NCBI GenBank assembly: GCA_016871615.1
Contig: VHCX01000006.1
Location: 5,171 to 69,170 of the forward strand
DNA: 64,000 bases
Reading direction: 5' to 3'
Source: Verrucomicrobiota bacterium
Lineage (GTDB): Bacteria > Verrucomicrobiota > Verrucomicrobiia > Limisphaerales > UBA9464
Shown: one piece after another, positions 1-64,000 of the stretch
How positions within the stretch are numbered: position 1 is the stretch's first letter
Layout of the letters: each line of letters begins with the position of its first letter
The notes under the pieces: generated by a model
What the model was told of the DNA's origin: nothing
What the model saw: only the letters and a program-made list of their open reading frames with translations
The model's database searches: none
Translations under genes and position numbers: made by a program

Positions 1-1757
1 TCGGAGACAGGGTCGAGGACATGATCCCGCATCGCCTGGGAGAAGGGCCATTGGATCCCGCCCAAGGCATCGATGGCACGGTACCCGTCGATGCCCGTGA
101 TGTCGCACGGCCGGCCTCGACTCAATCGTTTCAGGAGACCGAACACCGCCTCGGGTGTCTGCCAGTCCGCGAACAGGTCGGCGCATCCCCACGCCTCGGC
201 AATGAGGCGGAAGATGTGGAAGTCGGACAACGCCTGCCCGGGGGGCCGACGGACTCGCTTTACCAACCCCAGACGGCGTTCGCTGTTGATGAACGTTCCT
301 TCCTTCTCCCCCCAACCGGCCGCCGGCAACAGCAGGTCCGCACGCTGGGCGGTCTCGGTGGTGGTGTACAGATCCTGGACCACCAGGAACTCCAGACGAC
401 CCAGCAACTCGTTGAACCGGCGCTGCTGGATCCAGGAATGGGAGGAGTTCGTGGCGATGATCCAAAGGCCGCGGATCGCCCCCGACTCGATCCCGTCGAC
501 GATGCGGTCATAGGCCCAGGAATTCTCCGAGGGCACGGTGCCCGCCGGCAGCCCCAGGAGCGATTCCACCTCGAGCCGGGCGGCCGGATCGGCGAAGTCG
601 CGCCCGCCGAAAAGGTTGGTCACGTTGGAGAAGAGGCGAGACCCCATGGCATTGCATTGGCCGGTGATGGAATTGGCCCCGGTCCCGGGCTTGCCGATCT
701 GCCCGGTCATCAACGCCAGGTTGATGATCGCCTGGGCGGTGCGGGTCGACTCGTGCCCCTGGTTCACCCCCATGGTCCACCAGTACGAGACCCGGGGCCG
801 GGTCGCGATGCGCTCCACCAGCGTCTCGAACAGATCGAGCGGGATCTTCGCCTCGGCGCACACCTGTTCCGGGGTGAAGTCGCTGACAGCGGCCGCGAAC
901 GCCTCGAAGCCCCGGGTGTGGGCCTCGATGAACGCGCGATCCACCGCCCCCCGACGGATCAGCGCCGAGGCCACGCCATAGAGCAGGACGAGGTCGGATT
1001 TCGGAGCCAGCGGAACGTGAAGGGTCGCGCCCATGGCGGTCTCCGTCCGACGGGGATCCAGCACGATGATCTCCGGCGAACGCCGATTCTGAAGCACCCG
1101 CTGCCACAGGATCGGGTGCGCGACCGCGGGATTGGAGCCCACGAACACGAGGCAATCCGACTCCTCGAAATCGGCGTAGGTGTAGGGCGGGGCATCGAAG
1201 CCCAGACTCTGCTTGTAGGCGACATGCGCCGTCGCCATGCACTGGCGCGTGTTGGAGTCGCAATGCAGACCGCGCATGCCGAACTTGAAGAGGGCGCCCA
1301 GCAGCGCCATCTCCTCGGTGCAGATCTGGCCGGTGCTCAGGAAGGCGATGGATTGCGGCCCCCAGTTCTGTTGCACCGATTTCATCCGCGACACGAAGGC
1401 ATGAAGAGCCTTGGACCAGACCACCGGTTCCATCGCACCGGTGGCGGGATTCCGAAGCAGGGGCGTCGTGGCCCGGTCCGGGGCATCCAAGGCGGCCAAG
1501 GCCTCCCAACCCTTCGGACAAGCCATGCCTTGGTTCACGGGAAAGCGCGGATCCGGGCTGAGGTTGACCGCCTCGCCATTGACCAAGTGGGCCGTGAGGC
1601 CACACCCGGTGGCGCAGTAACCACAGACAATTCCCGTGGTTGCGTCGGGCTTCAGGCGGGCGGGCACCTGGCCCAATCCAAACCCGCCCGGCACCCGGGC
1701 CAGGTCGGTGGTCAACGGCCCATCCCAGGCCCTCCAGGGGATTCGCGGAAGATTCAT
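1..1757 (-). CDS. Assimilatory nitrate reductase catalytic subunit (Mo-bisPGD, NasA/NarB-like), 3' end outside window
   Basis: Not in the ORF track; translated by hand from ATG 1757, which overlaps the upstream stop (ATGA). Contains CGYCATGC...CPKG 4Fe-4S motif, DSNTRQCMA Mo-ligand region and GQCNAMGSR. No twin-arginine signal. Confidence 0.9.
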
Positions 1758-3292
1758 GGTCTCTCTTGGTCGCGGGAATCGACATCGGCCAGGAATCCCC
1801 CGGCGAAGAACCGCCAGCGCTCGAACATCGACAACCCGGTCAGGAGCAGCAGGGCGAGGATCGATACCCACGAAGGCCCAACCATCAGACCCCAGCCCAC
1901 ACCCCACCCCATCAGGACGGTTCCGGCGAACCGCGGACCGGTGCGCCGTGAGCGCCACCCTGCGCGACCGGTGACAACGTAGACCTGGATCTGCGCCACC
2001 GTCGTCAGGACCAGGAGCACCAGCAGACCAGAGGCGACACCCTGGAACCCCCGCAGCGGAGCCGGGAATGCCGGCACCCAGGCCAGCCCCGCGATCCACC
2101 CGGTGAAGAGCAGCGAGACCGAAGAGAACGCGCCCAGAGCCAGCGCCTCGCGACTCAACCAACTGGTCTTCCAGCCCATCCAGATGCGCCAAGCCTTGAG
2201 CGGTTGTCCCAAGTGGAACACCGATGCGATCAATCCGGCGTGGACCCACAGACAACCCAGCGCGGCCACCGCGGCGTCCCTCCCCGTGGGGATCCGCCCG
2301 GACATCCCCGTCCCCAGGGCCACTGCGGCGAGGATTCCGCCCCCCCATTGGGTGAGCACCAGCATCGCGATCAACGGCCAATGGGCGTCCCTCCGGCACG
2401 GGGTCCCGGTCACGGGGCGGGACTCCAGTCCATCCATCGGGCGCCTCGAGCGGTACACCGTCGAGGGCACGGTGATCGAGGCCGGGGGCATCCCGGGCAG
2501 GGAGCATCCGCCGTCGCGATGGCCGGCGGTCGACGCCTCTCCTCGACATCGATCGATCGTCGCAGCCACCGGGACACGCGTGATCCGGATGGCTTCGTTG
2601 GGGCAGGCCTGCACGCACGCCGGGGCCTCCCCCGCCTGGAGTCGTCCCTGGCACAGGTCGCACTTGCGCACGATGCCCCGGGATTCCGAGAACTTCGGCA
2701 CCTCGTACGGGCAGGTGAAGATGCAGTAGCTGCACCCGATGCACTGGTCGTCGAGATGGCGGACGATGCCGGTGAGCGGATCCTTCTCGTAGGCCAGCAC
2801 CGGGCAGCCCTTCAGGCAACCGGGATCCACGCAATGGTGGCAGGCGGACGTGACCGCCAGGGTCACCGCTTCCGGGCGGGGGGTTTGGGGAACCGGACGG
2901 GAAGCGACCATGAGGCGGATCTCGCGCCAGGATTCCTCGGGTTCCAGCCCGTTGAGCGAATGGCAGGCCACGACGCAGGCCTTGCAGGAGGAGCACTGGT
3001 CGAGGTCGACCTCGAACGCGTACTGCTCCCCGGGCCCGGGAGGGGTGGCCGGCAAGAGGGCCCGGTAGCGCTGCTCCAGCAACGGGGCGCGCGCATCGGC
3101 CTGGCGCTGGCTGAAGCGCTCGACGGCGGTCAGTCGCCGCTGCTCGGCCACGAACGCGTCCACCAACGTCTCAAGAGGATCCTCCGGAACGGTGGCTGCG
3201 GACGATGGTGATGGGGGGGTCACCGGTGGGGACAAGGGCTCAAGGGCGATTCGGGCTCTCCGAGAACAACTCCTGGAGTCGTCCAAGGTCAT
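1754..3292 (-). CDS. 4Fe-4S dicluster (DmsB-like) domain fused to DmsC-like membrane anchor
   Basis: [37 protein letters not shown] and KCDLC...PACVQACP, followed by TM helices with [20 protein letters not shown] and SWLSRE. Start may instead be GTG at 3223. Confidence 0.85.
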
Positions 3293-5063
3293 GCCTCGAG
3301 GTGAAGCCCTGGAAGGTTTCTCCCGGTTGCCGGTCGCGCAGATAGACCTTCAGCATGCGCTCCAGCAGCGGACCCAATTCCTCGACGATCACCCCTTGGA
3401 ACACCGCACGCCCGATCGCCTGCCGCGAACCGAATCCCCCTCCCACGAAGACATGGTAAGCCTCCTGGGCCTGCCCCCCGCGCTTGAGTTGCGTGCCCAG
3501 GAGCCCGATGTCGCCCATGTAATGCTGGGCGCAGGAGTTCGGGCATCCGGTAAGGTGGATGTTCACCGGTTGGTCCAGGCTCACGCGGGAGTCGAGCCAT
3601 TCGATCAATTGCAGGGCGTGGCCCTTGGTGTCGGATGCGGCGAACCGGCAATGCCGATTGCCGGTGCAGGCGATGAATCCCCCCCGAAGCGCGCTGGACC
3701 TCCAATCGAGACCCATCTTCACCAGGGCCTTCTTCACCGTCTCGACGTAGGCCTCGGGGATGTTCGGCACGATCAGGTTCTGCCACACGGTCAGCCGGAC
3801 CTCGCCGCTCCCGTACAACTCGGCCAACTCGGCCAGACGCCGCAGTTGCCTGGAGGTGATCTGCCCCACGGGCACCGCGACACCCACCCAATATCGGCCG
3901 GCTTGTCGCTGCTGGTGAACCCCCAGGTGCGGGTGCTGGCTGGCGGGAGCCGAGTCACTGGCCGCGACCGCAGCCTCGGAGCCCGGGGGTATGCCCATCA
4001 AGGCACGTCCCAACCGCGTCTCCGTCTCGGTTCGAAAGCGATCCAGCGTCCAATGCTCGAGCAGATGCTTGAGCCGGGCACGCTTGCGGTCGGTCCGGTC
4101 GCCATGGGCGAGATAAACCCGGAGCATGGCCGCAGTGACTGGGATCACTTCGGAAGGCGTCACCAAGACACCCAGGTCCCGCGCGAAGGATTTGTGACCG
4201 GTGGCCCCGCCCAGCAGACATCGGAAGTACAACCCCGCGGGCACGACGTCCGTCAGGAGATCTCCAGGCCGGAAGCCGCTGACACCCTCGGCCTGGAGCT
4301 CTGCAGGCGACCAGACCCGCACGGCCTTCCATCCGATGTCGTTGGTGTCCTCCACCGTCGGGATCGATCCGCCTCCATGGAAGGCGATGTTGAACTTCCG
4401 GGGCAGATCGTAGAACTCGCGGTGGTTCAGTATGAGCTGCCCCAGCTGGAGGGTCAGGGGCAGCGTCTCCAGGCGCTCGGACGGATCGAGACCGCTGGTC
4501 GGATCGCAGGTCAGGTTGCGGATGTTGTCGGCTCCGGCGCCCCGGGTGTGCAGGCCGACCGCCTGGATGCGTCTCAGGAATTCCGGTGCGTCCCGGAATC
4601 GGAGGTGTCGCACCTGGAGATTCGCCCGGGTGGTGATCTGCAGGTAGCCGGTGGTGAGGCTGTCGGTCACGGCGGCGATCTCCCGGAGCTGGGCCGAGGT
4701 CAGTTGGCCTCCCGGAATGCGGAGACGGGCCATGTACCCCTCGTTCATCGGGCTCATGTAGAAGAGCCCCTGCCATTTGAAGCGGAACGCGTTGTCGGGA
4801 TCGGGCGCCTGGTCGGAAGCCGCGTGCTGCAGCAGGAGCGAATAGGCGTCCAGCGGGTGCAACTCCCGTTTGATGCGTTCCTGGTCGGTCAACTCGGAAA
4901 GGTCCGAAGCCGCCGCCACGGCGGCGACAGGAAGCGGGCTCGACGGCACGAGGTCGCCGAAGCCGAGACCGCGATTGCGGAGACCTGCAAAGAGGCCCTC
5001 GAGGTAGGCGGTCTGCTCGGCGTCGAGCGGTTGTCCGGAGACCTGTTGGAACGGGAGGCTCAT
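3240..5063 (-). CDS. nirA: Siroheme/4Fe-4S nitrite reductase (NirA family)
   Basis: RLRIPGG, ITTRANLQ, LPRKFNIA, ACTGNRHC...TGCPNSC motifs. Start re-assigned to MSLPFQ at 5063. Confidence 0.88.
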   Translation of the reverse strand: MSLPFQQVSGQPLDAEQTAYLEGLFAGLRNRGLGFGDLVPSSPLPVAAVAAASDLSELTDQERIKRELHPLDAYSLLLQHAASDQAPDPDNAFRFKWQGLFYMSPMNEGYMARLRIPGGQLTSAQLREIAAVTDSLTTGYLQITTRANLQVRHLRFRDAPEFLRRIQAVGLHTRGAGADNIRNLTCDPTSGLDPSERLETLPLTLQLGQLILNHREFYDLPRKFNIAFHGGGSIPTVEDTNDIGWKAVRVWSPAELQAEGVSGFRPGDLLTDVVPAGLYFRCLLGGATGHKSFARDLGVLVTPSEVIPVTAAMLRVYLAHGDRTDRKRARLKHLLEHWTLDRFRTETETRLGRALMGIPPGSEAAVAASDSAPASQHPHLGVHQQRQAGRYWVGVAVPVGQITSRQLRRLAELAELYGSGEVRLTVWQNLIVPNIPEAYVETVKKALVKMGLDWRSSALRGGFIACTGNRHCRFAASDTKGHALQLIEWLDSRVSLDQPVNIHLTGCPNSCAQHYMGDIGLLGTQLKRGGQAQEAYHVFVGGGFGSRQAIGRAVFQGVIVEELGPLLERMLKVYLRDRQPGETFQGFTSRHDLGRLQELFSESPNRP

Positions 5064-5092
5064 GGGGTGGGGTTCATCGGGATCGAGCGTCT

Positions 5093-6913
5093 TCAGTACA
5101 CGTCCTTCTGGTAGCGCCCCTCGGACTGAAGGCGCTCGAGGTATTCCGAGGCCTTTTCCTCGGTGCGACCTCCCGCGGTCCGGATCACCGTCCGGAGCGC
5201 CGCCTCGACATCCTTGGCCATCCGTCGCGCATCGCCGCAGACGTAGAAATGCGCCCCTTCCTCCAGCCACTGCCACAGGGCCTGGGACTGCTCCCGCATG
5301 CGGTCCTGGACGTAGACCTTGGACTCCTGATCGCGACTGAAGGCCAGATCGAGCCGGGTGAGGAACCCGTCTTGATGCAGCGGGTCCAACTCCGAGGAAT
5401 ACAGGTAATCGGTGGCTCGGCGCTGATCGCCGAAGAAGAGCCAGTGCTTCCCGGTGGCCCCGATGGCGCGCCGCTCCTGCAGGAAGGCGCGGAACGGGGC
5501 GATCCCGGTGCCGGGGCCCACCATGATCATGGGCCGTGACGGGTCGCCGGGCGGCCGGAAATGGCGACTGACCTGGACGAAGACCGGGACCGGTGTCACT
5601 CCCGGGATCACCCGGTCGGCCAGCCAACACGAAGCCACTCCAAGCCGGGCTCGACCATGGGCTTCGTAGCGGACGGTCCCCACCGTGAGGTGCACCTCAC
5701 CGGGGTGCGCCTTCGGGGAGGAAGAGATGGAATACAGGCGGGGTTGGAGCGGCCGCAGCAGCGGGCCCAATTCCACGGCATCGAGACGGGCCTCGGGAGC
5801 CGATCGGAGTGCGTCCAGCACGTCGCGCCCGGCCATCCAGGATTCAAGGTTGGGGCGCCGGGACGGCTCCAAAAGGGAGGCGATGAGGGAACCGGGGGCC
5901 AGCTCCGCCAAACGCTTCAAGAGGGCCGGCGATGGCTGGGTCAGCACCCACCGGTTCGTGAGGGCCTCTGCGAGAGTGGTCGATTCGGCGGGGACCGTCG
6001 GGCCAAGCCCCACCGACACCGTCGGATCGAGACCGAGGGCCTCCAAGATCCCGTCGACCAGCGCCGGATCATTCGACGGCTGAACCCCCAAGGCGTCACC
6101 CGCTTCGTACACGAAAGAAGCATCGTCGAGCTCGATCTCGATGTGCCGTGTATCCTTGGACGATCCCTCGCCATTGAGTCGTCGGGCCACCCGCAGGCGG
6201 GCCGGATAGGGATGGCGGCGAGTCCATGGACTGGCGGCCGCCGGTGTCTCCGGACTCGGGCCCGACCCCGGCCCCACGGTAGGGCCAGGGATCGGCGACA
6301 CGACGCAGGGAGGCGCGTCGACCGGTTCGACCGAGTCGAGGGAGGGCCACACGGCCTCCATCCAGGCCGTGAACGGAGCCCGATCCCCGCCGTCGCATTC
6401 GGCGCGGGGCGCCACGCGCCGGGCGCCCAGGGCCTCCAGGCGCTCATCGATCCTGCGGGCGGCACCGCAGAAATCGGCGTAGTTCCGATCGCCCAGGCCA
6501 AGCACCGAATACCGGAGGGACCCCAACCGCGGAGCCGCACCCTCACTCAGCCGGGACCAGAATCCGGCGGCATTGTCGGGCGGTTCACCATCGCCCCAGG
6601 TCGAGCACACCACCAGCAGGCGCTCCAATCCCGAGAGCTCATCCGGGCTGATGCTGTCCAGCTCCCGCAGCGTGACCAGGAACCCCTTGGACTCGGCCGC
6701 CTTTGCCACCTTCTTGGCCAGTCCCGAGGCGGAACCGGTCTGCGACCCGAATCCGATCCAAAGTGGTCGCGACGGGGCGACCGGCGGCGGCGCATCGGGA
6801 ACGGTCCCCGGGACTGCGGATCCCAACCGATCGAAGAGCGAGGCGGCCAGGAACCCGTTAAGCCATGCGCGCTGCTCCCGGCTGAACGGAGCAGTTTCCG
6901 GCACGATGTTCAT
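5093..6913 (-). CDS. CysJ-like diflavin (FMN/FAD/NADPH) reductase
   Basis: Flavodoxin GSQTGSA and STWGDGEPPDNA; FAD motif PRLYSISSS; GPGTGIAPFR; YVCGDA; C-terminal RYQKDVY. Confidence 0.9.
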   Translation of the reverse strand: MNIVPETAPFSREQRAWLNGFLAASLFDRLGSAVPGTVPDAPPPVAPSRPLWIGFGSQTGSASGLAKKVAKAAESKGFLVTLRELDSISPDELSGLERLLVVCSTWGDGEPPDNAAGFWSRLSEGAAPRLGSLRYSVLGLGDRNYADFCGAARRIDERLEALGARRVAPRAECDGGDRAPFTAWMEAVWPSLDSVEPVDAPPCVVSPIPGPTVGPGSGPSPETPAAASPWTRRHPYPARLRVARRLNGEGSSKDTRHIEIELDDASFVYEAGDALGVQPSNDPALVDGILEALGLDPTVSVGLGPTVPAESTTLAEALTNRWVLTQPSPALLKRLAELAPGSLIASLLEPSRRPNLESWMAGRDVLDALRSAPEARLDAVELGPLLRPLQPRLYSISSSPKAHPGEVHLTVGTVRYEAHGRARLGVASCWLADRVIPGVTPVPVFVQVSRHFRPPGDPSRPMIMVGPGTGIAPFRAFLQERRAIGATGKHWLFFGDQRRATDYLYSSELDPLHQDGFLTRLDLAFSRDQESKVYVQDRMREQSQALWQWLEEGAHFYVCGDARRMAKDVEAALRTVIRTAGGRTEEKASEYLERLQSEGRYQKDVY

Positions 6914-6934
6914 GCGGGTGTTCAGGTTCGCGAC

Positions 6935-8533
6935 TCAGAAGTTCACCTGTGCCTGCACATAGACGTAGTCCGCATCCTGTGAACCCACCTTCGAGAGCGA
7001 GTCCCGGATGTAGTCACCCCGGAGGAAGCGGCAATAGGCGGCCTCGAGCACGAGGTATTTGCTGGCCTGCCACGTGGCCACAAGGTCGATCTCGGAACCG
7101 ACAAAGGAACCGGCGTCGGGATTGATTCCGTAACCGGTCCCGCGGGCAGCGGCGCCCTGGAAGGTCATGCCACCCCGGGGGAGCCCAGCGACGTTGTAGA
7201 AGTTGTCGTTGGCCGTCGCCAACCACTTCAGGTGACCTTCGAGCTGGACGCGCAACCGGGGGGTGGCGAGCAGGGAACTGCGAAGGCGCACGTTGTGCAG
7301 ATTCTGAAAGGAGGCGAAGTCGGCGTAGCCGTAGAAGAGATGGCCGGTGGGATAGAGGTGGACGAAGGTCTCGTGGGTGCCGTCGGTGGGGTTGTTGTCA
7401 CCGCTGGCGACGCTGTATTCGAGGCCGAGGCGCGGCTGGAGCTCCGATTCCTTCCAGGTGTATCCGCCGGAGATGACCCCGGCCCAGGCGCGATGCTCCC
7501 TCCGCGGACCCATTCCGGCGGCTTCCCGGGCGTCGGCAAAGTTGCCGAACTGGTAGTAGGCCTGGGCCCCCCAGTCGACGTTGACCCAGTCGTTGGTGGA
7601 ACTGCGGACATACGTGCCTGCGGTGTAGATGTCCTGCGCCTCCGGCGGCCGGAAGGGTGCGGGAGTCAACCCCCGGTTCCCGGCATTGGCATCGCGCCCC
7701 GCATTGCGGCTCAGGAAGTAGAGCTCGGTCCAGGTCTTGGGGATGGCCTTGGTGGTGAGGTGCAGCCCCGAGAAGAGTTCGTCCGGGTTCGATCGGTTGA
7801 AGCCGTTGTCGTCGGGCATCACCACCATCGAGCTCCATCCCTCCACGGCGAAGTACGGGTTTTGCCAGCGCACCTTGGCCGCATCCCATTGCCGGCCGAT
7901 GTTGTTCCAGGCCAGCGGACCGACGATCCGTTGCTCGCCGAGGAGCAGTTCCTGGCGCCCCACCTTGAGCGACACGGGAAACTCCTTGTGGTTGCCAAGG
8001 AAGACATAGGCTTGCTGAAGGTCCATGGGACCGTCCGACTCGGGGCTGCTGCCTTTGCCCGCCGACGCTGCCGGATAGGCCGGGATGGCAACCCCGTTCA
8101 GGGTCCTTGCCTGGGTCACGCCGTTGCCCGTGCTGGACCGGTCGTCGCCGGTGACGGTGCTGGAGCGGCCTTGCGCGAAGACCTCGAACCAACGCCCGGT
8201 ATAGCCTGCTCGGATGAGAACCCGCTGGAGCAGATAGCTGTTGTCGTTGTCGGTGTCGGTGCGGAAGTCCGCCAGGGATCCGGGGCCGGTGAAGCCGCCA
8301 TTCTGCTTGATCTCATAGCGACCCCAATAGAGCGCGCCGAGGTTCCAGGAGGAGAGGTACGGATTGTCCTGCCGCAGCCAGTCGTTGATGTAGCCGGCGG
8401 GCGACGGGGCAACCGGCGTGGTCACCCCCCAGTCGGGACTGGGAGGACCGGCGTTGGCGGCGCCGGGGGTGAGGGCCAGAGAGGCGAGGCTGGTGATGGC
8501 GGCCAGGCGGAGGACCGTCGCGGAGGGTTTCAT
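6935..8533 (-). CDS. Outer-membrane porin, alginate export (AlgE-like) family
   Basis: Signal peptide from MKPSAT; GRQEL..GEQRIVG..W.N, ASGD..P.DG..ETF..LYPTGH and GSEIDL motifs; C-terminal Phe. Confidence 0.75.
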   Translation of the reverse strand: MKPSATVLRLAAITSLASLALTPGAANAGPPSPDWGVTTPVAPSPAGYINDWLRQDNPYLSSWNLGALYWGRYEIKQNGGFTGPGSLADFRTDTDNDNSYLLQRVLIRAGYTGRWFEVFAQGRSSTVTGDDRSSTGNGVTQARTLNGVAIPAYPAASAGKGSSPESDGPMDLQQAYVFLGNHKEFPVSLKVGRQELLLGEQRIVGPLAWNNIGRQWDAAKVRWQNPYFAVEGWSSMVVMPDDNGFNRSNPDELFSGLHLTTKAIPKTWTELYFLSRNAGRDANAGNRGLTPAPFRPPEAQDIYTAGTYVRSSTNDWVNVDWGAQAYYQFGNFADAREAAGMGPRREHRAWAGVISGGYTWKESELQPRLGLEYSVASGDNNPTDGTHETFVHLYPTGHLFYGYADFASFQNLHNVRLRSSLLATPRLRVQLEGHLKWLATANDNFYNVAGLPRGGMTFQGAAARGTGYGINPDAGSFVGSEIDLVATWQASKYLVLEAAYCRFLRGDYIRDSLSKVGSQDADYVYVQAQVNF

Positions 8534-8600
8534 TGGGGGGAGGATGCGGTTTGGGTTATGGTTTGGACTTTGGGCCTTGGAAATGCGGGCGCTGTCCTGG

Positions 8601-9467
8601 TTACGCGGCGACAGGCGCAGCAGGCGAAGCGGCGGCAGGCGAACCGTGGTCTCCGTCCGTGGCACGCCCGCGGGGAGTCTGCCCCTTGAGGGTGTAGGCA
8701 CGCACATGGAGGAACTCGATGAGTTGCTCGCGGAGGCGGTAGTATTCCGGATCCTCGAGCAACTCCTGACGGCGGCGCGGGCGAGCGAAGGGAACGTGCA
8801 GGATTTCCCCTACTTCCGCCTCGGGGCCATTGGTCATCATCACGATGCGATCCGACAGGAAGAGCGCCTCGTCGACGTCATGGGTCACCATGAGAGCGGT
8901 GAGTCGGGTTCGGTTCCAGAGGTCGAGCAGCACCTGCTGAAGCTCGTAGCGGGTGAGCGAATCGAGCATCCCGAAGGGTTCATCCAGCAGCAGCATCTTG
9001 GGCGACAGCGCGAAGGCCCGTGCGATGCCCACCCGCTGGCGCATTCCCTGGCTCAGTTCGGAGGGAAGCTGATGCAGGGCTTCGCCCAATCCGACCACCG
9101 TCAGGTAGTACTCGGCGATCTGGCGGCGTTCCTCACGCGAGGCGGTATAGAACACCTGGTCGACCCCAAGCAGGACATTCTCGAGGGCGCTCATCCACGG
9201 GAGCAGGTTGGGGGCCTGGAACACGACCCCGCGGTCCGGGCCCGGGCCGGTGAGCTCACGACCGGCAAGGACGATGCCGCCGGCCGAAGCCTCGCTCAAC
9301 CCGGCCAGGATCGACAGGACGGTGCTTTTGCCGCACCCCGAATGGCCGATGAGGGAGACGAATTCCCCCTGCCGGATGCGCAGGTTGAAGTCCTTCACCA
9401 CACGCAGCGGACCCTTGGGGGTCGGGAAGACCTTGCTGAGGTGGGAGATCTCGACGTGGTCGGCCAT
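8601..9467 (-). CDS. Nitrate/nitrite ABC transporter ATP-binding protein (NrtD-like)
   Basis: [33 protein letters not shown]. Confidence 0.9.
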
Positions 9468-9473
9468 GGGTGC

Positions 9474-10391
9474 CTAGGGGTTGAGGTCGACCGTCTCGCG
9501 ACGCTCCTCGGATCGCCTCCGCGGCCGGCGGCGACCGCCGATCAGGGGCTTCGGAATCTCGAGGTCCTCCGGCTCGAGGTCCGGCAGGATCAACTTGCGG
9601 GAGACGGAGACCGCCGGACGGGCCCCCGGGCCCAGCAACCAGGCGACAACCTCGGCCCGGAGCTCCTTGAAATGGGGATCGTGGTTGAGGGCGCGCCGGT
9701 CGCGCGTGGGATCCAGGACGACCGGGAACGACGGGCCAAGGGTGGCCCCCGGGCCGGCACTGAGCGGGATGATCCGGTCGGCCATGAGGATCCCCTCGTC
9801 GGGATCGTTGGTGATCAGCACGACGGTCTTGCCCGAGGCCCTGCAGATGCGGGATATCTCGTCCTGAAGGGTCCCCCGCGTGAGGGCATCGAGCGCGCCC
9901 AGCGGTTCATCGAGCAGGAGGATCTGCGGATCCATTGCCAAGGCCCGGGCCACCGACACGCGCTGACGCATGCCTCCGGACAACTCCCCGGGACGCCGAT
10001 CCCGCGCCGGTGTGAGATTGACCAGATGGATGTGACGATCCACCTGCTCGGCGCGCTGTGCCTCGGTCCACCCGGGGAAGACCGAATCCACGGCGAGGCG
10101 GATGTTCTCGGCCACGGTCATCCAGGGGAGCAGGCTGTAGTTCTGGAAGACCACCCCGCGGTCGGGGCCCGGGCCTTCGATGATGCGACCATCCAGGCGG
10201 ACGCTGCCGGTGTCGGGCTTGAGCAGTCCGGAGACGAGATGGAGCAAGGTGGATTTGCCGGCACCGGAGTAGCCGACGATGGCGATGATCTCGCCTTGCT
10301 CCACGGAGAGGTCCACGCCGCTGAGCACCTCCCGGCGTGCCTCAGGCGGCCCGAACCCCATGGAAACCTGGTTGATGACGAGGAAAGACAT
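9474..10391 (-). CDS. Nitrate/nitrite ABC transporter ATP-binding protein (NrtC-like)
   Basis: GYSGAGKS, VVFQNYSLLPW, LSGGMRQR. The H-loop reads ITND instead of ITHD. Confidence 0.88.
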   Translation of the reverse strand: MSFLVINQVSMGFGPPEARREVLSGVDLSVEQGEIIAIVGYSGAGKSTLLHLVSGLLKPDTGSVRLDGRIIEGPGPDRGVVFQNYSLLPWMTVAENIRLAVDSVFPGWTEAQRAEQVDRHIHLVNLTPARDRRPGELSGGMRQRVSVARALAMDPQILLLDEPLGALDALTRGTLQDEISRICRASGKTVVLITNDPDEGILMADRIIPLSAGPGATLGPSFPVVLDPTRDRRALNHDPHFKELRAEVVAWLLGPGARPAVSVSRKLILPDLEPEDLEIPKPLIGGRRRPRRRSEERRETVDLNP

Positions 10392-10401
10392 GGGAATCGG
10401 T

Positions 10402-11241
10402 TCAGAGGATGCTCTTGAAGCGGCGCTCCAGAAGGCTCATGGCCCGGTCGAGCGAGAAGCCGACCAGACCGATGGTCACGATGCAGAGGACGATGCTCGT
10501 GTAGAGGCCGTTGTTGTATTCGTTCCAGAGAAAGTTCCCGATGCCGATGCGACCGGTCAGCATCTCGACTGCCACGATGACCAACCAGGCGATGCCCAGG
10601 CTCAGTCGGTAGCCGGTGAACATGTACGGCAGCGTCGCCGGGATCATGATCCGGAACAGGGTCTGGGTCCGGGAGAGCTTCAGGACCCGGGCTACGTTCA
10701 GGTAGTCCTGCGGGATGGCCCGCACCCCGACCGCGGTGTTGAGGACCGTCGGCCACATGGCGCAGACCGCGATGGTGAAGAGTGCCGCCAACTCGTTGGC
10801 GCTCTTGCCGGCATTGGCAAAGAGCACCACCCCCAGCGGCATCCACGCCAGGGGCGACACCGGTCGCAGGACCTGGATGATCGGGTCGAACATCTTGGAG
10901 AACGTGGCCGAGAGGCCCAGGAGGAATCCCATCGGGGTTCCCAGGACCAGGGCGATGGCATAGCCCTTGGCCACGATCACCAGCGAGTACCACGTGAACC
11001 TAAGGATTCCCTGGTCGAGTTCCTCGCGTTTGGCGAAGGGTTCCACGACGTACTTGCGGGTCTTCTCCCAGGTCTGGACCGGACCGGGCAGGTCCTGGAC
11101 CCAGCCAAGCTTGACCTCCTCGACCGTCCCGTCGGCCAGGCTCCGGGTCACGGTCCGGCCCGAGATCATCTGCCAGGCCAGCAGGGTCAGGGCGATGCCC
11201 ACCAGCGGCATCACCACCGATTCCCAATGGATCTTCTTCAT
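10402..11241 (-). CDS. nrtB: Nitrate ABC transporter permease (NrtB)
   Basis: DPIIQVLRPVSPLAW, WPTVLNTAVGV, AWLVIVAVEML. Confidence 0.88.
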   Translation of the reverse strand: MKKIHWESVVMPLVGIALTLLAWQMISGRTVTRSLADGTVEEVKLGWVQDLPGPVQTWEKTRKYVVEPFAKREELDQGILRFTWYSLVIVAKGYAIALVLGTPMGFLLGLSATFSKMFDPIIQVLRPVSPLAWMPLGVVLFANAGKSANELAALFTIAVCAMWPTVLNTAVGVRAIPQDYLNVARVLKLSRTQTLFRIMIPATLPYMFTGYRLSLGIAWLVIVAVEMLTGRIGIGNFLWNEYNNGLYTSIVLCIVTIGLVGFSLDRAMSLLERRFKSIL

Positions 11242-11247
11242 GAGGGG

Positions 11248-12510
11248 TCAGCCCTTGAGGTTCTTCACCGCGAAGGCCTGGGCATAGGCCTCGGGCTGTG
11301 CGGGATCGAAGGGGATGCCGTCGAAGAGCGTCTCGGGGCGATCGTCACGCCCGCCATGGACGACCCCGATCTCCTTCATGGCCGCCTCGTAGAGATCGGC
11401 GCGCGCCACCTTCGCGGCGATGCCGGCATAGTCGGGAGCGCCGGCGACCATCCCCCAACGCCGCAACTGGCTGAGCCACCAGGCCACATACTTGGGCTGG
11501 GGGTAGTTGCAGTTGCGCTCGTGGAAGATCATGGGGAACGGATCCTTGTACTTCCGGCCGTCTCCCAGGTCGTAGTCGCCCAGGAGCCGTCCGAGGATCA
11601 CGTCCTTCGGGCAGTTCACGTAGCTGGGCTTGCTGACGATGTCGCACTGCTCCGGGCGATTGCCCAGGTCATCGAGCCACACCGAGGCCTCATGCAGGGC
11701 CTTGAGCACGGCCTTCACGGTCTTCGGGTTCTTGTCGGCGTATTCGGCCAGGAAGGCGCAGACCTTCTCGGGATGGTCCTTCCAGAGCTTCTGCGTGGTG
11801 ATGGCGGTGAAGCCGATCTTGTCGCTGACCGCACGGGCGTTCCACGGCTCGCCGACACAGAAGCCGTCCATCTTGCCCACCTTCATGTTGGCGACCATCT
11901 GTGGCGGCGGGATGGTGATGAGGTTGACGTCCTTGTCGGGATGGATGCCTCCGGCCGCGAGGTAGTAGCGCAACCACATGGCATGCGTCCCCGGCGGGAA
12001 GGTCATGGCGAAGGTCATGGGTTCGCCCAGGGACTTGGCCTTCTCGACGAAGGGCTTCAGCGCCTTGGGATCCTCCTGCACCTTGCCGAGGAACTCGGAC
12101 TTGAGGGTGATCGCCTGGCCGTTGCGATTTAGGATCCAGGGGAAGACCATGGGCTTCTTGGCCGAGCCCAGCAGCCCCATGGTCGATGCGATGGGCATGC
12201 CGATGAGCATGTGGGTGGCCTGGTTGTCGCCGGTCTGGAGCTTGTCCCGGATGACGGCCCAACTGGCCTCCTTCGAGATCGAGGACTGGATGCCGTGTTT
12301 CTTGAAGAGCCCCTTCTCGTGGGCGATGACGATCGGGGAGCAATCGGTCAGCGCGATGATCCCGAAGCGCAAATTCGGCGACTCCGGCGAGTCGTCGGCG
12401 TACACCGAACCGGTCCAGCCGGCGGGGAGGCCGGCCAGCAGGGATCCGGCGACGGTGGTGCGGAGGAAGTGACGACGGGTGGTTTCAGGCCGACAGGGTC
12501 TGGGGTTCAT
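11248..12510 (-). CDS. nrtA: Nitrate ABC transporter substrate-binding protein (NrtA/CmpA family), Tat-exported
   Basis: TRRHFL Tat motif after ATG 12510; GIIALTDC, MTFPPGTH, DGFCVGEPWN, HPEK. Confidence 0.85.
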   Translation of the reverse strand: MNPRPCRPETTRRHFLRTTVAGSLLAGLPAGWTGSVYADDSPESPNLRFGIIALTDCSPIVIAHEKGLFKKHGIQSSISKEASWAVIRDKLQTGDNQATHMLIGMPIASTMGLLGSAKKPMVFPWILNRNGQAITLKSEFLGKVQEDPKALKPFVEKAKSLGEPMTFAMTFPPGTHAMWLRYYLAAGGIHPDKDVNLITIPPPQMVANMKVGKMDGFCVGEPWNARAVSDKIGFTAITTQKLWKDHPEKVCAFLAEYADKNPKTVKAVLKALHEASVWLDDLGNRPEQCDIVSKPSYVNCPKDVILGRLLGDYDLGDGRKYKDPFPMIFHERNCNYPQPKYVAWWLSQLRRWGMVAGAPDYAGIAAKVARADLYEAAMKEIGVVHGGRDDRPETLFDGIPFDPAQPEAYAQAFAVKNLKG

Positions 12511-13606
12511 GGGGATTGGGGAGGGGTTTGTGCGGGGAAGCGGACTTGGAAAGACGGCGGCGCGCGGCCTCGTAGACCTCCATGCGGAAGACCGAACCGA
12601 GCCACGCGGGCCGGATGGGCCCGGTCGGCCGGTCCCCGTAGAGTTCACGGAGGATCCAATGCACTTTCTCCGGGCTGGGCTCGTTGGTGTCGAAGCGGTG
12701 GAAGCAGTTGAACTCCGGGAGAGTGCAGGACCTGCCCGGCGAGGTGGGGATCACCCCGGTCCAACCCGGCCGGATGAACTCGGCGGGCAGGTGCAGGAAT
12801 TCCGGGCGTGAGAGCAGCGCGATCACCGTGTCAGCCTCCCCGGGCAGGTCGCAGATGCAGCAGGCTTCCAGCAGTGCCGCGACCAACCGTTCATGCTGTT
12901 CGGGTTCGTCGTCGGCCCACTGGCCTCGGACCGCCAGCACCTTCTCCGGGTGACGCGGCGCCACCGAACAGCTCGTGGCCGGGCAGTATCCGAATCCGCG
13001 CAGCACGGCCTCGGAGTTCCAGGGTTCGCCGACGCAATACCCGTCCAGGTGCCCGGAACTCAGGCCCGTGAGGATTTGCCTGGGGGGCACGACGACCAGC
13101 CGATAGTCGCGACCCTCGACCATGTTCGCCGTCGACAACCATCCCCGGAGCAATCGCGAGTGCGTGGAGCAGGTCGAGACCGTGCCCAGGGTGATCGGAC
13201 CCCCTCGACGGCGGACGACCCACCGGGCGAGGTCCTCGGCGCTGTGGACCCCATCATCATGGAACCGACGCGCCAGGGTGATGGCATTGCCGTTCAGATT
13301 GAGCACCAGGGCGGTGCAGCACGGCGTGGGGAGCCCTTCGAGGCCCAGGCTCAGGTGCAGGGGCAGGCCGCAGGGCGCATGGGCCGCCTCCAACTCACCG
13401 TTGGCCAGCTTGCTTCGGATCGAGGCCCAACCCAGCTCCCGACTCAGGCGGACCTGCAGGCCCTGTCGTGCGAAGAGCCCGTATTCTTGGGCGACGATCA
13501 GCGGCGCGCAGTCGTTCAACGGGACGAAACCCACCCGGATCTCCGAAAACCCGACGGCATGGCGGGACCGGGACCGTTCCAGCGGGCTGGCGGTGACACG
13601 ACTCAT
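12485..13606 (-). CDS. Cytoplasmic NrtA-fold protein, NasS-like nitrate sensor
   Basis: GFVPLNDCAPL, NGNAIT, DGYCVGEPWN, HPEKVL. No signal peptide; first gene of the operon. Confidence 0.7.
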   Translation of the reverse strand: MSRVTASPLERSRSRHAVGFSEIRVGFVPLNDCAPLIVAQEYGLFARQGLQVRLSRELGWASIRSKLANGELEAAHAPCGLPLHLSLGLEGLPTPCCTALVLNLNGNAITLARRFHDDGVHSAEDLARWVVRRRGGPITLGTVSTCSTHSRLLRGWLSTANMVEGRDYRLVVVPPRQILTGLSSGHLDGYCVGEPWNSEAVLRGFGYCPATSCSVAPRHPEKVLAVRGQWADDEPEQHERLVAALLEACCICDLPGEADTVIALLSRPEFLHLPAEFIRPGWTGVIPTSPGRSCTLPEFNCFHRFDTNEPSPEKVHWILRELYGDRPTGPIRPAWLGSVFRMEVYEAARRRLSKSASPHKPLPNPHEPQTLSA

Positions 13607-13620
13607 TCCTGCCACCGTGC

Positions 13621-13638
13621 TAGCGCAGCGGATGCCGA
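13621..13638 (-). promoter_or_regulatory. Possible sigma54 (-24/-12) promoter of nitrate operon
   Basis: Minus strand TCGGCATCCGCTGCGCTA has GG-N10-GC spacing but lacks the TT before GC. Confidence 0.3.
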
Positions 13639-13671
13639 CAGGCGGGTTGGCACCCGAAGAAATCGGTCGAA

Positions 13672-13695
13672 GGTTTCATCCGAACGATGAAAACC
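13672..13695. promoter_or_regulatory. AT-rich palindrome, candidate transcription-factor site
   Basis: GGTTTCATC-cgaac-GATGAAAACC, with a perfect TTTCATC/GATGAAA core. Confidence 0.45.
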
Positions 13696-13928
13696 ATTCA
13701 CCATCCAGGTTTCACCTCGCAGCAGCGGGCTCGGGCGTCGACACCGTGGAGGTGCCGGGCGGGCGCCGGCATCAGGATCGGGCACCCGGCTGGCTGGGTC
13801 GACACCGCCGGGGAGGCCTCCAAACCACCCCGGGCCGGATGGGGGTTGGCGTTTTCTGGACAGGCTGGGCAGGAATCATTGCCCGGATGGGACCATGCGC
13901 GGCTTCGGGAATGCCGGCGACGACCCCG

Positions 13929-15881
13929 TCAATGGGCCTGATCGAGCGCCGCAACGATGGAATCGACATCGTACACGCAGCCACCCCAGGTGCCGCCGCT
14001 GGCCCGGACCAAGGCGGCCCAGAGACGCGTGTCGGCGGGGAGCTTCTCGTGCGGGGCGAGCCCGGGATGGGGCGTTCGCGACCGCAATTCGGACTCGGCC
14101 GTCGCGTCATCCCAGGGACCGTCGGCATCGCCCACGAGGTCCACCGAGCCCTCCAGGGTCCGGCAGTCGATGCGCACGCGGATCCGGTCGCCGTCCCGCA
14201 CCTTGCCGATGGGTCCGCCGGCCAAGGCCTCCGGACCCACATGGCCGATGCACGCACCGGTGGAGACGCCGCTGAAGCGGGCGTCGGTGATGAGCGCCAC
14301 GTGCTTGCCGAAGGGCAGGTGCTTGAGGGCCGAGGTGAGCTGGTAGGTCTCCTCCATGCCCGTGCCCATCGGGCCGACGCCCGCGAGCACCAGCACGTCG
14401 CCGGCACGGATGCGGCCCGCCTTGATGGCGGCGATGGCATCGCGCTCGCGGGTGAAGACCCGGGCCGGACCCTCGAGCGAGAAGACCCCGTCCGCCGAGA
14501 GCATCGACGGGTCGATGGCCGTGCTCTTGATGACGGCCCCCTCGGGCGCGAGGTTGCCACGCGGGAAGGTGACCGTGCTGGTGAGGCCTCGCTCCCGGGC
14601 CAGCGGAGGCGGCAGGACGACCGAGTCGGGATCGACGCCGTCGGCCTCGCGCAGCCGCTCGCGCAACACGGCACGGCGCTCCGAGCCGGCCCAGGCCTCG
14701 AGCATGTCGCCCAGACGGTCGCCGGTGGCCGTGAGGGCCTCGAGGTCCAGCAGGCCGAGGTCGCGCAGGTGCCGCATCACCTCGGGCACGCCACCGGCCA
14801 GGAAGGCGCGGACGGTCGGATGATGGGTCGGGCCGTTGGGCATGACGCTGACCAGGCGCGGCGTGCGTCGGTTGATGGCGATCCAGTCGTCCACCGTGGG
14901 CCGACGCAGGCCGGCCGCATGGGCGATGGCGGGGATGTGCAGGAGCAGGTTGGTGGATCCACCGAAGGCGGCATGCACCGTCATCGCGTTGCGCAACGCC
15001 GCGTCGGTGAGCACCGAGCGGGTGGCGCGGCCGGCCGCCTCGCGGGCCATGAGGGCCCGGGCGGAGTCGCGGGCCAACTGCACCCAGATGGGCTCGCCGC
15101 TCGGGGCCAGGGCCGAATGCGGCAGGGCCAGTCCCAGCGCCTCGCCCACCACCTGCGAGGTCGCGGCCGTGCCGAGGAACTGGCATCCGCCGCCCGGCGT
15201 GCCGCAGGCGCGGCAGCCAAGGTCGGCCGCCTCGTCGAGGGTCACGAGCCCGTGCGAGAACCGCGCACCCAAGGTCTGCACCGTGCCGGCGTCCTCGCCG
15301 CGCTCCGGGGGCAGCGTGACCCCGCCGGGGACGAGCACGGTGGGCAGGTCCGACTGGGCGGCCAGGGCCATCATCATCGCCGGCAGGCCCTTGTCGCAGG
15401 TGGCCACGCCGAGCACGCCGACGCGCTGGGGCAGCGAGCGGATGAGGCGGCGGAAGACGATGGCCGCATCGTTGCGGTAGGGGAGGCTGTCGAACATGCC
15501 CACCGTGCCCTGCGTGCGACCGTCGCACGGGTCCGACACGCTGGCGGCGAAGGGCAGCGCCCTGCCCTCGCGGAAGGTCTCGGCCGCGGCCCACGAGAGC
15601 AGCCCGATCTCCCAGTGCCCGGTGTGATAGCCCAAGGCGATGGGCCGGCCGTCCTCGGCGCGGATCCCGCCCTGGGTGCTGAGGATGAGGAATTGCCGGC
15701 GGCCCAGCTCGGAGGGATTCCATCCCATGCCGGCGTTCTGGGTCATGCCGAAGAGGTCCCCGCTCGGGGCCTCGCGGAGCATCGCCTCGGTCAGCGGCAG
15801 CTTCCCCGAGGGTCCGGGCGCGCGGGTGCGGATCCGGGCCAGGGATTCCGGGAACGGGCCGAAGAGGTCGCGGGCCGTCAT
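13929..15881 (-). CDS. YjhG/YagF-family D-xylonate dehydratase (IlvD/Edd superfamily)
   Basis: [49 protein letters not shown]. Start MTARDL at 15881. Confidence 0.88.
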
Positions 15882-15943
15882 GGGTTGGTCAGAGTGGCTC
15901 CGGGGAGCGCGGCGACGGTCCCCGGGGTGCCCGGGGTGGCGGT

Positions 15944-16153
15944 TCAGGGCTTGCGGTGGGTCGGCACGTGGGTGTCCCAGGTGCGGCCTGACTCCGGGGA
16001 CACATGGGTGAATCCGAAGCCGGCCGGGGGGTTCGGGATGCGGATCAGGTGCTTGCAGCCCGGACACTGGATCTGCCGTCCGGCGAAACGCACCTCGCAC
16101 TTGAGCGGCTGGTCGCAATGCGAACAGAAGAACTTGAAGTCGGCGGTCTCCAT
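15944..16153 (-). CDS. Small zinc-ribbon protein
   Basis: [17 protein letters not shown]...IQCPGCKHL, with two CxxC pairs. Confidence 0.65.
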
Positions 16154-16254
16154 GACGCGAGTGAACCCCCGGGGCCGCCCCCCCGCCATCCCGAAATGGA
16201 CGACCCAACCGGGCCGAAAACCAACCTCGGAGGCCGTGAGATGAGGACCGGGCC

Positions 16255-17571
16255 CTAGATGGCGAAGTCGTTGTACTCGGGCTTCACGGCCTCGAGCGGC
16301 GGCTGGAGCATGCCGGCGGCGACGGTGGCGTTGGTGCCCTGCTCCACCAGGATGAAGGCCCCGGTGAGGCGGTTGGTGCGGTAGCCGTCGAAGACGATGG
16401 GCTTGGCCGTGCGGAGACGCACGCGGCCGATGTCGTTCATGACGAGCTCGGCGGGCTCGGGCTCCTCCTCGAGGGCCTGGATGTTGATGCGGCTCTCCAG
16501 CGAGGTCACCACCGCCTGAACGGTCTGGGTCGAATGCTTGAGGAAGAGCTTGCGGCCCTTCTGCAGGGGGCGCGGGTTCATCCAACAGACTTGCGCGGCC
16601 AGGTCGTTCGAGAGGCCCGGCAGGGCATCGAGCCCGACGATCATGTCACCCCGGCTGATGTCGAGGTCGTGCTCGAGCTGCAGCGTGACGCTCTGCGGGC
16701 AGAAGGCCTCCTCCAGCTCGCCGTCGAGCGTCCAGATCTTGTGCACGGTGCTCTTGAGGCCGCTGGGCAGCACCATGATGCGCTGGCCCCGGCGCACGAT
16801 GCCGCTGGCGATCTGGCCGCTGAGGCCGCGGAAATCGTGCAGCTGCGGGTCGGTGGGGTTGTTGGGCCGGTTCACCCACTGCACCGGGAAGCGCAGGCCC
16901 TGGAGGTTCCAGTCGCTGGCGATGTGCACCGTCTCGAGGTGGCCGAGCAGCGTCGGTCCGGAATACCAGGGCGTGTGCGGCGACGGGTCCACCACGTTGT
17001 CGCCATTGAGGGCGCTCAGGGGGATGAACTTCACGTCCTTGATGTCGAGGCGCGGCAGGAAGCTCTCGAAGGTCTCGCGGATCTCGTGGAACCGGGCCTC
17101 GGACCAGCCCACCAGGTCCATCTTGTTCACCGCGATCACCAGGTGCGGGATGCGCAGCAACGAGGCGAGGTAGGTGTGCCGGCGCGACTGCTCGATCACG
17201 CCCTGGCGAGCGTCCACCAGCACGATCGACAGGTTCGCCGTCGAGGCGCCCGTGACCATGTTGCGGGTGTACTGCACATGGCCCGGGGTGTCGGCCACGA
17301 TGAACTTGCGCCGCGGCGTCGCGAAGTAGCGGTAGGCGACATCGATGGTGATGCCCTGCTCGCGCTCGGCCCGCAGGCCGTCGGTGAGGTTGGCCAGGTT
17401 GATCTGCCCGCCGCCGCTCAGGTCCGCCGAGCGCTCGAGCGCCTCCAGCTGGTCCTCCATGATCGACTTGGAGTCGTAGAGCAGCCGGCCGATGAGCGTG
17501 GACTTGCCGTCGTCCACCGAGCCGCAGGTGTTGAAACGCAACAATTCGATCGGATGTGTCGGGACAGACAT
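16255..17571 (-). CDS. cysN: Sulfate adenylyltransferase subunit 1 (GTPase)
   Basis: [45 protein letters not shown]. No APS-kinase tail. Confidence 0.93.
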
Positions 17572-17625
17572 GACCAAGGCCCGCGATTCAACGCCAACCC
17601 GCCCCACCGCGCACGTCAGAAAGAA

Positions 17626-17661
17626 CCCAAAAGGGGTCGGTCCTCACTTTTGACACAAGCC
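17626..17661 (+). repeat. Solo copy A of RAYT-flanking repeat
   Basis: CCCAAAAGGGGTCGGTCCTCACTTTTGACACAAGCC, near-identical to 46713-46745. Confidence 0.9.
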
Positions 17662-17750
17662 CCGGGCTCCGCGGACGCACCCCCGCCGGTTCCATGGTGC
17701 GGATCCTCCGGACCGACGGCGGCGGCGCATGCCCCCGGCCCCTCCCGGGA

Positions 17751-19334
17751 TCACCTCGTCTGATTCCGGAGGATGAGCACCGACGGGCCTTTCTCGCGCC
17801 AGAGTCCCTTGAGCTTGTGGGGCACCGGGGTGGGCATCTCGATGAGGGAGCCCAGCACGAGGTCGTCGTCGCCGTCGCCATCCAGGTCCCCGGCCTCGAG
17901 GGAGATCCAGCGTCCCGTGACGCCCTGCCGCAGGGTCTGGGCCTTGAAGGCCAGGTCCTTGCCGCCGGCGGGCGTCGTGTTCTCGAAGTGGAGGAAGCCC
18001 TCCTGCGGGGTGAGTTCGTAGTCGGGAAAGAAGGAGATGGCGGCGATGTCGAGGTCGCCGTCCCCGTCGAAGTCGCGGGCGATGGCCCGGTAGGCCCCGT
18101 GCAGGGGCGAGGACCAGGCCTGCTCCCAGCGGAGTCCGCCGCGGTTCCGCAGGATCCGCACGCCGTGGTAGGGCTTGTTGGGGGAGGTGTCGAAGTCGGC
18201 ATTATCACCGTTGGTGACGAGGATGTCCGGCAGGCCGTCGCGGTCGAAGTCGGCCAGCTCGAAGCCGGAGTGGCCCCAGCTCGGCGGCCTCTGCTGCACG
18301 AGTTGACGGCGGAACCGGCCGCCACCCTCGTTGAGGAAGAGCAGCAGCGATTCGCGCGCCTGCGCCTGCAGGACCATCAGGTCGGGTCGACCGTCGCCGT
18401 TGAAATCGCGGATCTCGGAGCGCAGACAACCGGGCTCGGGCAGGATGACCCGCTCGGTGAACCCGCCGTCGGCCCGCGCCTCCAGCCAGAGGAGCCGTCC
18501 AAGGTGGTTGCCGAAGGCGCAGACCACCAGGTCGGTGCGGCCGTCGCCGTTGAGGTCGCCGGCGGCCACGTGGGACACCCTCGGGAGTCCGGAGAGGATC
18601 GGCTCGGGGCGCAGGGGCGAGGCCTTGCGGTGGACACGGAACACCTGGCCCACCGGCTCCTCCCGCGGGAAGAAATGCCCGATGGCCCCGATGAACCAGT
18701 GGGCGTCGGCCGTGGCGAGGCTGACGGCGATGTTGCCCAGCGGCAGGGACCCGATCAGCCGGCCCGAGCCGTCGAGGACGTCGAGGCCCTGCCCGCCGGC
18801 GTCCGAGGCGAGGATCAGGCCCTCGGCCGGGTCGATGCGCACCATCGGGGTGCGCGGCGGGGAGCGCCGGTGCGGCGCCATCTCCGGCCGAAACCGCGGC
18901 AGGCCCACCTCGATGGAGGGCGGCTCGCCCGGATCGAGCCGTTCCGGCGCGGCGCGGGTGTAGTAGTCGGCGATCTGGTCGAACACCGCCGGCGGGATCA
19001 GCGGTCTGCCCGGGAAATAGCCGGCCGCCTGCAGGATGGGAAGGTCTCGGAAGTAGCCGTTGGTGGGCGCCGGATCGACCCCGGTCACGTAGCGCATCTT
19101 GGGCAGCAGCTCGCGGCTCCAGGTCCGGCGGTCGAGGTCGGACGGGCTCGGCAGCGCGTGGCAGAGCACGCAATGGATCGAAGCAGCCCGACGGCCCGGG
19201 TGGTCGGCGAGCGCGTCGGCCGTGGGCACCATGGGCGGCGAGAGATCACCCGGGCCGCCTCCGGCCAGGCACCGGACGAGCTGCAGGATCAACCCCAACG
19301 CGCCGACGGGCAGCACCCGGACCCCGGACGCCAC
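17751..19334 (-). CDS. FG-GAP/VCBS repeat protein with N-terminal CxxCH heme-binding motif
   Basis: CVLCH; repeats DLNGDGRTDL, DFNGDGRPDL, DFDRDGLPDI, DFDGDGDLDI, DLDGDGDDDL. Start uncertain. Confidence 0.75.
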   Translation of the reverse strand: MASGVRVLPVGALGLILQLVRCLAGGGPGDLSPPMVPTADALADHPGRRAASIHCVLCHALPSPSDLDRRTWSRELLPKMRYVTGVDPAPTNGYFRDLPILQAAGYFPGRPLIPPAVFDQIADYYTRAAPERLDPGEPPSIEVGLPRFRPEMAPHRRSPPRTPMVRIDPAEGLILASDAGGQGLDVLDGSGRLIGSLPLGNIAVSLATADAHWFIGAIGHFFPREEPVGQVFRVHRKASPLRPEPILSGLPRVSHVAAGDLNGDGRTDLVVCAFGNHLGRLLWLEARADGGFTERVILPEPGCLRSEIRDFNGDGRPDLMVLQAQARESLLLFLNEGGGRFRRQLVQQRPPSWGHSGFELADFDRDGLPDILVTNGDNADFDTSPNKPYHGVRILRNRGGLRWEQAWSSPLHGAYRAIARDFDGDGDLDIAAISFFPDYELTPQEGFLHFENTTPAGGKDLAFKAQTLRQGVTGRWISLEAGDLDGDGDDDLVLGSLIEMPTPVPHKLKGLWREKGPSVLILRNQTR

Positions 19335-19545
19335 GCCGTGGAGTCCTGGGCCACCGGATCGGGATGGAGACCGCAGGATCCTCAAGCGTCCCCAGGCTAA
19401 CCCCGAACCAGCCGCGATGGAAGGGGCCGAATCCCGGGCCGGCGGAATGCCGGCCTCTCGCATCGCTGGGGGAATTTTGCCGGTGCCGACGGAGCGGCTG
19501 AGGATGCCGGAGGGCCCTGCCAGCCAGCCCGACACCCCGGGGACC

Positions 19546-21039
19546 TCAGTGGGCCGCCTTGACCGGGGCGGCCGTCGCCGCCGGTCGGGCAAGGCCCGCC
19601 ACGGCCTGGTCGGCGAGCTTCACCAGTCCCTGCGGGAAGACCCCGAGCACCAGGATCCCGACCACGCAGGCCCCGAGCAGGATGCGCGTGGGCAGGGCCA
19701 CCGGGATGGTCGAGAGGTTGGCCGACTGGCCACCCCAGTAGATCGCCCGGATCACGCCGAAGTAGTAGTAGAGCGAGAGCACCACGCCGAAGACCGCCAC
19801 GGCGATCAACGCATAGAGCTCCGGGTGGCCCGGCGCGGCGGCGAGCACCCCCTGGATGAGCAGCACCTTGCCGAAGAATCCGGCCATCGGCGGGATGCCC
19901 GCCAGCGACACGATGGCCGTGGTCAGGCCGGCCGCCAGGAGGGGCGAGCGCTGGCCGAGGCCGGAGAGCCCGCCGATGTCGTCGCCCTCGACATGGTTGG
20001 CAAGCGCGCTGATCACGGCGAAGGCCGCCAGCACCGTGAAGGCGTAGCCGCCGAGGTAAATGAGCATGGCCGTCGGGCCGGCCGAGGTGCCGGTGTACGA
20101 CGACGCGACCAGCCCCAGCAGCAGGTAGCCGGCATTGGCGATGGACGAGTAGCCCATGAGGCGCTTGAGGTTGCGCTGCGGGATGGCACAAAGGCTACCG
20201 TAGAGGATCGTCGCGGCGGCCATGGCCACGAACAGGTGCTGCCACATGGCCGTGATCTGCGGGAGCGCCCCGACGAAGAGCCGGATCAGCAGGACGAAGC
20301 CGGCGGCCTTGGAGCCGATGGCCAGGAAGGCCGTCGCGGGCGCGGGCGAGCCCTGGTAGACGTCCGGCGCCCACATCTGGAGCGGCACGGCGGCGATCTT
20401 GAACCCGAGGCCGACGAGGATGAGCAGCAGGCCCACCAGGAAGACGGCCGAACCGGCGAGTTCCTTCTGCTTGGCGGCCAGGACGTTGAAGTTCGTGGAG
20501 TTGGCCATGCCGAAGACCAGGGCGATGCCGAAGACCATGAAGGCCGAGGACACGCCGCCCAGGATGAGGTACTTCACGCCGGCCTCCAGCGAGGCCAGGC
20601 GGGTCCGCTGGAAGCTGTTCAGCACATAGAAGGTGACCGTGACCAGCTCGAGGCTGACGAAGAGCAGCCCCAGGTCGTTGGCCGAGGCGGCGAAGAGCAT
20701 GCCCACCAGCGCGAAGACGGTGAGGGCGAAGAACTCGGAGAGCCCGGCCCCGAGCCTGGGGGCGAACTCGGACGCCATCAGGACCACCGCCAGCCCGGCC
20801 AGGAGGAAGAAGCCCTTGAAGTATCGGGCGAGGTCGTCGACCACGAACATGCCGGAGAAGGCCGAGCCCGACTGCGGGGCCAGCGATCCGATGGCGAAGG
20901 CCAGCAGGCAGCAGAGCGCGGCGGCCAGGCCCAGTCCAAGGGACCTGCGGACCGTGGGGGAGACCCAGAGGTCGGCCACGAGCACGACCAGACCCAGCAG
21001 GGCCGCCAGGAGTTCCAGGGTGATCAGCGAGTAATTCAT
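19546..21039 (-). CDS. nuoN: NADH-quinone oxidoreductase subunit N
   Basis: EAGVKYL, FKIAAVP..MWAPDVYQG, KRLMGYSSI, GFFGK. Confidence 0.95.
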   Translation of the reverse strand: MNYSLITLELLAALLGLVVLVADLWVSPTVRRSLGLGLAAALCCLLAFAIGSLAPQSGSAFSGMFVVDDLARYFKGFFLLAGLAVVLMASEFAPRLGAGLSEFFALTVFALVGMLFAASANDLGLLFVSLELVTVTFYVLNSFQRTRLASLEAGVKYLILGGVSSAFMVFGIALVFGMANSTNFNVLAAKQKELAGSAVFLVGLLLILVGLGFKIAAVPLQMWAPDVYQGSPAPATAFLAIGSKAAGFVLLIRLFVGALPQITAMWQHLFVAMAAATILYGSLCAIPQRNLKRLMGYSSIANAGYLLLGLVASSYTGTSAGPTAMLIYLGGYAFTVLAAFAVISALANHVEGDDIGGLSGLGQRSPLLAAGLTTAIVSLAGIPPMAGFFGKVLLIQGVLAAAPGHPELYALIAVAVFGVVLSLYYYFGVIRAIYWGGQSANLSTIPVALPTRILLGACVVGILVLGVFPQGLVKLADQAVAGLARPAATAAPVKAAH

Positions 21040-21064
21040 GGAGGGAAGGACGGGGCTGGACGGC

Positions 21065-22638
21065 TCAGTGTCTGGATTGGGCCGGTGTGCCCGGGGAGTG
21101 GGCGGAGGCGGCCGGGGCGGGAGCCTCGGATCCGGCCGGGGCGGCCGGGGACGACGCCCGATGGGCCGCGACCACGACCCTTGCCGCAGGTTCGATGCGG
21201 GTGGTCAGGAGGCCCGGGGCGACCCCGAAGAGCACCATCGCGGCCAGCAGCACCACGAAGGGCAGCCGGCGCCAGTACCCGGTGTCGGCGACGCGGGCGA
21301 ACTCGGGCCTCTCCGGCCCCTGCAGCACCGCGCGCAAGGCGCGGAGCATGGCCACGGCCCCGATGACCAGGCCGCTCCAGGCGGCGATGACCACCAGGAG
21401 GGGAAGCGCCTTCCAGGCACCGAAGAGGATGGTGGCCTCCCCGGCGAAATTGGCGAAGCCGGGCAGGCCACAGCCGGCCATGAAGCCCATCACCAGCGCC
21501 GTGCCGTAGAAGGGCATCCTGCGCAACAGGCCGCCCATGCGGGTCATGTCGAGGGTTCCGGTCTGGGTCTCGAGGTAGCCGCTGAGGGCGAAGCTCAGGG
21601 CCGCCAGGAGCGCGTGGGCCACCATGAGCAGGACGGTGCCGGTGACCCCGATGACCGTCAGGCTGGCGATGCCGAGGAAGGCGAAGCCCATGTGCGCGAG
21701 GCTCGAGTTGCCGATGAGCAGGTTCATGTCCTTCTGGCGGAGGGCCACCCAGGCGCAATGCAGCAGGTTGCCGATCGCCAGCACCGCCACCAGCGGCAGC
21801 CAGCGGCTGGCGCCCTCGGGCATCAGGGGCACCGCCACCCGGAGGATCGCATAGAGGCCGGCCTTCTTGAGGATGCCGGCGTGCATCATCGCCGTGGCCG
21901 TGGGGGCGGCGGCGTAGCCCAGCGGCGCCCAGGAGTGGAAGGGGAAGAGCCCGACCAGCACGGCGAAGCCGAACACCACCAGCGGGAAGATCCACACCTG
22001 CGCCGCCACCGGCAGAGGGTGGGCGGCCAGATGCCGCTGCAGCACGGTGACATCGAGGCTGTCGGCCCCGGCGGCGACATACAAGGCCACCAGGCCGACC
22101 AGCGCCGTGAGCGCGCCGAGCGTGAGATACAGGGTAATCTTGAAGGCGGCCCAGTTGCGGTCCTCGCCCCGTCCCCAGACGCCGATCATGATGAAGGTCG
22201 GCACCAGGGCCAGCTCGTTGAAGAAGTAGAAGAGCACCAGGTCGAGCGAGGCGAAGGCCCCCATCGCGCCGGAGATCATCAGCATGAGCAGCACGTAGAA
22301 GAGCTTCACATGGCGCTCGATGTTCCAGGACACCAGCACCGCCGCCAGGCCCACCAGGCCGGTGACGAGGATGAGCCCGATGTTCAGGCCGTCGGCCCCG
22401 ACGTGGTAGGCGAGCTTCATGGGCCCCACCGTCACCCAGGGCACCATCGACTCGAACTGCAGGCCGGCCTCGCCGGGGTGGAAGCGGGAGAAGAGGCCGA
22501 TGGCGGTCCAGGCCGTGAGGGCCGAGCCGACGATGGCCACCGCACGCAGCACGACCCGCAGGTTGCCGGGCACCAGCAGCAGCAGCAGGGCCGTGACGAC
22601 CGGGGTGAGGAGGACGGGGGTCAGGGAGTCCATGGCGG

Positions 22639-22642
<4 letters not shown>
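21065..22642 (-). CDS. nuoM: NADH-quinone oxidoreductase subunit M
   Basis: FYFFNELALVP, FPFHSWAP, GLPGFANFAGE; operon position. Confidence 0.93.
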
Positions 22643-24606
<1,964 letters not shown>

Positions 24607-24616
24607 GGGCAATCGG

Positions 24617-24922
24617 TCAGAGTTTCAGGGTGGTCAGGTCCTCCACATCCGCCGTCTGGCGCTTGCGGTACAACGCCACGAGGAGCGCCAGGCCCACGGC
24701 CACCTCGGCGGCCGCGACCGTGATGATGAAGAACACCATCACCTGGCCGTTGAGGTTGTTGTGGAACCGGGAGAAGGCCACGAGGGCGAGGTTGGCGGCG
24801 TTGAGCATGAGCTCGAGGCCCATGTAGACCACGAAGAGGTTGCGGCGCGCGACCACGCCAAGCAGGCCGAGGCTGAAGAGCAGCGCGCTGACGATCAGGT
24901 AGTGGTGGAGTCCGGGGATCAC
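24617..24922 (-). CDS. nuoK: NADH-quinone oxidoreductase subunit K
   Basis: [20 protein letters not shown]. Confidence 0.95.
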
Positions 24923-24967
24923 GGGAAGGGAGGCTGGAGGAGGGTTCGGCGGGCGGAGGGGAGGGGC

Positions 24968-25480
24968 CTAGCGGAGGTCCTTCTTGGTGATCAGGATGGC
25001 CCCGACCGTGGCGACCAGGAGAAGCAGCGACAGGATTTCGAAGGGCAGGATGTGCGACTCGAAGAGCAGCCGGCCCAGCGCCTTGGTCTCCCCCTCGGCG
25101 AGGCGACCGGCCGGCGCCGCGGCCGGCACGGTCTTCACCACCGCAGCCACGAGGGTGCCGGCGATGGCCAGCGCGGAGAGTCCGCCCAGGCCCACGGCCA
25201 CCTGGTTGAAGTGGCGGCGCTCATCCTCCTTGAGGTCGAGCAGCATGATGACGAAGAGGAAGACCACCATGACGGCGCCCGCGTAGACCAGGATCTGCAC
25301 GGCCGCCAGGAAGAAGGCATGCAGCAGCACGAACAGGCCGGCCATCGAGAGGATGGTCAACACCAGGAACATGGCGCTGGTGACCGGGCTGCGGCTCAGC
25401 GGGTTGAGCACGGTCAGGAAGCCAAAGAGCAGGGTCAGCCCGGCCAGAGCGTAGAACAGGAGGTCGGTGAACTGGGGCAT
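24968..25480 (-). CDS. nuoJ: NADH-quinone oxidoreductase subunit J
   Basis: QILVYAGAVMVVFLFVIMLL, LPFEILSLLLL. Confidence 0.95.
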   Translation of the reverse strand: MPQFTDLLFYALAGLTLLFGFLTVLNPLSRSPVTSAMFLVLTILSMAGLFVLLHAFFLAAVQILVYAGAVMVVFLFVIMLLDLKEDERRHFNQVAVGLGGLSALAIAGTLVAAVVKTVPAAAPAGRLAEGETKALGRLLFESHILPFEILSLLLLVATVGAILITKKDLR

Positions 25481-25522
25481 GTCGGGAAGGGCGGGTTCTC
25501 CGGTAAGGGCTCTGGGCGACGG

Positions 25523-26092
25523 CTATGGGGTTTCGACCGGGAAGCTCTCCTGGGCACGGGCCTCCTCGAGCTTGTGCTTCCACTTCTGGATGCCGGCGTG
25601 GGTGCCGCCCAGCGACAGGAGCTTCTCCTTGTTGAAGATCATCGATTCACGGTTCTCGCCCGTGATCGAGTAGTCCTTCTGCAGGAAGATGGCCTCCTCG
25701 GGGCAGACCTCCTGGCACATGCCGCAGAAGATGCACCGGAGCATGTTGATCTCGAACTCCCGGGGCATCTTCTCGGCGTTGGCCCGGTCGGCGGGCCGCC
25801 CCTCGGACCCAGGCGGGGTGATGCGGATGGCCTTGGGCGGGCACACGAACTCGCAGAGCTGGCAGCTCACGCACTTGGTGGCCCCGTCTTGGTCCTTCAC
25901 CAGGTAGGGCGCGCCGCGGTAGCCCTCGGGCACCACCCAGCGTTCCTCCGGGTACTGCATCGTGACGGCCTTGCCCTTGAAGACCGTGTCCGCGAAGTGC
26001 TTGGCCGTGACCTTGAGGCCGCCGAGGATGGCCGGCAGGTAGGTGCGCTCGTAGAAGGTCAGCGGGGCGCGATCAACGACTTTGGTGCTCAT
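25523..26092 (-). CDS. nuoI: NADH-quinone oxidoreductase subunit I
   Basis: TMQYPEE, CVSCQLCEFVCP, RCIFCGMCQEVCP. Confidence 0.95.
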   Translation of the reverse strand: MSTKVVDRAPLTFYERTYLPAILGGLKVTAKHFADTVFKGKAVTMQYPEERWVVPEGYRGAPYLVKDQDGATKCVSCQLCEFVCPPKAIRITPPGSEGRPADRANAEKMPREFEINMLRCIFCGMCQEVCPEEAIFLQKDYSITGENRESMIFNKEKLLSLGGTHAGIQKWKHKLEEARAQESFPVETP

Positions 26093-26106
26093 AGATGGGG
26101 GGCGGG

Positions 26107-27198
26107 TCAGTGGTTGAACAGGGCGACCACGACGGCGGTCACGACGATGTTGGCCAGGGCCAGCGGGATGAACCGGCGCCAGCCCAGGTCCATGAGCTGG
26201 TCGTAGCGGAAGCGCGGGAGCATCCAGCGCACCCAGATGAACACGACCATGAAGAAGGCCATCTTGGCGAGGAAGACGCCGATGTGCACCAGGCCCAGCA
26301 GGAGCGACCCGGCCGGCAGGTTCAGCGCATCGATGAACGGCAGCGTCCAGCCGCCGAGGAACAGCGTCACCATCATGGCCGCCGAGGCGATCATGTTGGC
26401 GTACTCGCCCAGGAAGAAGAGCGCGAACTTCATCGAGCTGTACTCGGTGTGGTAGCCGCCCACGAGCTCGGACTCGGACTCGGGCAGGTCGAAGGGCAGG
26501 CGGTTGGTCTCGGCGAAGGCGGCGATGAGGAAGATCACGAAGGCCAGGGGCTGCTTGAGGATCATCCAGCCGTGCTCGGCCTGGTAGCGGATGATCTCCG
26601 ACAGGTTGAGGCTCTCGGTGAGCAGGAAGATCGGCACCACGCTCATGCCCATGGCGATCTCGTAGGAGATCATCTGGGCGCTGGAGCGGATGCTGCCGAG
26701 GAAGGGGTACTTGGAGTTGGAACCGTAGCCCGCCAGCACGATGCCGTAGACGCCGAGGGAGACGATGCCGAAGGTGTAGAGGATACCTACGTTGAGGTCG
26801 GCGATGACCATCTTCTGGCCGCCCAGATTGGATCCGAAGGGGATGACCGCGATGGTCAGCAGCGCCGGGATGACGGTGATGGCCGGCGCCAGCCAGAAGT
26901 ACACCTTGCGCACGTAGCTCGGGGTGAAGTCCTCCTTGAGCAGGAACTTCAGGCCGTCAGCCGCCGGCTGGAAGATGCCCAGCTTCACGAGGAACGGCCC
27001 GATGACCGGCAGGTAGTCGACGAAGAACGGGGCCGTGCGGTTGGGACCGACGCGGTCCTGGATCCACGCCGAGACCTTGCGCTCGACGAGCACCGCGTAG
27101 GCGACGGCCGTCATCACCACGCCGAAGACCACGCCGATCTTCAGCGCGCTGAAGAGGATCATCTGCGCGGTCGGACTGAGGTAGTTGATCGCTTCCAT
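26107..27198 (-). CDS. nuoH: NADH-quinone oxidoreductase subunit H
   Basis: ERKVSAWIQDRVGPNR, AETNRLPFDLPESESELV, PRFRYDQLM. Confidence 0.96.
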   Translation of the reverse strand: MEAINYLSPTAQMILFSALKIGVVFGVVMTAVAYAVLVERKVSAWIQDRVGPNRTAPFFVDYLPVIGPFLVKLGIFQPAADGLKFLLKEDFTPSYVRKVYFWLAPAITVIPALLTIAVIPFGSNLGGQKMVIADLNVGILYTFGIVSLGVYGIVLAGYGSNSKYPFLGSIRSSAQMISYEIAMGMSVVPIFLLTESLNLSEIIRYQAEHGWMILKQPLAFVIFLIAAFAETNRLPFDLPESESELVGGYHTEYSSMKFALFFLGEYANMIASAAMMVTLFLGGWTLPFIDALNLPAGSLLLGLVHIGVFLAKMAFFMVVFIWVRWMLPRFRYDQLMDLGWRRFIPLALANIVVTAVVVALFNH

Positions 27199-27204
27199 GG
27201 TCGC

Positions 27205-28947
27205 TCAGAGTTGCACCGTGACGCCGGCGTCGCCGATCCTGGCCCACTCGACCCCGGCGAAGGCCGGTACCCCGGCGGCCATGCGGTTGAAGAGCCCCTC
27301 GATGCTGCGGGCCGGCTCCTCGCCGGTCACGGCCTGCACCAGTTCCTGCAGGAACTCCGACTCGGGCCGGGCGTCGCCCGGAGGCTCGACCGCCTTCTGG
27401 AAGCGCTGCAGGCGGCCCTTGACGTTGACGAAGGTGCCGCGTTTCTCGGCATGGGCCGCGCCGGGGAGCAGCAGGGTGGCCGCGGCCGTCGTGGCGTTGG
27501 GCAGGATGTCGCTGACGATCAGCGCGTCGAGCTTGGCCAGGAGTTCGGGCCCAAGGCCCTCGCGGGTGAGGTCCTCGCCGAAGACTACGAGGGTCCGGAT
27601 GCGACCCAGGGCGATGCCGTCGGCGATCTTCAGGAGGTTGAAGCCGAACTCCGTGAAGGCCATGCCGGTCAGGCGCACGCCGTTGCTGTTGGGGTTGCGG
27701 TCGGCGCTCACCAGCAGCCGGTCGGGATCGCCCTCGCGCGGCACCGAGTCGGTCAGGGCGCCGGTGTGGGTGGCGAGCTTCTTGAGCAGGAAGAGTTCCT
27801 CGTTGGTCTGACGGGCCGAAACCACGAAGGCCACGCCGCCCTGGGGAGCCCGCCGCAGGATGTCGGCGGCCGTCTCGAGGGCGGCATTCCAAGTGATGCG
27901 CTCGCGCGGGCCGCCAGAGGAGGTCCGCAGCACTTCCTTGAGCCGGTCGGCACGGCCGATCCATCGGTAGTTGAGCCGGCCGCTGTCGCACATCCACGGG
28001 CCGTTGACCGCGTCGTTGTCGCGCGGCTCGTAGCGGTGGATGACCCCCTCGCGGGATCCGATGGTGATGTTGCAGCCGGTGCCGCAGCTGGTGCAGAGGC
28101 TCTTGGTCTCCTTCAGGAACCAGACCCGCATCTTGAAGCGGAAATCCTTGGAGGTCAGCGCGCCCACCGGGCAGAGGTCCACGGTGTTGAGCGTGTAGTT
28201 GTTGTCGAACCTGCCCGGCTCGAAGGCGCCGATGGTGTTGTAGGAACCGCGGTTGACGATACCCAGGGCGTCGTCGCCGGCGATGTCGCGGGTGAAGCGG
28301 ATGCAGCGGGTGCAAAGGATGCAGCGCTCGTCGTCGAGCACGATGCGCGGCCCGAGGTCCACGGCCTTGGGCTTGTGCACCTTGGCCTCGACGAACTGGC
28401 TGCCGGCCTTGCCGTGCTGCACCGAGTACTCCTGCAGCTTGCACTCACCGGCCTGGTCGCAGATCGTGCAATCCAGCGGGTGGTTGATGAGCAACGACTC
28501 GAGCACCGACTCCCGCATCTGCTGGGTCGCCTTGGAATCGGCGTAAATCTCCATGCCCGGCGAGATGGGCGTGGCGCAGGCGATGGCCCCGCGCGCCGTG
28601 CCCGGCTCGTAGGGCAGCACCGACCGGGCGATCTTGGGCGTGCCGTCCTCGTTGAGCACCGGCTTTCGGTCCGGGCCGATCATGGGCGTGCCGAACTCCA
28701 CCAGGCACATGCGGCAGTTGCCCGCCACGGGAAGCTTGTCGTGGTAGCAGTAGTGCGGGATGTCCACGCCGGCGATCCTGGCCGCCTGGAGCATGGTCGT
28801 CGGGGCGGGCTTGCCCTGCCAGTCGGGCATGGTCTTGGGCACCTGCACGGTCTTGCCGTTGACCTTCACGGTCATGGTCTCGACCGGCGGGGCCGCCGGG
28901 GCGGGGGCGGGGGCCGGGGGCGTGGAGGGGGCAGCGGGGGCGGACAT
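27205..28947 (-). CDS. nuoG: NADH-quinone oxidoreductase subunit G (short form)
   Basis: HYCYH...GNCRMC, HPLDCTICDQAGEC, CILCTRC, DLCPVGAL, CTSCGTGC. Confidence 0.92.
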   Translation of the reverse strand: MSAPAAPSTPPAPAPAPAAPPVETMTVKVNGKTVQVPKTMPDWQGKPAPTTMLQAARIAGVDIPHYCYHDKLPVAGNCRMCLVEFGTPMIGPDRKPVLNEDGTPKIARSVLPYEPGTARGAIACATPISPGMEIYADSKATQQMRESVLESLLINHPLDCTICDQAGECKLQEYSVQHGKAGSQFVEAKVHKPKAVDLGPRIVLDDERCILCTRCIRFTRDIAGDDALGIVNRGSYNTIGAFEPGRFDNNYTLNTVDLCPVGALTSKDFRFKMRVWFLKETKSLCTSCGTGCNITIGSREGVIHRYEPRDNDAVNGPWMCDSGRLNYRWIGRADRLKEVLRTSSGGPRERITWNAALETAADILRRAPQGGVAFVVSARQTNEELFLLKKLATHTGALTDSVPREGDPDRLLVSADRNPNSNGVRLTGMAFTEFGFNLLKIADGIALGRIRTLVVFGEDLTREGLGPELLAKLDALIVSDILPNATTAAATLLLPGAAHAEKRGTFVNVKGRLQRFQKAVEPPGDARPESEFLQELVQAVTGEEPARSIEGLFNRMAAGVPAFAGVEWARIGDAGVTVQL

Positions 28948-28953
28948 CGGAGA

Positions 28954-30381
28954 TCAGTGGGTTGGAAGGCTTCCTGCCGCCGGGCGGACGGAGCCACGGG
29001 CGTTCGCGTGGGCCGCCTCGTCGGCCGCGCCCTGGGCCTCGAACTCGTCGCGGAACTTCTTCACGAAGCTCAGGACCGGCCAGGAGGCCGCCTCGCCGAA
29101 GGCGCAGATGGTGCGGCCCTGGATGTTCTGGGCGATGTGGGTGAGGTAGTCGGCGTCGGCCTTGCGTCCCTCGCCATGGCAGAGGCGGTGGGTCGCCTTC
29201 GCCAGCCACAGGGCACCCTCGCGGCACGGCGTGCACTGGCCGCAGCTCTCGTGGGCGTAGAACTCGGAAAGGTTGCCCAGCGTCTCGACCATGCTGCGCG
29301 AGTCGTCGAGCACGATGATGGCGCTCGAGCCCGACATGGTGCCGGCCTGCTGCAGGGAATCGAAGTCGTAGGGCAGGTCGAGCAGCGGCACGTCGACCTT
29401 GGTCATCTGACCGTCGGCCCCCTTGTGGTTGAGTTTGAAGACCTCGCCGGCCTTCAGGACCTTCGAGGACGAACCACCGGGGATGATCGCCTTGAGCGAC
29501 CGGCCCGCCTTGAGCCCGCCGCCGAAGTTCTGGTCGAAGATCAGCTCGCCCAGCGTGACCCGGCCGACCTGAATCTCGTAGTAGCCGGGCCTCCGCACGT
29601 CGCCGCTGAGGCTCACGATCCGGGTGCCGGTGTTGTTGGGCGTGCCCAGCTTGGCGTACTCGGCCGGACCCATGAGCACGATGTGCTTCACGTGGCACAG
29701 GGTCTCGACGTTGTTGACGATCGTCGGGCACATGTAGAGCCCGAGGACGGCCGGGAAGTACGGGGGCTTGATGCGCGGGTAGGCCCGCTTGCCCTCGAGG
29801 GACTCGATGAGTCCGGTCTCCTCGCCGCAGATGTAGGCGCCCGCGCCGCGGTGCACGTGGATCTCCAGGTCGTAGCCGGTGCCCAGGATGTTCTTGCCGA
29901 GGAAGCCGGCCGCACGGGCCTCCTTGAGCGCCTGGTTCAGCAGCTTGGCCCCGTGCGGCATCTCGCCCCGGATGTAGATGTAGGCCAGCTTCACGTCGTT
30001 GGCCCAGCAGGAGAGGATCATCCCCTCGATGAGCTGGTGCGGATCCTTGTGAAGGATCTGGCGGTCCTTGAACGTGCCGGGCTCGGACTCGTCGGCGTTG
30101 CAGATGAGGTAGATGGGCTTGCCGCTGCGGCGGTCCACGAAGCTCCACTTCAGGCCGGCCGAGAAGCCAGCGCCGCCGCGACCGCGCAATCCCGAGGCCT
30201 TGACGTCCTCGCGCAGCGCCTCCTGCGGGCTAAGCTTCTTGCCGTCGGGCAGCTCGCGGGGCGGCATGGCCAGCGCCCGCTTCAGGGCCTCATAGCCGCC
30301 ATGGCGCTGATAGCACCCGATGTCCGGGGTGTAGCCCGGCTCGTCGAGGTTTTTGAGGATCAGTTTGAAGGGTTCGGGCAT
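28954..30381 (-). CDS. nuoF: NADH-quinone oxidoreductase subunit F
   Basis: GLRGRGGAGF, NADESEPGTFKD, GAGAYICGEET, SCGQCTPC. Start MPEPF at 30381 after AAGGAAAG. Confidence 0.95.
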   Translation of the reverse strand: MPEPFKLILKNLDEPGYTPDIGCYQRHGGYEALKRALAMPPRELPDGKKLSPQEALREDVKASGLRGRGGAGFSAGLKWSFVDRRSGKPIYLICNADESEPGTFKDRQILHKDPHQLIEGMILSCWANDVKLAYIYIRGEMPHGAKLLNQALKEARAAGFLGKNILGTGYDLEIHVHRGAGAYICGEETGLIESLEGKRAYPRIKPPYFPAVLGLYMCPTIVNNVETLCHVKHIVLMGPAEYAKLGTPNNTGTRIVSLSGDVRRPGYYEIQVGRVTLGELIFDQNFGGGLKAGRSLKAIIPGGSSSKVLKAGEVFKLNHKGADGQMTKVDVPLLDLPYDFDSLQQAGTMSGSSAIIVLDDSRSMVETLGNLSEFYAHESCGQCTPCREGALWLAKATHRLCHGEGRKADADYLTHIAQNIQGRTICAFGEAASWPVLSFVKKFRDEFEAQGAADEAAHANARGSVRPAAGSLPTH

Positions 30382-30389
30382 AGCTTTCC

Positions 30390-30417
30390 TTGACTCGGCG
30401 TCAGTTCCCAATAAGAT
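30390..30417 (+). promoter_or_regulatory. Sigma70-like promoter for tRNA-Gln
   Basis: TTGACT-N16-TAAGAT, 18 nt upstream of the tRNA. Confidence 0.6.
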
Positions 30418-30435
30418 CGTGACTTCAGTTCCGGC

Positions 30436-30509
30436 TGCCCGATGGTGTAATGGTAGCACAACAGTCTCTGAATCTGTTTGTCATGGTTCGAATCCATGTC
30501 GGGCAACCA
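30436..30509 (+). tRNA. tRNA-Gln (anticodon CTG)
   Basis: TGCCCGA/TCGGGCA acceptor stem, D-arm GGTGTAATGGTAGCAC, loop CT-CTG-AA, T-arm CATGGTTCGAATCCATG, encoded CCA. Confidence 0.93.
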
Positions 30510-30536
30510 CTCCCCCGGACCGACTTTCCTCTGCTG

Positions 30537-30564
30537 AGCCCGACTGCCTGCGATCGGGTTTTTT
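30537..30564 (+). terminator. Rho-independent terminator after tRNA
   Basis: AGCCCGA...TCGGGTT stem followed by a T run. Confidence 0.65.
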
Positions 30565-30731
30565 CGATCTGAGTTTGTCCGGTCTGATAATCTCCGATCC
30601 GCTTCCCTGCGATCGAAGTCCCACCGGACGAGACTCCCACGGCCGACCCGGGCCGGGACCGCAACGCCACACCTGGGCCCGGGGCCCCCGCGCGGACGAT
30701 GGAATGGTGGACCGTGGCGCTCATGTCTGCC

Positions 30732-31223
30732 TCAGGCGGCCTGCCCGTTCTTGAGGATGGCCTCGGCCTCGGCCGCGCCCACCTGGTGGTGCAGGTCCCC
30801 GTTGACGAGCACCACGGGAGCCGTGCCGCAGCTGGCCAGGCACTCCACGAACTCCACCGTGAACCTGCCGTCGGGGGTGGTCTGCGGGGCATGGGCATGG
30901 GCATCGAGGCCCAACCGGGTGCAGAACTGCTCCCGCAATTCGGCGCTGCCGGCCAGGGCGCAGCTGAGGGTGCGGCACACCTTGATCTGCGTCCGGCCCA
31001 GCGGTTCCTGACGGAACATGGGGTAGAAGGTCACCAGCTCCTGCACATTGATCGGCTGGAGCCCCAGCTTGCGGGCGGTCCACTCCACGGCCTCCTTCGA
31101 GATGTACCCGAAGTGCTCCTGCAGGGCGTGCAGGAACATGAGCGAGGCGCTCCGCTGGACCGGATAGTGGGTGGTGAGCTCGTCAAGCTCGGCTTCCAAA
31201 CTGGCGGGGACGGAAAAGCTCAT
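30732..31223 (-). CDS. nuoE: NADH-quinone oxidoreductase subunit E
   Basis: VTFYPMF, VCRTLSC, VECLASCGTAP. Start MSFSVP at 31223. Confidence 0.93.
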   Translation of the reverse strand: MSFSVPASLEAELDELTTHYPVQRSASLMFLHALQEHFGYISKEAVEWTARKLGLQPINVQELVTFYPMFRQEPLGRTQIKVCRTLSCALAGSAELREQFCTRLGLDAHAHAPQTTPDGRFTVEFVECLASCGTAPVVLVNGDLHHQVGAAEAEAILKNGQAA

Positions 31224-31246
31224 CGTTGAAGTCCGTTGAAGTCGGG

Positions 31247-32539
31247 TCATCGGTCGCACTCGCCCATCACGAAGTCGAAGGAACCCAGGATGGAGACCAC
31301 GTCGCTCATGAGGTGGCCCGGCAACACCGCCGGCAGGATGCCGAGGTTCACGAACGACGGGGCGCGGATCTTGAGGCGGTAGGGCGTGCCGCCCCCGCGG
31401 CTGTTGATGTAGAAACCCAGTTCGCCCTTGGGGTTCTCGGCCCCGAAGTAGACCTCGCCTGGCGGCGCGTTGACGCCCTGGGTGACGATCATGAACTGGT
31501 GGATGAGCTCCTCCATGCTGGTCAGCACCTTGTTCTTGGGCGGGAGCACCACCTTGCCGTCGGCCACGTTGACGGGCTCCTTGCCGGCGTTTTCGGGGCC
31601 GCCGGGCAGCCGGTCGAGGCACTGGCGGATGATGCGCACGCTCTGGCGCATCTCCTCCATGCGGACGAGGTACCGGTCGTAGGAGTCGCCCACCGAGCCG
31701 ACGGGAATGTCGAAGTCGAGGTCCTTGTAGACGAGGTACGGATGGGCCTTGCGGACATCGTAGTCGACGCCGCTGCCGCGCAGGTTGGGACCGGTCAGGC
31801 CGTAGTCGATGGCCATCTCGCGGGAGATCACGCCCACGTCGCGGGTGCGGTCCACGAAGATGCGGTTGCGGGTGAGCAGGGTCTCGGACTCGTCGAAATT
31901 GACCACCACCTCGTCGAGGAACCTGCGCACGGCGGCCGCCCAGCCGGGAGGGCAATCGCGGGTCATGCCGCCGATCCGGGTGTAGCTGGTGGTCAGGCGC
32001 GCCCCGGTGAGCGACTCGCACAGGTTGTAGATCTTCTCGCGCTCGGTGAAGGTGTGCAGGAACACCGTGAGGGCGCCGATGTCCATCGCGAAGGCGCCCA
32101 GGCCCAGCAGGTGGGCGGAGATGCGAGCCAGCTCGCAGCAGATCACCCGCAGGTACTGGCAGCGCGGGGGCAGCTGGGTGTCGATGCCCATGAGCCTCTC
32201 GACGGCCAGCGCGTAGGCCACATTGTTGGCCAGCGGCGCAAGGTAGTCCAACCGGTCCGTGTAGGGCACGAACTGGTTGTAGGTCATGTTCTCGGCGATC
32301 TTCTCGTCACCCCGGTGCAGATAGCCGACATCGGGCACAGCCTTGGTGATGGTCTCGCCGTCGAGCTCGATGACGATGCGCAGCACCCCGTGGGTCGAGG
32401 GGTGCGACGGGCCCATGTTGAGCACCAGCTTGTCGCCGTGGAGGTCGAGCAGGTCGTCGCCCGGGGACGCACCCCCGGCCTGCGCCGCCTGCACCGCCCG
32501 GGCCGCGGAGTCCTTGAATTCGATGGTCTGGGTCGCCAT
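31247..32539 (-). CDS. nuoD: NADH-quinone oxidoreductase subunit D
   Basis: NMGPSHPSTHGVLR, GYLHRG, DRLDY, ENPKGELG, MGECDR. Confidence 0.96.
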   Translation of the reverse strand: MATQTIEFKDSAARAVQAAQAGGASPGDDLLDLHGDKLVLNMGPSHPSTHGVLRIVIELDGETITKAVPDVGYLHRGDEKIAENMTYNQFVPYTDRLDYLAPLANNVAYALAVERLMGIDTQLPPRCQYLRVICCELARISAHLLGLGAFAMDIGALTVFLHTFTEREKIYNLCESLTGARLTTSYTRIGGMTRDCPPGWAAAVRRFLDEVVVNFDESETLLTRNRIFVDRTRDVGVISREMAIDYGLTGPNLRGSGVDYDVRKAHPYLVYKDLDFDIPVGSVGDSYDRYLVRMEEMRQSVRIIRQCLDRLPGGPENAGKEPVNVADGKVVLPPKNKVLTSMEELIHQFMIVTQGVNAPPGEVYFGAENPKGELGFYINSRGGGTPYRLKIRAPSFVNLGILPAVLPGHLMSDVVSILGSFDFVMGECDR

Positions 32540-32547
32540 GGCTGGTT

Positions 32548-33129
32548 CTATTCCTCGGGGGTGCGGACGCGCGGTTCACGGGCCGCGGAATCCCTGCCGC
32601 CGGGCAGGGTGACAAACGGCCCTCCCTCGAGCGGGGCCGGCCGGGTGAAGGCCGTGTCGGGAAGCACCGTGGGCTTGCCGGCCAGGGGGAAGTCCTTGCG
32701 CAGCGGGAAGTAGGGATAGCCCTCCCACATGAGGATGCGGCGGAGGTCGGGGTGGCCCGAGAAGACGATTCCCATCATGTCGTAGGCCTCGCGCTCGTGC
32801 CAGTCGGCCGTGCGCCAGACGCCCGAGACGGTCGGCACCTGCGAACGCTCCTCGCTGACGTGGGTCTTGAGGCGCAGATGGCACCCGTGGCCGATGCCGG
32901 AAAGCTCGTAGACCACCGTCCAGCGGGGGTCCTCGCCGTAGTTGTCGATGCTGCTCAGGTCGAGCAGCAGGTCGAAGCCCAGGGCCGCCTTGGCATGGGC
33001 GCACACCTCGGCGATGCGCTCCGCGTCGGCCACGGTCACGGTGACTTCGCCCCGGAATTCGAGGGGCCCGGAGATCAGGTCGCCAAACTTCTCACGAAGC
33101 TGGCCGGCGAGTTCGAGGGAGGTCGGCAC
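32548..33129 (-). CDS. nuoC: NADH-quinone oxidoreductase subunit C
   Basis: ADWHEREAYDMMGI.F.GHPDLRRIL, PLRKDFP. GTG start at 33129 inferred. Confidence 0.93.
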   Translation of the reverse strand: MPTSLELAGQLREKFGDLISGPLEFRGEVTVTVADAERIAEVCAHAKAALGFDLLLDLSSIDNYGEDPRWTVVYELSGIGHGCHLRLKTHVSEERSQVPTVSGVWRTADWHEREAYDMMGIVFSGHPDLRRILMWEGYPYFPLRKDFPLAGKPTVLPDTAFTRPAPLEGGPFVTLPGGRDSAAREPRVRTPEE

Positions 33130-33145
33130 GGGGAGAGCAATCGGG

Positions 33146-33754
33146 TCAGGGTTTCTCCGGGAGGACCTCGCCGTGGGCACCGAGCTCGAGACCCATGCGG
33201 CCGTACTTCTCCGGGGCGACATCGCGCTTGAGATCGCGGGTGATGGGCTCGTGCGACACCTTGTCCTGCAGGCGCATCAAGGCATCCAGCAGCGCCTCGG
33301 GCCGCGGGGGGCACCCCGCCACGTAGATGTCGACCGGCAGGATGTTGTCGACCCCCTGCAGCACCGCGTAGCTGCGGTACATGCCACCGGTAGAGGCGCA
33401 GGCCCCCATGGCGATCACCCACTTGGGCTCGGCCATCTGTTCGTAGATGCGCCGGACCGCCAGGGCCATCTTGTAGGTCACCGTGCCGGCCACGATCATG
33501 ACGTCGGACTGGCGCGGCGAAAACCGCATGACCTCGGAGCCGAAGCGGGAGATGTCGAAGCGGCTGGCACCCACGGCCATCAGCTCGATGCCGCAGCAGG
33601 CAAGACCCATCGGCATGGGCCAGAGGGAGTTCTTGCGGAACCAGTTCAGGGCCGCGTCCACCGTGGTGTGAACCACTTCACCCTCGATTTTCGTGTTGTA
33701 CCCGAACTCGGTGGTGGTCTTGCCGCCGATTACGGCCTGGGACGTTGCATCCAT
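33146..33754 (-). CDS. nuoB: NADH-quinone oxidoreductase subunit B
   Basis: [26 protein letters not shown]. Confidence 0.96.
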
Positions 33755-33841
33755 AAACCAAAAGGGCGGGGAGTGTTCCCCGCAGACATGGCAAACTATG
33801 TTTCCGATTCCCCGGGCAGCAAGCGGCTTTTGTGAATTTTT

Positions 33842-34435
33842 TCACAAAGTCCCCGGAAAACCGGGGTCGTCGCCCGGTTCGGGCGGGACCGATCGCCGCG
33901 CCATGCAGACCACGTCGTCCACCCGTCCGTCGAGCCGGCGCATCGCCCGCTTCACCCCCTCCACCTCGAAGCCGCAGGCGCGGTACAGCGCCACGGCGGC
34001 GGTGTTGGAGCCATAGACCTCCAGTTCGACCCGCTCGAACCCCGCCCCGGCGGCCGCCCCGAGCGCCCGGTCGATCAGGGCCCGGCCAAGGCCCCGCCCC
34101 CTCCAGCCCGCGACCACCCCCATGCCCAACCGTCCGTTGTGCTCGTAGCCCGGGTAGGGATAGAGCCGCACGATGTCGCACCAGCCGACCACGAGCGGGC
34201 CGGCCACGGCGACGAACTGCGGGACCCCGGCCGCCCGGTTGATCGCCAGGAAGGCATGGGTCTCAGCCTCGGAGAACGGCTCGACGGCGGCCAGCCAGCG
34301 ACGCTCCCGGGCCACCGAGCCGAGGGCCTCGCGCAGCGCCGGCGCATGGGCGGGGTCGGTGGGGACGATCGACACGCCCGCCGGCCAACCGGGGGCGGGA
34401 CGGGCGGGCAGCGACGGGCTCGGGGAGGGATCCAT
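33842..34435 (-). CDS. GNAT-family N-acetyltransferase
   Basis: LGMGV...WRGRGLG, N.AAVALY...GFEVEG. Confidence 0.85.
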   Translation of the reverse strand: MDPSPSPSLPARPAPGWPAGVSIVPTDPAHAPALREALGSVARERRWLAAVEPFSEAETHAFLAINRAAGVPQFVAVAGPLVVGWCDIVRLYPYPGYEHNGRLGMGVVAGWRGRGLGRALIDRALGAAAGAGFERVELEVYGSNTAAVALYRACGFEVEGVKRAMRRLDGRVDDVVCMARRSVPPEPGDDPGFPGTL

Positions 34436-34637
34436 GGGTCGGGACGCGAACACCCGGACCCAAGGCTGGCCGATCCGGCGCCGGAAAGTCCAGCCGGCTC
34501 GACGGCGCCTCCGGGGGCGGGCCTTCGGATGGGCCCCGATCCCACGGTGTGGACCTGGCCGTTCTCCGGCGACCCCGGCGCCTTGCGGCGACCCTCCCCC
34601 TCGACGGTGGCGATGCCACAAAAAGCGAAAACGGCCG

Positions 34638-34690
34638 TTGACACCCGGACCGGTGTTTGGTTCTTTCTCCGTCCCCCTTTCCCGGGGGGA
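34638..34690 (+). promoter_or_regulatory. Probable rplU promoter (-35 TTGACA) and short leader hairpin
   Basis: TTGACA at 34638 with a poor -10; TCCCCC/GGGGGA hairpin at 34672-34690 just before the ATG. Confidence 0.4.
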
Positions 34691-34698
34691 TTGTTTTT

Positions 34699-35010
34699 AT
34701 GTACGCTGTTCTGGAAACCGGCGGTAAGCAGTACCGCGTCGCCGCTGGCGACACCCTCGAGATCGAACTCCTTCCCGCCACCGCGGGCCAGGTCCACACC
34801 TTCGACCGCGTCCTCCTCATCAACAAGGAGGGCAACGTCACCGTGGGCACCCCGGTCATCGCCGGCGCCACGGTCAAGGCCGACGTCGTCGAGCACATCC
34901 GGGGCGACAAGGTCGTCGCGTTCAAGATGCGCCGCCGCAAGGGCTACCACAAGAAGATCGGCCACCGCCAGGAACTCACCGTGGTCAAGGTCACCGAGAT
35001 CAACGGCTGA
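34699..35010 (+). CDS. rplU: 50S ribosomal protein L21
   Basis: MYAVLETGGKQYRV...KIGHRQELT. Confidence 0.97.
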   Translation: MYAVLETGGKQYRVAAGDTLEIELLPATAGQVHTFDRVLLINKEGNVTVGTPVIAGATVKADVVEHIRGDKVVAFKMRRRKGYHKKIGHRQELTVVKVTEING

Positions 35011-35052
35011 CCCTGGCGCACCACCCAACGACAGGCATTTTTTTTCAGGCTT

Positions 35053-35310
35053 ATGGCTCACAAGAAAGGTCAGGGAAGTTCCCGCAACGGACGCGACAGC
35101 GTCAGCAAGCGCCTGGGCGTCAAGGCGTTCGGCTCCGAGTTCGTGACGGCGGGCAGCATCCTCGTCCGCCAGCGCGGTTCCAAGTTCTCGGCCGGCTCCC
35201 ACGTCGGCACCGGCCGCGACTGGACGCTCTTCGCGCTCAAGGACGGAACGGTGCAGTTCGACAAGGCCCGCTCCCGCGTCAGCATCGTGCCGGCGGCCGT
35301 CGCGGCCTGA
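35053..35310 (+). CDS. rpmA: 50S ribosomal protein L27
   Basis: [16 protein letters not shown]...KRLGVK. Confidence 0.97.
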
Positions 35311-35336
35311 CCGGTCCCCCCGCGGCTTATCGAATC

Positions 35337-35427
35337 TTTGGGCGTTCTGGATCCTTGGGCGTTCTCGGCCCTCGGGCCGTTCAAGGGGTTGGCCGTTCAA
35401 CGGGGTTTGGAACGCTCAAGGGGCGTT
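35337..35427. repeat. Degenerate ~17-bp-period repeat in rpmA-obg spacer
   Basis: GGGCGTTCT x2, GGCCGTTCAA(C)GGGG x2, GGAACGCTCAAGGGG. Confidence 0.5.
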
Positions 35428-35695
35428 TCATGGATGGCTACGGACCGTTCACGACTCCCTGGATCCGTGCCGGAACTCGTCCGAAGATCCGCTCCCGGAT
35501 CCGTACCGCCCTCCACGGCACGCACCGACGCGGTCCCCAACGATGTGAACCACGGCCGGGACGGGACCGACCGCGGCTCCCCGGACTCGGTCAGTCTCCA
35601 AGGCGAGGCCTGCAGGCCTCGCCTTGGTCTTGTCGGCCTCCCCGGGTGCCGACGGGAACCTCGCTTTCCGGATCGGTTCTGTCATTTTCCAGGTC

Positions 35696-36919
35696 ATGTT
35701 CGTCGATGAGGTCAAGGTGTTCGCCCGTGCCGGTCACGGGGGCAAGGGTGCGGTCGCTTTCCACCGGGAGGCCTACATCCCAAAGGGCGGGCCGAGCGGC
35801 GGCAACGGCGGCCGGGGTGGCGACGTCATCCTCGAGGCCGACCACGACCTCAACAACCTGATCCAGCAGTTCTTCGTCTCCAACCTGCTCGCCGAGAACG
35901 GCCAGGGAGGCATGGGCAAGGGCATGGACGGGAAGGCGGGCAAGGATCTGGTCATCAAGGTGCCCTGCGGGACCATCGTCTGGCGTCTGGACCGGGAGCC
36001 GGAGGCCCATGGGGCCGGGGACGATTCCGGGGAGGGCGGCGAGGGCGAGGGCGGCGAGGACGACGCGGAGGAGCCGCTGATCCTCTCCGCCGCCGGCACC
36101 GACCGGCCGGTCATCCGGCATTCCGGGGGCGTGCAGGCCGTCGAGCTGGACCTGGGCGCGGACGACGACGACGACGGCCTCAGCGGTTCCCAGCGGCGCG
36201 ATGCCCGGAAGGGCGAGCGGGTGTGCGACCTCACCGAGCATGGCCAGCGCTTCGTGCTCTGCCACGGGGGCCGGGGCGGCTTGGGCAACCGCAACTTCGC
36301 CACGGCGGCCCGTCAGACCCCGCGGTTCGCCCAGCCCGGCGAGGCCGGTGACGAGGGTGACTTCCTCTTCGAGCTGCGGATGATCGCGGAGGTGGGCCTC
36401 GTGGGCTATCCCAACGCCGGCAAGTCCACCCTGCTGACGGCGATTTCCAAGGCCCGACCCAAGATCGCCGCCTACCCCTTCACCACGCTCACCCCGCAGG
36501 TGGGCATCGTGGAGTATCCCGAAGACTACCACCGGCTCACCGTGTGCGACGTGCCGGGCCTCATCGCCGGGGCCCACCGCAACGTCGGCCTCGGGCACGC
36601 CTTCCTGCGTCACATCGCCCGCTGCCGGATCCTGGTCGTCCTGCTCGACATGGCCGGCACCGACAACCGGCACCCCTGGGACGACTACCGCAGCCTGCTC
36701 GAGGAGCTCGAGCTCTACGACCCGTCGCTGCTCGAGCGACCCCTCCTGGTGGTCGCCAACAAGATGGACGAGCCCCCGGCCGAGGCGAACCTCAAGGCCT
36801 TCAAGCGCCGCGTGCGCAAGACGCCCGTGCTGCCGATCTCCGCCGCCTTCGACGAGGGCATCGCCGCGTTCCGCAAGACCATCCGCCAGATGGTCGAGGA
36901 GGCCGGGACCGAAGGCTGA
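35696..36919 (+). CDS. obgE: GTPase Obg/CgtA
   Basis: MFVDEV...GGPSGGNGGRGG, GYPNAGKS, YPFTT, DVPG, NKMD; follows rplU-rpmA. Confidence 0.95.
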   Translation: MFVDEVKVFARAGHGGKGAVAFHREAYIPKGGPSGGNGGRGGDVILEADHDLNNLIQQFFVSNLLAENGQGGMGKGMDGKAGKDLVIKVPCGTIVWRLDREPEAHGAGDDSGEGGEGEGGEDDAEEPLILSAAGTDRPVIRHSGGVQAVELDLGADDDDDGLSGSQRRDARKGERVCDLTEHGQRFVLCHGGRGGLGNRNFATAARQTPRFAQPGEAGDEGDFLFELRMIAEVGLVGYPNAGKSTLLTAISKARPKIAAYPFTTLTPQVGIVEYPEDYHRLTVCDVPGLIAGAHRNVGLGHAFLRHIARCRILVVLLDMAGTDNRHPWDDYRSLLEELELYDPSLLERPLLVVANKMDEPPAEANLKAFKRRVRKTPVLPISAAFDEGIAAFRKTIRQMVEEAGTEG

Positions 36920-36985
36920 GCCTGCCGGGGCCCGCCGGATTGGGTCTTGGTAAGCCCCGGGTCGTGGCGTACAACGCTTTCCGCC

Positions 36986-37738
36986 ATGCCCCGACTCGTC
37001 TTCGACATCGAAACCTCGGCCGTCGGACTGGAGACCTTCGACGAGGCCCAGCAGGAGTACCTGTTCCGCGAGGCCGAGCGCCAGCCGACCGAGGAGGACA
37101 AGGCCCGCAAACGCGCCGAGATCTCGCAGCAGTTCAGCCTCTGGCCGTTCACGGCGCAGGTCGTGTGCATCGCCATGATCAACGCCGATTCCGGCAAGGG
37201 GCAGGTGCTCTACCAGTCCGACGACTACGACGAGGAATCCCTCAAGGCGGGCGAGGCGACCGAGGACTCCGCCGCCGCCGGCGCGGGCATCGAGTTCGCC
37301 CCGCAGGTCGACGAGGTGGAGCTGCTCACGGCCTTCTGGGACGTGGCCAAGCGCTACGACGGCATCGTCACCTTCAATGGCCGAGGCTTCGACGTGCCCT
37401 TCCTGTACCTCCGCTCGGCCCTGCTCAACGTGCCCATCACCCGCAAGGATTGGCTGGGCTACCGCTACCAGACCGAGCCGCACTGCGACCTGGCCGAACA
37501 GTTCACCTTCTACAGCGTGAGCGGACGCGACGGCGCGGCGCGGAAGTTCAACCTCGACTTCTACTGCAAGGCCTTCGGCATCCCCTCGCCCAAGGCCATG
37601 GGGGTCACGGGCATGGACGTCGGCACGCTGCTGGCCGAGGGCCGGCACCGGGAGATCGCCGAGTACTGCCTGCGCGACGTGGCGGCCACGGTGGAGCTGC
37701 ACAAGGTCTGGGAGGCGCGGCTCAAGGGCATCAAGTGA
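36986..37738 (+). CDS. Stand-alone 3'-5' exonuclease (PolB-exo / RNase H-like, DEDDy)
   Basis: VFDIET, TFNGRGFDVPFL, HCDL, YCLRDV. Confidence 0.8.
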   Translation: MPRLVFDIETSAVGLETFDEAQQEYLFREAERQPTEEDKARKRAEISQQFSLWPFTAQVVCIAMINADSGKGQVLYQSDDYDEESLKAGEATEDSAAAGAGIEFAPQVDEVELLTAFWDVAKRYDGIVTFNGRGFDVPFLYLRSALLNVPITRKDWLGYRYQTEPHCDLAEQFTFYSVSGRDGAARKFNLDFYCKAFGIPSPKAMGVTGMDVGTLLAEGRHREIAEYCLRDVAATVELHKVWEARLKGIK

Positions 37739-37831
37739 TCCGGACGTGGCAGGGCTCGAGCCGATGGTCCGAACCCCGGGCGAAGGCCCGCGTGTTTTGA
37801 CTTCGACGGCCTCCCCCATACCCTCCGCCGC

Positions 37832-39151
37832 ATGCATATCGTCCGCGTTTCGGATGCCGACCACGCCGCCCGGCTCGACCAGGCGGCGGCCGCTTCGTCC
37901 CTGTTCGACCCCGTCATCGAGGAACGGACGCGCGCCATCCTCGAGGCCGTGCGCACCCGGGGCGACGAGGCCCTGCTGGAGTTCACCGAGCGCTTCGACA
38001 AGGCGAGGCTGACCGCCGGGCAGATCCCGGTGACCCAGGCCGAGCGGATGCAGGCCTCGCTCCTGGCCGGCCCGGGGCTGCGGGCCGCCGCCGCCGATGC
38101 CACCCGCAACATCGCCGCCTTCTCCCGGCGGTCGCGACGCCGCGACTGGTCGGCCACCAACTCGCATGGCGCCCGGGTGGGCGAGGTCTTCCAGCCCTTC
38201 CAGCGGGTCGGCATCTACATCCCCGGCGGCACGGCGCCGCTGGTCTCCACCGCGCTCATGACCATCACTCTGGCCAAGGTCGCGGGCTGCCCCGAGATCG
38301 TGGTCTGCACGCCGTGTGGCGCCGACGGGACGATCAATCCCGCACTGCTCTTCGCGGCCAACTTGGCCGGCGCCACGGAGATCCACCGCGTCGGCGGGTC
38401 GCAGGCCATCGCGGCCATGGTGCACGGCACCGCCACCATCCGGCCGGTGCACAAGGTCTTCGGCCCTGGCAACGCCTACGTCGTGGCCGCCAAGCGGCTG
38501 CTCTTCGGGCACGTCTCGGTCGACCTGCTGCCCGGGCCCAGCGAGACGCTGGTGGTGGCCGACGACTCGGCCGACCCGCGCTTCATCGCGGCGGACCTGC
38601 TGGCCCAGGCGGAGCATGGTTCCGGCCATGAGCGCGTGTGGATGGTCACCCCGTCGGCGCGTCAACTGAAGGCCGTGGAGAAGGAGATCGCCCGCCAGTT
38701 GCCCGCCCTCGGCCGACGGGACTTCATCCAGAAGGTGCTCGACGCGAACACCTGGCTCATCCAGGTCCGGGACCTGGAGGCCGCCGTGGCACTGGTCAAC
38801 CGGCTGGCCCCCGAGCACTGCGAGATCATGACGCGGAACCCCCGGGCGCTGGTGCCGAAGATCCACGCCGCCGGCGCCATCTTCCTCGGCCAGGGCTCGC
38901 CGACGGTCCTGGGCGACTACATCGCCGGACCCAGCCACGTGCTGCCCACGGGCGGGGCCGGCCGCAGCTTCGCCGGCCTCACCGTCGACCAGTTCCAGCG
39001 GCGCACCAGCGTCGTCGAGTACACCAGGCCCGCGCTGCGCAAGGCGCTCCGGGGGGTGGCCACCTTCGCCGGCCTCGAGGGTCTCGACGGCCATGGACGC
39101 TCGGCGGCCATCCGGCTCGAGGAGCCGGCGGCGGGCACCCGGGCGCGTTGA
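37832..39151 (+). CDS. hisD: Histidinol dehydrogenase
   Basis: GIYIPGG, GPGNAYV, PGPSE, DLLAQAEH, APEH, GPSHVLPT. Confidence 0.96.
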   Translation: MHIVRVSDADHAARLDQAAAASSLFDPVIEERTRAILEAVRTRGDEALLEFTERFDKARLTAGQIPVTQAERMQASLLAGPGLRAAAADATRNIAAFSRRSRRRDWSATNSHGARVGEVFQPFQRVGIYIPGGTAPLVSTALMTITLAKVAGCPEIVVCTPCGADGTINPALLFAANLAGATEIHRVGGSQAIAAMVHGTATIRPVHKVFGPGNAYVVAAKRLLFGHVSVDLLPGPSETLVVADDSADPRFIAADLLAQAEHGSGHERVWMVTPSARQLKAVEKEIARQLPALGRRDFIQKVLDANTWLIQVRDLEAAVALVNRLAPEHCEIMTRNPRALVPKIHAAGAIFLGQGSPTVLGDYIAGPSHVLPTGGAGRSFAGLTVDQFQRRTSVVEYTRPALRKALRGVATFAGLEGLDGHGRSAAIRLEEPAAGTRAR

Positions 39152-39186
39152 GTCACCCGGGAGTCGGGCCTGACCAGGGTGGGGGT

Positions 39187-39224
39187 GGCTTGTGTCAATA
39201 GTGAGGACAGACCCTTTTGGGATC
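39187..39224 (-). repeat. Solo copy B of RAYT-flanking repeat
   Basis: Reverse complement reads GATCCCAAAAGGGTCTGTCCTCACTATTGACACAAGCC. Confidence 0.9.
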
Positions 39225-39256
39225 TTGTTCACGGGGGTGGGGGTGTGGTGGACTCC

Positions 39257-40054
39257 ATGGTCATGAGTTCAATACGCTGTCAGGGGTGGCTGCGGCGGGT
39301 GGCGGTGCTGGCGCTTGCCTGGGTGGCGGGCTGTGCGACGGAGCCCGTGACGGGGCGAAGGCAGTTCCGGATGACCGGTGCGAGCCAGGAGGTGGCCCTG
39401 GGCCTGAGCACCTTCGAGGCGCTCAAGAAGGAGACGCCCCTCAGCAAGGATGCGGCGAAGCGGGCCCTGCTGGAGAAGGTCGGCCGCCGGATCGCCGCGG
39501 TGTCGGGCATGACCGGGGCCCAATGGGAATTCATGCTCTTCGAGAGCCTTCAGGCCAACGCCCTCTGCCTGCCCGGGGGCAAGGTCGGCATCTACACGGG
39601 CATCCCGCCCATCACCCGGGACGAGGCGGGGCTGGCCACGGTGATCGGACATGAGGTGGCCCATGCGCTGGCCCGCCATGGCGGTGAACGCATGAGCGTG
39701 GCCAAGGGCCTCGAGCTGGCCGGCATCCTCGGCGGGCAGGCGATGTCGCAAAGCCAGTACGCTCCGTACTTCCAGCAGCTCTATGCGCCCGTCTCGCAGG
39801 TGGCCGTCGCCCTGCCCCACAGCCGGACGCAGGAACGCTCCGCCGACGAGATCAGCCTCATGCTCATGGCCCGGGCCGGCTACGATCCGGCCGAGGCGGT
39901 CGGGTTCTGGGAACGCTTCGCCGCCCACAACCGCGCCGCCGGAGGACAGACCCCTTGGTTCCTGCGGACCCATCCCCTGGACCAGCAACGCATCGCCCGC
40001 ATCCAGCAACTGCTCCCCAAGGCCAAGGCCGAGTTCCGGCCCGCCACACCCTGA
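39257..40054 (+). CDS. M48-family Zn metallopeptidase lipoprotein
   Basis: Lipobox VAGC; NALCLPGGK; HEVAH; ExxAD; THP. Confidence 0.88.
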   Translation: MVMSSIRCQGWLRRVAVLALAWVAGCATEPVTGRRQFRMTGASQEVALGLSTFEALKKETPLSKDAAKRALLEKVGRRIAAVSGMTGAQWEFMLFESLQANALCLPGGKVGIYTGIPPITRDEAGLATVIGHEVAHALARHGGERMSVAKGLELAGILGGQAMSQSQYAPYFQQLYAPVSQVAVALPHSRTQERSADEISLMLMARAGYDPAEAVGFWERFAAHNRAAGGQTPWFLRTHPLDQQRIARIQQLLPKAKAEFRPATP

Positions 40055-40058
40055 CCCC

Positions 40059-40733
40059 ATGAAGCACCCCTCCCACGCACCGATCGCCCTTGCCGCCCTT
40101 CTGGTCCTGCCCCTTGCCCCGGGTTGCGGCTCCTCCGGGCCGAAGGCCGCCGGCCGGCAGGCCACGCCGCCATCGGGCGACGCCCCGGTGGTGACCTCGA
40201 CAGGCCTGCCGTACCGGCCGACCGCCCCGGTGGCCTACGTGGAACCTCCGGCAGGTTTCCGCGCGGCGGCGATCGGTCCGACCCCGCTGGCCACCGTGCC
40301 GTCCGTCCGACCCGAGCCCCTCCTGCTGGCCTCGCCGCTGCGGCCCTACCGCGAGCCGAGGGCGACCAACCTCTGGGTCAACGCGGCCAAGGGCTGGCGT
40401 GGCACGCCCTTCCGCGTCGGTGGATCCGACCGGCAGGGCGCCGACAGCGCCGGCTACGTCGTGCAACTGCACCGGGAAGTCTCGCTGGCGAGCCTGCCGC
40501 CCACCCCCGCCGAGATGTGGACCTTCGGCAGCCCGGTCGGGATCGCCGCCTTCGCCCCCGGCGACATCGTCTTCTTCGGCGACCTCAATTCGCTCTCGCC
40601 GATCCACGTGGGCATCTACGTGGGCGACCGCTCCTTCACGCACAGCAGCAACGGCCTCGGCGTGAGCTTCGCCTCGCTCGACGACACCTACTGGAAGCCC
40701 CGGTTCCTCGGGGCGCGCCGCCCGAAGCGCTGA
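40059..40733 (+). CDS. NlpC/P60-domain lipoprotein (catalytic Cys replaced by Ser)
   Basis: Lipobox APGC; GTPF..GG, GADSAGY, PGDIVFF, HVGIY, FTHSS, GARR. Confidence 0.8.
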   Translation: MKHPSHAPIALAALLVLPLAPGCGSSGPKAAGRQATPPSGDAPVVTSTGLPYRPTAPVAYVEPPAGFRAAAIGPTPLATVPSVRPEPLLLASPLRPYREPRATNLWVNAAKGWRGTPFRVGGSDRQGADSAGYVVQLHREVSLASLPPTPAEMWTFGSPVGIAAFAPGDIVFFGDLNSLSPIHVGIYVGDRSFTHSSNGLGVSFASLDDTYWKPRFLGARRPKR

Positions 40734-40784
40734 GGCGGGCACGCCACCCCGGTCGGGTGGAGCCTGGAGCCAACGGGGGCGCCA

Positions 40785-40812
40785 GTCGTGCCCCGGTCGT
40801 GCCCCGGTCGTG
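40785..40812. repeat. Short tandem repeat (GTCGTGCCCCG)x2.5
   Basis: Read directly between convergent genes. Confidence 0.6.
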
Positions 40813-40830
40813 ACGGAGGCCCGCCGGGAC

Positions 40831-42783
40831 TCAGCGCGGCAGGGCCTCGGGCAGGTCGGCGATGGCGTACACCATCGCAGCCATGGCGGCCGAGCAGCGG
40901 GCCAGCGCCTCGGGATCCACCTTGTCGACGGTGTCGGCCTCGGTGTGGTGCACCCGGAAGTACCGCGTGCGGTCGACCTGCAGCGACATCACCGGCACGC
41001 CCCGTTCGAGCAGCGGGGCGATGTCGGCGGCCACGCCCCGCGAGTCGGCCTTGCCGGCGCCGAGGCGTTCCCCGAGGTAGGCGTGGACCGGGGCGAGCCT
41101 GGCGCGCGCGGCGTCGCTGCCGGTGAAGCCGAAGCCCAGCGGCGTGAAGGTGCCGGCGTCGGCCTCCAGCGCCACGACATGCCGGGACAACTCGTCGGCA
41201 TGGGCGTCGCGATAGCCGAGCGCGCCGCGCCCGCCCGATTCCTCGTGCGTCCAGAGCACGCAGCGGACGGTGCGCCGCGGACGCAGGCCGAGCCGCTTCA
41301 TCCAGCGCAGCGCCTCCCACGCGGCCACGCAGCCCCCGCCGTCGTCCTGGGCCCCCTGACCGACGTCCCAGGAATCGATGTGTCCGCCGAGCACGACGAT
41401 CTCGTCGGGCCTCTCGCGGCCCCGGATCTCGGCCACGACGTTGCGGTTGGTCGCCGTGCCCCGCCCGGACGCCGACATCGTGAGGTGCAGGGTCACCGGC
41501 CGGCCCCGGGCCACCTCGCGGGCGATGCGGCCGGCGTCCTCCGGGGCCAGCGCCGCGTGCGGGATGCGGGGCACGCCCTCCTCGTAGCGCATCACCCCGG
41601 TGTGCGGGGTCCGCAGCGAGTCGTCGGCCACCGAGCGAATGAGACTGGCGACGGCACCGGCCCGGGCGGCCTCGATCGCGCCCTGGGTGCGGAAGCGGAC
41701 GGTCTGCCCGTATTCCGTGAAGGGGGCGTCGAAGACGACGATGCGACCCCGGGCCTCGGCCGCCCGCTGCGACAGCTCGGCGAAGTTGGTCACCACGACG
41801 ACCGGAGCGCGGATGCCTTCCGGCGGGGTGCCCACGCTGCCGCCCAGGCCGAGCATCGGCAGGCGCTCACGACGCGGGGTGAGCATCTCCACCGACTCGG
41901 CCCCGCGCTCCCAGCGCGGCACCACCACCGGCTCGCCGCGCACGTTCTCGAGGCCGTCGTCGCGCATCCGGGCCAGGATCCAGTCCACGGCCGACTCCAG
42001 CGCCGGCGAGGCGCTGGGCCGCGCGCCGAAGGTGTCGCACAGCTCGGCCAGTCGGTCCCAGCCTCCCCGCGAGGCGAGCATGCCCGCGACCAGCCGGTCC
42101 ATCGCCGCCCGGGTCTCCACCGGCAGCGCGTCCGCCGGGGATGCCGGGGACGCAGACGCGGCGGCGATGGGCCGCCAGCCGAGGTTGCGCAGGGCCGCGG
42201 TGGTGCTCCACGAGGCGACGCCAAGGGGCTTGCTGCGCTCGATCTCGCCCTCGCGCAGCGACAGGCGCTTCCCACGCGTGTCGAGGTCGATGATCCGGCG
42301 CCCATCGAGCCAGACCGACACGTTGGTGGACACCACCCGCAGCCGCACCGCGTACCAGCGGCCGCTCTCGAAGCGCTCGAGCTGCGTGGTGGAGTTCTGG
42401 TTGGCGGAGTCGCCGTCGATGTTCGAGAGGCCGACGACGCTGCCGCCCCAACCCCCGACGATGAGCGTGAGATGGTCGGGCCCGACCGGGAAGGTCAGCC
42501 CGCAGAAGAAGTCGATGCCCAGCACGCGCTGGGCCTCGAGCGACAGCTCGTAGTCGACCGTGGGGAACTCGTTGGTCCAGTGGACGCCGGTGAGGATTCC
42601 CTGGTTCAGCACCAGCGTGCCGTCGCGCACCTCGATCTCGCCGGCGCCGGCGAAGGGCGTGGCCTCCCAACCGGCCTGGGTCTTGCCGTCGAAGAGGGGC
42701 TTCCAGGGAGACTCGGCGGCCCGGACGCCACCACCGACCAGCCATGCACCGAGAACCAGAGCCCGAAACATCCAGAGCTTCAT
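40831..42783 (-). CDS. Secreted DUF1080-like domain fused to M28 (carboxypeptidase Q-like) peptidase
   Basis: Signal peptide MKLWMF; LFDGKT..GW and DFFCGLTFP; then GGHIDSWD, GAQDDGGG, HEESG, EAD, HHT. Confidence 0.8.
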   Translation of the reverse strand: MKLWMFRALVLGAWLVGGGVRAAESPWKPLFDGKTQAGWEATPFAGAGEIEVRDGTLVLNQGILTGVHWTNEFPTVDYELSLEAQRVLGIDFFCGLTFPVGPDHLTLIVGGWGGSVVGLSNIDGDSANQNSTTQLERFESGRWYAVRLRVVSTNVSVWLDGRRIIDLDTRGKRLSLREGEIERSKPLGVASWSTTAALRNLGWRPIAAASASPASPADALPVETRAAMDRLVAGMLASRGGWDRLAELCDTFGARPSASPALESAVDWILARMRDDGLENVRGEPVVVPRWERGAESVEMLTPRRERLPMLGLGGSVGTPPEGIRAPVVVVTNFAELSQRAAEARGRIVVFDAPFTEYGQTVRFRTQGAIEAARAGAVASLIRSVADDSLRTPHTGVMRYEEGVPRIPHAALAPEDAGRIAREVARGRPVTLHLTMSASGRGTATNRNVVAEIRGRERPDEIVVLGGHIDSWDVGQGAQDDGGGCVAAWEALRWMKRLGLRPRRTVRCVLWTHEESGGRGALGYRDAHADELSRHVVALEADAGTFTPLGFGFTGSDAARARLAPVHAYLGERLGAGKADSRGVAADIAPLLERGVPVMSLQVDRTRYFRVHHTEADTVDKVDPEALARCSAAMAAMVYAIADLPEALPR

Positions 42784-42966
42784 GGCCGCACCATGCCCCG
42801 GGCCGGCCGGCGGCACAAAGCAGAAGGCGCCGGATCGACCGGGGCGACGGCAGACGCTCCCCGGGTCCGGTTTGCTGGCGGTCGGACAACCCACCTCGGC
42901 GACCTCCTGCGGTGGTCCACTGGTATTCTTCCCGGGCGCGGGGTGTCCTGCTATCGTGCCGGCCTC

Positions 42967-45747
42967 GTGACCGACCCGGCCGCCCACCGAACGCCCAGAC
43001 TGCCAGAACTCCTGGCCCCCGCCGGCGACTGGGACTGCGCGCGGGCGGCCGTCGAGAACGGGGCCGACGCGATCTACTTCGGCCTCGACCGGTTCAACGC
43101 GCGGATGCGGGCCCGCAACTTCACCGAGGCCGACCTGCCCGCCCTGATGGAGTTCCTGCACCGCCGCGGCGTGCGCGGGTACGTGACCTTCAACACGCTG
43201 GTCTTCACCGAGGAGCTGGCTGGCGCAGAGGACTACCTGCGCGCGGTCATCGCCGCGGGCGTCGACGCGGCGATCGTGCAGGATGTCGGCATCTGCCGCC
43301 TCATCCGCCGGATCTCGCCCGACTTCCCCATCCACGGGTCCACGCAACTCACCGTGACCAGCCCGGCCGGGGTCGAGTTCGCCCGCTCGCTGGGATGCGG
43401 GCTGGTGGTGCTGGCGCGGGAGAACTCCATCCGCGAGATCGAGGCGATCCAGGCGGCGCAGCGCGGACCGGCCACCCGGGGTTCGCCCGCCATGCCCGCC
43501 ATGCCCGGCGGCGACGTCGCCACCACGACCCCGATCCCGATCCCGATCCCGGAGCCGCTGCCCTTGGAGGTCTTCGTGCACGGGGCCCTGTGCGTCGCCT
43601 ACTCGGGCCAGTGCCTGACCAGCGAATCGCTCGGGGGCCGCAGCGCCAACCGGGGCGAGTGCGCGCAGGCCTGCCGGATGCCCTACGAGCTGGTGTCCGA
43701 CGGGAAGACCGTCGACCTCGGCGACCGTCGTTACCTGCTCTCGCCGCAGGACCTCTCCGGGCTTGAGGTGCTCCCCGACCTGGTCCGGGCCGGGGTGGCT
43801 TCGCTCAAGATCGAGGGCCGGCTCAAGTCGCCCGAATACGTGGCGAGCATCACCCGGGTGTACCGCAAGGCGCTGGATCGGCTCGCCCGGCCGGACCCCG
43901 CCACCGGGGAGCCGGGAGCGATCGCCGCGGCAGGGACGCGACCGACCGACGCGGCCTCGCCGAGCGCACCGGCCCCGGCGACCAGGCCTGCCGACCGTGC
44001 CGACCCCGCCGACCGCTACGAGCTGGAGATGGCCTTCAGCCGGGGCCTGCACACCGGCTGGTTCCGGGGCATCGACAACCAGGCCCTCGCCCACGCCCGG
44101 TTCGGCAAGAAGCGCGGGGTGTACCTGGGCGAAGTGTCCGCCGTGGGGCCCGACGCCGTGCGGCTGCGGCTCGAGGGACCGCTGAAGCCCGGCGACGGCG
44201 TGGGCTTCGACGCCGGGCGCCCGGACCTGCCGGAGGAGGGCGGCCGCGTGTACGGCGTGCGGCCCCTGCGCGACGGCATGGTCGAGGTGAGCTTCGGCGG
44301 TGGTGCGGTGGACTTCCGGCGCATTGAACCAGGGCATCGTCTCTGGAAGACCGACGATCCCGGGTTGGGCCGCGACCTCCGCAAGAGCTTCGAGGGCGAG
44401 GTCCCGCGACACACCCGGCCGCTGCACGTCGAGGTGCACGGGGTGTCGGGAGGTCCGCTCACGCTGATCGCCCGCGACGACGAGGGGCATGTCGCGCAGG
44501 CCGCCTCGGCGATGCCGCTGGTGCCGGCCGAGAAACGCCCGCTGACGCCGGAATCGCTGGGCCAATCCCTCGGTCGCCTCGGGGGAACGCCGTTCCACCT
44601 GGGCACGGTCGGGATGCGGCTGGAGGCGGGACTGATCCTGCCCGTGAGCGAACTCAACCGGCTGCGGCGCGACGTGGTGGCCCACGTCGAGGCGCTGCGG
44701 GCGGCCCCGCGCCGATGGACGCTCCTGCCGGAGCCGGCGGCGACCGGGTCGGCCCCTTCGGAGCCCGTCCGGACGGAAACCACCGCGGGCTTGGCCGACA
44801 CCGTCGACGCCATCGACGCCGAACGAACCATCGGCACCCTCGACACCACTCCCGAACTCATCGTGCTCGTGCGCTCGATCGGCCAACTCGAGGCCGCCCT
44901 GCGCTGTGGCGTGGCCACGGTCTACTGCGACTTCGAGGACCCGAAGAAGTACCGGGAGGCCGTGGCCATCTTCCACACGGCCCGCGGCTGCACGGCGCCC
45001 CCGGGCGCCCCGGCCGGATCCGGCATCTGGGTGGCCCCGCCGCGCATCTTCAAGCCGGGCGAGGACTGGATCCTGCGCCAGGTGCTCTCCAGCAACGCCG
45101 ACGGGTACCTGGTGCGCAATCCCGAACACCTGCGCTGCTTCGCCGGGAAACGCCGGCGCGGGGATTTCTCGCTCAATGTGGCCAACCCGCTCTCGGCCGA
45201 GTGGTTCATCGCGCACGAGGGGCTGGAGCGGGTCACCGTCAGCTACGACCTGAACGCCGGGCAGGTGGCCTCCCTGCTGCGCGCGGCGCCGCCCGGGTGG
45301 TTCGAGCTGACCCTGCACCAGCACATGCCGCTCTTCCACATGGAGCATTGCGTCTTCTGCGCCTTCCTGTCGAAGGGGACCGACTACACCAACTGCGGCC
45401 GCCCCTGCGACAAGCACGTGGTGACGCTGCGTGACCGCACGGGCGCCGAGCATCCGCTCAAGGCCGACAGCGGCTGCCGGAACACGGTCTTCAACGCCAA
45501 GGCACAAACCGGGGCCGAGTCGCTGGGTCGCTTCGTGGAACTCGGCGCCCGGGCCTTCCGGGTGGAGTTCGTCGACGAGACCCCCGACCAGGTGGCCACA
45601 GTCCTTGGCCGTTACCGCGCACTGCTGCGCGGAGAGATCACCGGCCAGGCCCTGTGGCAGGAGCTCAAGCTCTCAAGCCAGCTCGGCGTGACTCGGGGCC
45701 AGTTTGAGACGAACGAGGCGCGGAAGGTCTTCCCCCGCGCCCCGTAG
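42967..45747 (+). CDS. U32-family protein with DUF3656-like domain (RlhA-type RNA hydroxylase candidate)
   Basis: PELLAPAG, GADAIYFG, VHGALCVAYSGQC, RSANRGECAQACR, KIEGRLK. Confidence 0.85.
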   Translation: MTDPAAHRTPRLPELLAPAGDWDCARAAVENGADAIYFGLDRFNARMRARNFTEADLPALMEFLHRRGVRGYVTFNTLVFTEELAGAEDYLRAVIAAGVDAAIVQDVGICRLIRRISPDFPIHGSTQLTVTSPAGVEFARSLGCGLVVLARENSIREIEAIQAAQRGPATRGSPAMPAMPGGDVATTTPIPIPIPEPLPLEVFVHGALCVAYSGQCLTSESLGGRSANRGECAQACRMPYELVSDGKTVDLGDRRYLLSPQDLSGLEVLPDLVRAGVASLKIEGRLKSPEYVASITRVYRKALDRLARPDPATGEPGAIAAAGTRPTDAASPSAPAPATRPADRADPADRYELEMAFSRGLHTGWFRGIDNQALAHARFGKKRGVYLGEVSAVGPDAVRLRLEGPLKPGDGVGFDAGRPDLPEEGGRVYGVRPLRDGMVEVSFGGGAVDFRRIEPGHRLWKTDDPGLGRDLRKSFEGEVPRHTRPLHVEVHGVSGGPLTLIARDDEGHVAQAASAMPLVPAEKRPLTPESLGQSLGRLGGTPFHLGTVGMRLEAGLILPVSELNRLRRDVVAHVEALRAAPRRWTLLPEPAATGSAPSEPVRTETTAGLADTVDAIDAERTIGTLDTTPELIVLVRSIGQLEAALRCGVATVYCDFEDPKKYREAVAIFHTARGCTAPPGAPAGSGIWVAPPRIFKPGEDWILRQVLSSNADGYLVRNPEHLRCFAGKRRRGDFSLNVANPLSAEWFIAHEGLERVTVSYDLNAGQVASLLRAAPPGWFELTLHQHMPLFHMEHCVFCAFLSKGTDYTNCGRPCDKHVVTLRDRTGAEHPLKADSGCRNTVFNAKAQTGAESLGRFVELGARAFRVEFVDETPDQVATVLGRYRALLRGEITGQALWQELKLSSQLGVTRGQFETNEARKVFPRAP

Positions 45748-45818
45748 GGCTGTCTGGAACTATGGTGGGAATCGGGGCCCGGCATCGACCGTGGCCCAGG
45801 CCCTCGCCCTGACCCTGG

Positions 45819-46664
45819 TCAGTTCAGAGGCTTCCAGTTCACGTAACGGTAGCGGTCCCAGACCCAGCGGAAGTCGGGGTTGCGCCCGGTGCCACCCGCC
45901 CAGAAGAAGCTCTCCCGGCCCGCACCCGAATCCCGGGCGGCCTTGATGGTGGCCCCATCCAGCCACTTGTGACTCTCGGAGTGGCCGTCCTGGAACCCGA
46001 AGGTGCTGACCTGGCCGTGGAAGATCGTGAAGGGATCGACCCAGCCCGGAGGCGACGTGTTGATGACCCAAGTCCCCATGTTGTAGCCGCGCGGGTCAGC
46101 CTCCTCGACGAAGACCATGGACTCGGACGGGTTGGTCACCTCGGACTCCTTCTTGTAGGGCACGGCCGAATCCCATCCCATGCCGTTCATGCCGTTGGCC
46201 TTGGAGTAGCTGTCGAAGGCCCAGCCGCGTCCCGGTGCCAGCTTCATGCGGGAGTCGCCCGGACAGTGATAAACCTGATAGCCTTGGCAGTATTGCTGGA
46301 GCGGGGCGTTGCTCATGCCGCTGTAGACCCGGCGCAGCGCCTCGGCTTGGGTGATGCCCGCGGCCAAGCCCGGCATCGGACTGCGCCAGTAGCCGCCGCC
46401 CACCAGGTCCACGACCGCGTTGTTGACGCGGATCTGCGTCGGCATCAGGTCGGACTGGTTGTCGTTGGAATACAGGATCCAGCCCAGCACCAGTTGCTTC
46501 TGGTTGCTCACGCAATTGGCCCCGGTGGCCTTCATGCGGGCACGACCCAACGCCGGCAGGAGCATGCCCGCGAGGATCGCGATGATCGCGATCACCACCA
46601 GGAGTTCGATCAGGGTGAAGCCCGAGCGCCGACGCGTCCCGGGGGCGTATGGAAACGTTTTCAT
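45819..46664 (-). CDS. Prepilin-type N-terminal cleavage/methylation protein with H-X9-DG motif
   Basis: [25 protein letters not shown]; [13 protein letters not shown]. Confidence 0.88.
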
Positions 46665-46712
46665 GGGATTTGCATGGATGGTCCAACCGTCCCCATGCCA
46701 CGCAAGCAAAAA

Positions 46713-46745
46713 CCAAAGGGGTCGGTCCTCACTATTGACACAACT
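46713..46745 (+). repeat. Left 33-bp inverted repeat flanking RAYT-like gene (copy C)
   Basis: CCAAAGGGGTCGGTCCTCACTATTGACACAACT. Confidence 0.95.
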
Positions 46746-46748
46746 CTG

Positions 46749-47699
46749 CTATCGCGCGGACCTGGCCCCGGTCTCGGCCGTCGCGCCCAGCAGGTTCGAC
46801 ACATAGGTCCAAACCCCCATGCCCAGCCTCCGGGCGATCCACCCCAAGGTCATGGTCGTCTCCCGGCGCAGCCGTCGGGCGATCCTCACCTTGTCCGGGT
46901 CACCCTTGCGACGACGGGATAGCTCGTCCCCGTCCCAACCCAGCGCGGCCAATTCCTCGACCACGAGGCGCTCGGCCTTGGCCTCCTCGGTCTCCTGCCG
47001 CTCGGCCCCGTAGTTCTGGGCCCCCACGTGCTGCGAGGCCTTGGCCAAGAGTTCCTCCTTGAGCGCCTTCTTGCCAAAGAACCACCCGCGCCGGATGGGC
47101 GCCCACTGGCTGCCGTCGCCCTCCTGCCGACGGCGGTCCTCCATGAGCCGCTCGAAGTCCCGGCGGCCGGCCGCGCTGTCCTGGGTCAGGCGCATCTCGC
47201 CCAGCAGGCGGTCGACGCGCAGCCAGGGCCAGCGCCGGGTCGGAGCCTTCAGGTATTCGGCGTGGCTGCTCCAGCGGTAGTCGCGCAGCGGCTGCCCCGA
47301 CGGGATCAGGTTCGCCCGCACCGGGTTCAGGTGCACGTAGTCGCAGACGGTGCGGAAGTATCCCGGGGCGGTCGAGTCGACCAGCAGCGCCTTGTAGCGG
47401 CCGCCGAAGAGGTGGCCGGCGAGACCGTGGCGACGGTTGAACCGCGCGGTGTAGGTGCCGAGGAACCACTTCATGCCCGCGACGAGGTTCCGGCGGGGCG
47501 TCTCCACCACGAGGTGGAAGTGGTTCGGCATGAGGCACAGCGCATGGACCTGCCAGTCGGTCTTGGCACACGCCTCGGCGAGGGTGTCGAGGAAACGCAG
47601 GCGGTCGGCGTCGTCGCGGAAAATGGGTTCGCGCCGGTCTCCGCGGTTCATGACGTGGTAGACCGCGCCTTCGTACTCGATGCGCAGGGGACGGGGCAT
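46749..47699 (-). CDS. REP-associated tyrosine transposase-like HUH nuclease (Y1_Tnp) with C-terminal HTH
   Basis: MPRPLRIEY.GAVYHVMNRG, CLMPNHFHL (HUH), GHLFGGRYK, YVHLNPVRA (catalytic Tyr), YRWSS, TLGWIARRLGM. Confidence 0.9.
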   Translation of the reverse strand: MPRPLRIEYEGAVYHVMNRGDRREPIFRDDADRLRFLDTLAEACAKTDWQVHALCLMPNHFHLVVETPRRNLVAGMKWFLGTYTARFNRRHGLAGHLFGGRYKALLVDSTAPGYFRTVCDYVHLNPVRANLIPSGQPLRDYRWSSHAEYLKAPTRRWPWLRVDRLLGEMRLTQDSAAGRRDFERLMEDRRRQEGDGSQWAPIRRGWFFGKKALKEELLAKASQHVGAQNYGAERQETEEAKAERLVVEELAALGWDGDELSRRRKGDPDKVRIARRLRRETTMTLGWIARRLGMGVWTYVSNLLGATAETGARSAR

Positions 47700-47705
47700 G
47701 GGCGG

Positions 47706-47735
47706 AGGTTGGGCGAGCGGGGGAAGTTGTGTCAA
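47706..47735 (-). promoter_or_regulatory. Candidate leaderless promoter of the RAYT gene using the repeat's TTGACA
   Basis: TTGACA-N18-CAACCT-N6-ATG. Confidence 0.45.
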
Positions 47736-47757
47736 TAGTGAGGACCGACCCCTTTGG
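47725..47757 (-). repeat. Right 33-bp inverted repeat flanking RAYT-like gene (copy D)
   Basis: Exact reverse complement of 46713-46745. Confidence 0.95.
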
Positions 47758-47759
47758 GA

Positions 47760-47996
47760 TCACCACACCCAGATCGCGTTGCGACCCACCGGGGAGGACG
47801 GCGAGGGCCGGTAGCGCCCGGAGAGCAGCACCCGTCCCGCCTCGTCCCAGAGGCCCCCGTCGAGTTCGGCCACCCGCGCCGTGCCGGCATCGCACGGGGT
47901 CTGCCCGGTGGCGAGCACGACCTCGACCGGAGGCGTGACCGCCCGGGCCAGCGTGGCAAGACCTATCAGACCGGGCAGCCAGCGTCGAAGGCCCAT
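47760..47996 (-). pseudogene. 5' fragment of a secreted protein, ending at the repeat boundary
   Basis: Signal peptide MGLRRWLPGLIGLATLARA, then ~60 aa. The TGA stop overlaps the GATCCC outer end of repeat D. Confidence 0.5.
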
Positions 47997-48049
47997 GGGA
48001 AGAGAAAAATGGAGATTTTGTCCGGTCTTGGATGAATCCGGCGATTGGA

Positions 48050-48932
48050 TCAACCTAAGGAGGCCGCGTGGAACAAAAATGCCCCTTCTTTTCGATAGGC
48101 GTCTTCGGGGTTGATCAGGCCGAGACGGCTCTCCCAATAGGTGTTGGCCGCATCCTGCACCGGCCCTTGGATGGCCGCCATGGTCTGATCCCAATGGACG
48201 ATGGCTTGACCCATGTTCCAGGCCATGTCTCTGGCCTTCAACGGATCAAGGGCCAAGCTGCCCAACTCGATGATCCCTTGCACCTCCTCGGAAGCGGCCC
48301 CTGCGGCGCCTTCCAAGCGGAGCAGCATGGCACCCATCACATCGTCGGGCCGTCTGGATTGTTCGTTCTTCAGCGTGAAGACTGTCGCCTTGGGAACGAA
48401 TTCGATCTCCAGTCGGTGGCTGTAGGACAGGTTTTCAAAGGGCCGCCCCACCGCGCCCGGAGAAGGCATACCAATATCTTCCGATTGGAACTCGTACTCG
48501 AAGAGCTTATCGATGGCACCCGCCTTGTAATACCAAAGACTGTCCCCCCCCGCTGCCATCGCGGCGGTAGTACTTCACCGACCGACGCTCCACCAAGACG
48601 TCACGACCATCCTTCGCCGACGGATTGGAGTAACGGGCCACCGTCTTGGGGTCCGTGTACACCGAACAAATCCCCATCCTGTCGTCCGCGCTGGTCGGTC
48701 CGTAGTAGGTCATCCGAATGAACCGCCAGAGGTCTCCGGTCACCGGATCCATCTCCTTTGCGCTGAGGGGGCCATGGATCTTGACCCCTACGGCGCCTAC
48801 GGCGGCATAGGCGCCCGACGGGAATCCGGGGAGATCCGGCAAATAACCGCTGTCTTGGGCACAGGCCCGGAGCATGAGGGCCACCCACCCGAAAATCCTG
48901 AAGAGGTGAATCTCGAATTGGGAGTTCCTCAC
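48050..48932 (-). pseudogene. Secreted hypothetical protein split by a frameshift in a G8 run
   Basis: ORFs 48507-48932 and 48050-48559 join in frame (…RRDGSGGDSLWYYK…) if the G8 at 48544-48551 were G7. The region is more AT-rich than its neighbours. Confidence 0.6.
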
Positions 48933-49167
48933 AAGTGCCTTGATGTCAGAACTGCAACTCAGGCCTGCCCTCCGAGCTTGGAACCACGCCCAGAATCACG
49001 GATTCCGGCGTGGCTCCATTCGCCTTCGAAGGCCTCGAGGCCCTCGCCGAGGCCGACATTCCGCAGCGGGAGAGACTCTTGGCAAGCCCGAAGGGACAGG
49101 CGAGAGGGCCGCCCGCCCGTGAGGTGTCAGGCGCCCGCTTCGGCGGCTTTGAAACGCGGGCCGGCGT

Positions 49168-50370
49168 TCAGAGGGCTTCGCCGTAGAGGCGCTCGAAGTC
49201 GGGGGCCGCGATGGGGCGGGGATTGAAGGTGGCGGTCCACTGGCGCGCGGCCTGTTGGGCGAGCAGCGGGATGCGCGACCCCGGGTCCACGCCGGCCTCG
49301 GCGAGGGTGGTCGGCAATCCGGCGATCCCCAGCCAGGCCTCGAAGCGGCGGGCGAGGACCTCGCCCGCGGCGGCCACGCCGCACGAGGCACCGGAGGCGG
49401 CCTCGGGGCCATCCAGCCCGTGGCCCCCGCCAGCGGCGGCAACCAGATCGGCGTAGAGGGCCTGCACCTCCGGGAGGGCCGCATTGAAGCGGATGACCCC
49501 CGGGATCATCAGGCCGACCGCTGCCCCATGGACAACCCCGAACTGCGCGGTCAACGGGTTGGCCGCCGAGTGGGCCGCCCCCAGCATCGAGTTCTCGATG
49601 GCCGTGCCGGCCAGGGCAGCCCCGAGCAGCATGCGGCCGCGCGCCTCCAGGTCGCCCGGGTTCGCAAGCACCGTCTCCAGCGCGCCGGCACACAACCGGA
49701 ACGCCTCGCGCGCGAACAGGCCGGACCAGACCGTCCGGCGCGTCGTCACGGCCGCCTCCACCGCATGGACCAGGGCGTCGATGCCGGTCTGGGCCGTGAC
49801 GCGCCGCGGCTGCGACACCGTGAGCAACGGGTCGAGCAGGGCGATGCGCGCGGCGGCCTTGGGATCGAGGCAGGCCATCTTGTGGTGGGTCTCCTCGTCG
49901 GCGATGAGCGCTGCGCTCTGGCATTCGCTGCCCGTGCCCGCCGTGGTCGGGATGGCGATGAGTGGCAGCATCGGACGGGTGGCCTTGCCGACCCCTTGGT
50001 AGTCGCGCATGCGGCCGCCTTGCGTGAGCAGGAAGTTCACGCCCTTGGCCGTGTCGATGGAGCTGCCGCCGCCGAGGCCCACGAAGAGGTCCACCGAGGC
50101 CGCTCGCGCCGCCTCCAGCCCGCGGTCCACGTCGAGCGTCGTGGGATTCTCCCGGACGGCGTCGAAAACGGCCACCTCGAGGCCGGCGGCCCGCAGCAGG
50201 GCCTCGGCCCGGGAGGCGTGGCCGGCCCGTACGATGCCCGGGTCGGTCACCAGCAGCACCCGATGCCCGCCGAGTCCGGCGGCCAGTTCGCCCAACCGGT
50301 CGAGGCAACCGGGCCCGAAGACGAGCCGGGTCCGCAGCGTGCTGTCGAAGGAGGGGGTGGCGGTGGTCAT
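49168..50370 (-). CDS. Iron-containing alcohol dehydrogenase
   Basis: GLGGGSSIDTAK, IPTTAGTGSE, DALVHAVE, AAHSAAN, HG. Confidence 0.92.
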   Translation of the reverse strand: MTTATPSFDSTLRTRLVFGPGCLDRLGELAAGLGGHRVLLVTDPGIVRAGHASRAEALLRAAGLEVAVFDAVRENPTTLDVDRGLEAARAASVDLFVGLGGGSSIDTAKGVNFLLTQGGRMRDYQGVGKATRPMLPLIAIPTTAGTGSECQSAALIADEETHHKMACLDPKAAARIALLDPLLTVSQPRRVTAQTGIDALVHAVEAAVTTRRTVWSGLFAREAFRLCAGALETVLANPGDLEARGRMLLGAALAGTAIENSMLGAAHSAANPLTAQFGVVHGAAVGLMIPGVIRFNAALPEVQALYADLVAAAGGGHGLDGPEAASGASCGVAAAGEVLARRFEAWLGIAGLPTTLAEAGVDPGSRIPLLAQQAARQWTATFNPRPIAAPDFERLYGEAL

Positions 50371-50465
50371 GCGCGCTGAAAGACTCCGTCGGCGGAAGCG
50401 ATCTTCAAGCCGGGCCTTCAAGAATTGGATTGAACACAAGACCGATCCGGAGGTTTGTAGCGGGC

Positions 50466-50837
50466 ATGACGACCTTGCGCCACCGGAAGGACGCCCTCGC
50501 CGCCCTGCTCCTGGCCGCCGCCGGATCCGGCTGCATCTCCCACGAGGAGACGGTCCGGATCCACGAGGAACGCCTGCCAATCAACTTCGAGACCGACGCG
50601 GCAGCCCGCACCTTCTACGAGGCCGTCGAGAAGCTCCGCACCTCGGCTTCGCCATCGAACAGCACGACCCAGTTCGGGATTCCGATGATCCTCTCCCACA
50701 AGGTCACCACCGAGAACGGCCCCCATCAGGTCTTCAACGAGGGGGTCCGGCGCGCCGACACCGACCGGGATGGCACGATCACCGAGAAGGAAGCGCGGAT
50801 CTTCCAGACGCAGATCCTCACCGAATCCCTGCGCTGA
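50466..50837 (+). CDS. Small lipoprotein with EF-hand-like loop
   Basis: Lipobox-like GSGC; DTDRDGTITEKE. Confidence 0.65.
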   Translation: MTTLRHRKDALAALLLAAAGSGCISHEETVRIHEERLPINFETDAAARTFYEAVEKLRTSASPSNSTTQFGIPMILSHKVTTENGPHQVFNEGVRRADTDRDGTITEKEARIFQTQILTESLR

Positions 50838-50944
50838 TCGGGCGGCCGCAATGGCTTCGGCACCGGGGACGGAGGCGGTCGGTCGCGGACCCGGGCGGGG
50901 ATCGGGGATTGCCCGGGCCGGTGGGCCCGATCATCCTCGTCCGC

Positions 50945-51673
50945 ATGACGTTCCCCGTCGCGTCTCCGTTTTTCCTCGCGGCCGTGACACCCACCAACGA
51001 CGCGTTCGCAGGGGGCGCGGGCCCGGCCGAGGCCGCCGCCGGCGCCGGTGGCTTCGGGATCCTCTTCTGGCTGCTGGCGCTGATGGCCGGGGTAGCCTTG
51101 AGCGTCATCATCGAGCGATTGCTCTACTACCATCGCGTCCAGATCGACTCCGCCCAGTTCCTGGCCGGCGTGCGCAACGTGCTCAAGCGCGACAACGTCA
51201 TCGAGGCCGTCTCGATCTGCGACGCGACGCCGGGCCCGGTCTCCCGCCTGGTGAAGGCGGCGATCCTCAACCGCGACGCCGGCCGGGAGCGCGTCCAGGA
51301 ATCCATCGAGGAGGTGGGCTGGGTCGAGGTGCCAAGGCTCGAGGCCAACCTGCCCCTCCTGGCCACCTTCGCCCAGATCGCCCCGCTGGTGGGCCTGCTC
51401 GGCACCCTCGTGGGCATCGGCGGCACCTTCCGACGGCTCCAGACCGGCCCCGGCTTCGCCGCACCGGCCGAGCTCTTCGCCGGCGTCTGGCAGGCCCTCT
51501 ACACCGCGGGCCTGGGCATCGCCATCGCGGCGGTCTGCTACGCGGCCTACAACTACCTGGTGGCCCGGGTGAACGCGGTGGTGCTCGACATGGAACGCGC
51601 GTCGGCCGACGCCGTGAAGATGGTCGCCCCGGCGGCCGAGGGCACCGCCTCAAAGCCAGCCGCCAGCCCATGA
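50945..51673 (+). CDS. MotA/TolQ/ExbB proton-channel family protein
   Basis: IIER, IAPLVGLLGTLVGI, GVWQALYTA..YNYL. Confidence 0.88.
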   Translation: MTFPVASPFFLAAVTPTNDAFAGGAGPAEAAAGAGGFGILFWLLALMAGVALSVIIERLLYYHRVQIDSAQFLAGVRNVLKRDNVIEAVSICDATPGPVSRLVKAAILNRDAGRERVQESIEEVGWVEVPRLEANLPLLATFAQIAPLVGLLGTLVGIGGTFRRLQTGPGFAAPAELFAGVWQALYTAGLGIAIAAVCYAAYNYLVARVNAVVLDMERASADAVKMVAPAAEGTASKPAASP

Positions 51674-52101
51674 AGTTCACGCGGACCCTCAAGCCCCTGA
51701 AGGGTCAGTTCGAGCTGGCCCCGTACCTCAGCGTGGTGTTCGTGCTGCTGTTCTTCATGCTCTTCGGCGGCTACCTGGTGCTGCCGGTCGGGACGCGGAT
51801 CGAGCTGCCCCCGGGCGGATCACCGGTCGGGTCCTGGACGGGGGAACCGTTCCTGGTGGTCGCGGTGGACGCGGGCGAGCAGTGCTATTTCGAGAACCAG
51901 ATCGTGCCCGACCTGGCGGAGCTCAAGACCCGCCTGGCCACCCGGACGGCGGCCCCGCGGGGCCCGAGGCGACTCTACCTGCAGGCCGACCGGGCCGTGC
52001 GCCACGAACGGCTGCAGGAGCTGGCCGCGCTGGCCCGCGAGGCCGGCCTGTCGGAGATCCTCCTCGGCGGATCCGGAGCCGGGGGCAAGCCCGGCCCATG
52101 A
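51670..52101 (+). CDS. ExbD/TolR-family protein (atypical TM)
   Basis: ATGA overlap with exbB; single TM; IELP; LYLQADRAV..AREAGL. Confidence 0.82.
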   Translation: MKFTRTLKPLKGQFELAPYLSVVFVLLFFMLFGGYLVLPVGTRIELPPGGSPVGSWTGEPFLVVAVDAGEQCYFENQIVPDLAELKTRLATRTAAPRGPRRLYLQADRAVRHERLQELAALAREAGLSEILLGGSGAGGKPGP

Positions 52102-52111
52102 GCCCCAGCGC

Positions 52112-52876
52112 ATGAGCGATTCCGCCAACGCATGGACCCCGCGCCGTTGGATCGGCGTCTCCGCGCTCCTGGCAATCCTGCACGCCGGGGTGTTCTGGCT
52201 GGCGGCCCGGTTCCCGCAGGCTCCCCGACCCGCGGCCCCCGACCCGTTCCGGTGGGTGTGGTCGGCCGATTCACCAGACCCCCTCGAGGGCGGGTTCGTG
52301 TCGCCGACCCGCTTCGCGCTGCCCGGGATCGGCGGCTTCTCGGGCGACGCCGCACGGGCCCTGCCGCCGGTGTCCTACGGGTGGGGACTGTCCCAGCCCC
52401 GGCCCGCGTTCCTCGCGGCCGACCCGGGCGGCGCGCACCTCGGAACGGCCCCGACCCCTTCGTCGCCACCGGACCGGCCGACGGCAACCCGAATCCCGGT
52501 GGCGGAACCGGAGGCGGTGACGCGGATGACCCAGGCCTCCGGGTGGGCCGAACTCGGGGGCGGACTGGCCTCCCGACGGATGACCCGGCCGCCCACGGTG
52601 CCTGCATGGACCGAGGGGGACTTGCCGCAACCCACCCGCATCGAGCTGGCGGTCGATGCCCGGGGCGGGGTGCTCACGGCCCGGATCCTGGCGACCTCGG
52701 GCTCGCGGCCGGCCGACCTGGCCGCCCTCGAGGCCGCCCGTTCGACCCGGTTCGAGCCGCTGCCGGACTCCGGACGGAACGACCTCCTGAGGGCCGACCG
52801 GCTGGCTTGGGGCGTCATGAGCCTCCACCCGGTGCCCGGCCCGCCACCCGCCGCCGACCCGCCCCGGAACCCCTGA
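52112..52876 (+). CDS. TonB-like protein (TM-His, Pro-rich linker, TonB C-terminal domain)
   Basis: VSALLAILH (SHLS-like), VDARGGV...SGSRPADLAALEAAR..RF.P. Confidence 0.7.
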   Translation: MSDSANAWTPRRWIGVSALLAILHAGVFWLAARFPQAPRPAAPDPFRWVWSADSPDPLEGGFVSPTRFALPGIGGFSGDAARALPPVSYGWGLSQPRPAFLAADPGGAHLGTAPTPSSPPDRPTATRIPVAEPEAVTRMTQASGWAELGGGLASRRMTRPPTVPAWTEGDLPQPTRIELAVDARGGVLTARILATSGSRPADLAALEAARSTRFEPLPDSGRNDLLRADRLAWGVMSLHPVPGPPPAADPPRNP

Positions 52877-52882
52877 CCGGAC

Positions 52883-53107
52883 GTGCTCCCCGAATCCCTC
52901 ATCGCACTTTGGGTGGCCGGGCTTCTGGCCGCCCTCGGCCTGCTGGCGCTGGCCGACGAGTTCCGCCGCCGACGCATCGGTTCGGACGTCTCGCAGGACC
53001 AACTCTTCCGCTGCGTGCGCTGCACGTCGGTGTACACCGATGACGCCGAGGTCGAGCGGTCGCGCTGTCCCCACTGCGGCAAGACCAACGAGGCCGTGAG
53101 GTTCTAG
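52883..53107 (+). CDS. Small membrane-anchored zinc-ribbon protein
   Basis: N-terminal TM; CVRC...CPHC. Confidence 0.6.
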   Translation: MLPESLIALWVAGLLAALGLLALADEFRRRRIGSDVSQDQLFRCVRCTSVYTDDAEVERSRCPHCGKTNEAVRF

Positions 53108-53323
53108 GAGCCCTTGGGGACCCAGGCGGGGCCGACGGGGAAGGGAGGGCAACCCTCCGGACCGGGGTGATTTACCATTCCTTCACCATTCAGGGGGGTT
53201 TTGCACACACGACCTTGAAACGCTCCGCATGGACTGGGGGCGTCCGGAGGGGCGATCGCGGGAAACCGCTCCCGCCACCACCGGTCACCACACGACACGC
53301 CTGCCAGACCCAGACACCACCCC

Positions 53324-55090
53324 ATGAATCCTCACACCCTGTCCCTGCTGACCGCGACCCTCTGGTCGCTGGTCCTCGCCCCCGCCACCCTCGGCCAGGA
53401 CGATTTCGGCCGGCCACCCGGCCCGCCGCCCGACTTCGGTGGGCCGCCCCCCTTCGGTCCTGGCGGTCCTGGCGGTCCCGGCGGGTTCAGGGGCGGCCCC
53501 GGTGGCCCCGGTGGCCCCGGCGGTCCGGGATCGGTGCCGAAGACCCTGCTGGTGCCAAAATTCGACACGAACGGCGACCAGCGCCTCGATGCCCAGGAGC
53601 GCCGGGCGGCGCGGGAGTTCCTCGCCCAGGAAAAGGCCGCCGGGCGGATCCGCGGTCGCGGACCGGGCGGACCAGGCGGACCAGGCAGTCGTGGTGGCCG
53701 GGGCAGACCCGGTGGGCCGGGCGGTGGCGGCGAAGGCTCCGCGCCGACCCCCGGAAAGAAGCTCACCCCGGCGGAGGTGAAGAACCATCCCGACGCTCCC
53801 CTGTACGATGAGGGCGTGCTGCGGACGCTCTTCCTGCAGTTCGAGCGCCCGGACTGGGAGAAGGAACTGGCCGACTTCAACAACACCGACGTCGAGGTGC
53901 CGGCCACGCTCACCGTCGACGGGAAGGCCTACCGGGACGTGGGCGTGCATTTCCGGGGGATGTCCTCGTACTTCACGGTCGGCGAAGGCCGGAAACGCTC
54001 GCTCAACGTGTCGCTGGATCACGCCCACAAGGACCAGTCGATCGGCGGGTACAAGACCCTCAACCTGCTGAACTCGCACGAGGATCCGTCCTTCCTGCGC
54101 ACGGTGCTCTACAGCCAAGTCGCCCGGGAATACCTGCCGGCCCCGAAGGCCAACCTCGTGCGGGTGGTGATCAACGGCGAGAATTGGGGCATCTATGCCA
54201 GCGCGCAGCAGTTCGACAAGCAGTTCACCCGGGAATTCTTCGGGTCGTCCGAGGGACGCCGGTGGAAGGTCTCCGGCAGCCCCAATGGCCGGGGAACCCT
54301 GGCCTACCTGGGCGACGACCCGGCCCCGTACCAGAAGATCTACGACCTCAAGGGCAAGGACAGCGAGAAGGCCTGGAAAGACCTCATCCAACTGACCCGC
54401 GTGCTCAACCAGACCCCGGCGGCCCAACTCGAGGCGGCGCTGGAACCGATCCTGGATGTCGACGGGGCGCTGCGGTTCCTCGCGGTGGAGAACGCCCTGA
54501 TCAACAACGACGGTTACTGGATCCGCACCAGCGACTACGCCTTGTACCAGGACCCGAAGGGCCGTTTCCACCTGGTGCCGCATGACATGAACGAGGCCTT
54601 CAGCCGCGCCGGTGGGCCCGGGTTCGGCGGCAGACGCCGCGGGCCGGGCGGGCCGGGTGGGCCGGGTGGGCCGGGTGGGCCGGGTGGGCCGGGGGGGCCG
54701 GGCGGTGGCCATCGGGTGGAGGGCGTGAAGCTCGATCCGCTCCTGGCCGCACAGGACGCGAACAAGCCGCTCATCTCCAGGCTGTTGGCCGTGACGGCCC
54801 TGCGCGAACGCTACCTCGGTCATGTCCGGGCCATCGCCGAGAACTCGCTCGACTGGCAGAAGCTCGGGCCGCTGGCCGAAGGCCTCCATAGGCTCATCGC
54901 CGACGAGGTTCGGGCCGACACCCGCAAGCTCGACTCGACCGAGGCCTTCGAGAAGAGCCTGACCCAGGACGTGGCCGGTAGCGGATTCGGACCCGGGGGC
55001 GGCGGGTCGATGGGCCTCAGGAACTTCGCCGAGCAGCGGCGGGCCTACCTGCTGGGGTACCAGCCCAAGGCGGTGACCCCGGCGCCGTGA
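53324..55090 (+). CDS. Secreted CotH-family kinase-like protein with Gly-Gly-Pro repeats
   Basis: Signal peptide; VGVHFRGMSS, KRSLNV, LNLLN..EDPSFLR, INGENWGIY, N.D, PHDMN. Confidence 0.82.
   Translation: MNPHTLSLLTATLWSLVLAPATLGQDDFGRPPGPPPDFGGPPPFGPGGPGGPGGFRGGPGGPGGPGGPGSVPKTLLVPKFDTNGDQRLDAQERRAAREFLAQEKAAGRIRGRGPGGPGGPGSRGGRGRPGGPGGGGEGSAPTPGKKLTPAEVKNHPDAPLYDEGVLRTLFLQFERPDWEKELADFNNTDVEVPATLTVDGKAYRDVGVHFRGMSSYFTVGEGRKRSLNVSLDHAHKDQSIGGYKTLNLLNSHEDPSFLRTVLYSQVAREYLPAPKANLVRVVINGENWGIYASAQQFDKQFTREFFGSSEGRRWKVSGSPNGRGTLAYLGDDPAPYQKIYDLKGKDSEKAWKDLIQLTRVLNQTPAAQLEAALEPILDVDGALRFLAVENALINNDGYWIRTSDYALYQDPKGRFHLVPHDMNEAFSRAGGPGFGGRRRGPGGPGGPGGPGGPGGPGGPGGGHRVEGVKLDPLLAAQDANKPLISRLLAVTALRERYLGHVRAIAENSLDWQKLGPLAEGLHRLIADEVRADTRKLDSTEAFEKSLTQDVAGSGFGPGGGGSMGLRNFAEQRRAYLLGYQPKAVTPAP
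54641..54703 (+). repeat. In-frame 9-bp tandem repeat (GGGCCGGGN)x7
   Basis: Encodes (GPG)n in CotH. Confidence 0.85.
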
Positions 55091-55246
55091 CGTCCTTCGA
55101 GGGACTCCGGGCGGGGTGGCCTCGCCATCGACGCCATCCCGCCCCGGTGCCATCCACGAAAGGGGACCCCCCGGAATCCCGCGGCCGACCGTACCCGGAT
55201 GCGCTGCACGGTTGGCTTTTCTCCCCGACTCCTCTCCACTCGGGGC

Positions 55247-56464
55247 ATGAGCGAGACGGCCCGTTTCCTGCAATCCTGTCCCTCCGACGAGGACATCGAT
55301 GTCGTCCGGCTGGTGGACTGCGTGATCATCGACGCCGTGCGGGCCGGGGCCAGCGACATCCACATCGAGCCCTGGGAGTCGAGCATCGCCGTCCGGGTGC
55401 GCATCAGCGGCGTGCTCAATGAACTGATCCACCTGCCCAGCGACCTGCTGCCCAAGATCACGGGCCGACTCAAGGTGCTGGCCAACCTGATGGGCCACGA
55501 GACCCAGCTGCCGCAGGAGGGGCGCGCGACGACCTTCCCCGAGGCCGGCAACGTGGTGCTGCGCATCTCCACCTTCCCGACGATCCGCGGTGAGAAGACC
55601 GTGCTGCGCATCTTCGACCCGTCGAACCGGGCCTTCAACCTCGAGGCGCTCGGCCTCGAGCCCGACGCACTCGAGAGCCTCAAGGGCCTGCTGGCCCGGC
55701 CCAGCGGCCTGATGCTGATGACCGGACCCACCGGCTCGGGCAAGACGACGGTGATCTACGCCTCGCTCTGCCACCTCATCGAGCGGGCCGGCCCGAGCAT
55801 CAGCGTCGCCACGGTCGAAGACCCGGTGGAGTTCACGCTGCCGCTCATCGCCCAGTCGCAGTGCAATGCGGCGCGCGAGTACACCTACCCCGTGGCCCTG
55901 CGTTCGCTGATGCGGCAGGACCCGCAGGTCATCATGATCGGCGAGATCCGGGACGCCGAGACGGCACAGATCGCCGTGCAGGCGGGTCTCACCGGGCACC
56001 TGGTCATCAGCACCATCCACTCGGGCAGCACCACCGGCGTCTTCGCGCGGCTCATCAACATGGGCATCGAGCCCTTCCTGTTGGCCTCGTCCATCACCGG
56101 GGTGCTGGGCATGCGGCTCATCCGCCGCAACTGCCCGGTGTGTCTCGAGGAGTACCGGCCCGACCCGGCGGTGCTGGCCTGCCGGCCGGCCGAGGCGCGC
56201 CAGTCGGGCATGTTCCAGCGGGGGGGCGGTTGCCCGGCCTGCAACCACACCGGCTTCAGCGGCCGGGCGATGGTGGTGGAAACCCTCAAGGTCGACGAAG
56301 GCCTCCGCGACGCGGTGCTGCAGAAGACCCCCACCCGCCGCCTGCAGGAGATCGCCCAGGCTCAAGGCATGGAAACCCTCTGGCAGGCGGGCCTGCGGCG
56401 GGCCCTGCGAGGGGAGACCACCGTGGAGGAAATCCTGCGGGTCGTGGGTTTCGAGGGCTTTTGA
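55247..56464 (+). CDS. GspE/PulE/PilB-family secretion ATPase (no N-terminal extension)
   Basis: ASDIHIEP, GPTGSGKTT, TVEDPVE, MRQDPQVIMIGEIRD, CPVC/CPAC. Confidence 0.9.
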   Translation: MSETARFLQSCPSDEDIDVVRLVDCVIIDAVRAGASDIHIEPWESSIAVRVRISGVLNELIHLPSDLLPKITGRLKVLANLMGHETQLPQEGRATTFPEAGNVVLRISTFPTIRGEKTVLRIFDPSNRAFNLEALGLEPDALESLKGLLARPSGLMLMTGPTGSGKTTVIYASLCHLIERAGPSISVATVEDPVEFTLPLIAQSQCNAAREYTYPVALRSLMRQDPQVIMIGEIRDAETAQIAVQAGLTGHLVISTIHSGSTTGVFARLINMGIEPFLLASSITGVLGMRLIRRNCPVCLEEYRPDPAVLACRPAEARQSGMFQRGGGCPACNHTGFSGRAMVVETLKVDEGLRDAVLQKTPTRRLQEIAQAQGMETLWQAGLRRALRGETTVEEILRVVGFEGF

Positions 56465-56497
56465 GCGGGTCGAACGGCCCGGCCGAGGACGCTCCGT

Positions 56498-56533
56498 CCG
56501 GTTCGATGCCCGGTTCGACGCCCGGCTCGACGC
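56498..56533. repeat. Tandem 12-mer CCGGYTCGAYGC x3
   Basis: Read directly in a convergent intergenic gap. Confidence 0.65.
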
Positions 56534-56632
56534 GTGGACTTCGGGCGGGGATCGCCTGGCCCAGAGACGCCAACGGGGCACCCCGGGAAAATCCCTGGAT
56601 GCCCCGATGTGACCGGCGTCGTCGAAGACCGA

Positions 56633-57535
56633 TCAGTAGCCGTACTGCGGCACGCTGCCGTTGGCCAGGATGTAGCCGGTGCGCTCGCGGTACCATTGGA
56701 AGTCCACGCGCCCCTGGACATCAAAGGACTTGGTGGCCGGATAGGCGAACTTCACGGCCTGGTATTTCGAGGCCCCGCTCAGCCACCGGCGGATCTCCGC
56801 GTGGCCGTCGGCGAAGGAAAACCCGCAGGCACCGTTGTGGTAGGAGGCCGGGATGTCCTGCCAGGCGGAGGCATCGGGGTTGTTGATGAAGTACCCGTCG
56901 TTGATGGAGTCGGGATGCTCGTCGAGGGTGAGCCAGGTCTTGGAGGGCGAGGGCACCTGGGACTGCTTCAGGAACTGGATGCGGTCGGAGAAGCCCCAGT
57001 TGCGGCCGGTACGCGTGGGATCATCCCCGATGCTGAAGCGGCCGAAGAACGAGTTCATCGCCATGCTGCGGTTGCGGCGTGCCCACCCCTTGGCCCGCTG
57101 CGCCGGCGCCACGAAGATGTCGGCCGGACACTTGTACACCCCGACCGCGCCGGCCGTGTACTTGCCCAGCACGCCATTGGCCACCCAGGCGTCATTGGTG
57201 ACGCTGCGCTCGGCGGTGCCGCCCCCGGCGCCCCAGGTCATGACGTTGTTGACCCAGTTGTCGAAGACGCGGCGGTCGATGGCCTCGATGGTCTCGCTGA
57301 CGCCGTAGTTGTTGGCGACGGCGTCATTGAAATCGGTGGAGTAGAGGTGCCAGCCCAAGGTGAGCTGCTTGCCGTTGTTGACGCAGCCGATGCCCTGGGC
57401 CTTGGACTTGGCCTTGGCCAGCGCCGGCAGGAGCATGCCGGCCAGGATGGCGATGATGGCGATGACCACCAGCAGCTCGATGAGGGTGAAACCGCGACGG
57501 CTTTCGGTTCGGGGAATGGATTCCAAGGTTTTCAT
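56633..57535 (-). CDS. Prepilin-type N-terminal cleavage/methylation protein with H-X9-DG motif
   Basis: [14 protein letters not shown]; YKCPAD; [13 protein letters not shown]. Confidence 0.88.
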
Positions 57536-57550
57536 GGACGGACTGTGCCA

Positions 57551-57578
57551 AGGCTACCCCAGCGGCCCGGCCTGACAA
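57551..57578 (-). promoter_or_regulatory. Sigma70-like promoter of pseudopilin gene
   Basis: TTGTCA-N16-TAGCCT, 15 nt before the ATG. Confidence 0.45.
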
Positions 57579-57625
57579 GTGCGGCTTATGGAACCCTGCC
57601 CCCCAGAAAAATCCTGCAGGAGGGC

Positions 57626-59887
57626 TCAGGGCTCGACCACCCGGAAGAACTGGCCGTCGGGGGCGTTGGCGCCCGAATCCAGCAGCAGCAGCACGCCCTC
57701 CGGATCGCTGATCTCCAGTTCGGTGGCCCGACCCCAGGTGCGGAGGTCGGATGACCTCTCCAGACGGAAGGCCTGGTCCATCTGGCCACCGAAGAGGAAG
57801 AGGCTCTCGTCGGGCGACTTGGGGTAGTTGAGCACCTGCACCGGCGCATCGAAGGCGACGGCCCGGGCCCGCAGGAGGGCGGCACCGGATCCCCCGACGA
57901 TCCACTGCCCGGCCGCCGCGCACGCCGTGTAAAGGTTGCGGGTGGTCAGGGTGGGCGACTCCACCCAGGAGGACAGATCCTGCGACAGGGCCACCACGCC
58001 GCCATCGCCCACCAGGCAGAACCACCCGGACTGCCAGGCGACGTCATTCCACCAGGTCGCCGACGGCGTGGACGAGGCGGTCCACACCAGGCCGTCGGAG
58101 CTGCTCAGCACGGTGCCGCCGTCGCCCACGGCGACGAGCCGGCCGCCCAGCCAGCGTACCCGCCAGAGCCAGCGGGAGGTGCCCGAGGCCCGGGAGGTCC
58201 ACGACTGGCCATTGGCGCTGGTCAGCAGCGTGCCGTTCTGGCCGGACACCACGAAGCCCCCCGGCCAGGCGGCTGCGCCGCTGAGGACCGCGCTCACCCC
58301 GGCGGTCCGGCGCGTCCACGTCCGGGCGTCGGGGCTGGTCAGGATCGTGCCGGCCGATCCGGCGACGACGAACAGGTTCCCGTCGGCGCAGACGCCCCGG
58401 AGGTCGGCCAGGACGCCCGAGGTCGCCGACTCCCAGGCGATGCCGAGGGTGTTCACCCGGTTGGTGAGCACCACGCGGACGACCTGGGTGCCGTTGGTGG
58501 CGGTGTTGGTGCTGACCAGCGGGACGTAGTCGGGGCGGCTCACGGCCAGGGCACCGGCGGATCCGGCCGCGACCACCAGGTTGGACCGTCCGCCGATCCC
58601 GAAGTAGGAGACGCCCGAGGCGCTGGCCGGGGCCAGGCCGCGGTTCCAGTTCTTCCCGTCGGCGCTGTCGAGGAACTGGGCCGACTCGCCGGCGGTGACC
58701 CGCAGGGTCTGCGGCTGGGTGTTGGTGGCGTAGGCCGGGATGCCCGAGGGGAAGCTCACGCTCACGTTGGTTCCCGGCACACTGAGCACCACCGAGTCCC
58801 AGATGGAGTCGAAGCCCGGCGGCTCGGTGTAGGACCAGTTGAACCCGGCCAGGGTGGTGGACCGGGTGCCGGTGACCATCAGCCCGCCGCGGGTGCCGGC
58901 CACCACCTGCCGGCCATCCCAGAGCAGGCATTGGTAGGTGACCAGCGGCGCGGGATTGGCCCGCAGCGGGTTGATCTCGGACGACCAGATCCAACCGCCC
59001 AGGAGGTTGACCCCGAAGCGCAGCTCGCCCGCCCCGCCCACCAGCCGCTCGGAGCCCACCGCGAGGACCGATGTCAGCGCATTGGTGGTGACAATGCGGC
59101 CCGAGTCCCAGACGGCCAGTTGGGGGGTGCGGCTGATGAGGTAGTTGCCGGCGTCGCCCACGGCCATGACCCCGGTCGGGACCGGGGCCACCCGGTAGAG
59201 GTTGAACGCGGCCCGTCCGGCGGTGCGGGCGGTCCAGGTCAGGCCGTCGGGGCTGCTGGCGACGAAGCCCGAATCACCCACGGCCACGAAGAGCCCCGAG
59301 GCGTAGGTCACGCTGCTCAGGTTGTTGGTGCGCCCGGTGGAGGCCGCCGTCCACGAGACGCCGTCGGTGCTCATCAGCACCGTGCCGGCGTCACCCACGG
59401 CCACCACGCGGTCGGCCGAGGCGGCCACGGACTCGAGCCACCGGGTGCTGCCCGAGGCGGCGGCGGTGAAGGTCTCGCCATCGGACCAGAGCACCGTTCC
59501 CCCTTCGCCGACGACGATCGCCCGGTCACCCAGGTAGGCCGCCCCGCGCAAGGCGGCCGTGGCGCCGGTCTTGGCGCGCCGCCAGTCGGGCAGTGCGTCC
59601 GCCACCCAGAGCGAGCCCCGGTCCCCCACGGCGAGGTACAGGCGGTTGGTCCGCCAGGCCAGGTCGGTGATGGAGTTGCCGAAGGGCGCGGGATTCGACC
59701 AGCGCCACGTCAGGTTGGTGCCCTGGGCCACGCCTCGAACCCCGCCGCAGATCAGCACGAGCCACACCAACAGCCCCAGCGGCAGGGCGACCGTCGCCGA
59801 CAATCCCCCGGGGAGGCGGTTCCGGAGGCGTGTGGGCCGCGGCCTTGGGAGACGTCTGCTCCGGGCCACGCCGTCGGGGAAACTCAT
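57626..59887 (-). CDS. Secreted BNR/Asp-box beta-propeller repeat protein
   Basis: Repeated VAVG..GTVL.S.DG..W units. Start may lie slightly downstream. Confidence 0.8.
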   Translation of the reverse strand: MSFPDGVARSRRLPRPRPTRLRNRLPGGLSATVALPLGLLVWLVLICGGVRGVAQGTNLTWRWSNPAPFGNSITDLAWRTNRLYLAVGDRGSLWVADALPDWRRAKTGATAALRGAAYLGDRAIVVGEGGTVLWSDGETFTAAASGSTRWLESVAASADRVVAVGDAGTVLMSTDGVSWTAASTGRTNNLSSVTYASGLFVAVGDSGFVASSPDGLTWTARTAGRAAFNLYRVAPVPTGVMAVGDAGNYLISRTPQLAVWDSGRIVTTNALTSVLAVGSERLVGGAGELRFGVNLLGGWIWSSEINPLRANPAPLVTYQCLLWDGRQVVAGTRGGLMVTGTRSTTLAGFNWSYTEPPGFDSIWDSVVLSVPGTNVSVSFPSGIPAYATNTQPQTLRVTAGESAQFLDSADGKNWNRGLAPASASGVSYFGIGGRSNLVVAAGSAGALAVSRPDYVPLVSTNTATNGTQVVRVVLTNRVNTLGIAWESATSGVLADLRGVCADGNLFVVAGSAGTILTSPDARTWTRRTAGVSAVLSGAAAWPGGFVVSGQNGTLLTSANGQSWTSRASGTSRWLWRVRWLGGRLVAVGDGGTVLSSSDGLVWTASSTPSATWWNDVAWQSGWFCLVGDGGVVALSQDLSSWVESPTLTTRNLYTACAAAGQWIVGGSGAALLRARAVAFDAPVQVLNYPKSPDESLFLFGGQMDQAFRLERSSDLRTWGRATELEISDPEGVLLLLDSGANAPDGQFFRVVEP

Positions 59888-61341
59888 GGCGTTTCTGTAG
59901 GGGAAGAACCGCCGCCCGGCAAGAGATCGGCCGGCTCTGGCGGCAGCCGGACCGCGAAGGTCGAGCCGTCCGGACCCGTGCGCTCAAGCACCACGTCGCC
60001 GCCGACGGCCAGCGCCAGCTGCCGGGTGATGGCCAGGCCCAGGCCACTGCCACCCGGCTTGGTGGACACGGTGGGCTCGAAGAGCCGTTCGCGCACCGAG
60101 GGGTCGATGCCGCGTCCCGAATCGCTCACCCGGACGACCAGCCCGCCGTCCGGGCCGGTCTCCGAGCGCACCAGCACCTCGGCCTGGTCGGGGGATGCCT
60201 GCAGGGCGTTGCCCAGCAGGTTCTCCACGACCAGCAGGAGCAGGTTGGCCTCGCGGTGGCGCAGCCGGTGGGGGGCCTCCCCGCCAAGCACGACCCGAAC
60301 CCCGCGGTCACGCGCCGCCGGATCGACCCGCTGGAGCACGCGGGGCAGCAGCTCGGAGACCTCCAGCTCGAACTCCGTGACACCGCCGGTCTCCTGAAGG
60401 ACCCGCACCACGCCGTCGATGAGGGCCCGCATGCGGCGCAGCGTCGCCAGGGCCTCGGCCCGGTCGGCCGCCGGCACCGGACGGTCGTCGCCGAGGGAAC
60501 CGAGGAAGGCCTGGAGACCCGCCAGCGGGTTGCGCAGTCCGTGGACCAGGTGGGCGGCCACCGCACCCAAGGCCCCGGTCTTGGTGGCCATCATCAGCTC
60601 GCGGTTGGCGCGTGCCAGACGCTCTCCCCGCTCGAGCAGGCCCCGGTTGGCCCGCGCCAGATGCGCGAGGGTCATGCCGACGGCCAGGGCGAGGGCCGCG
60701 CCCGAGAGCAGCAGGGTCACCAGGCCCTGCCGCCAGAGGCTGCGGTCGAGCCGGGCGTACTCGTCCAGCAGGCCGGAGCCGTCGAGGTCCACGCCCAGGA
60801 TGCCCGCCAGCGACGGCACCGGAGCGTCGGACAGGGGGATGTGCAGGCGCAGCACGGCCGGCGCACCCCCGGGCGGCGCGATGAGCTCCGGGTGGGTGCG
60901 GCCCCAGAGCAGTTCCTCGAGCCGGGCCGGTTCCGGCGCGGGCACCGGCTCCTCGCCATAGACGCGTGAGGGCAGGGCCCCGTGGGCATCGAAGACGGTG
61001 ATGCATCGCACATGGGCCAGTTGCGGGAGGGTGGCCACCTCGACGGCAGCCAGGAGGGGATCGTCGACGCCCTCGGCCCGGAGGGCGGCGAAGCGGCCCT
61101 GGAACAGCGCGGCCACGGCCTGGGCCTCGCGCTCGAGCAGGCCTGAGCGCAGGTCCTGTCGCAGGGGGATGCGCGTGCCCACGACCGCGGCGACCAGCAC
61201 GACGAGCGCGGCGGCGATTCCGCCCAGGGTCGGGCCATGCGCCCGGATCGTCGTCCGGGAGATCGGCCTCGGGGGCGGGGGCGTTGGCCTCGGATCGGGC
61301 ATCGGCGGGGGAACGGGTTCGGGGGCGGGAGGGTTCGGCAT
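59884..61341 (-). CDS. Membrane sensor histidine kinase
   Basis: Two TMs; H-box HGLRNPL; NLLGNALQA; DSGRGI; LFEP..STKPGGSGLGL. Confidence 0.88.
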   Translation of the reverse strand: MPNPPAPEPVPPPMPDPRPTPPPPRPISRTTIRAHGPTLGGIAAALVVLVAAVVGTRIPLRQDLRSGLLEREAQAVAALFQGRFAALRAEGVDDPLLAAVEVATLPQLAHVRCITVFDAHGALPSRVYGEEPVPAPEPARLEELLWGRTHPELIAPPGGAPAVLRLHIPLSDAPVPSLAGILGVDLDGSGLLDEYARLDRSLWRQGLVTLLLSGAALALAVGMTLAHLARANRGLLERGERLARANRELMMATKTGALGAVAAHLVHGLRNPLAGLQAFLGSLGDDRPVPAADRAEALATLRRMRALIDGVVRVLQETGGVTEFELEVSELLPRVLQRVDPAARDRGVRVVLGGEAPHRLRHREANLLLLVVENLLGNALQASPDQAEVLVRSETGPDGGLVVRVSDSGRGIDPSVRERLFEPTVSTKPGGSGLGLAITRQLALAVGGDVVLERTGPDGSTFAVRLPPEPADLLPGGGSSPTETP

Positions 61342-61357
61342 CGAGGGTCGTCGGACC

Positions 61358-62518
61358 TCAGAATTCCCACTCCAGTCCGCCGGTGAGGGTCCGGCTGTCG
61401 TAGGTGAAGAGCGGCACGTTGGAATCCTGACGCTCCCAGAGGAACTCGGCAAACACCGTCGCGTGACGGCCGAACTTGCGGGTGAGGCGCAGGTTGGCCT
61501 CGTAGTCCTGGTTGTCCCGGTACTTGAAGAGGTCCTCCGGCGCGGGCGAGATGAACTGGCGCGGGTAGGTCCAATGGCTCCAGCGGGCGCCGACCAGGGC
61601 CCCCCAGCGGTCACCCTCCCAGCGCAGGGTCCCGGCCGCGCCCCACCGGTCGAAATCATAGAAACCCATGGCCTGGTCGCGGTTGACCAGCTGGAAGAGC
61701 CGGATCGTGGAGCGCAGCCGGGGCTTGTCCGACCACTGGTGCTTCCAGGCGAGGTCGGCGTTGAGCTGCGTGAACTTGGCCACCGTGCCCGGCTCCGGGA
61801 TGCCGAGCAGGTTGGCCGCCGGCCGCGAGTCGTAGGGCCGGTCCTCGTACCGGACGGTGGCCTCCACCGAGGACTGGTCGGCGTAGTCCCAGGCGACGAC
61901 CCCGCGCGGGCCCGTCTGCCAGAAGCCGTCGAGCGGCGCGTCGAAGTTCTGGCGCTGCCAGCCGTAGCCCGCCTCGGCGCGGAACCCACGGCCGCGCGTC
62001 CAACGCAGTGACGGGTGGGCGGTCAGCGCATGGACCTTGGTGCGCACCGAGCCGAGACCGTCGGCGAGGGTCGAGGCGTCGAAGACCTGGTTGGCGTACA
62101 GGTGCTGGCCGACCAGTCCGGGACTCCACCCGGAGTCCCCGCTGTGCCGGTACTCGGCATAGGTGGACAGCCAGGCGTCGCCATCGACCGGCTGGCCGGG
62201 CACCCCGGAGTCGATCCCTCGCAGGTAGCGCCGCTCCTCCCCCCCGACGAACAGGGTCCATCGGTGGGCGTCGATGGGCATGCGGAGGACGAAGGCCTCG
62301 AAGCCGTACCCGACAAAGGGGGTCTCCTGGGCGTTGGTGCCCGAGAGGAGCACGTTGTCCCGCCAGCCGCCCGAGCCCCGGAGACTGACCGTGGTGGTCC
62401 AGACCGGGATTTCCCACTCGAGATCCGGATCGCGCGGGTGCATCGGACCGAGCACGGGCCGGCCGGCCTGCGCGCAGAGGATGGCCACCGAGGCCAGGGC
62501 GACGGCCCGGGCCAGCAT
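61358..62518 (-). CDS. Outer-membrane beta-barrel protein
   Basis: Signal peptide MLARAVALAS; GWRDNV motif; alternating aromatic strands; C-terminal WEF. Confidence 0.7.
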   Translation of the reverse strand: MLARAVALASVAILCAQAGRPVLGPMHPRDPDLEWEIPVWTTTVSLRGSGGWRDNVLLSGTNAQETPFVGYGFEAFVLRMPIDAHRWTLFVGGEERRYLRGIDSGVPGQPVDGDAWLSTYAEYRHSGDSGWSPGLVGQHLYANQVFDASTLADGLGSVRTKVHALTAHPSLRWTRGRGFRAEAGYGWQRQNFDAPLDGFWQTGPRGVVAWDYADQSSVEATVRYEDRPYDSRPAANLLGIPEPGTVAKFTQLNADLAWKHQWSDKPRLRSTIRLFQLVNRDQAMGFYDFDRWGAAGTLRWEGDRWGALVGARWSHWTYPRQFISPAPEDLFKYRDNQDYEANLRLTRKFGRHATVFAEFLWERQDSNVPLFTYDSRTLTGGLEWEF

Positions 62519-62817
62519 CCGGCCGACGGCCCCATGGCCCTTGTCGCCCCACGGCGCACCGCGGCGACGCGAGCCGGAATGGACGGCGGACCGGCGGGAG
62601 CGGGAGGGCGGCAAGGCCATGGGGCGCAGCGACAATCGGATTCGGCAGGCAGGCTGGCCGACGCGAAAAGGGCAGGCGAGCCGCAAACCACGGTCCGCCT
62701 GCCCCAACCTATGCTGTCTGCGAAACGGATCGGGGCGATGGGAGGGGGGTGACGATCGCTGGCGTTGGCCATCTCCGACACCCCGCCCCGCAGGACCCCT
62801 CCGGGATTGACCGGCGT

Positions 62818-63300
62818 TCAGCCGCGCGGACGGCCCGGGCCCTTGCCGGCGCCGCCCCCATTACCGGGCCGGCCGCCCCGGACGGACACGCCCAGATCCT
62901 TCAGCTGGTCGCGGATCTCGGTGCGCAGGGTCTGGGTGTCGGCGAGGAACTTCTCGCGGTTGGCCTTGAGCTGCTCACGCAAGCTGTTGCGCTGCTCCTC
63001 GGTGGCACCCTTGAGGGTCTTGGCGAGGTCGCGCTGGGCATCGATGAAGGTCTTGGACTGCTCGCGGTACTTGGTGATCTGGTCCTGCAGGGCCTTCGGC
63101 AGGGTGGACAGGACGTTGTCGGGCACGCCGATGCGGGGCACCTCCATGCCACGGCCGGGGCCGCCGGGGCCGCCAGGACGGCCTTGGGGCTTCTCCGGGC
63201 CGGCGGGCTTGTCGGTCGGCGGGGTGGCCTGGGCGAAGCTGCTCAGGGCGGTGGCCGCGGCGAGCACCGAGGCGAGAAGGAGTGAGTTCTTGGAGTTCAT
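62818..63300 (-). CDS. Small periplasmic helical protein (Spy/CpxP/ZraP-like composition)
   Basis: Signal peptide ending SFA; Gly/Pro termini; charged helical core. Confidence 0.65.
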   Translation of the reverse strand: MNSKNSLLLASVLAAATALSSFAQATPPTDKPAGPEKPQGRPGGPGGPGRGMEVPRIGVPDNVLSTLPKALQDQITKYREQSKTFIDAQRDLAKTLKGATEEQRNSLREQLKANREKFLADTQTLRTEIRDQLKDLGVSVRGGRPGNGGGAGKGPGRPRG

Positions 63301-63510
63301 GGGATTTGAGTTTGGGGGATTGTGGAGTTTGAGCGTTGGGTGGATCGGTGGATCGGTGGACTATTCTTTGGACGGTTTTTTGGCTGTTTTTTGGTTTGGT
63401 CGAGCTCCGGCGCCCTCGGTGCCCCCCTCAAAGCTGGCTCCCTGGCCGGGAGCGCCTTCGGAGGGCTTCGGGAGAGCGGTCGGACCCCGTTGCCTTCTGG
63501 GACACCATCC

Positions 63511-63526
63511 TGCAGGGGCCATGCCA
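63511..63526 (-). promoter_or_regulatory. Sigma54 promoter
   Basis: TGGCATGGCCCCTGCA matches TGGCA...TGCA with GG-N10-GC spacing. Confidence 0.7.
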
Positions 63527-63751
63527 CGACCGGATCCCGCAAAAAACCCCGTTTTTTGGAGTTTTCGGACATTCCGCCGGGCGCGGTGACGGAGTTCCGC
63601 CCCGGATGGGCCCCGAATTGGGGGCTATCCCCCAACCCCACCCGCGCCGGCATGGGGCCAGATCCCCAGACCGAGCCGGCCAAGATCGGGCCTCGCCACC
63701 GATTCCGGGGAAGGTTTGGCCTTCGGGCCCCTAAGGTCCTACCCTTGGGGC

Positions 63752-64000
63752 ATGGGAGAGCAGCCCACCCGCCCCGCCCCGATCCGGAACACCTGGAAGG
63801 CCGTCGTCGACCACGCCCGGACCTACCAGGACTTCACCTACGTCTACCCGGTGGTCTCACGTCGGTCGCGCGGGCTCTCGATCGGGGTGAACCTCAACCC
63901 CGACAAGCAGTGCAACTTCGACTGCGTCTATTGCGAGGTGGACCGCACGACACCGGGCAAGGCGAAGGAGGTCCGGCTCGAACAGGTGCGGGATGAACTC
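63752..64000 (+). CDS. Radical SAM protein, 5' part only
   Basis: Hand translation YVYPVVSRRSRGLSIGVNLNPDKQCNFDCVYC (CxxxCxxC); runs off the window. Confidence 0.85.
   Translation, partial: MGEQPTRPAPIRNTWKAVVDHARTYQDFTYVYPVVSRRSRGLSIGVNLNPDKQCNFDCVYCEVDRTTPGKAKEVRLEQVRDEL

Follow-up and report, generated by a model that had tools for sequence, protein, structure and literature searches.

Facing repeats A and B in a Verrucomicrobiota genome are probably independent members of a transposase-linked family of terminal inverted repeats

Two copies of a short repeat, A and B, face each other across about 21.6 kb of the window (the whole 64,000-nucleotide stretch analysed here), and a second facing pair, C and D, encloses a transposase gene. 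Do A and B work as a unit, or are they separate members of a dispersed family? The four copies and their orientations were as claimed in the initial annotation. The core repeat is 28 bp long and non-palindromic. Copy A (17631-17658, + strand) is a solo repeat of the CTTT variant with 1 mismatch to C, and copy B (39190-39217, - strand) is a solo repeat with 2 mismatches. Copy C (46713-46745, + strand, core 46716-46743) is a perfect 33-bp arm at the 3′ end of the transposase gene, whilst copy D (47725-47757, - strand, core 47727-47754) lies at its 5′ end. The C/D arms (33 nt) are 100% complementary and the A/B arms (17627-17661 and 39187-39221, 35 nt) 89% complementary; shuffled controls gave a match to the repeat in 0/100 shuffles. 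It was also correctly noted that A and B continue with GCC and C and D with CT, and that A, B and C are each flanked by genes running in the same direction, their TTGACA being antisense to the upstream gene at its 3′ end; at copy C this upstream gene is the one for the transposase.

The gene between C and D (46749-47699, - strand) encodes a Y1 HUH transposase with H60-F-H62, Y121 within YVHLNP and a C-terminal DnaA-domain-IV-like helix-turn-helix (HTH). It matched Pfam Y1_Tnp (E 2.4e-12), and in an alignment of 34 sequences H60, F61 and H62 were nearly invariant and Y121 invariant. An AF2 model (pLDDT 87) aligned with 4er8 (Z 16.5, rmsd 2.3, 158 aligned), the catalytic fold of REP/REPIN-RAYT groups 2 and 3. 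The tail aligned with DnaA domain IV at middling scores (Z 6.3-7.0, rmsd 3.2-4.0, 71-81 aligned) and gave a profile match to DnaA at E 0.042; the Bac_DnaA_C profile matched 8/34 homologues, the query itself not among them. Inverted repeats were found at 66/80 homologous loci. Because a Y1-HUH transposase with such a tail lies between C and D, the element is a TIRtron with a dispersed family of terminal inverted repeats (TIRs), and A, B and their family are new examples of a kind already described by Di Nocera, De Gregorio and Rocco (2013, PMC3733652). Both systems have a tyrosine transposase (TIRYT) gene flanked by non-REP terminal inverted repeats, the outer motif GGGG-T-C-R-G, and a moderately abundant family of singles, dimers and groups, which that paper reports for some genomes. 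They differ in that most copies here carry GGGGTCGG (57/67, with the GGGGTCAG type in 9/67) and the published consensus is GGGGWSAS (PMC3733652); the A form is common elsewhere in the order, and the difference amounts to one base.

By motifs, tail profile and fold, the TIRYT fits TnpA-Y1 subclass 2.1, or RAYT group 1, and probably 2.1.2 (Quentin et al. 2018, PMC6006769; Bertels et al. 2017, PMC5581495). The subclass has NH[YF]H, Y[IV]HLNP, an SS tail motif and a C-terminal Bac_DnaA_C/HTH (PMC6006769); our enzyme has NHFH, YVHLNP, SS and a C-terminal DnaA_C-like HTH, and as in that group no REP hairpins lie near the gene. In the available parts of Quentin et al. (PMC6006769), the DnaA box was compared with the outer motif only, whereas here it is the inner end that comes close, its 9-mer lying 2 mismatches from the consensus quoted there in 53/66 copies and 1 mismatch in 5/66. 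We treat this likeness as a lead only. The term REP-like does not hold in the strict sense: monomers form no stem-loop (MFE -0.6 and -0.4 kcal/mol, z about +0.8), no GTAG foot was present in the repeat core or the flank column profile, and the enzyme has an HTH domain beyond those of REP/REPIN-RAYT systems. The repeat is a TIR. What it shares with those systems is doublets of preferred spacing, vertical inheritance with apparent overwriting (10.1101/2024.10.14.618302), and a place near 3′ ends where stop codons are supplied (PMC3733652). The present repeats are frequent in divergent promoter regions, which hold 11/32 solo or tandem copies, whereas REPs are reported mainly between co-directional and convergent genes.

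A genome-wide family had been predicted, and it exists. In the source genome (3.83 Mb, G000) 67 matches were found at ≤6 mismatches, and three shuffled genomes contained no match even at ≤7. One decayed 6-mismatch copy (C12:66049) was left out and the remaining 66, including A and B, were analysed: 31 solo, 16 in facing doublets, 12 in head-to-head palindromes, 5 in tandem and 2 around the gene. Four of eight doublet spacers measured 72-79 nt, and the distribution over intergenic classes roughly followed available length. The proposed tie to the HUH enzyme was also borne out, as the sister genomes G005 and G010 combine many copies with an 86-89% identical transposase. In 16/22 other genomes of the genus no match was found. 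Across 301 genomes of the order the source genome had 62 matches vs ≤11 in any other, the largest expansion of the repeat in that search. G014 keeps 21 copies, and its cognate transposase was not found in an assembly that is 88% complete; its neighbouring transposase fragment belongs to a second family. The majority variant is CTTT in G014 (13/22) vs CTAT in the source genome (54/66), and the G014 variant is present at orthologous sites too, which is consistent with overwriting of copies. Of 22 copies scorable for replication strand, 16 were on the C-rich strand (p=0.052, with copies not independent and the leading strand not established).

On the outer side of A lies a translational-GTPase-family gene (16255-17571, - strand; Pfam GTP_EFTU and GTP-eEF1A_C), which we infer to be cysN-like, and on its inner side an FG-GAP repeat gene (17751-19232, - strand) that is missing from this position in G005 and G014. 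The A-B interval holds an NADH dehydrogenase gene block (19546-33754, - strand), the two end genes of which were scanned (Pfam Proton_antipo_M, Oxidored_q6). B is flanked by hisD on the inner side (37832-39151, + strand; Pfam Histidinol_dh) and an M48 peptidase gene on the outer side (39257-40054, + strand, start at 39257 or 39263; Pfam Peptidase_M48). Upstream of the cysN-like gene, ~8 nt from the outer end of A, is a motif that is conserved among relatives and is a putative promoter. The outer end of B is ~8 nt from a conserved CTTGT motif, a candidate -35, and 39 nt separate this end from the first ATG of the M48 peptidase gene. Copy A is intact at the same site in G005 and decayed in G014 (p=0.007); copy B is decayed at the same offset in both (p=0.003 each). 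The repeat was not found at either site in 6/6 other relatives tested. Two G005 contigs cover B, one of them identical to G014 over the compared part, and these two genomes were therefore not treated as independent. Judged from the intact or decayed copies in sister species, both sites are old. Empty sites were too diverged to yield a clean empty-vs-filled pair. At C1:104581, decayed TIRs apparent by eye in G005 and G014 were not significant when tested.

Nothing in these comparisons joins A to B. At both sites the genes are ordered as in relatives without the repeat, and in G001, G012, G014 and G021 the two sites lie ~21 kb apart, co-oriented, on one contig; their pairing is attributable to chance. 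Facing neighbours >1.1 kb apart are found in 2/13 cases, copy A is not followed by GCC in G005, and the chance that two random copies agree in their next 3 nt is P=0.087. Contigs bridged B in 4/4 runs and A in 1/4, with abutting pieces at A in the other 3; no A-B hybrid junction was seen among the matches listed, from contigs that drop rare variants. The suggestion that the repeats act as inversion sites survives for the close pair only: the C-D segment, transposase gene included, is inverted relative to G005 and G010, a flip seen in the synteny of three assemblies, whilst A-B gene order is conserved. Short-k contigs break at both C and D, so that the flip is neither confirmed nor refuted by them. 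Nor are the repeats recombination hotspots, as synteny is broken at 6/17 repeat-bearing vs 88/239 other junctions (Fisher p=1; scored against sampled G014 stretches, with some breaks in both groups being probe failures). TTGACA is invariant across the family, and the copy in D may be the -35 of the transposase gene itself. The idea of portable antisense promoters fails: the genome-wide orientation count that had been called for found further copies in mixed orientation (12 sense vs 7 antisense, p=0.36), and a sigma70 promoter with a -10 box 16-19 nt from the -35 was present in 0/54 copies, with no promoter match at A or B.

A closer look at the ends of the repeats revealed a polarity. Among non-palindrome copies of the source genome, a stop codon lay within 10 nt or was supplied at 19/22 outer (GGGG) ends vs 0/12 inner ends (Fisher 8e-7), and 12/14 outer ends were at stops vs 0.83 expected under uniform placement; when stops were located by a second method, the counts were 19/23 vs 1/9. 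LpxD, RsmA and ScpA end in repeat-encoded residues in this genome. Start codons were also nearer to the outer end (MWU p=9e-5; solo and tandem copies only, 2e-5), gene starts being gene finder calls made in the present analysis. The inner end was nearer the called gene in 7/32 solo or tandem copies, one being B, via a mis-called start. The repeat is on the same strand as the stop codons it faces and on the opposite strand to promoters. Ten distant genomes showed the same tendency (outer 9/17 vs inner 1/11, p=0.04); it was weaker in G014 (4/8), G010 (4/7) and G027 (2/4 outer, 1/1 inner) and absent from a small set of other genomes (0/3), and the 7/7 in G005 are mostly the same sites as in the source genome. 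We found no earlier description of end polarity for such repeats in the literature searched.

Moreover, the junctions differ between orthologous sites. In G005 the lpxD gene retains a tail and stop resembling those of the outgroup, with a decayed TIR lying 32 nt further out, and the same 32 bp are absent in the source genome. The distance of one doublet to the same stop is 23 nt in G014, 9 nt in G000 and 3 nt in G005, and at scpA the offset differs by 4 nt. Duplications spanning the junction accompany 15 of the 76 distant copies, against counts of 2, 1 and 0 for control windows; they are rare nearer home (1/63 in the source genome, 3/54 in sister genomes). Non-orthologous copies share inner flanks in 17 and outer flanks in 3 of 1431 pairs. 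Guide or hairpin pairing of the outer flank with GGGGTC was not supported as a targeting rule (24/54 vs 19.4 shuffled, p=0.11; shifted controls score equally high). End polarity, junction shifts, junction duplications and gene flipping are not described in the available parts of PMC3733652.

Taken together, we put a probability of roughly 0.6 on A and B being independent, long-inherited TIRs of the neighbouring TIRYT, within a 66-copy family that was likely spread by the enzyme and likely re-worked one end at a time. For TnpA-REP, cleavage by HUH chemistry on the 5′ or the 3′ side of the repeat is established (PMC8266576). Here, the DnaA-IV-like tail would bind the repeat, perhaps at its inner TTGACACA half. 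The HUH domain would nick a single strand at the GGGG end or just within it, after which the nicked strand would be joined to the flank close by. A join made further out would remove flank DNA, reciprocal joining would leave short duplications, and two facing TIRs ~1 kb apart would enable a gene to flip. The outer end likely sits against stop codons and promoters because the enzyme keeps re-cutting and re-joining it; deletions would pile up until they reach a feature that the host needs (a stop codon, a conserved protein core, a promoter or a terminator), which is why the outer end would abut gene features on either strand. No host function of the solo copies would be required.

Direct and precise insertion at gene ends or promoter edges, targeted to exposed single-stranded DNA or a short A-rich site and without later creep, is an unlikely alternative to such re-working. 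It would account for the same polarity, the dinucleotide preceding GGGG is biased (AA in 29/55 distant copies), and GTAG REPs likewise sit against 3′ ends and provide stop codons (PMC3733652). However, since stops are faced on the same strand and promoters on the opposite one, a single targeting rule would have to serve both; junction positions also differ between species at the same site, and the flank-complementarity rule was not supported (p=0.11). Less probable still is that the repeats are maintained host operators, bound by TIRYT or DnaA near promoters and gene ends to regulate or organise loci. Their sites are indeed retained between species despite a flank identity of only about 80-85%, the enzyme tail folds like DnaA domain IV, the inner 9-mer differs from the DnaA-box consensus (PMC6006769) at 2 positions in 53/66 copies and at 1 in 5/66, and 11/32 solo or tandem copies are in divergent regions, but the same sites have decayed in sister species, site A in G014 and site B in both G005 and G014, most other genomes of the genus (16/22) lack a match, neighbouring genes are functionally unrelated, and the intergenic distribution roughly tracks available length. 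The model of the initial annotation, in which A and B delimit a 21.6-kb segment that can invert or recombine and solo copies are portable antisense promoters, can draw on the C-D flip and the invariant TTGACA, but is largely refuted and very improbable given the gene order that A and B share with repeat-free relatives, the lack of an A-B junction among the contig matches listed, the absence of excess synteny breaks, -10 boxes in 0/54 copies and mixed orientation.

The A-B pair itself is unremarkable. Subclass 2.1/group 1 is among the largest RAYT groups, reported from 14.9% of strains (PMC6006769), and TIRYTs are seldom named in the literature searched, where we found no biochemical study of them. 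More tentatively, and at somewhat less than even odds, group 1 RAYTs may act as a polar ratchet in which the outer end is re-nicked and re-joined, host DNA is eroded to stops and promoters, C-termini of core proteins are rewritten, and a DnaA-IV-like tail reading a DnaA-box-like inner half replaces REP hairpin specificity. The source genome yields concrete predictions: the enzyme would cut at the GGGG end or just within it, its HTH would bind the inner half, and the host would be left with trimmed intergenic DNA, replaced protein tails and a flipped gene.

The four repeat copies that the initial annotation had placed in the window, solo copies A and B and copies C and D flanking the transposase gene, were recovered within a few bases, and no shuffle gave them. 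The genome-wide family that it predicted was borne out. The window occupies C6:5171–69170 of the source assembly G000 (3.83 Mb, 69% GC, 95.6% complete). A scan of this assembly with the 28-mer of copy C returned 67 matches at up to six mismatches (25 exact, 23 with one mismatch), whilst three shuffled genomes returned none at up to seven. After one decayed copy was left out, the 66 copies analysed were spread over 32 contigs: 31 solo, 16 in eight facing doublets (spacers of 42–150 nt, 72–79 nt in four of the eight), 12 in head-to-head palindromes, 5 in tandem and 2 around the transposase gene. No copy fell within the 2953 genes called by our own gene finder, and the monomer does not fold. A degenerate second start directly follows 10 of 54 non-palindrome copies, compared with 0–5 at other offsets. 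The window DNA was present in lake and freshwater metagenome runs, with no RNA run among those listed. Two other repeat tracts occur in the window, one GC-rich with a 9-nt period (53490–54710) and one coding, with a 117-nt period, in two neighbouring ORFs (58076–59409).

The gene between C and D (46749–47699, reverse strand) matched a Y1 transposase profile and carries the NHFH, YVHLNP and SS signatures of subclass 2.1, which the text of Quentin et al. (PMC6006769) equates with TIRYT and RAYT group 1. The C–D element is a TIRtron, a TIRYT gene with flanking terminal inverted repeats (TIRs), a class already described by Di Nocera et al. 2013 (PMC3733652), whose text reports TIRs scattered singly, as dimers and in groups, as in the G000 family. 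A transposase model built from an alignment (pLDDT 87) resembled E. coli TnpA-REP in fold comparison (Z 16.5) and scored middling against DnaA domain IV (Z 6.3–7.0); Bac_DnaA_C was matched in 8 of 34 homologues. The closest named relatives of the transposase are in Verrucomicrobiota MAGs, and inverted repeats border 66 of 80 homologous loci. At locus L224, from an Opitutales MAG labelled as another order, a near-identical TIR accompanies a 79% identical transposase, closer than most same-genus homologues; this likeness across orders suggests horizontal transfer. Judged by eye in loci L224–L303, transposases of ~220 aa mostly have short, partly self-complementary TIRs and those of ~310 aa longer bipartite ones, possibly reflecting a tail domain matched to the inner half. 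In the L225 TIRtron, ~87 bp from upstream of the gene, its first codons included, recur in the 3′ inverted repeat, which looks as though the 5′ TIR was duplicated together with its inner flank. G000 also encodes another TIRYT (59% identical), which has a separate family of 14 TIR copies (L002, L003) on contigs C3, C14, C15, C17, C103, C106 and C124; most of these copies adjoin gene fragments and lie close to the ends of contigs. This family looks more recent and IS-like, and its repeats adjoin copies of the first family in the related genomes G005 and G014.

The TIR pattern was matched in 13 of 41 genomes searched (G000, 64; G005, 27; G014, 21; G010, 12; G027, 11); in an order-wide search 36 of 301 genomes matched, none apart from G000 exceeding 11. 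The cognate enzyme is 89% identical to that of G000 in G005 and 86% in G010, and no close homologue was found in G014 (88% complete). At L148 (G010:C62) a TIR separates the end of one gene from a tRNA gene, where G000:C83 has only a few similar bases.

Copies A (17631–17658, forward strand) and B (39190–39217, reverse strand) had been proposed as an inverted pair, a pairing that proved unsupported. Repeat-free relatives have identical gene adjacencies at both sites. In G001, G012, G014 and G021 a single contig carries the two sites in the same relative orientation, ~21 kb from each other. G005 has an intact copy A and G014 a decayed one; copy B is decayed in both, and no TIR trace was seen in six of six other relatives tested at each site. 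Facing neighbours more than 1.1 kb apart number 2 of 13. Among the 66 copies GCC follows the repeat only at A and B, yet it is missing after A in G005, and a further GCC-bearing copy, missing from the G000 assembly, was found in G005 and the run contigs. Run contigs span B in four of four runs and A in one of four, and no A–B hybrid junction was among the matches listed from these contigs, which drop rare variants. Nor was there an excess of synteny breaks that would mark recombination sites, synteny with G014 being broken at 6 of 17 repeat-bearing junctions versus 88 of 239 others. At the site orthologous to A, G010, G020 and G003 (L059, L060, L067) carry other, unrelated repeat arrays of up to ~700 bp.

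Inversion between repeats held in part: the gene between C and D has the opposite orientation in G005 and G010, and no inversion of the A–B segment was seen. Short-k contigs break at both the C and D TIRs and do not bear on the C–D flip, which is read from three assemblies. The G005 TIRtron has lost its second TIR. On the outer side of D lies ~1.4 kb of lower-GC DNA (47758–49166; 57–61% over 48000–48999), missing at the site in G005 and G010, in which a 169-aa ORF (48050–48559) had no Pfam match. At L132 (G014:C28:1000-2700), two near-identical 129-bp doublets with unlike outer flanks enclose ~1.4 kb. Here a doublet was recently duplicated, its outer boundaries being sharp, and the whole is possibly a small composite element.

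The suggestion of portable antisense promoters did not hold. Where both neighbouring genes run in the same direction, solo or tandem copies are sense in 12 cases and antisense in 7 (p = 0.36), TAnnnT lies 16–19 nt after TTGACA in 0 of 54 copies, leaving no −10 box, and promoter scans at A and B gave no matches. At D, a weak leaderless transposase promoter is possible because a CA(A/G)CCT hexamer, 18 nt past TTGACA and 6–7 nt ahead of the transposase ATG, is kept in three species.

The stop codons of neighbouring genes are distributed unevenly about the TIR. In G000, the stop lies ≤10 nt away or within the repeat for 19 of 22 genes ending on the outer (GGGG) side, compared with 0 of 12 on the inner side, palindromes being excluded and inner counts drawn from solo and tandem copies only. 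The repeat's TGA is the stop of five called genes and a TAA variant that of one, the set including rsmA, lpxD and an scpA homologue. Where a gene starts on the outer side, the repeat is typically 40–60 nt from the called start, just past motifs conserved in repeat-free relatives. With a second stop-finding method, outer versus inner counts were 19/23 vs 1/9 for G000, 7/7 vs 0/7 for G005 (whose sites largely coincide with those of G000), 4/8 vs 0/4 for G014, 4/7 vs 1/2 for G010, 2/4 vs 1/1 for G027 and, for a mixed set, 0/3 vs 0/1. In ten distant genomes, where 55 copies were examined using a codon model derived from G000, the counts were 9/17 vs 1/11 (p = 0.04). At G000:C160:1333-2363 (L167), the coding sequence of an AAA ATPase breaks off mid-domain at a doublet's outer end, the junction forming the stop.

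Outer junctions also shift between species. In G005, lpxD has an outgroup-like tail and stop, and a decayed TIR (p = 0.003) is set 32 nt farther outward; in G000 those 32 bp are missing and the protein ends inside an intact TIR. For one doublet the distance to the same stop differs among three species (23, 9 and 3 nt), and in G005 and G014 the scpA reading frame continues through a decayed TIR at a 4-nt offset. In distant genomes the first TIR hexamer is repeated ≤26 nt upstream in 15 of 76 copies, compared with 2, 1 and 0 in control windows. These repeats are tandem duplications of 3–15 flank bases plus 6–10 or more TIR bases; in G000 only 1 of 63 copies has a junction duplication.

Cleavage by HUH enzymes yields a 5′ phosphotyrosine and a 3′ OH; TnpA-REP is described as cutting either side of its repeat and re-joining (PMC8266576). 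The two TIRs of a TIRtron show the same end on opposite strands, and each can therefore react alone. We favour, at a probability of about 0.6, a reading in which one-ended joining would create solo copies and carry inner flanks along, local re-joining would produce deletions and duplications, and selection would halt erosion at functional boundaries. That gene ends are targeted directly, another way to read the stop-codon counts, against which stand the shifted junctions of lpxD and the doublet, seems unlikely. An operator role used by the host is more doubtful still.

Nearness to 3′ ends is already known for GTAG REPs (PMC3733652), and no published account of TIR end polarity or junction movement was found in open-access text, figures and supplements aside. 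It is this polar junction behaviour that is the part worth testing.

Follow-up and report, generated by a model that had tools for sequence, protein, structure and literature searches.

What kind of element is formed by a nuclease gene closely framed by perfect inverted repeats, and do gene and repeats belong to one system? The question is raised by a 1045-bp unit in the window, the 64,000-nucleotide stretch of Verrucomicrobiota DNA that was analysed as a whole. With a probability of roughly three in four, we read this unit as a TIRtron, that is, a single-copy and vertically inherited gene located between two 33-bp terminal inverted repeats (TIRs) and encoding a TIR-associated tyrosine transposase (TIRYT). 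Within this reading, the gene would belong to TnpA-Y1 subclass 2.1, which is equivalent to the Group 1 RAYTs of Bertels, and its product is predicted to combine a RAYT-type HUH/Tyr single-stranded DNA (ssDNA) nuclease domain with a helix-turn-helix (HTH) tail resembling DnaA domain IV. The element is of an already described kind and calls for no new category; what is new here is the same locus in three species with an inversion, the dN/dS values, the borders of the repeat module and a paralogue with its own cognate repeat. The coordinates are collected in Table 1.

Table 1. Features of the putative TIRtron and solo repeat copies in the window.
Feature	Position	Strand	Description
TIRYT gene	46749..47699	-	316 aa + stop; RAYT-like HUH/Y1 nuclease, helical linker, predicted C-terminal HTH
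N-terminal HUH/Tyr catalytic domain	47250..47699	-	approximately residues 1–150; Pfam Y1_Tnp over residues 12–123
C-terminal helical DNA-binding-like domain with predicted HTH	46752..47021	-	approximately residues 227–316; from alignment and structure model
Left (gene-downstream) TIR	46713..46745	+	33 nt; 100% complementary to right arm; ends 3 nt before stop codon
Right (gene-upstream) TIR	47725..47757	-	33 nt; ends 25 nt before ATG
Solo core copy	17633..17656	+	1 mismatch; orthologous site in G005 shares the copy
Solo core copy	39192..39215	-	2 mismatches

The open reading frame call (46749..47735, minus strand) starts at a TTG, and the ATG at 47699 yields a protein of 316 aa. The latter start is backed by the matching protein cluster, which has the same length, and by the start of the orthologues, which coincides with it. 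As the first-pass annotation had stated, the gene is intact and lies tightly within an exact 33-bp inverted repeat. Pfam Y1_Tnp (PF01797) matched the 316-aa protein with 47.5 bits (E 2.4e-12) against a cutoff of 23. The NHFH motif occupies residues 59–62, Tyr121 is located in YVHLNP and WSS spans residues 143–145; in the homologue alignment H62 is retained in 90% or more of the sequences, and R101 and Y102 are invariant. The AF2 model of the whole protein reached a pLDDT of 92.2 and a pTM of 0.88, and the best Foldseek match of its N-terminal domain was the E. coli REP-associated tyrosine transposase (4er8_A; E 1e-6, TM on target 0.71, rmsd 2.5 over 148 columns), followed at ranks 2–30 by the TnpA enzymes of ISDra2 and IS608. 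The Y1_Tnp score, the HUH motif, the catalytic tyrosine and the TnpA-like fold together place the protein in the HUH/Y1 superfamily. A sequence profile compared with solved structures returned only chance ribosomal and RhoGDI rows (E 0.07–0.9) and did not reach TnpA-REP. Two NCBIfam models scored below their cutoffs, namely the REP_Tyr_transpos equivalog (51.8 bits versus 80) and transpos_IS200 (19.6 bits versus 55).

The C-terminal tail features residues conserved across the homologue alignment (K270, A274, W287, L292 and G295), and its structure model has a pLDDT of 85.6. In a comparison with structures in VIA, the top four rows were all DnaA domain IV, with Z scores of 7.2, 6.7, 6.7 and 6.3, a range that this tool calls common for helical models, rmsd values of 4.2, 2.6, 2.9 and 3.3, and 80, 84, 72 and 75 aligned residues, in that rank order. 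Foldseek gave no match to the tail at E ≤ 0.001 and listed DnaA only at E 2.6–4.8. The predicted C-terminal HTH, already proposed on first pass, draws its support solely from the structure model; across the C-terminal 183 aa, no Pfam family, Bac_DnaA_C included, matched at E ≤ 10.

The two arms form a perfect 33-nt inverted repeat with a spacing of 979 nt. The left arm is composed of CCAAA, the box GGGGTCGG, CCTCACT, ATTGACAC and AACT. Its box agrees with 7 of the 8 positions of GGGGWSAS and to that extent differs from the TIR motif that the available text of Di Nocera et al. 2013 (PMC3733652) gives for some TIRYTs, not for all. Within the window, the 33-mer was found at ≤3 mismatches in two places, corresponding to the two arms, versus none in 100 shuffles. 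Neither GTAG nor CTAC could be read in the 33-nt arm, and the predicted folding of a single arm with its flanks was no more stable than that of shuffled sequences, whichever strand was taken (z 0.07 to 1.58); the statement on first pass that the unit has no GTAG tag thus holds. No direct repeat was identified abutting the arms. We also considered TTGACA in the arm as part of a promoter and rejected it, as inspection of the sequence 17 nt away revealed nothing acceptable as a -10 box, and a search of Rfam with positions 46300–48200 returned one chance snoRNA row (E 0.65) located outside the element.

The 24-nt core of the arm is dispersed in the 3.8-Mb genome, with 64 copies at ≤3 mismatches, 41 of them perfect, compared with 0 for the reversed control. 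These copies are arranged as 37 solos, 15 outward-facing pairs and 6 tight palindromes, with clusters on contigs C64, C91 and C122; inward-facing pairs closer than 900 nt are absent from the genome. The solos are in accordance with the earlier suggestion that such repeats have been seeded through the genome. By crude gene calls, 62 of 67 core copies lie between genes, whereas genes take in 76% of 5000 randomly placed points, and the copies are not tied to a set position with respect to gene starts. The repeated module corresponds to CAAA-GGGGTCGGTCCTCACTATTGACAC-AA, with sharp borders ~30 nt apart and without a hairpin of its own, and ~15% of the genome's copies contain the exact GGGGWSAS-type box GGGGTCAG. 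Solos break off sharply at the inner border of the module, and the inner sequences of the outward-facing pairs are unrelated. None of these 15 pairs is flanked by direct repeats of ≥3 nt at offsets 0–6, which agrees with the earlier remark that the unit lacks a target duplication. A paralogue located on C103 is 59% identical to the TIRYT and has its own TIR, GGGGTCAGTTCTTGATATTG, in 14 copies; the repeat of this paralogue is of the TTCTTGATATTG type.

An orthologue (86–89% aa identity) was found in the studied genome, G000, and in G005 and G010. The gene has one copy in the G000 genome and occupies the same locus in all three species, with a divergence like that of its flanks. Among four orthologues dN/dS is 0.11–0.15, with dS of 0.43–0.58 for G000 versus G005/G010, and judging from these ratios the gene is under purifying selection. 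Across this divergence the arms have changed at 0–1 positions and are thus kept far beyond synonymous sites. Among 24 genomes of the genus, core copies number 64 in G000, 26 in G005, 21 in G014, 13 in G010 and 0–3 in each of the remaining 20; no orthologue was found in G014, which is 88% complete. Because the core is abundant mainly in the sister genomes that have the orthologous gene, enzyme and repeat do, by this comparison, form one system. Many module copies occupy orthologous sites in sister genomes, some are lineage-specific, and copy numbers vary between sister species. At the three loci compared we identified no precise empty site, the intergenic DNA of G005, G010 and G014 being too diverged or replaced.

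In G000 the DNA enclosed by the arms lies in the opposite orientation to that of the two sister species, in keeping with the first-pass proposal that the system rearranges neighbouring DNA. We make no such claim for gene-sized indels beside solo modules, because an indel of a whole gene is bound to have its ends in intergenic DNA, where the modules sit. Among Logan contigs from lake and freshwater metagenomes, the inner contig (46717–47753) stops within both arms and hence does not show which way the gene lies in the population. Joints in Logan contigs that skip 982–987, with 1–3 letters between, were considered as excision products and rejected, as they match tight palindromes elsewhere in the genome.

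The link between enzyme and repeat extends to more distant homologues. Flanking inverted repeats were identified at 29 of 51 homologue loci, 28 of which begin with a GGGGTC-type box, and the exact GGGGTCAG is present in 21 of 28 homologue TIRs. The TIRs are clade-specific, and in a comparison of 28 loci (L096 dropped) TIR distance weakly tracked protein distance (Mantel r 0.22, a value reached by 50 of 2000 permutations), in line with the enzyme-repeat co-variation that the first pass proposed to check. The remaining 22 of the 51 loci have no flanking pair, and 13 of the 15 pairless loci examined, which are mostly same-genus homologues of ~60% identity, retain the upstream copy only. The protein class is very large, comprising 1390 clusters at 50% identity (E ≤ 1e-30) and, with a limit of E ≤ 1e-3, at least 7964 at 90% identity.

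Retention of the upstream copy alone would also suit a domesticated transposase whose main role is now to bind DNA, as a regulator or to structure the genome, with the modules as selected operators or architectural sites and catalysis secondary. Such a role could likewise account for a single-copy gene that is syntenic in three species and under purifying selection, for a module placed 25 nt ahead of the gene's start codon, for the many modules at orthologous sites and for the strong conservation of the arms. We nevertheless consider domestication unlikely. The HUH motif and the tyrosine are intact and conserved, although pure binding would not need them, and the modules have no fixed position relative to gene starts. 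Moreover, the identity of 41 of the 64 copies, the differing copy numbers of sister species and the lineage-specific copies fit recent copying.

An autonomous insertion sequence moving as a whole 1-kb unit, with solos and pairs as its decay products or miniature derivatives, has a parallel in the same genome: family 2 (on C103, C14, C17:3935-4192 and C106:5-423) is represented by several gene copies or fragments and by short TIR-bounded remnants. Relatives also reach up to 12 matches per genome, many of them with stop codons or at contig ends. For the element studied here this explanation appears quite improbable, given that the gene is single-copy in G000 and shares its locus with the G005 and G010 orthologues, with flank-like divergence. 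The unrelated inner sequences of the pairs imply that these did not arise from the 1-kb unit by deletion, and the sharp inner ends of the solos likewise argue against decay. IS200/IS605 elements, for comparison, are bounded by subterminal hairpins that share one orientation; they occur in multiple copies and often include tnpB. The TIRYT shares the HUH/Y1 fold with their TnpA enzymes (IS608, ISDra2), but it is single-copy, has no associated hairpins and remains below the NCBIfam cutoff for this family.

The RAYT/REPtron systems, associated with the names of Nunvar (2010), Bertels and Rainey (2011) and Ton-Hoang (2012), reportedly feature palindromic REP hairpins with a GTAG-type tag, and their gene is said to be single-copy, vertically inherited and flanked by abundant 16-mers. 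The present locus has the single-copy vertical gene and the abundant repeats but neither the tagged hairpins nor an NCBIfam RAYT score above the cutoff. A canonical system of this type, in which each repeat would be a GTAG-tagged hairpin read as an ssDNA stem-loop, might be suggested by the catalytic domain fold, for which E. coli TnpA-REP (PDB 4ER8) is the best structural match, and by the JGI name of the relatives, “REP element-mobilizing transposase RayT”. As in the E. coli REP/BIME case, a single-copy gene lies between inverted repeats, the dispersed copies are extragenic and there is no target duplication. The anatomy of the repeat contradicts this assignment, since the arm offers neither a GTAG or CTAC guide nor a stable hairpin of its own, and the protein has double the length of TnpA-REP, with an added tail that is predicted to form an HTH; we therefore regard a canonical REPtron as highly improbable. 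Owing to this additional tail, recognition is probably unlike that of TnpA-REP. The first-pass view of a RAYT-like HUH/Y1 enzyme with non-REP flanking repeats is upheld by the Y1_Tnp domain and the lack of tagged hairpins. Scarcely tenable is a scheme in which an unrelated DDE transposase mobilises the modules in trans as miniature elements, with the Y1 gene as a passenger: only the outer GGGG of the arms, presumably reminiscent of Tn3-type ends, and the MITE-like outward-facing pairs favour it, against the absence of target-site duplication in 15 of 15 pairs, a module abundance that follows the cognate Y1 gene across the genus and a separate TIR variant for each Y1 clade.

The TIRtron reading agrees with previous descriptions, as far as the available portions of these papers extend. 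RAYT-like genes with long non-REP TIRs were named TIRYTs, or TIRtrons, and for some members dispersed TIR families of moderate abundance were described, whose copies stand singly, in dimers or in groups (Di Nocera et al. 2013, PMC3733652). The present element likewise features an HUH/Tyr gene between long non-GTAG TIRs, a GGGGWSAS-type box and a dispersed family, and its protein, like those of TIRYTs, is longer than RAYTs; its host differs, being a lake Verrucomicrobiota according to the names of relatives. A later study (Quentin et al. 2018, PMC6006769) identifies TIRYTs with TnpA-Y1 subclass 2.1, whose members possess a Bac_DnaA_C/HTH-like tail. The available text of that study lists the motifs NH[YF]H/NHVH, Y[IV]HLNP/YIELNP and SS, a W motif of W[EQ] or FQ, tails resembling Bac_DnaA_C, HTH_23 or HTH_28 and a median length of 238 aa. 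We identified the corresponding NHFH, YVHLNP and WSS, a long C-terminal extension, no REP-like hairpins nearby and moderately abundant flanking 16-mers. By the same text, the protein differs in its length of 316 aa and in its W motif, which is FG (in LFGGRY; the family consensus is HLFxGRY, with Q common), and the likeness of its tail to Bac_DnaA_C is seen in the model fold only, not by Pfam. The available text on Group 1 RAYTs, which correspond to subclass 2.1, gives a mean of 12 copies (PMC5581495), well below the 64 module copies here.

The first-pass annotation had taken this locus for its best candidate for an undescribed system. The analysis does not support this claim: going by the accessible text, the repeat essentially corresponds to a known type of element end, the TIRs of TIRtrons, with the system named in 2013 (PMC3733652) and its subclass in 2018 (PMC6006769). 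As points against the TIRtron reading we counted the NCBIfam RAYT score below the cutoff, the FG in place of the W motif, the tail without a Pfam or significant Foldseek match and with VIA Z scores in a range common for helical models, the G014 copies without an orthologue, the 22 of 51 pairless loci and the lack of a clean empty site.

Because no biochemistry on the TIRYT class was found in the literature searched, the mechanism is worded conditionally throughout. We hypothesise that the tail recognises the module, most likely via its two conserved boxes, GGGGTC(A/G)GT and ATTGAC, either as duplex or in the fold-back stem that would result from pairing of inverted modules in ssDNA. As in the TIRYT papers, we infer that the HTH may read the repeat as double-stranded DNA. 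The HUH/Tyr centre would nick and rejoin single strands at the module borders, and copies of the modules would thereby reach further sites between genes and leave no target duplication. With a module 25 nt ahead of its start codon, the gene is probably also autoregulated.

More broadly, TIRYTs may use a form of HUH transposition guided by a DnaA-like HTH on a non-palindromic 30-nt module, duplex or fold-back, with the enzyme copying solos and flipping or deleting DNA between inverted modules. We offer this as a tentative and somewhat doubtful proposal; if true, it would account for the inversion of the gene between sister species and for gene-sized indels bordering solo modules on their inner side. 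Large as the class is, no experiment on TIRYTs was found in the literature searched. This locus represents a clean natural case, with an intact gene under selection, perfect arms and a 64-copy family, and it also offers a second cognate enzyme/repeat pair and sister species in which the gene is flipped; it would be well suited to initial binding and cleavage assays on a TIRYT.

The 33-nt arms that flank the HUH/Tyr gene lie 979 nt apart, and the arm 33-mer (up to three mismatches) matched nowhere else in the window and not once in 100 dinucleotide-preserving shuffles of it. The interval between the arms contains a single open frame on the minus strand (46749..47735, counted from TTG). A start at the ATG at 47699, which yields a protein of 316 residues, is supported by the equal length of the identical protein cluster and by the same start in orthologues; this places the ATG 25 nt from the right arm, and the stop codon is 3 nt from the left arm. 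Pfam's Y1_Tnp model matches the protein at 47.5 bits (cutoff 23; E 2.4e-12), and the catalytic motifs are intact, with NHFH at residues 59-62 and Tyr121 within YVHLNP. The inverted repeat is perfect, the arm contains neither GTAG nor CTAC, and no direct repeat abuts the arms. Folding of one arm with its flanks, on both strands, was no better than that of shuffled sequence (z 0.07 to 1.58). The description in the first-pass annotation is thus accurate. Lake metagenome contigs cover the 5' end of the neighbouring prepilin-type gene (46554-46657) at depths in the thousands, and this stretch is evidently common to many related genes and organisms.

An AlphaFold model of the whole protein, built on a 70-sequence alignment, was confident (pLDDT 92.2, pTM 0.88). 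Among solved structures, it most closely matches the E. coli REP-associated tyrosine transposase in complex with a REP hairpin (4er8_A; E 1e-6; TM on target 0.71; rmsd 2.5 across 148 columns), followed by the ISDra2, IS608 and IS200 transposases. The tail (residues 150-316) was also modelled alone, with a pLDDT of 85.6. Searches with the tail returned nothing in Pfam and no Foldseek match at E<=0.001, with DnaA entries appearing only at E 2.6 and 4.8. In a search of 48,161 representative chains, the four highest-ranked matches were all DnaA domain IV, covering model residues 78-166, with scores in a range common for helical models (8btg_A, Z 7.2; 1l8q_A, Z 6.7; 3pvp_A, Z 6.7; 1j1v_A, Z 6.3). 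The tail model is thus likely, not proven, to represent a DnaA domain IV-like fold.

The first-pass annotation had proposed an undescribed RAYT/repeat system, and this claim does not stand. [quoted passage not shown] The classification of Quentin et al. 2018 (PMC6006769) assigns 20 of 26 TIRYTs to subclass 2.1, equivalent to Bertels Group 1; NH[YF]H, Y[IV]HLNP and SS are the key motifs of this subclass, and its C-terminal extension resembles Bac_DnaA_C, HTH_23 or HTH_28. GGGG[AT][CG]A[CG] is described in that work as unlike a DnaA box. In the literature searched, the names TIRYT and TIRtron occur in these two works alone. The window protein has NHFH, YVHLNP and WSS, whereas its W motif reads FG rather than the FQ or W[EQ] of subclass 2.1. 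The window arms read GGGGTCGG, matching the TIRYT motif at seven of eight positions, and exact GGGGTCAG is carried by about 15% of the copies in this genome and by 21 of 28 homologue TIRs. Scores against the NCBIfam RAYT (51.8 bits) and IS200 (19.6 bits) models were below their cutoffs of 80 and 55, respectively. The unit is a real and well-preserved member of this described class and not a new system.

The arms belong to a dispersed family. A search of the 3.83-Mb genome with their 24-nt core, GGGGTCGGTCCTCACTATTGACAC, gave 64 copies at up to three mismatches (41 perfect copies, 19 with one mismatch, three with two and one with three), against none for the reversed core, and 67 copies at up to four. 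Four copies fall within the window, the two arms included. Across the 67 aligned copies, conservation starts abruptly at CAAA and stops abruptly at CAC-AA, which makes the repeat unit a sharply bordered module of about 30 nt. Most copies (62 of 67) are intergenic, whereas 76% of 5000 random points fell inside genes, as judged with rough gene calls from our own codon-usage scoring that marked 81% of the genome as coding. Besides 37 solo copies, there are 15 outward-facing pairs with the GGGG ends outermost: the pair around the gene, eight with 46-154 nt between cores and six tight palindromes. No inward-facing pairs closer than 900 nt were found among the genome copies. Because the pairs have no inner sequence in common, they do not represent copies of a single miniature element, and none of the 15 has a flanking direct repeat of at least 3 nt at offsets 0-6. 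Variant bases are identical in both arms of a tight palindrome (C19, C113) and differ from palindrome to palindrome, which suggests either an origin of each palindrome through copying of one arm or mutual correction of its arms.

Coordinates of the arms, dispersed modules and second TIRYT family (C, contigs of the window's genome)
Feature	Location	Strand	Remark
Left arm (gene-downstream)	window 46713-46745	+	33 nt, perfect inverted repeat of right arm
Right arm (gene-upstream)	window 47725-47757	-	33 nt
Dispersed core copy	window 17633-17656		core search of window
Dispersed core copy	window 39192-39215		core search of window
Tight palindrome	C19:36986-37037		two modules head to head, 4-5-nt loop
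Tight palindrome	C24:32026-32078		as above
Tight palindrome	C74:3586-3637		as above
Tight palindrome	C91:9843-9895		as above
Tight palindrome	C91:11099-11151		as above
Tight palindrome	C113:5972-6024		as above
Second TIRYT family	C103:7524-8541		locus L032, TIR AAAGGGGTCAGTTCTTGATATTG
Second TIRYT family	C14:99-622		TIR AAAGGGGTCAGTTCTTGATATTG
Second TIRYT family	C17:3935-4192		TIR AAAGGGGTCAGTTCTTGATATTG
Second TIRYT family	C106:5-423		TIR AAAGGGGTCAGTTCTTGATATTG

Within the genus (24 genomes), high copy numbers of the core are confined to the window's own genome (64 copies) and three sister genomes, G005 (26 copies, genome 61% complete), G014 (21, 88% complete) and G010 (13); the remaining 20 hold 0-3 copies each. 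Orthologues with 86-89% amino-acid identity were located in the window's genome, G005 and G010. The search of G014 found part of another family member, 50% identical and lying at a contig end, but no orthologue; this either counts against a strict one-to-one link between enzyme and repeat or reflects an assembly gap. A paralogue in the window's genome (C103:7563-8486, 59% identical) is framed by its own inverted repeat, present in 14 copies that also bound gene fragments and short remnants. This second family is more insertion-sequence-like in its behaviour than the single-copy gene of the window.

The first-pass annotation called for the flanks of homologues to be examined for co-variation of enzyme and repeat. 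Flanking inverted repeats are present at 29 of 51 homologue loci, drawn from 61 related genomes; at 28 of the 29 they start with the same GGGGTC-type box, after which come an inner part specific to the clade and, often, ATTGAC. The other 22 have no flanking pair, some of them being cut by contig ends; 13 of 15 pairless loci examined, mostly syntenic same-genus homologues of ~60% identity, keep only an upstream copy. In a syntenic group of same-genus homologues, about 60% identical (L054-L061, L063), a module-like copy of the GGGGTCGGTCCCACCTATTTACAC type was observed 45-300 nt upstream of the gene start, and no downstream partner was found. TIR distance correlated weakly with protein distance over 28 loci, L096 being dropped as it has no anchor box (Mantel r 0.22, reached by 50 of 2000 permutations, with relatives not independent), and sister loci clearly have TIR types in common. 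Gene and module co-occur and co-vary.

In G010 and G005, the orthologue occupies the same place, adjoining the same prepilin-type gene (N_methyl motif), and the outer junction, at which ...gcaagc(c)aaaaa meets CCA(A/T)AGGGG, is common to all three genomes. The gene end facing this junction is 5' in G010 and G005 and 3' in the window; the segment between the arms was therefore inverted in one lineage, which may have come about by ordinary recombination between the 33-bp arms or through the enzyme. On the other side, the G010 arm directly abuts the stop codon of a gene for an Fe-alcohol dehydrogenase (window 49163 onward), and the G005 arm is lost. The window carries an extra 1.4 kb adjoining the right arm (47758-49162; G+C 0.57-0.64 against about 0.69), whose ORFs had no match in Pfam. 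This stretch is absent from the locus in G005 and G010, is contiguous with the dehydrogenase gene in G014 and is present for the most part in four more genus members, indicating that it is old and disappeared from the lineages of G005 and G010. The dN/dS among four orthologues is 0.11-0.15, and the arms differ at 0-1 positions over a divergence from G005 and G010 of dS 0.43-0.58. Gene and arms are thus old residents rather than a recent insertion. Selection acts on both, and their retention is due either to it or to arm-to-arm exchange.

For many module sites in G005, G010 and G014 there is an orthologous site in the window's genome, and others are limited to one lineage. At some orthologous sites, the copy is perfect in one genome and decayed in another; the perfect module at C3:18985-19008, for example, is decayed in G005 (L157) and G014 (L158), with a 12-nt insertion mid-module. 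No clean empty site with insertion borders was found, the compared intergenic DNA of the sister genomes being too diverged. Three segments of one gene each, for an FG-GAP repeat protein, a TauE-type exporter and a PIN-domain protein (window 17666-19545, C13:13316-14329 and C15:41742-43403), are missing from G005 or G010 and immediately adjoin solo modules on their inner (CACAA) side. This adjacency may be coincidental, as an indel of a whole gene necessarily has its ends in intergenic DNA.

We propose that the tail would read the module, with the conserved outer GGGGTC(A/G)GT box and the ATTGAC box as probable contacts. The module could be read as duplex DNA or as the single-strand stem of two inverted modules, the sequence of which is the same as that of the duplex. 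The HUH/Tyr centre would then nick and rejoin single strands at the module borders, and the upstream module may also serve in autoregulation. In the literature searched, we found no experimental study of the TIRYT class, for which this locus is a useful model.
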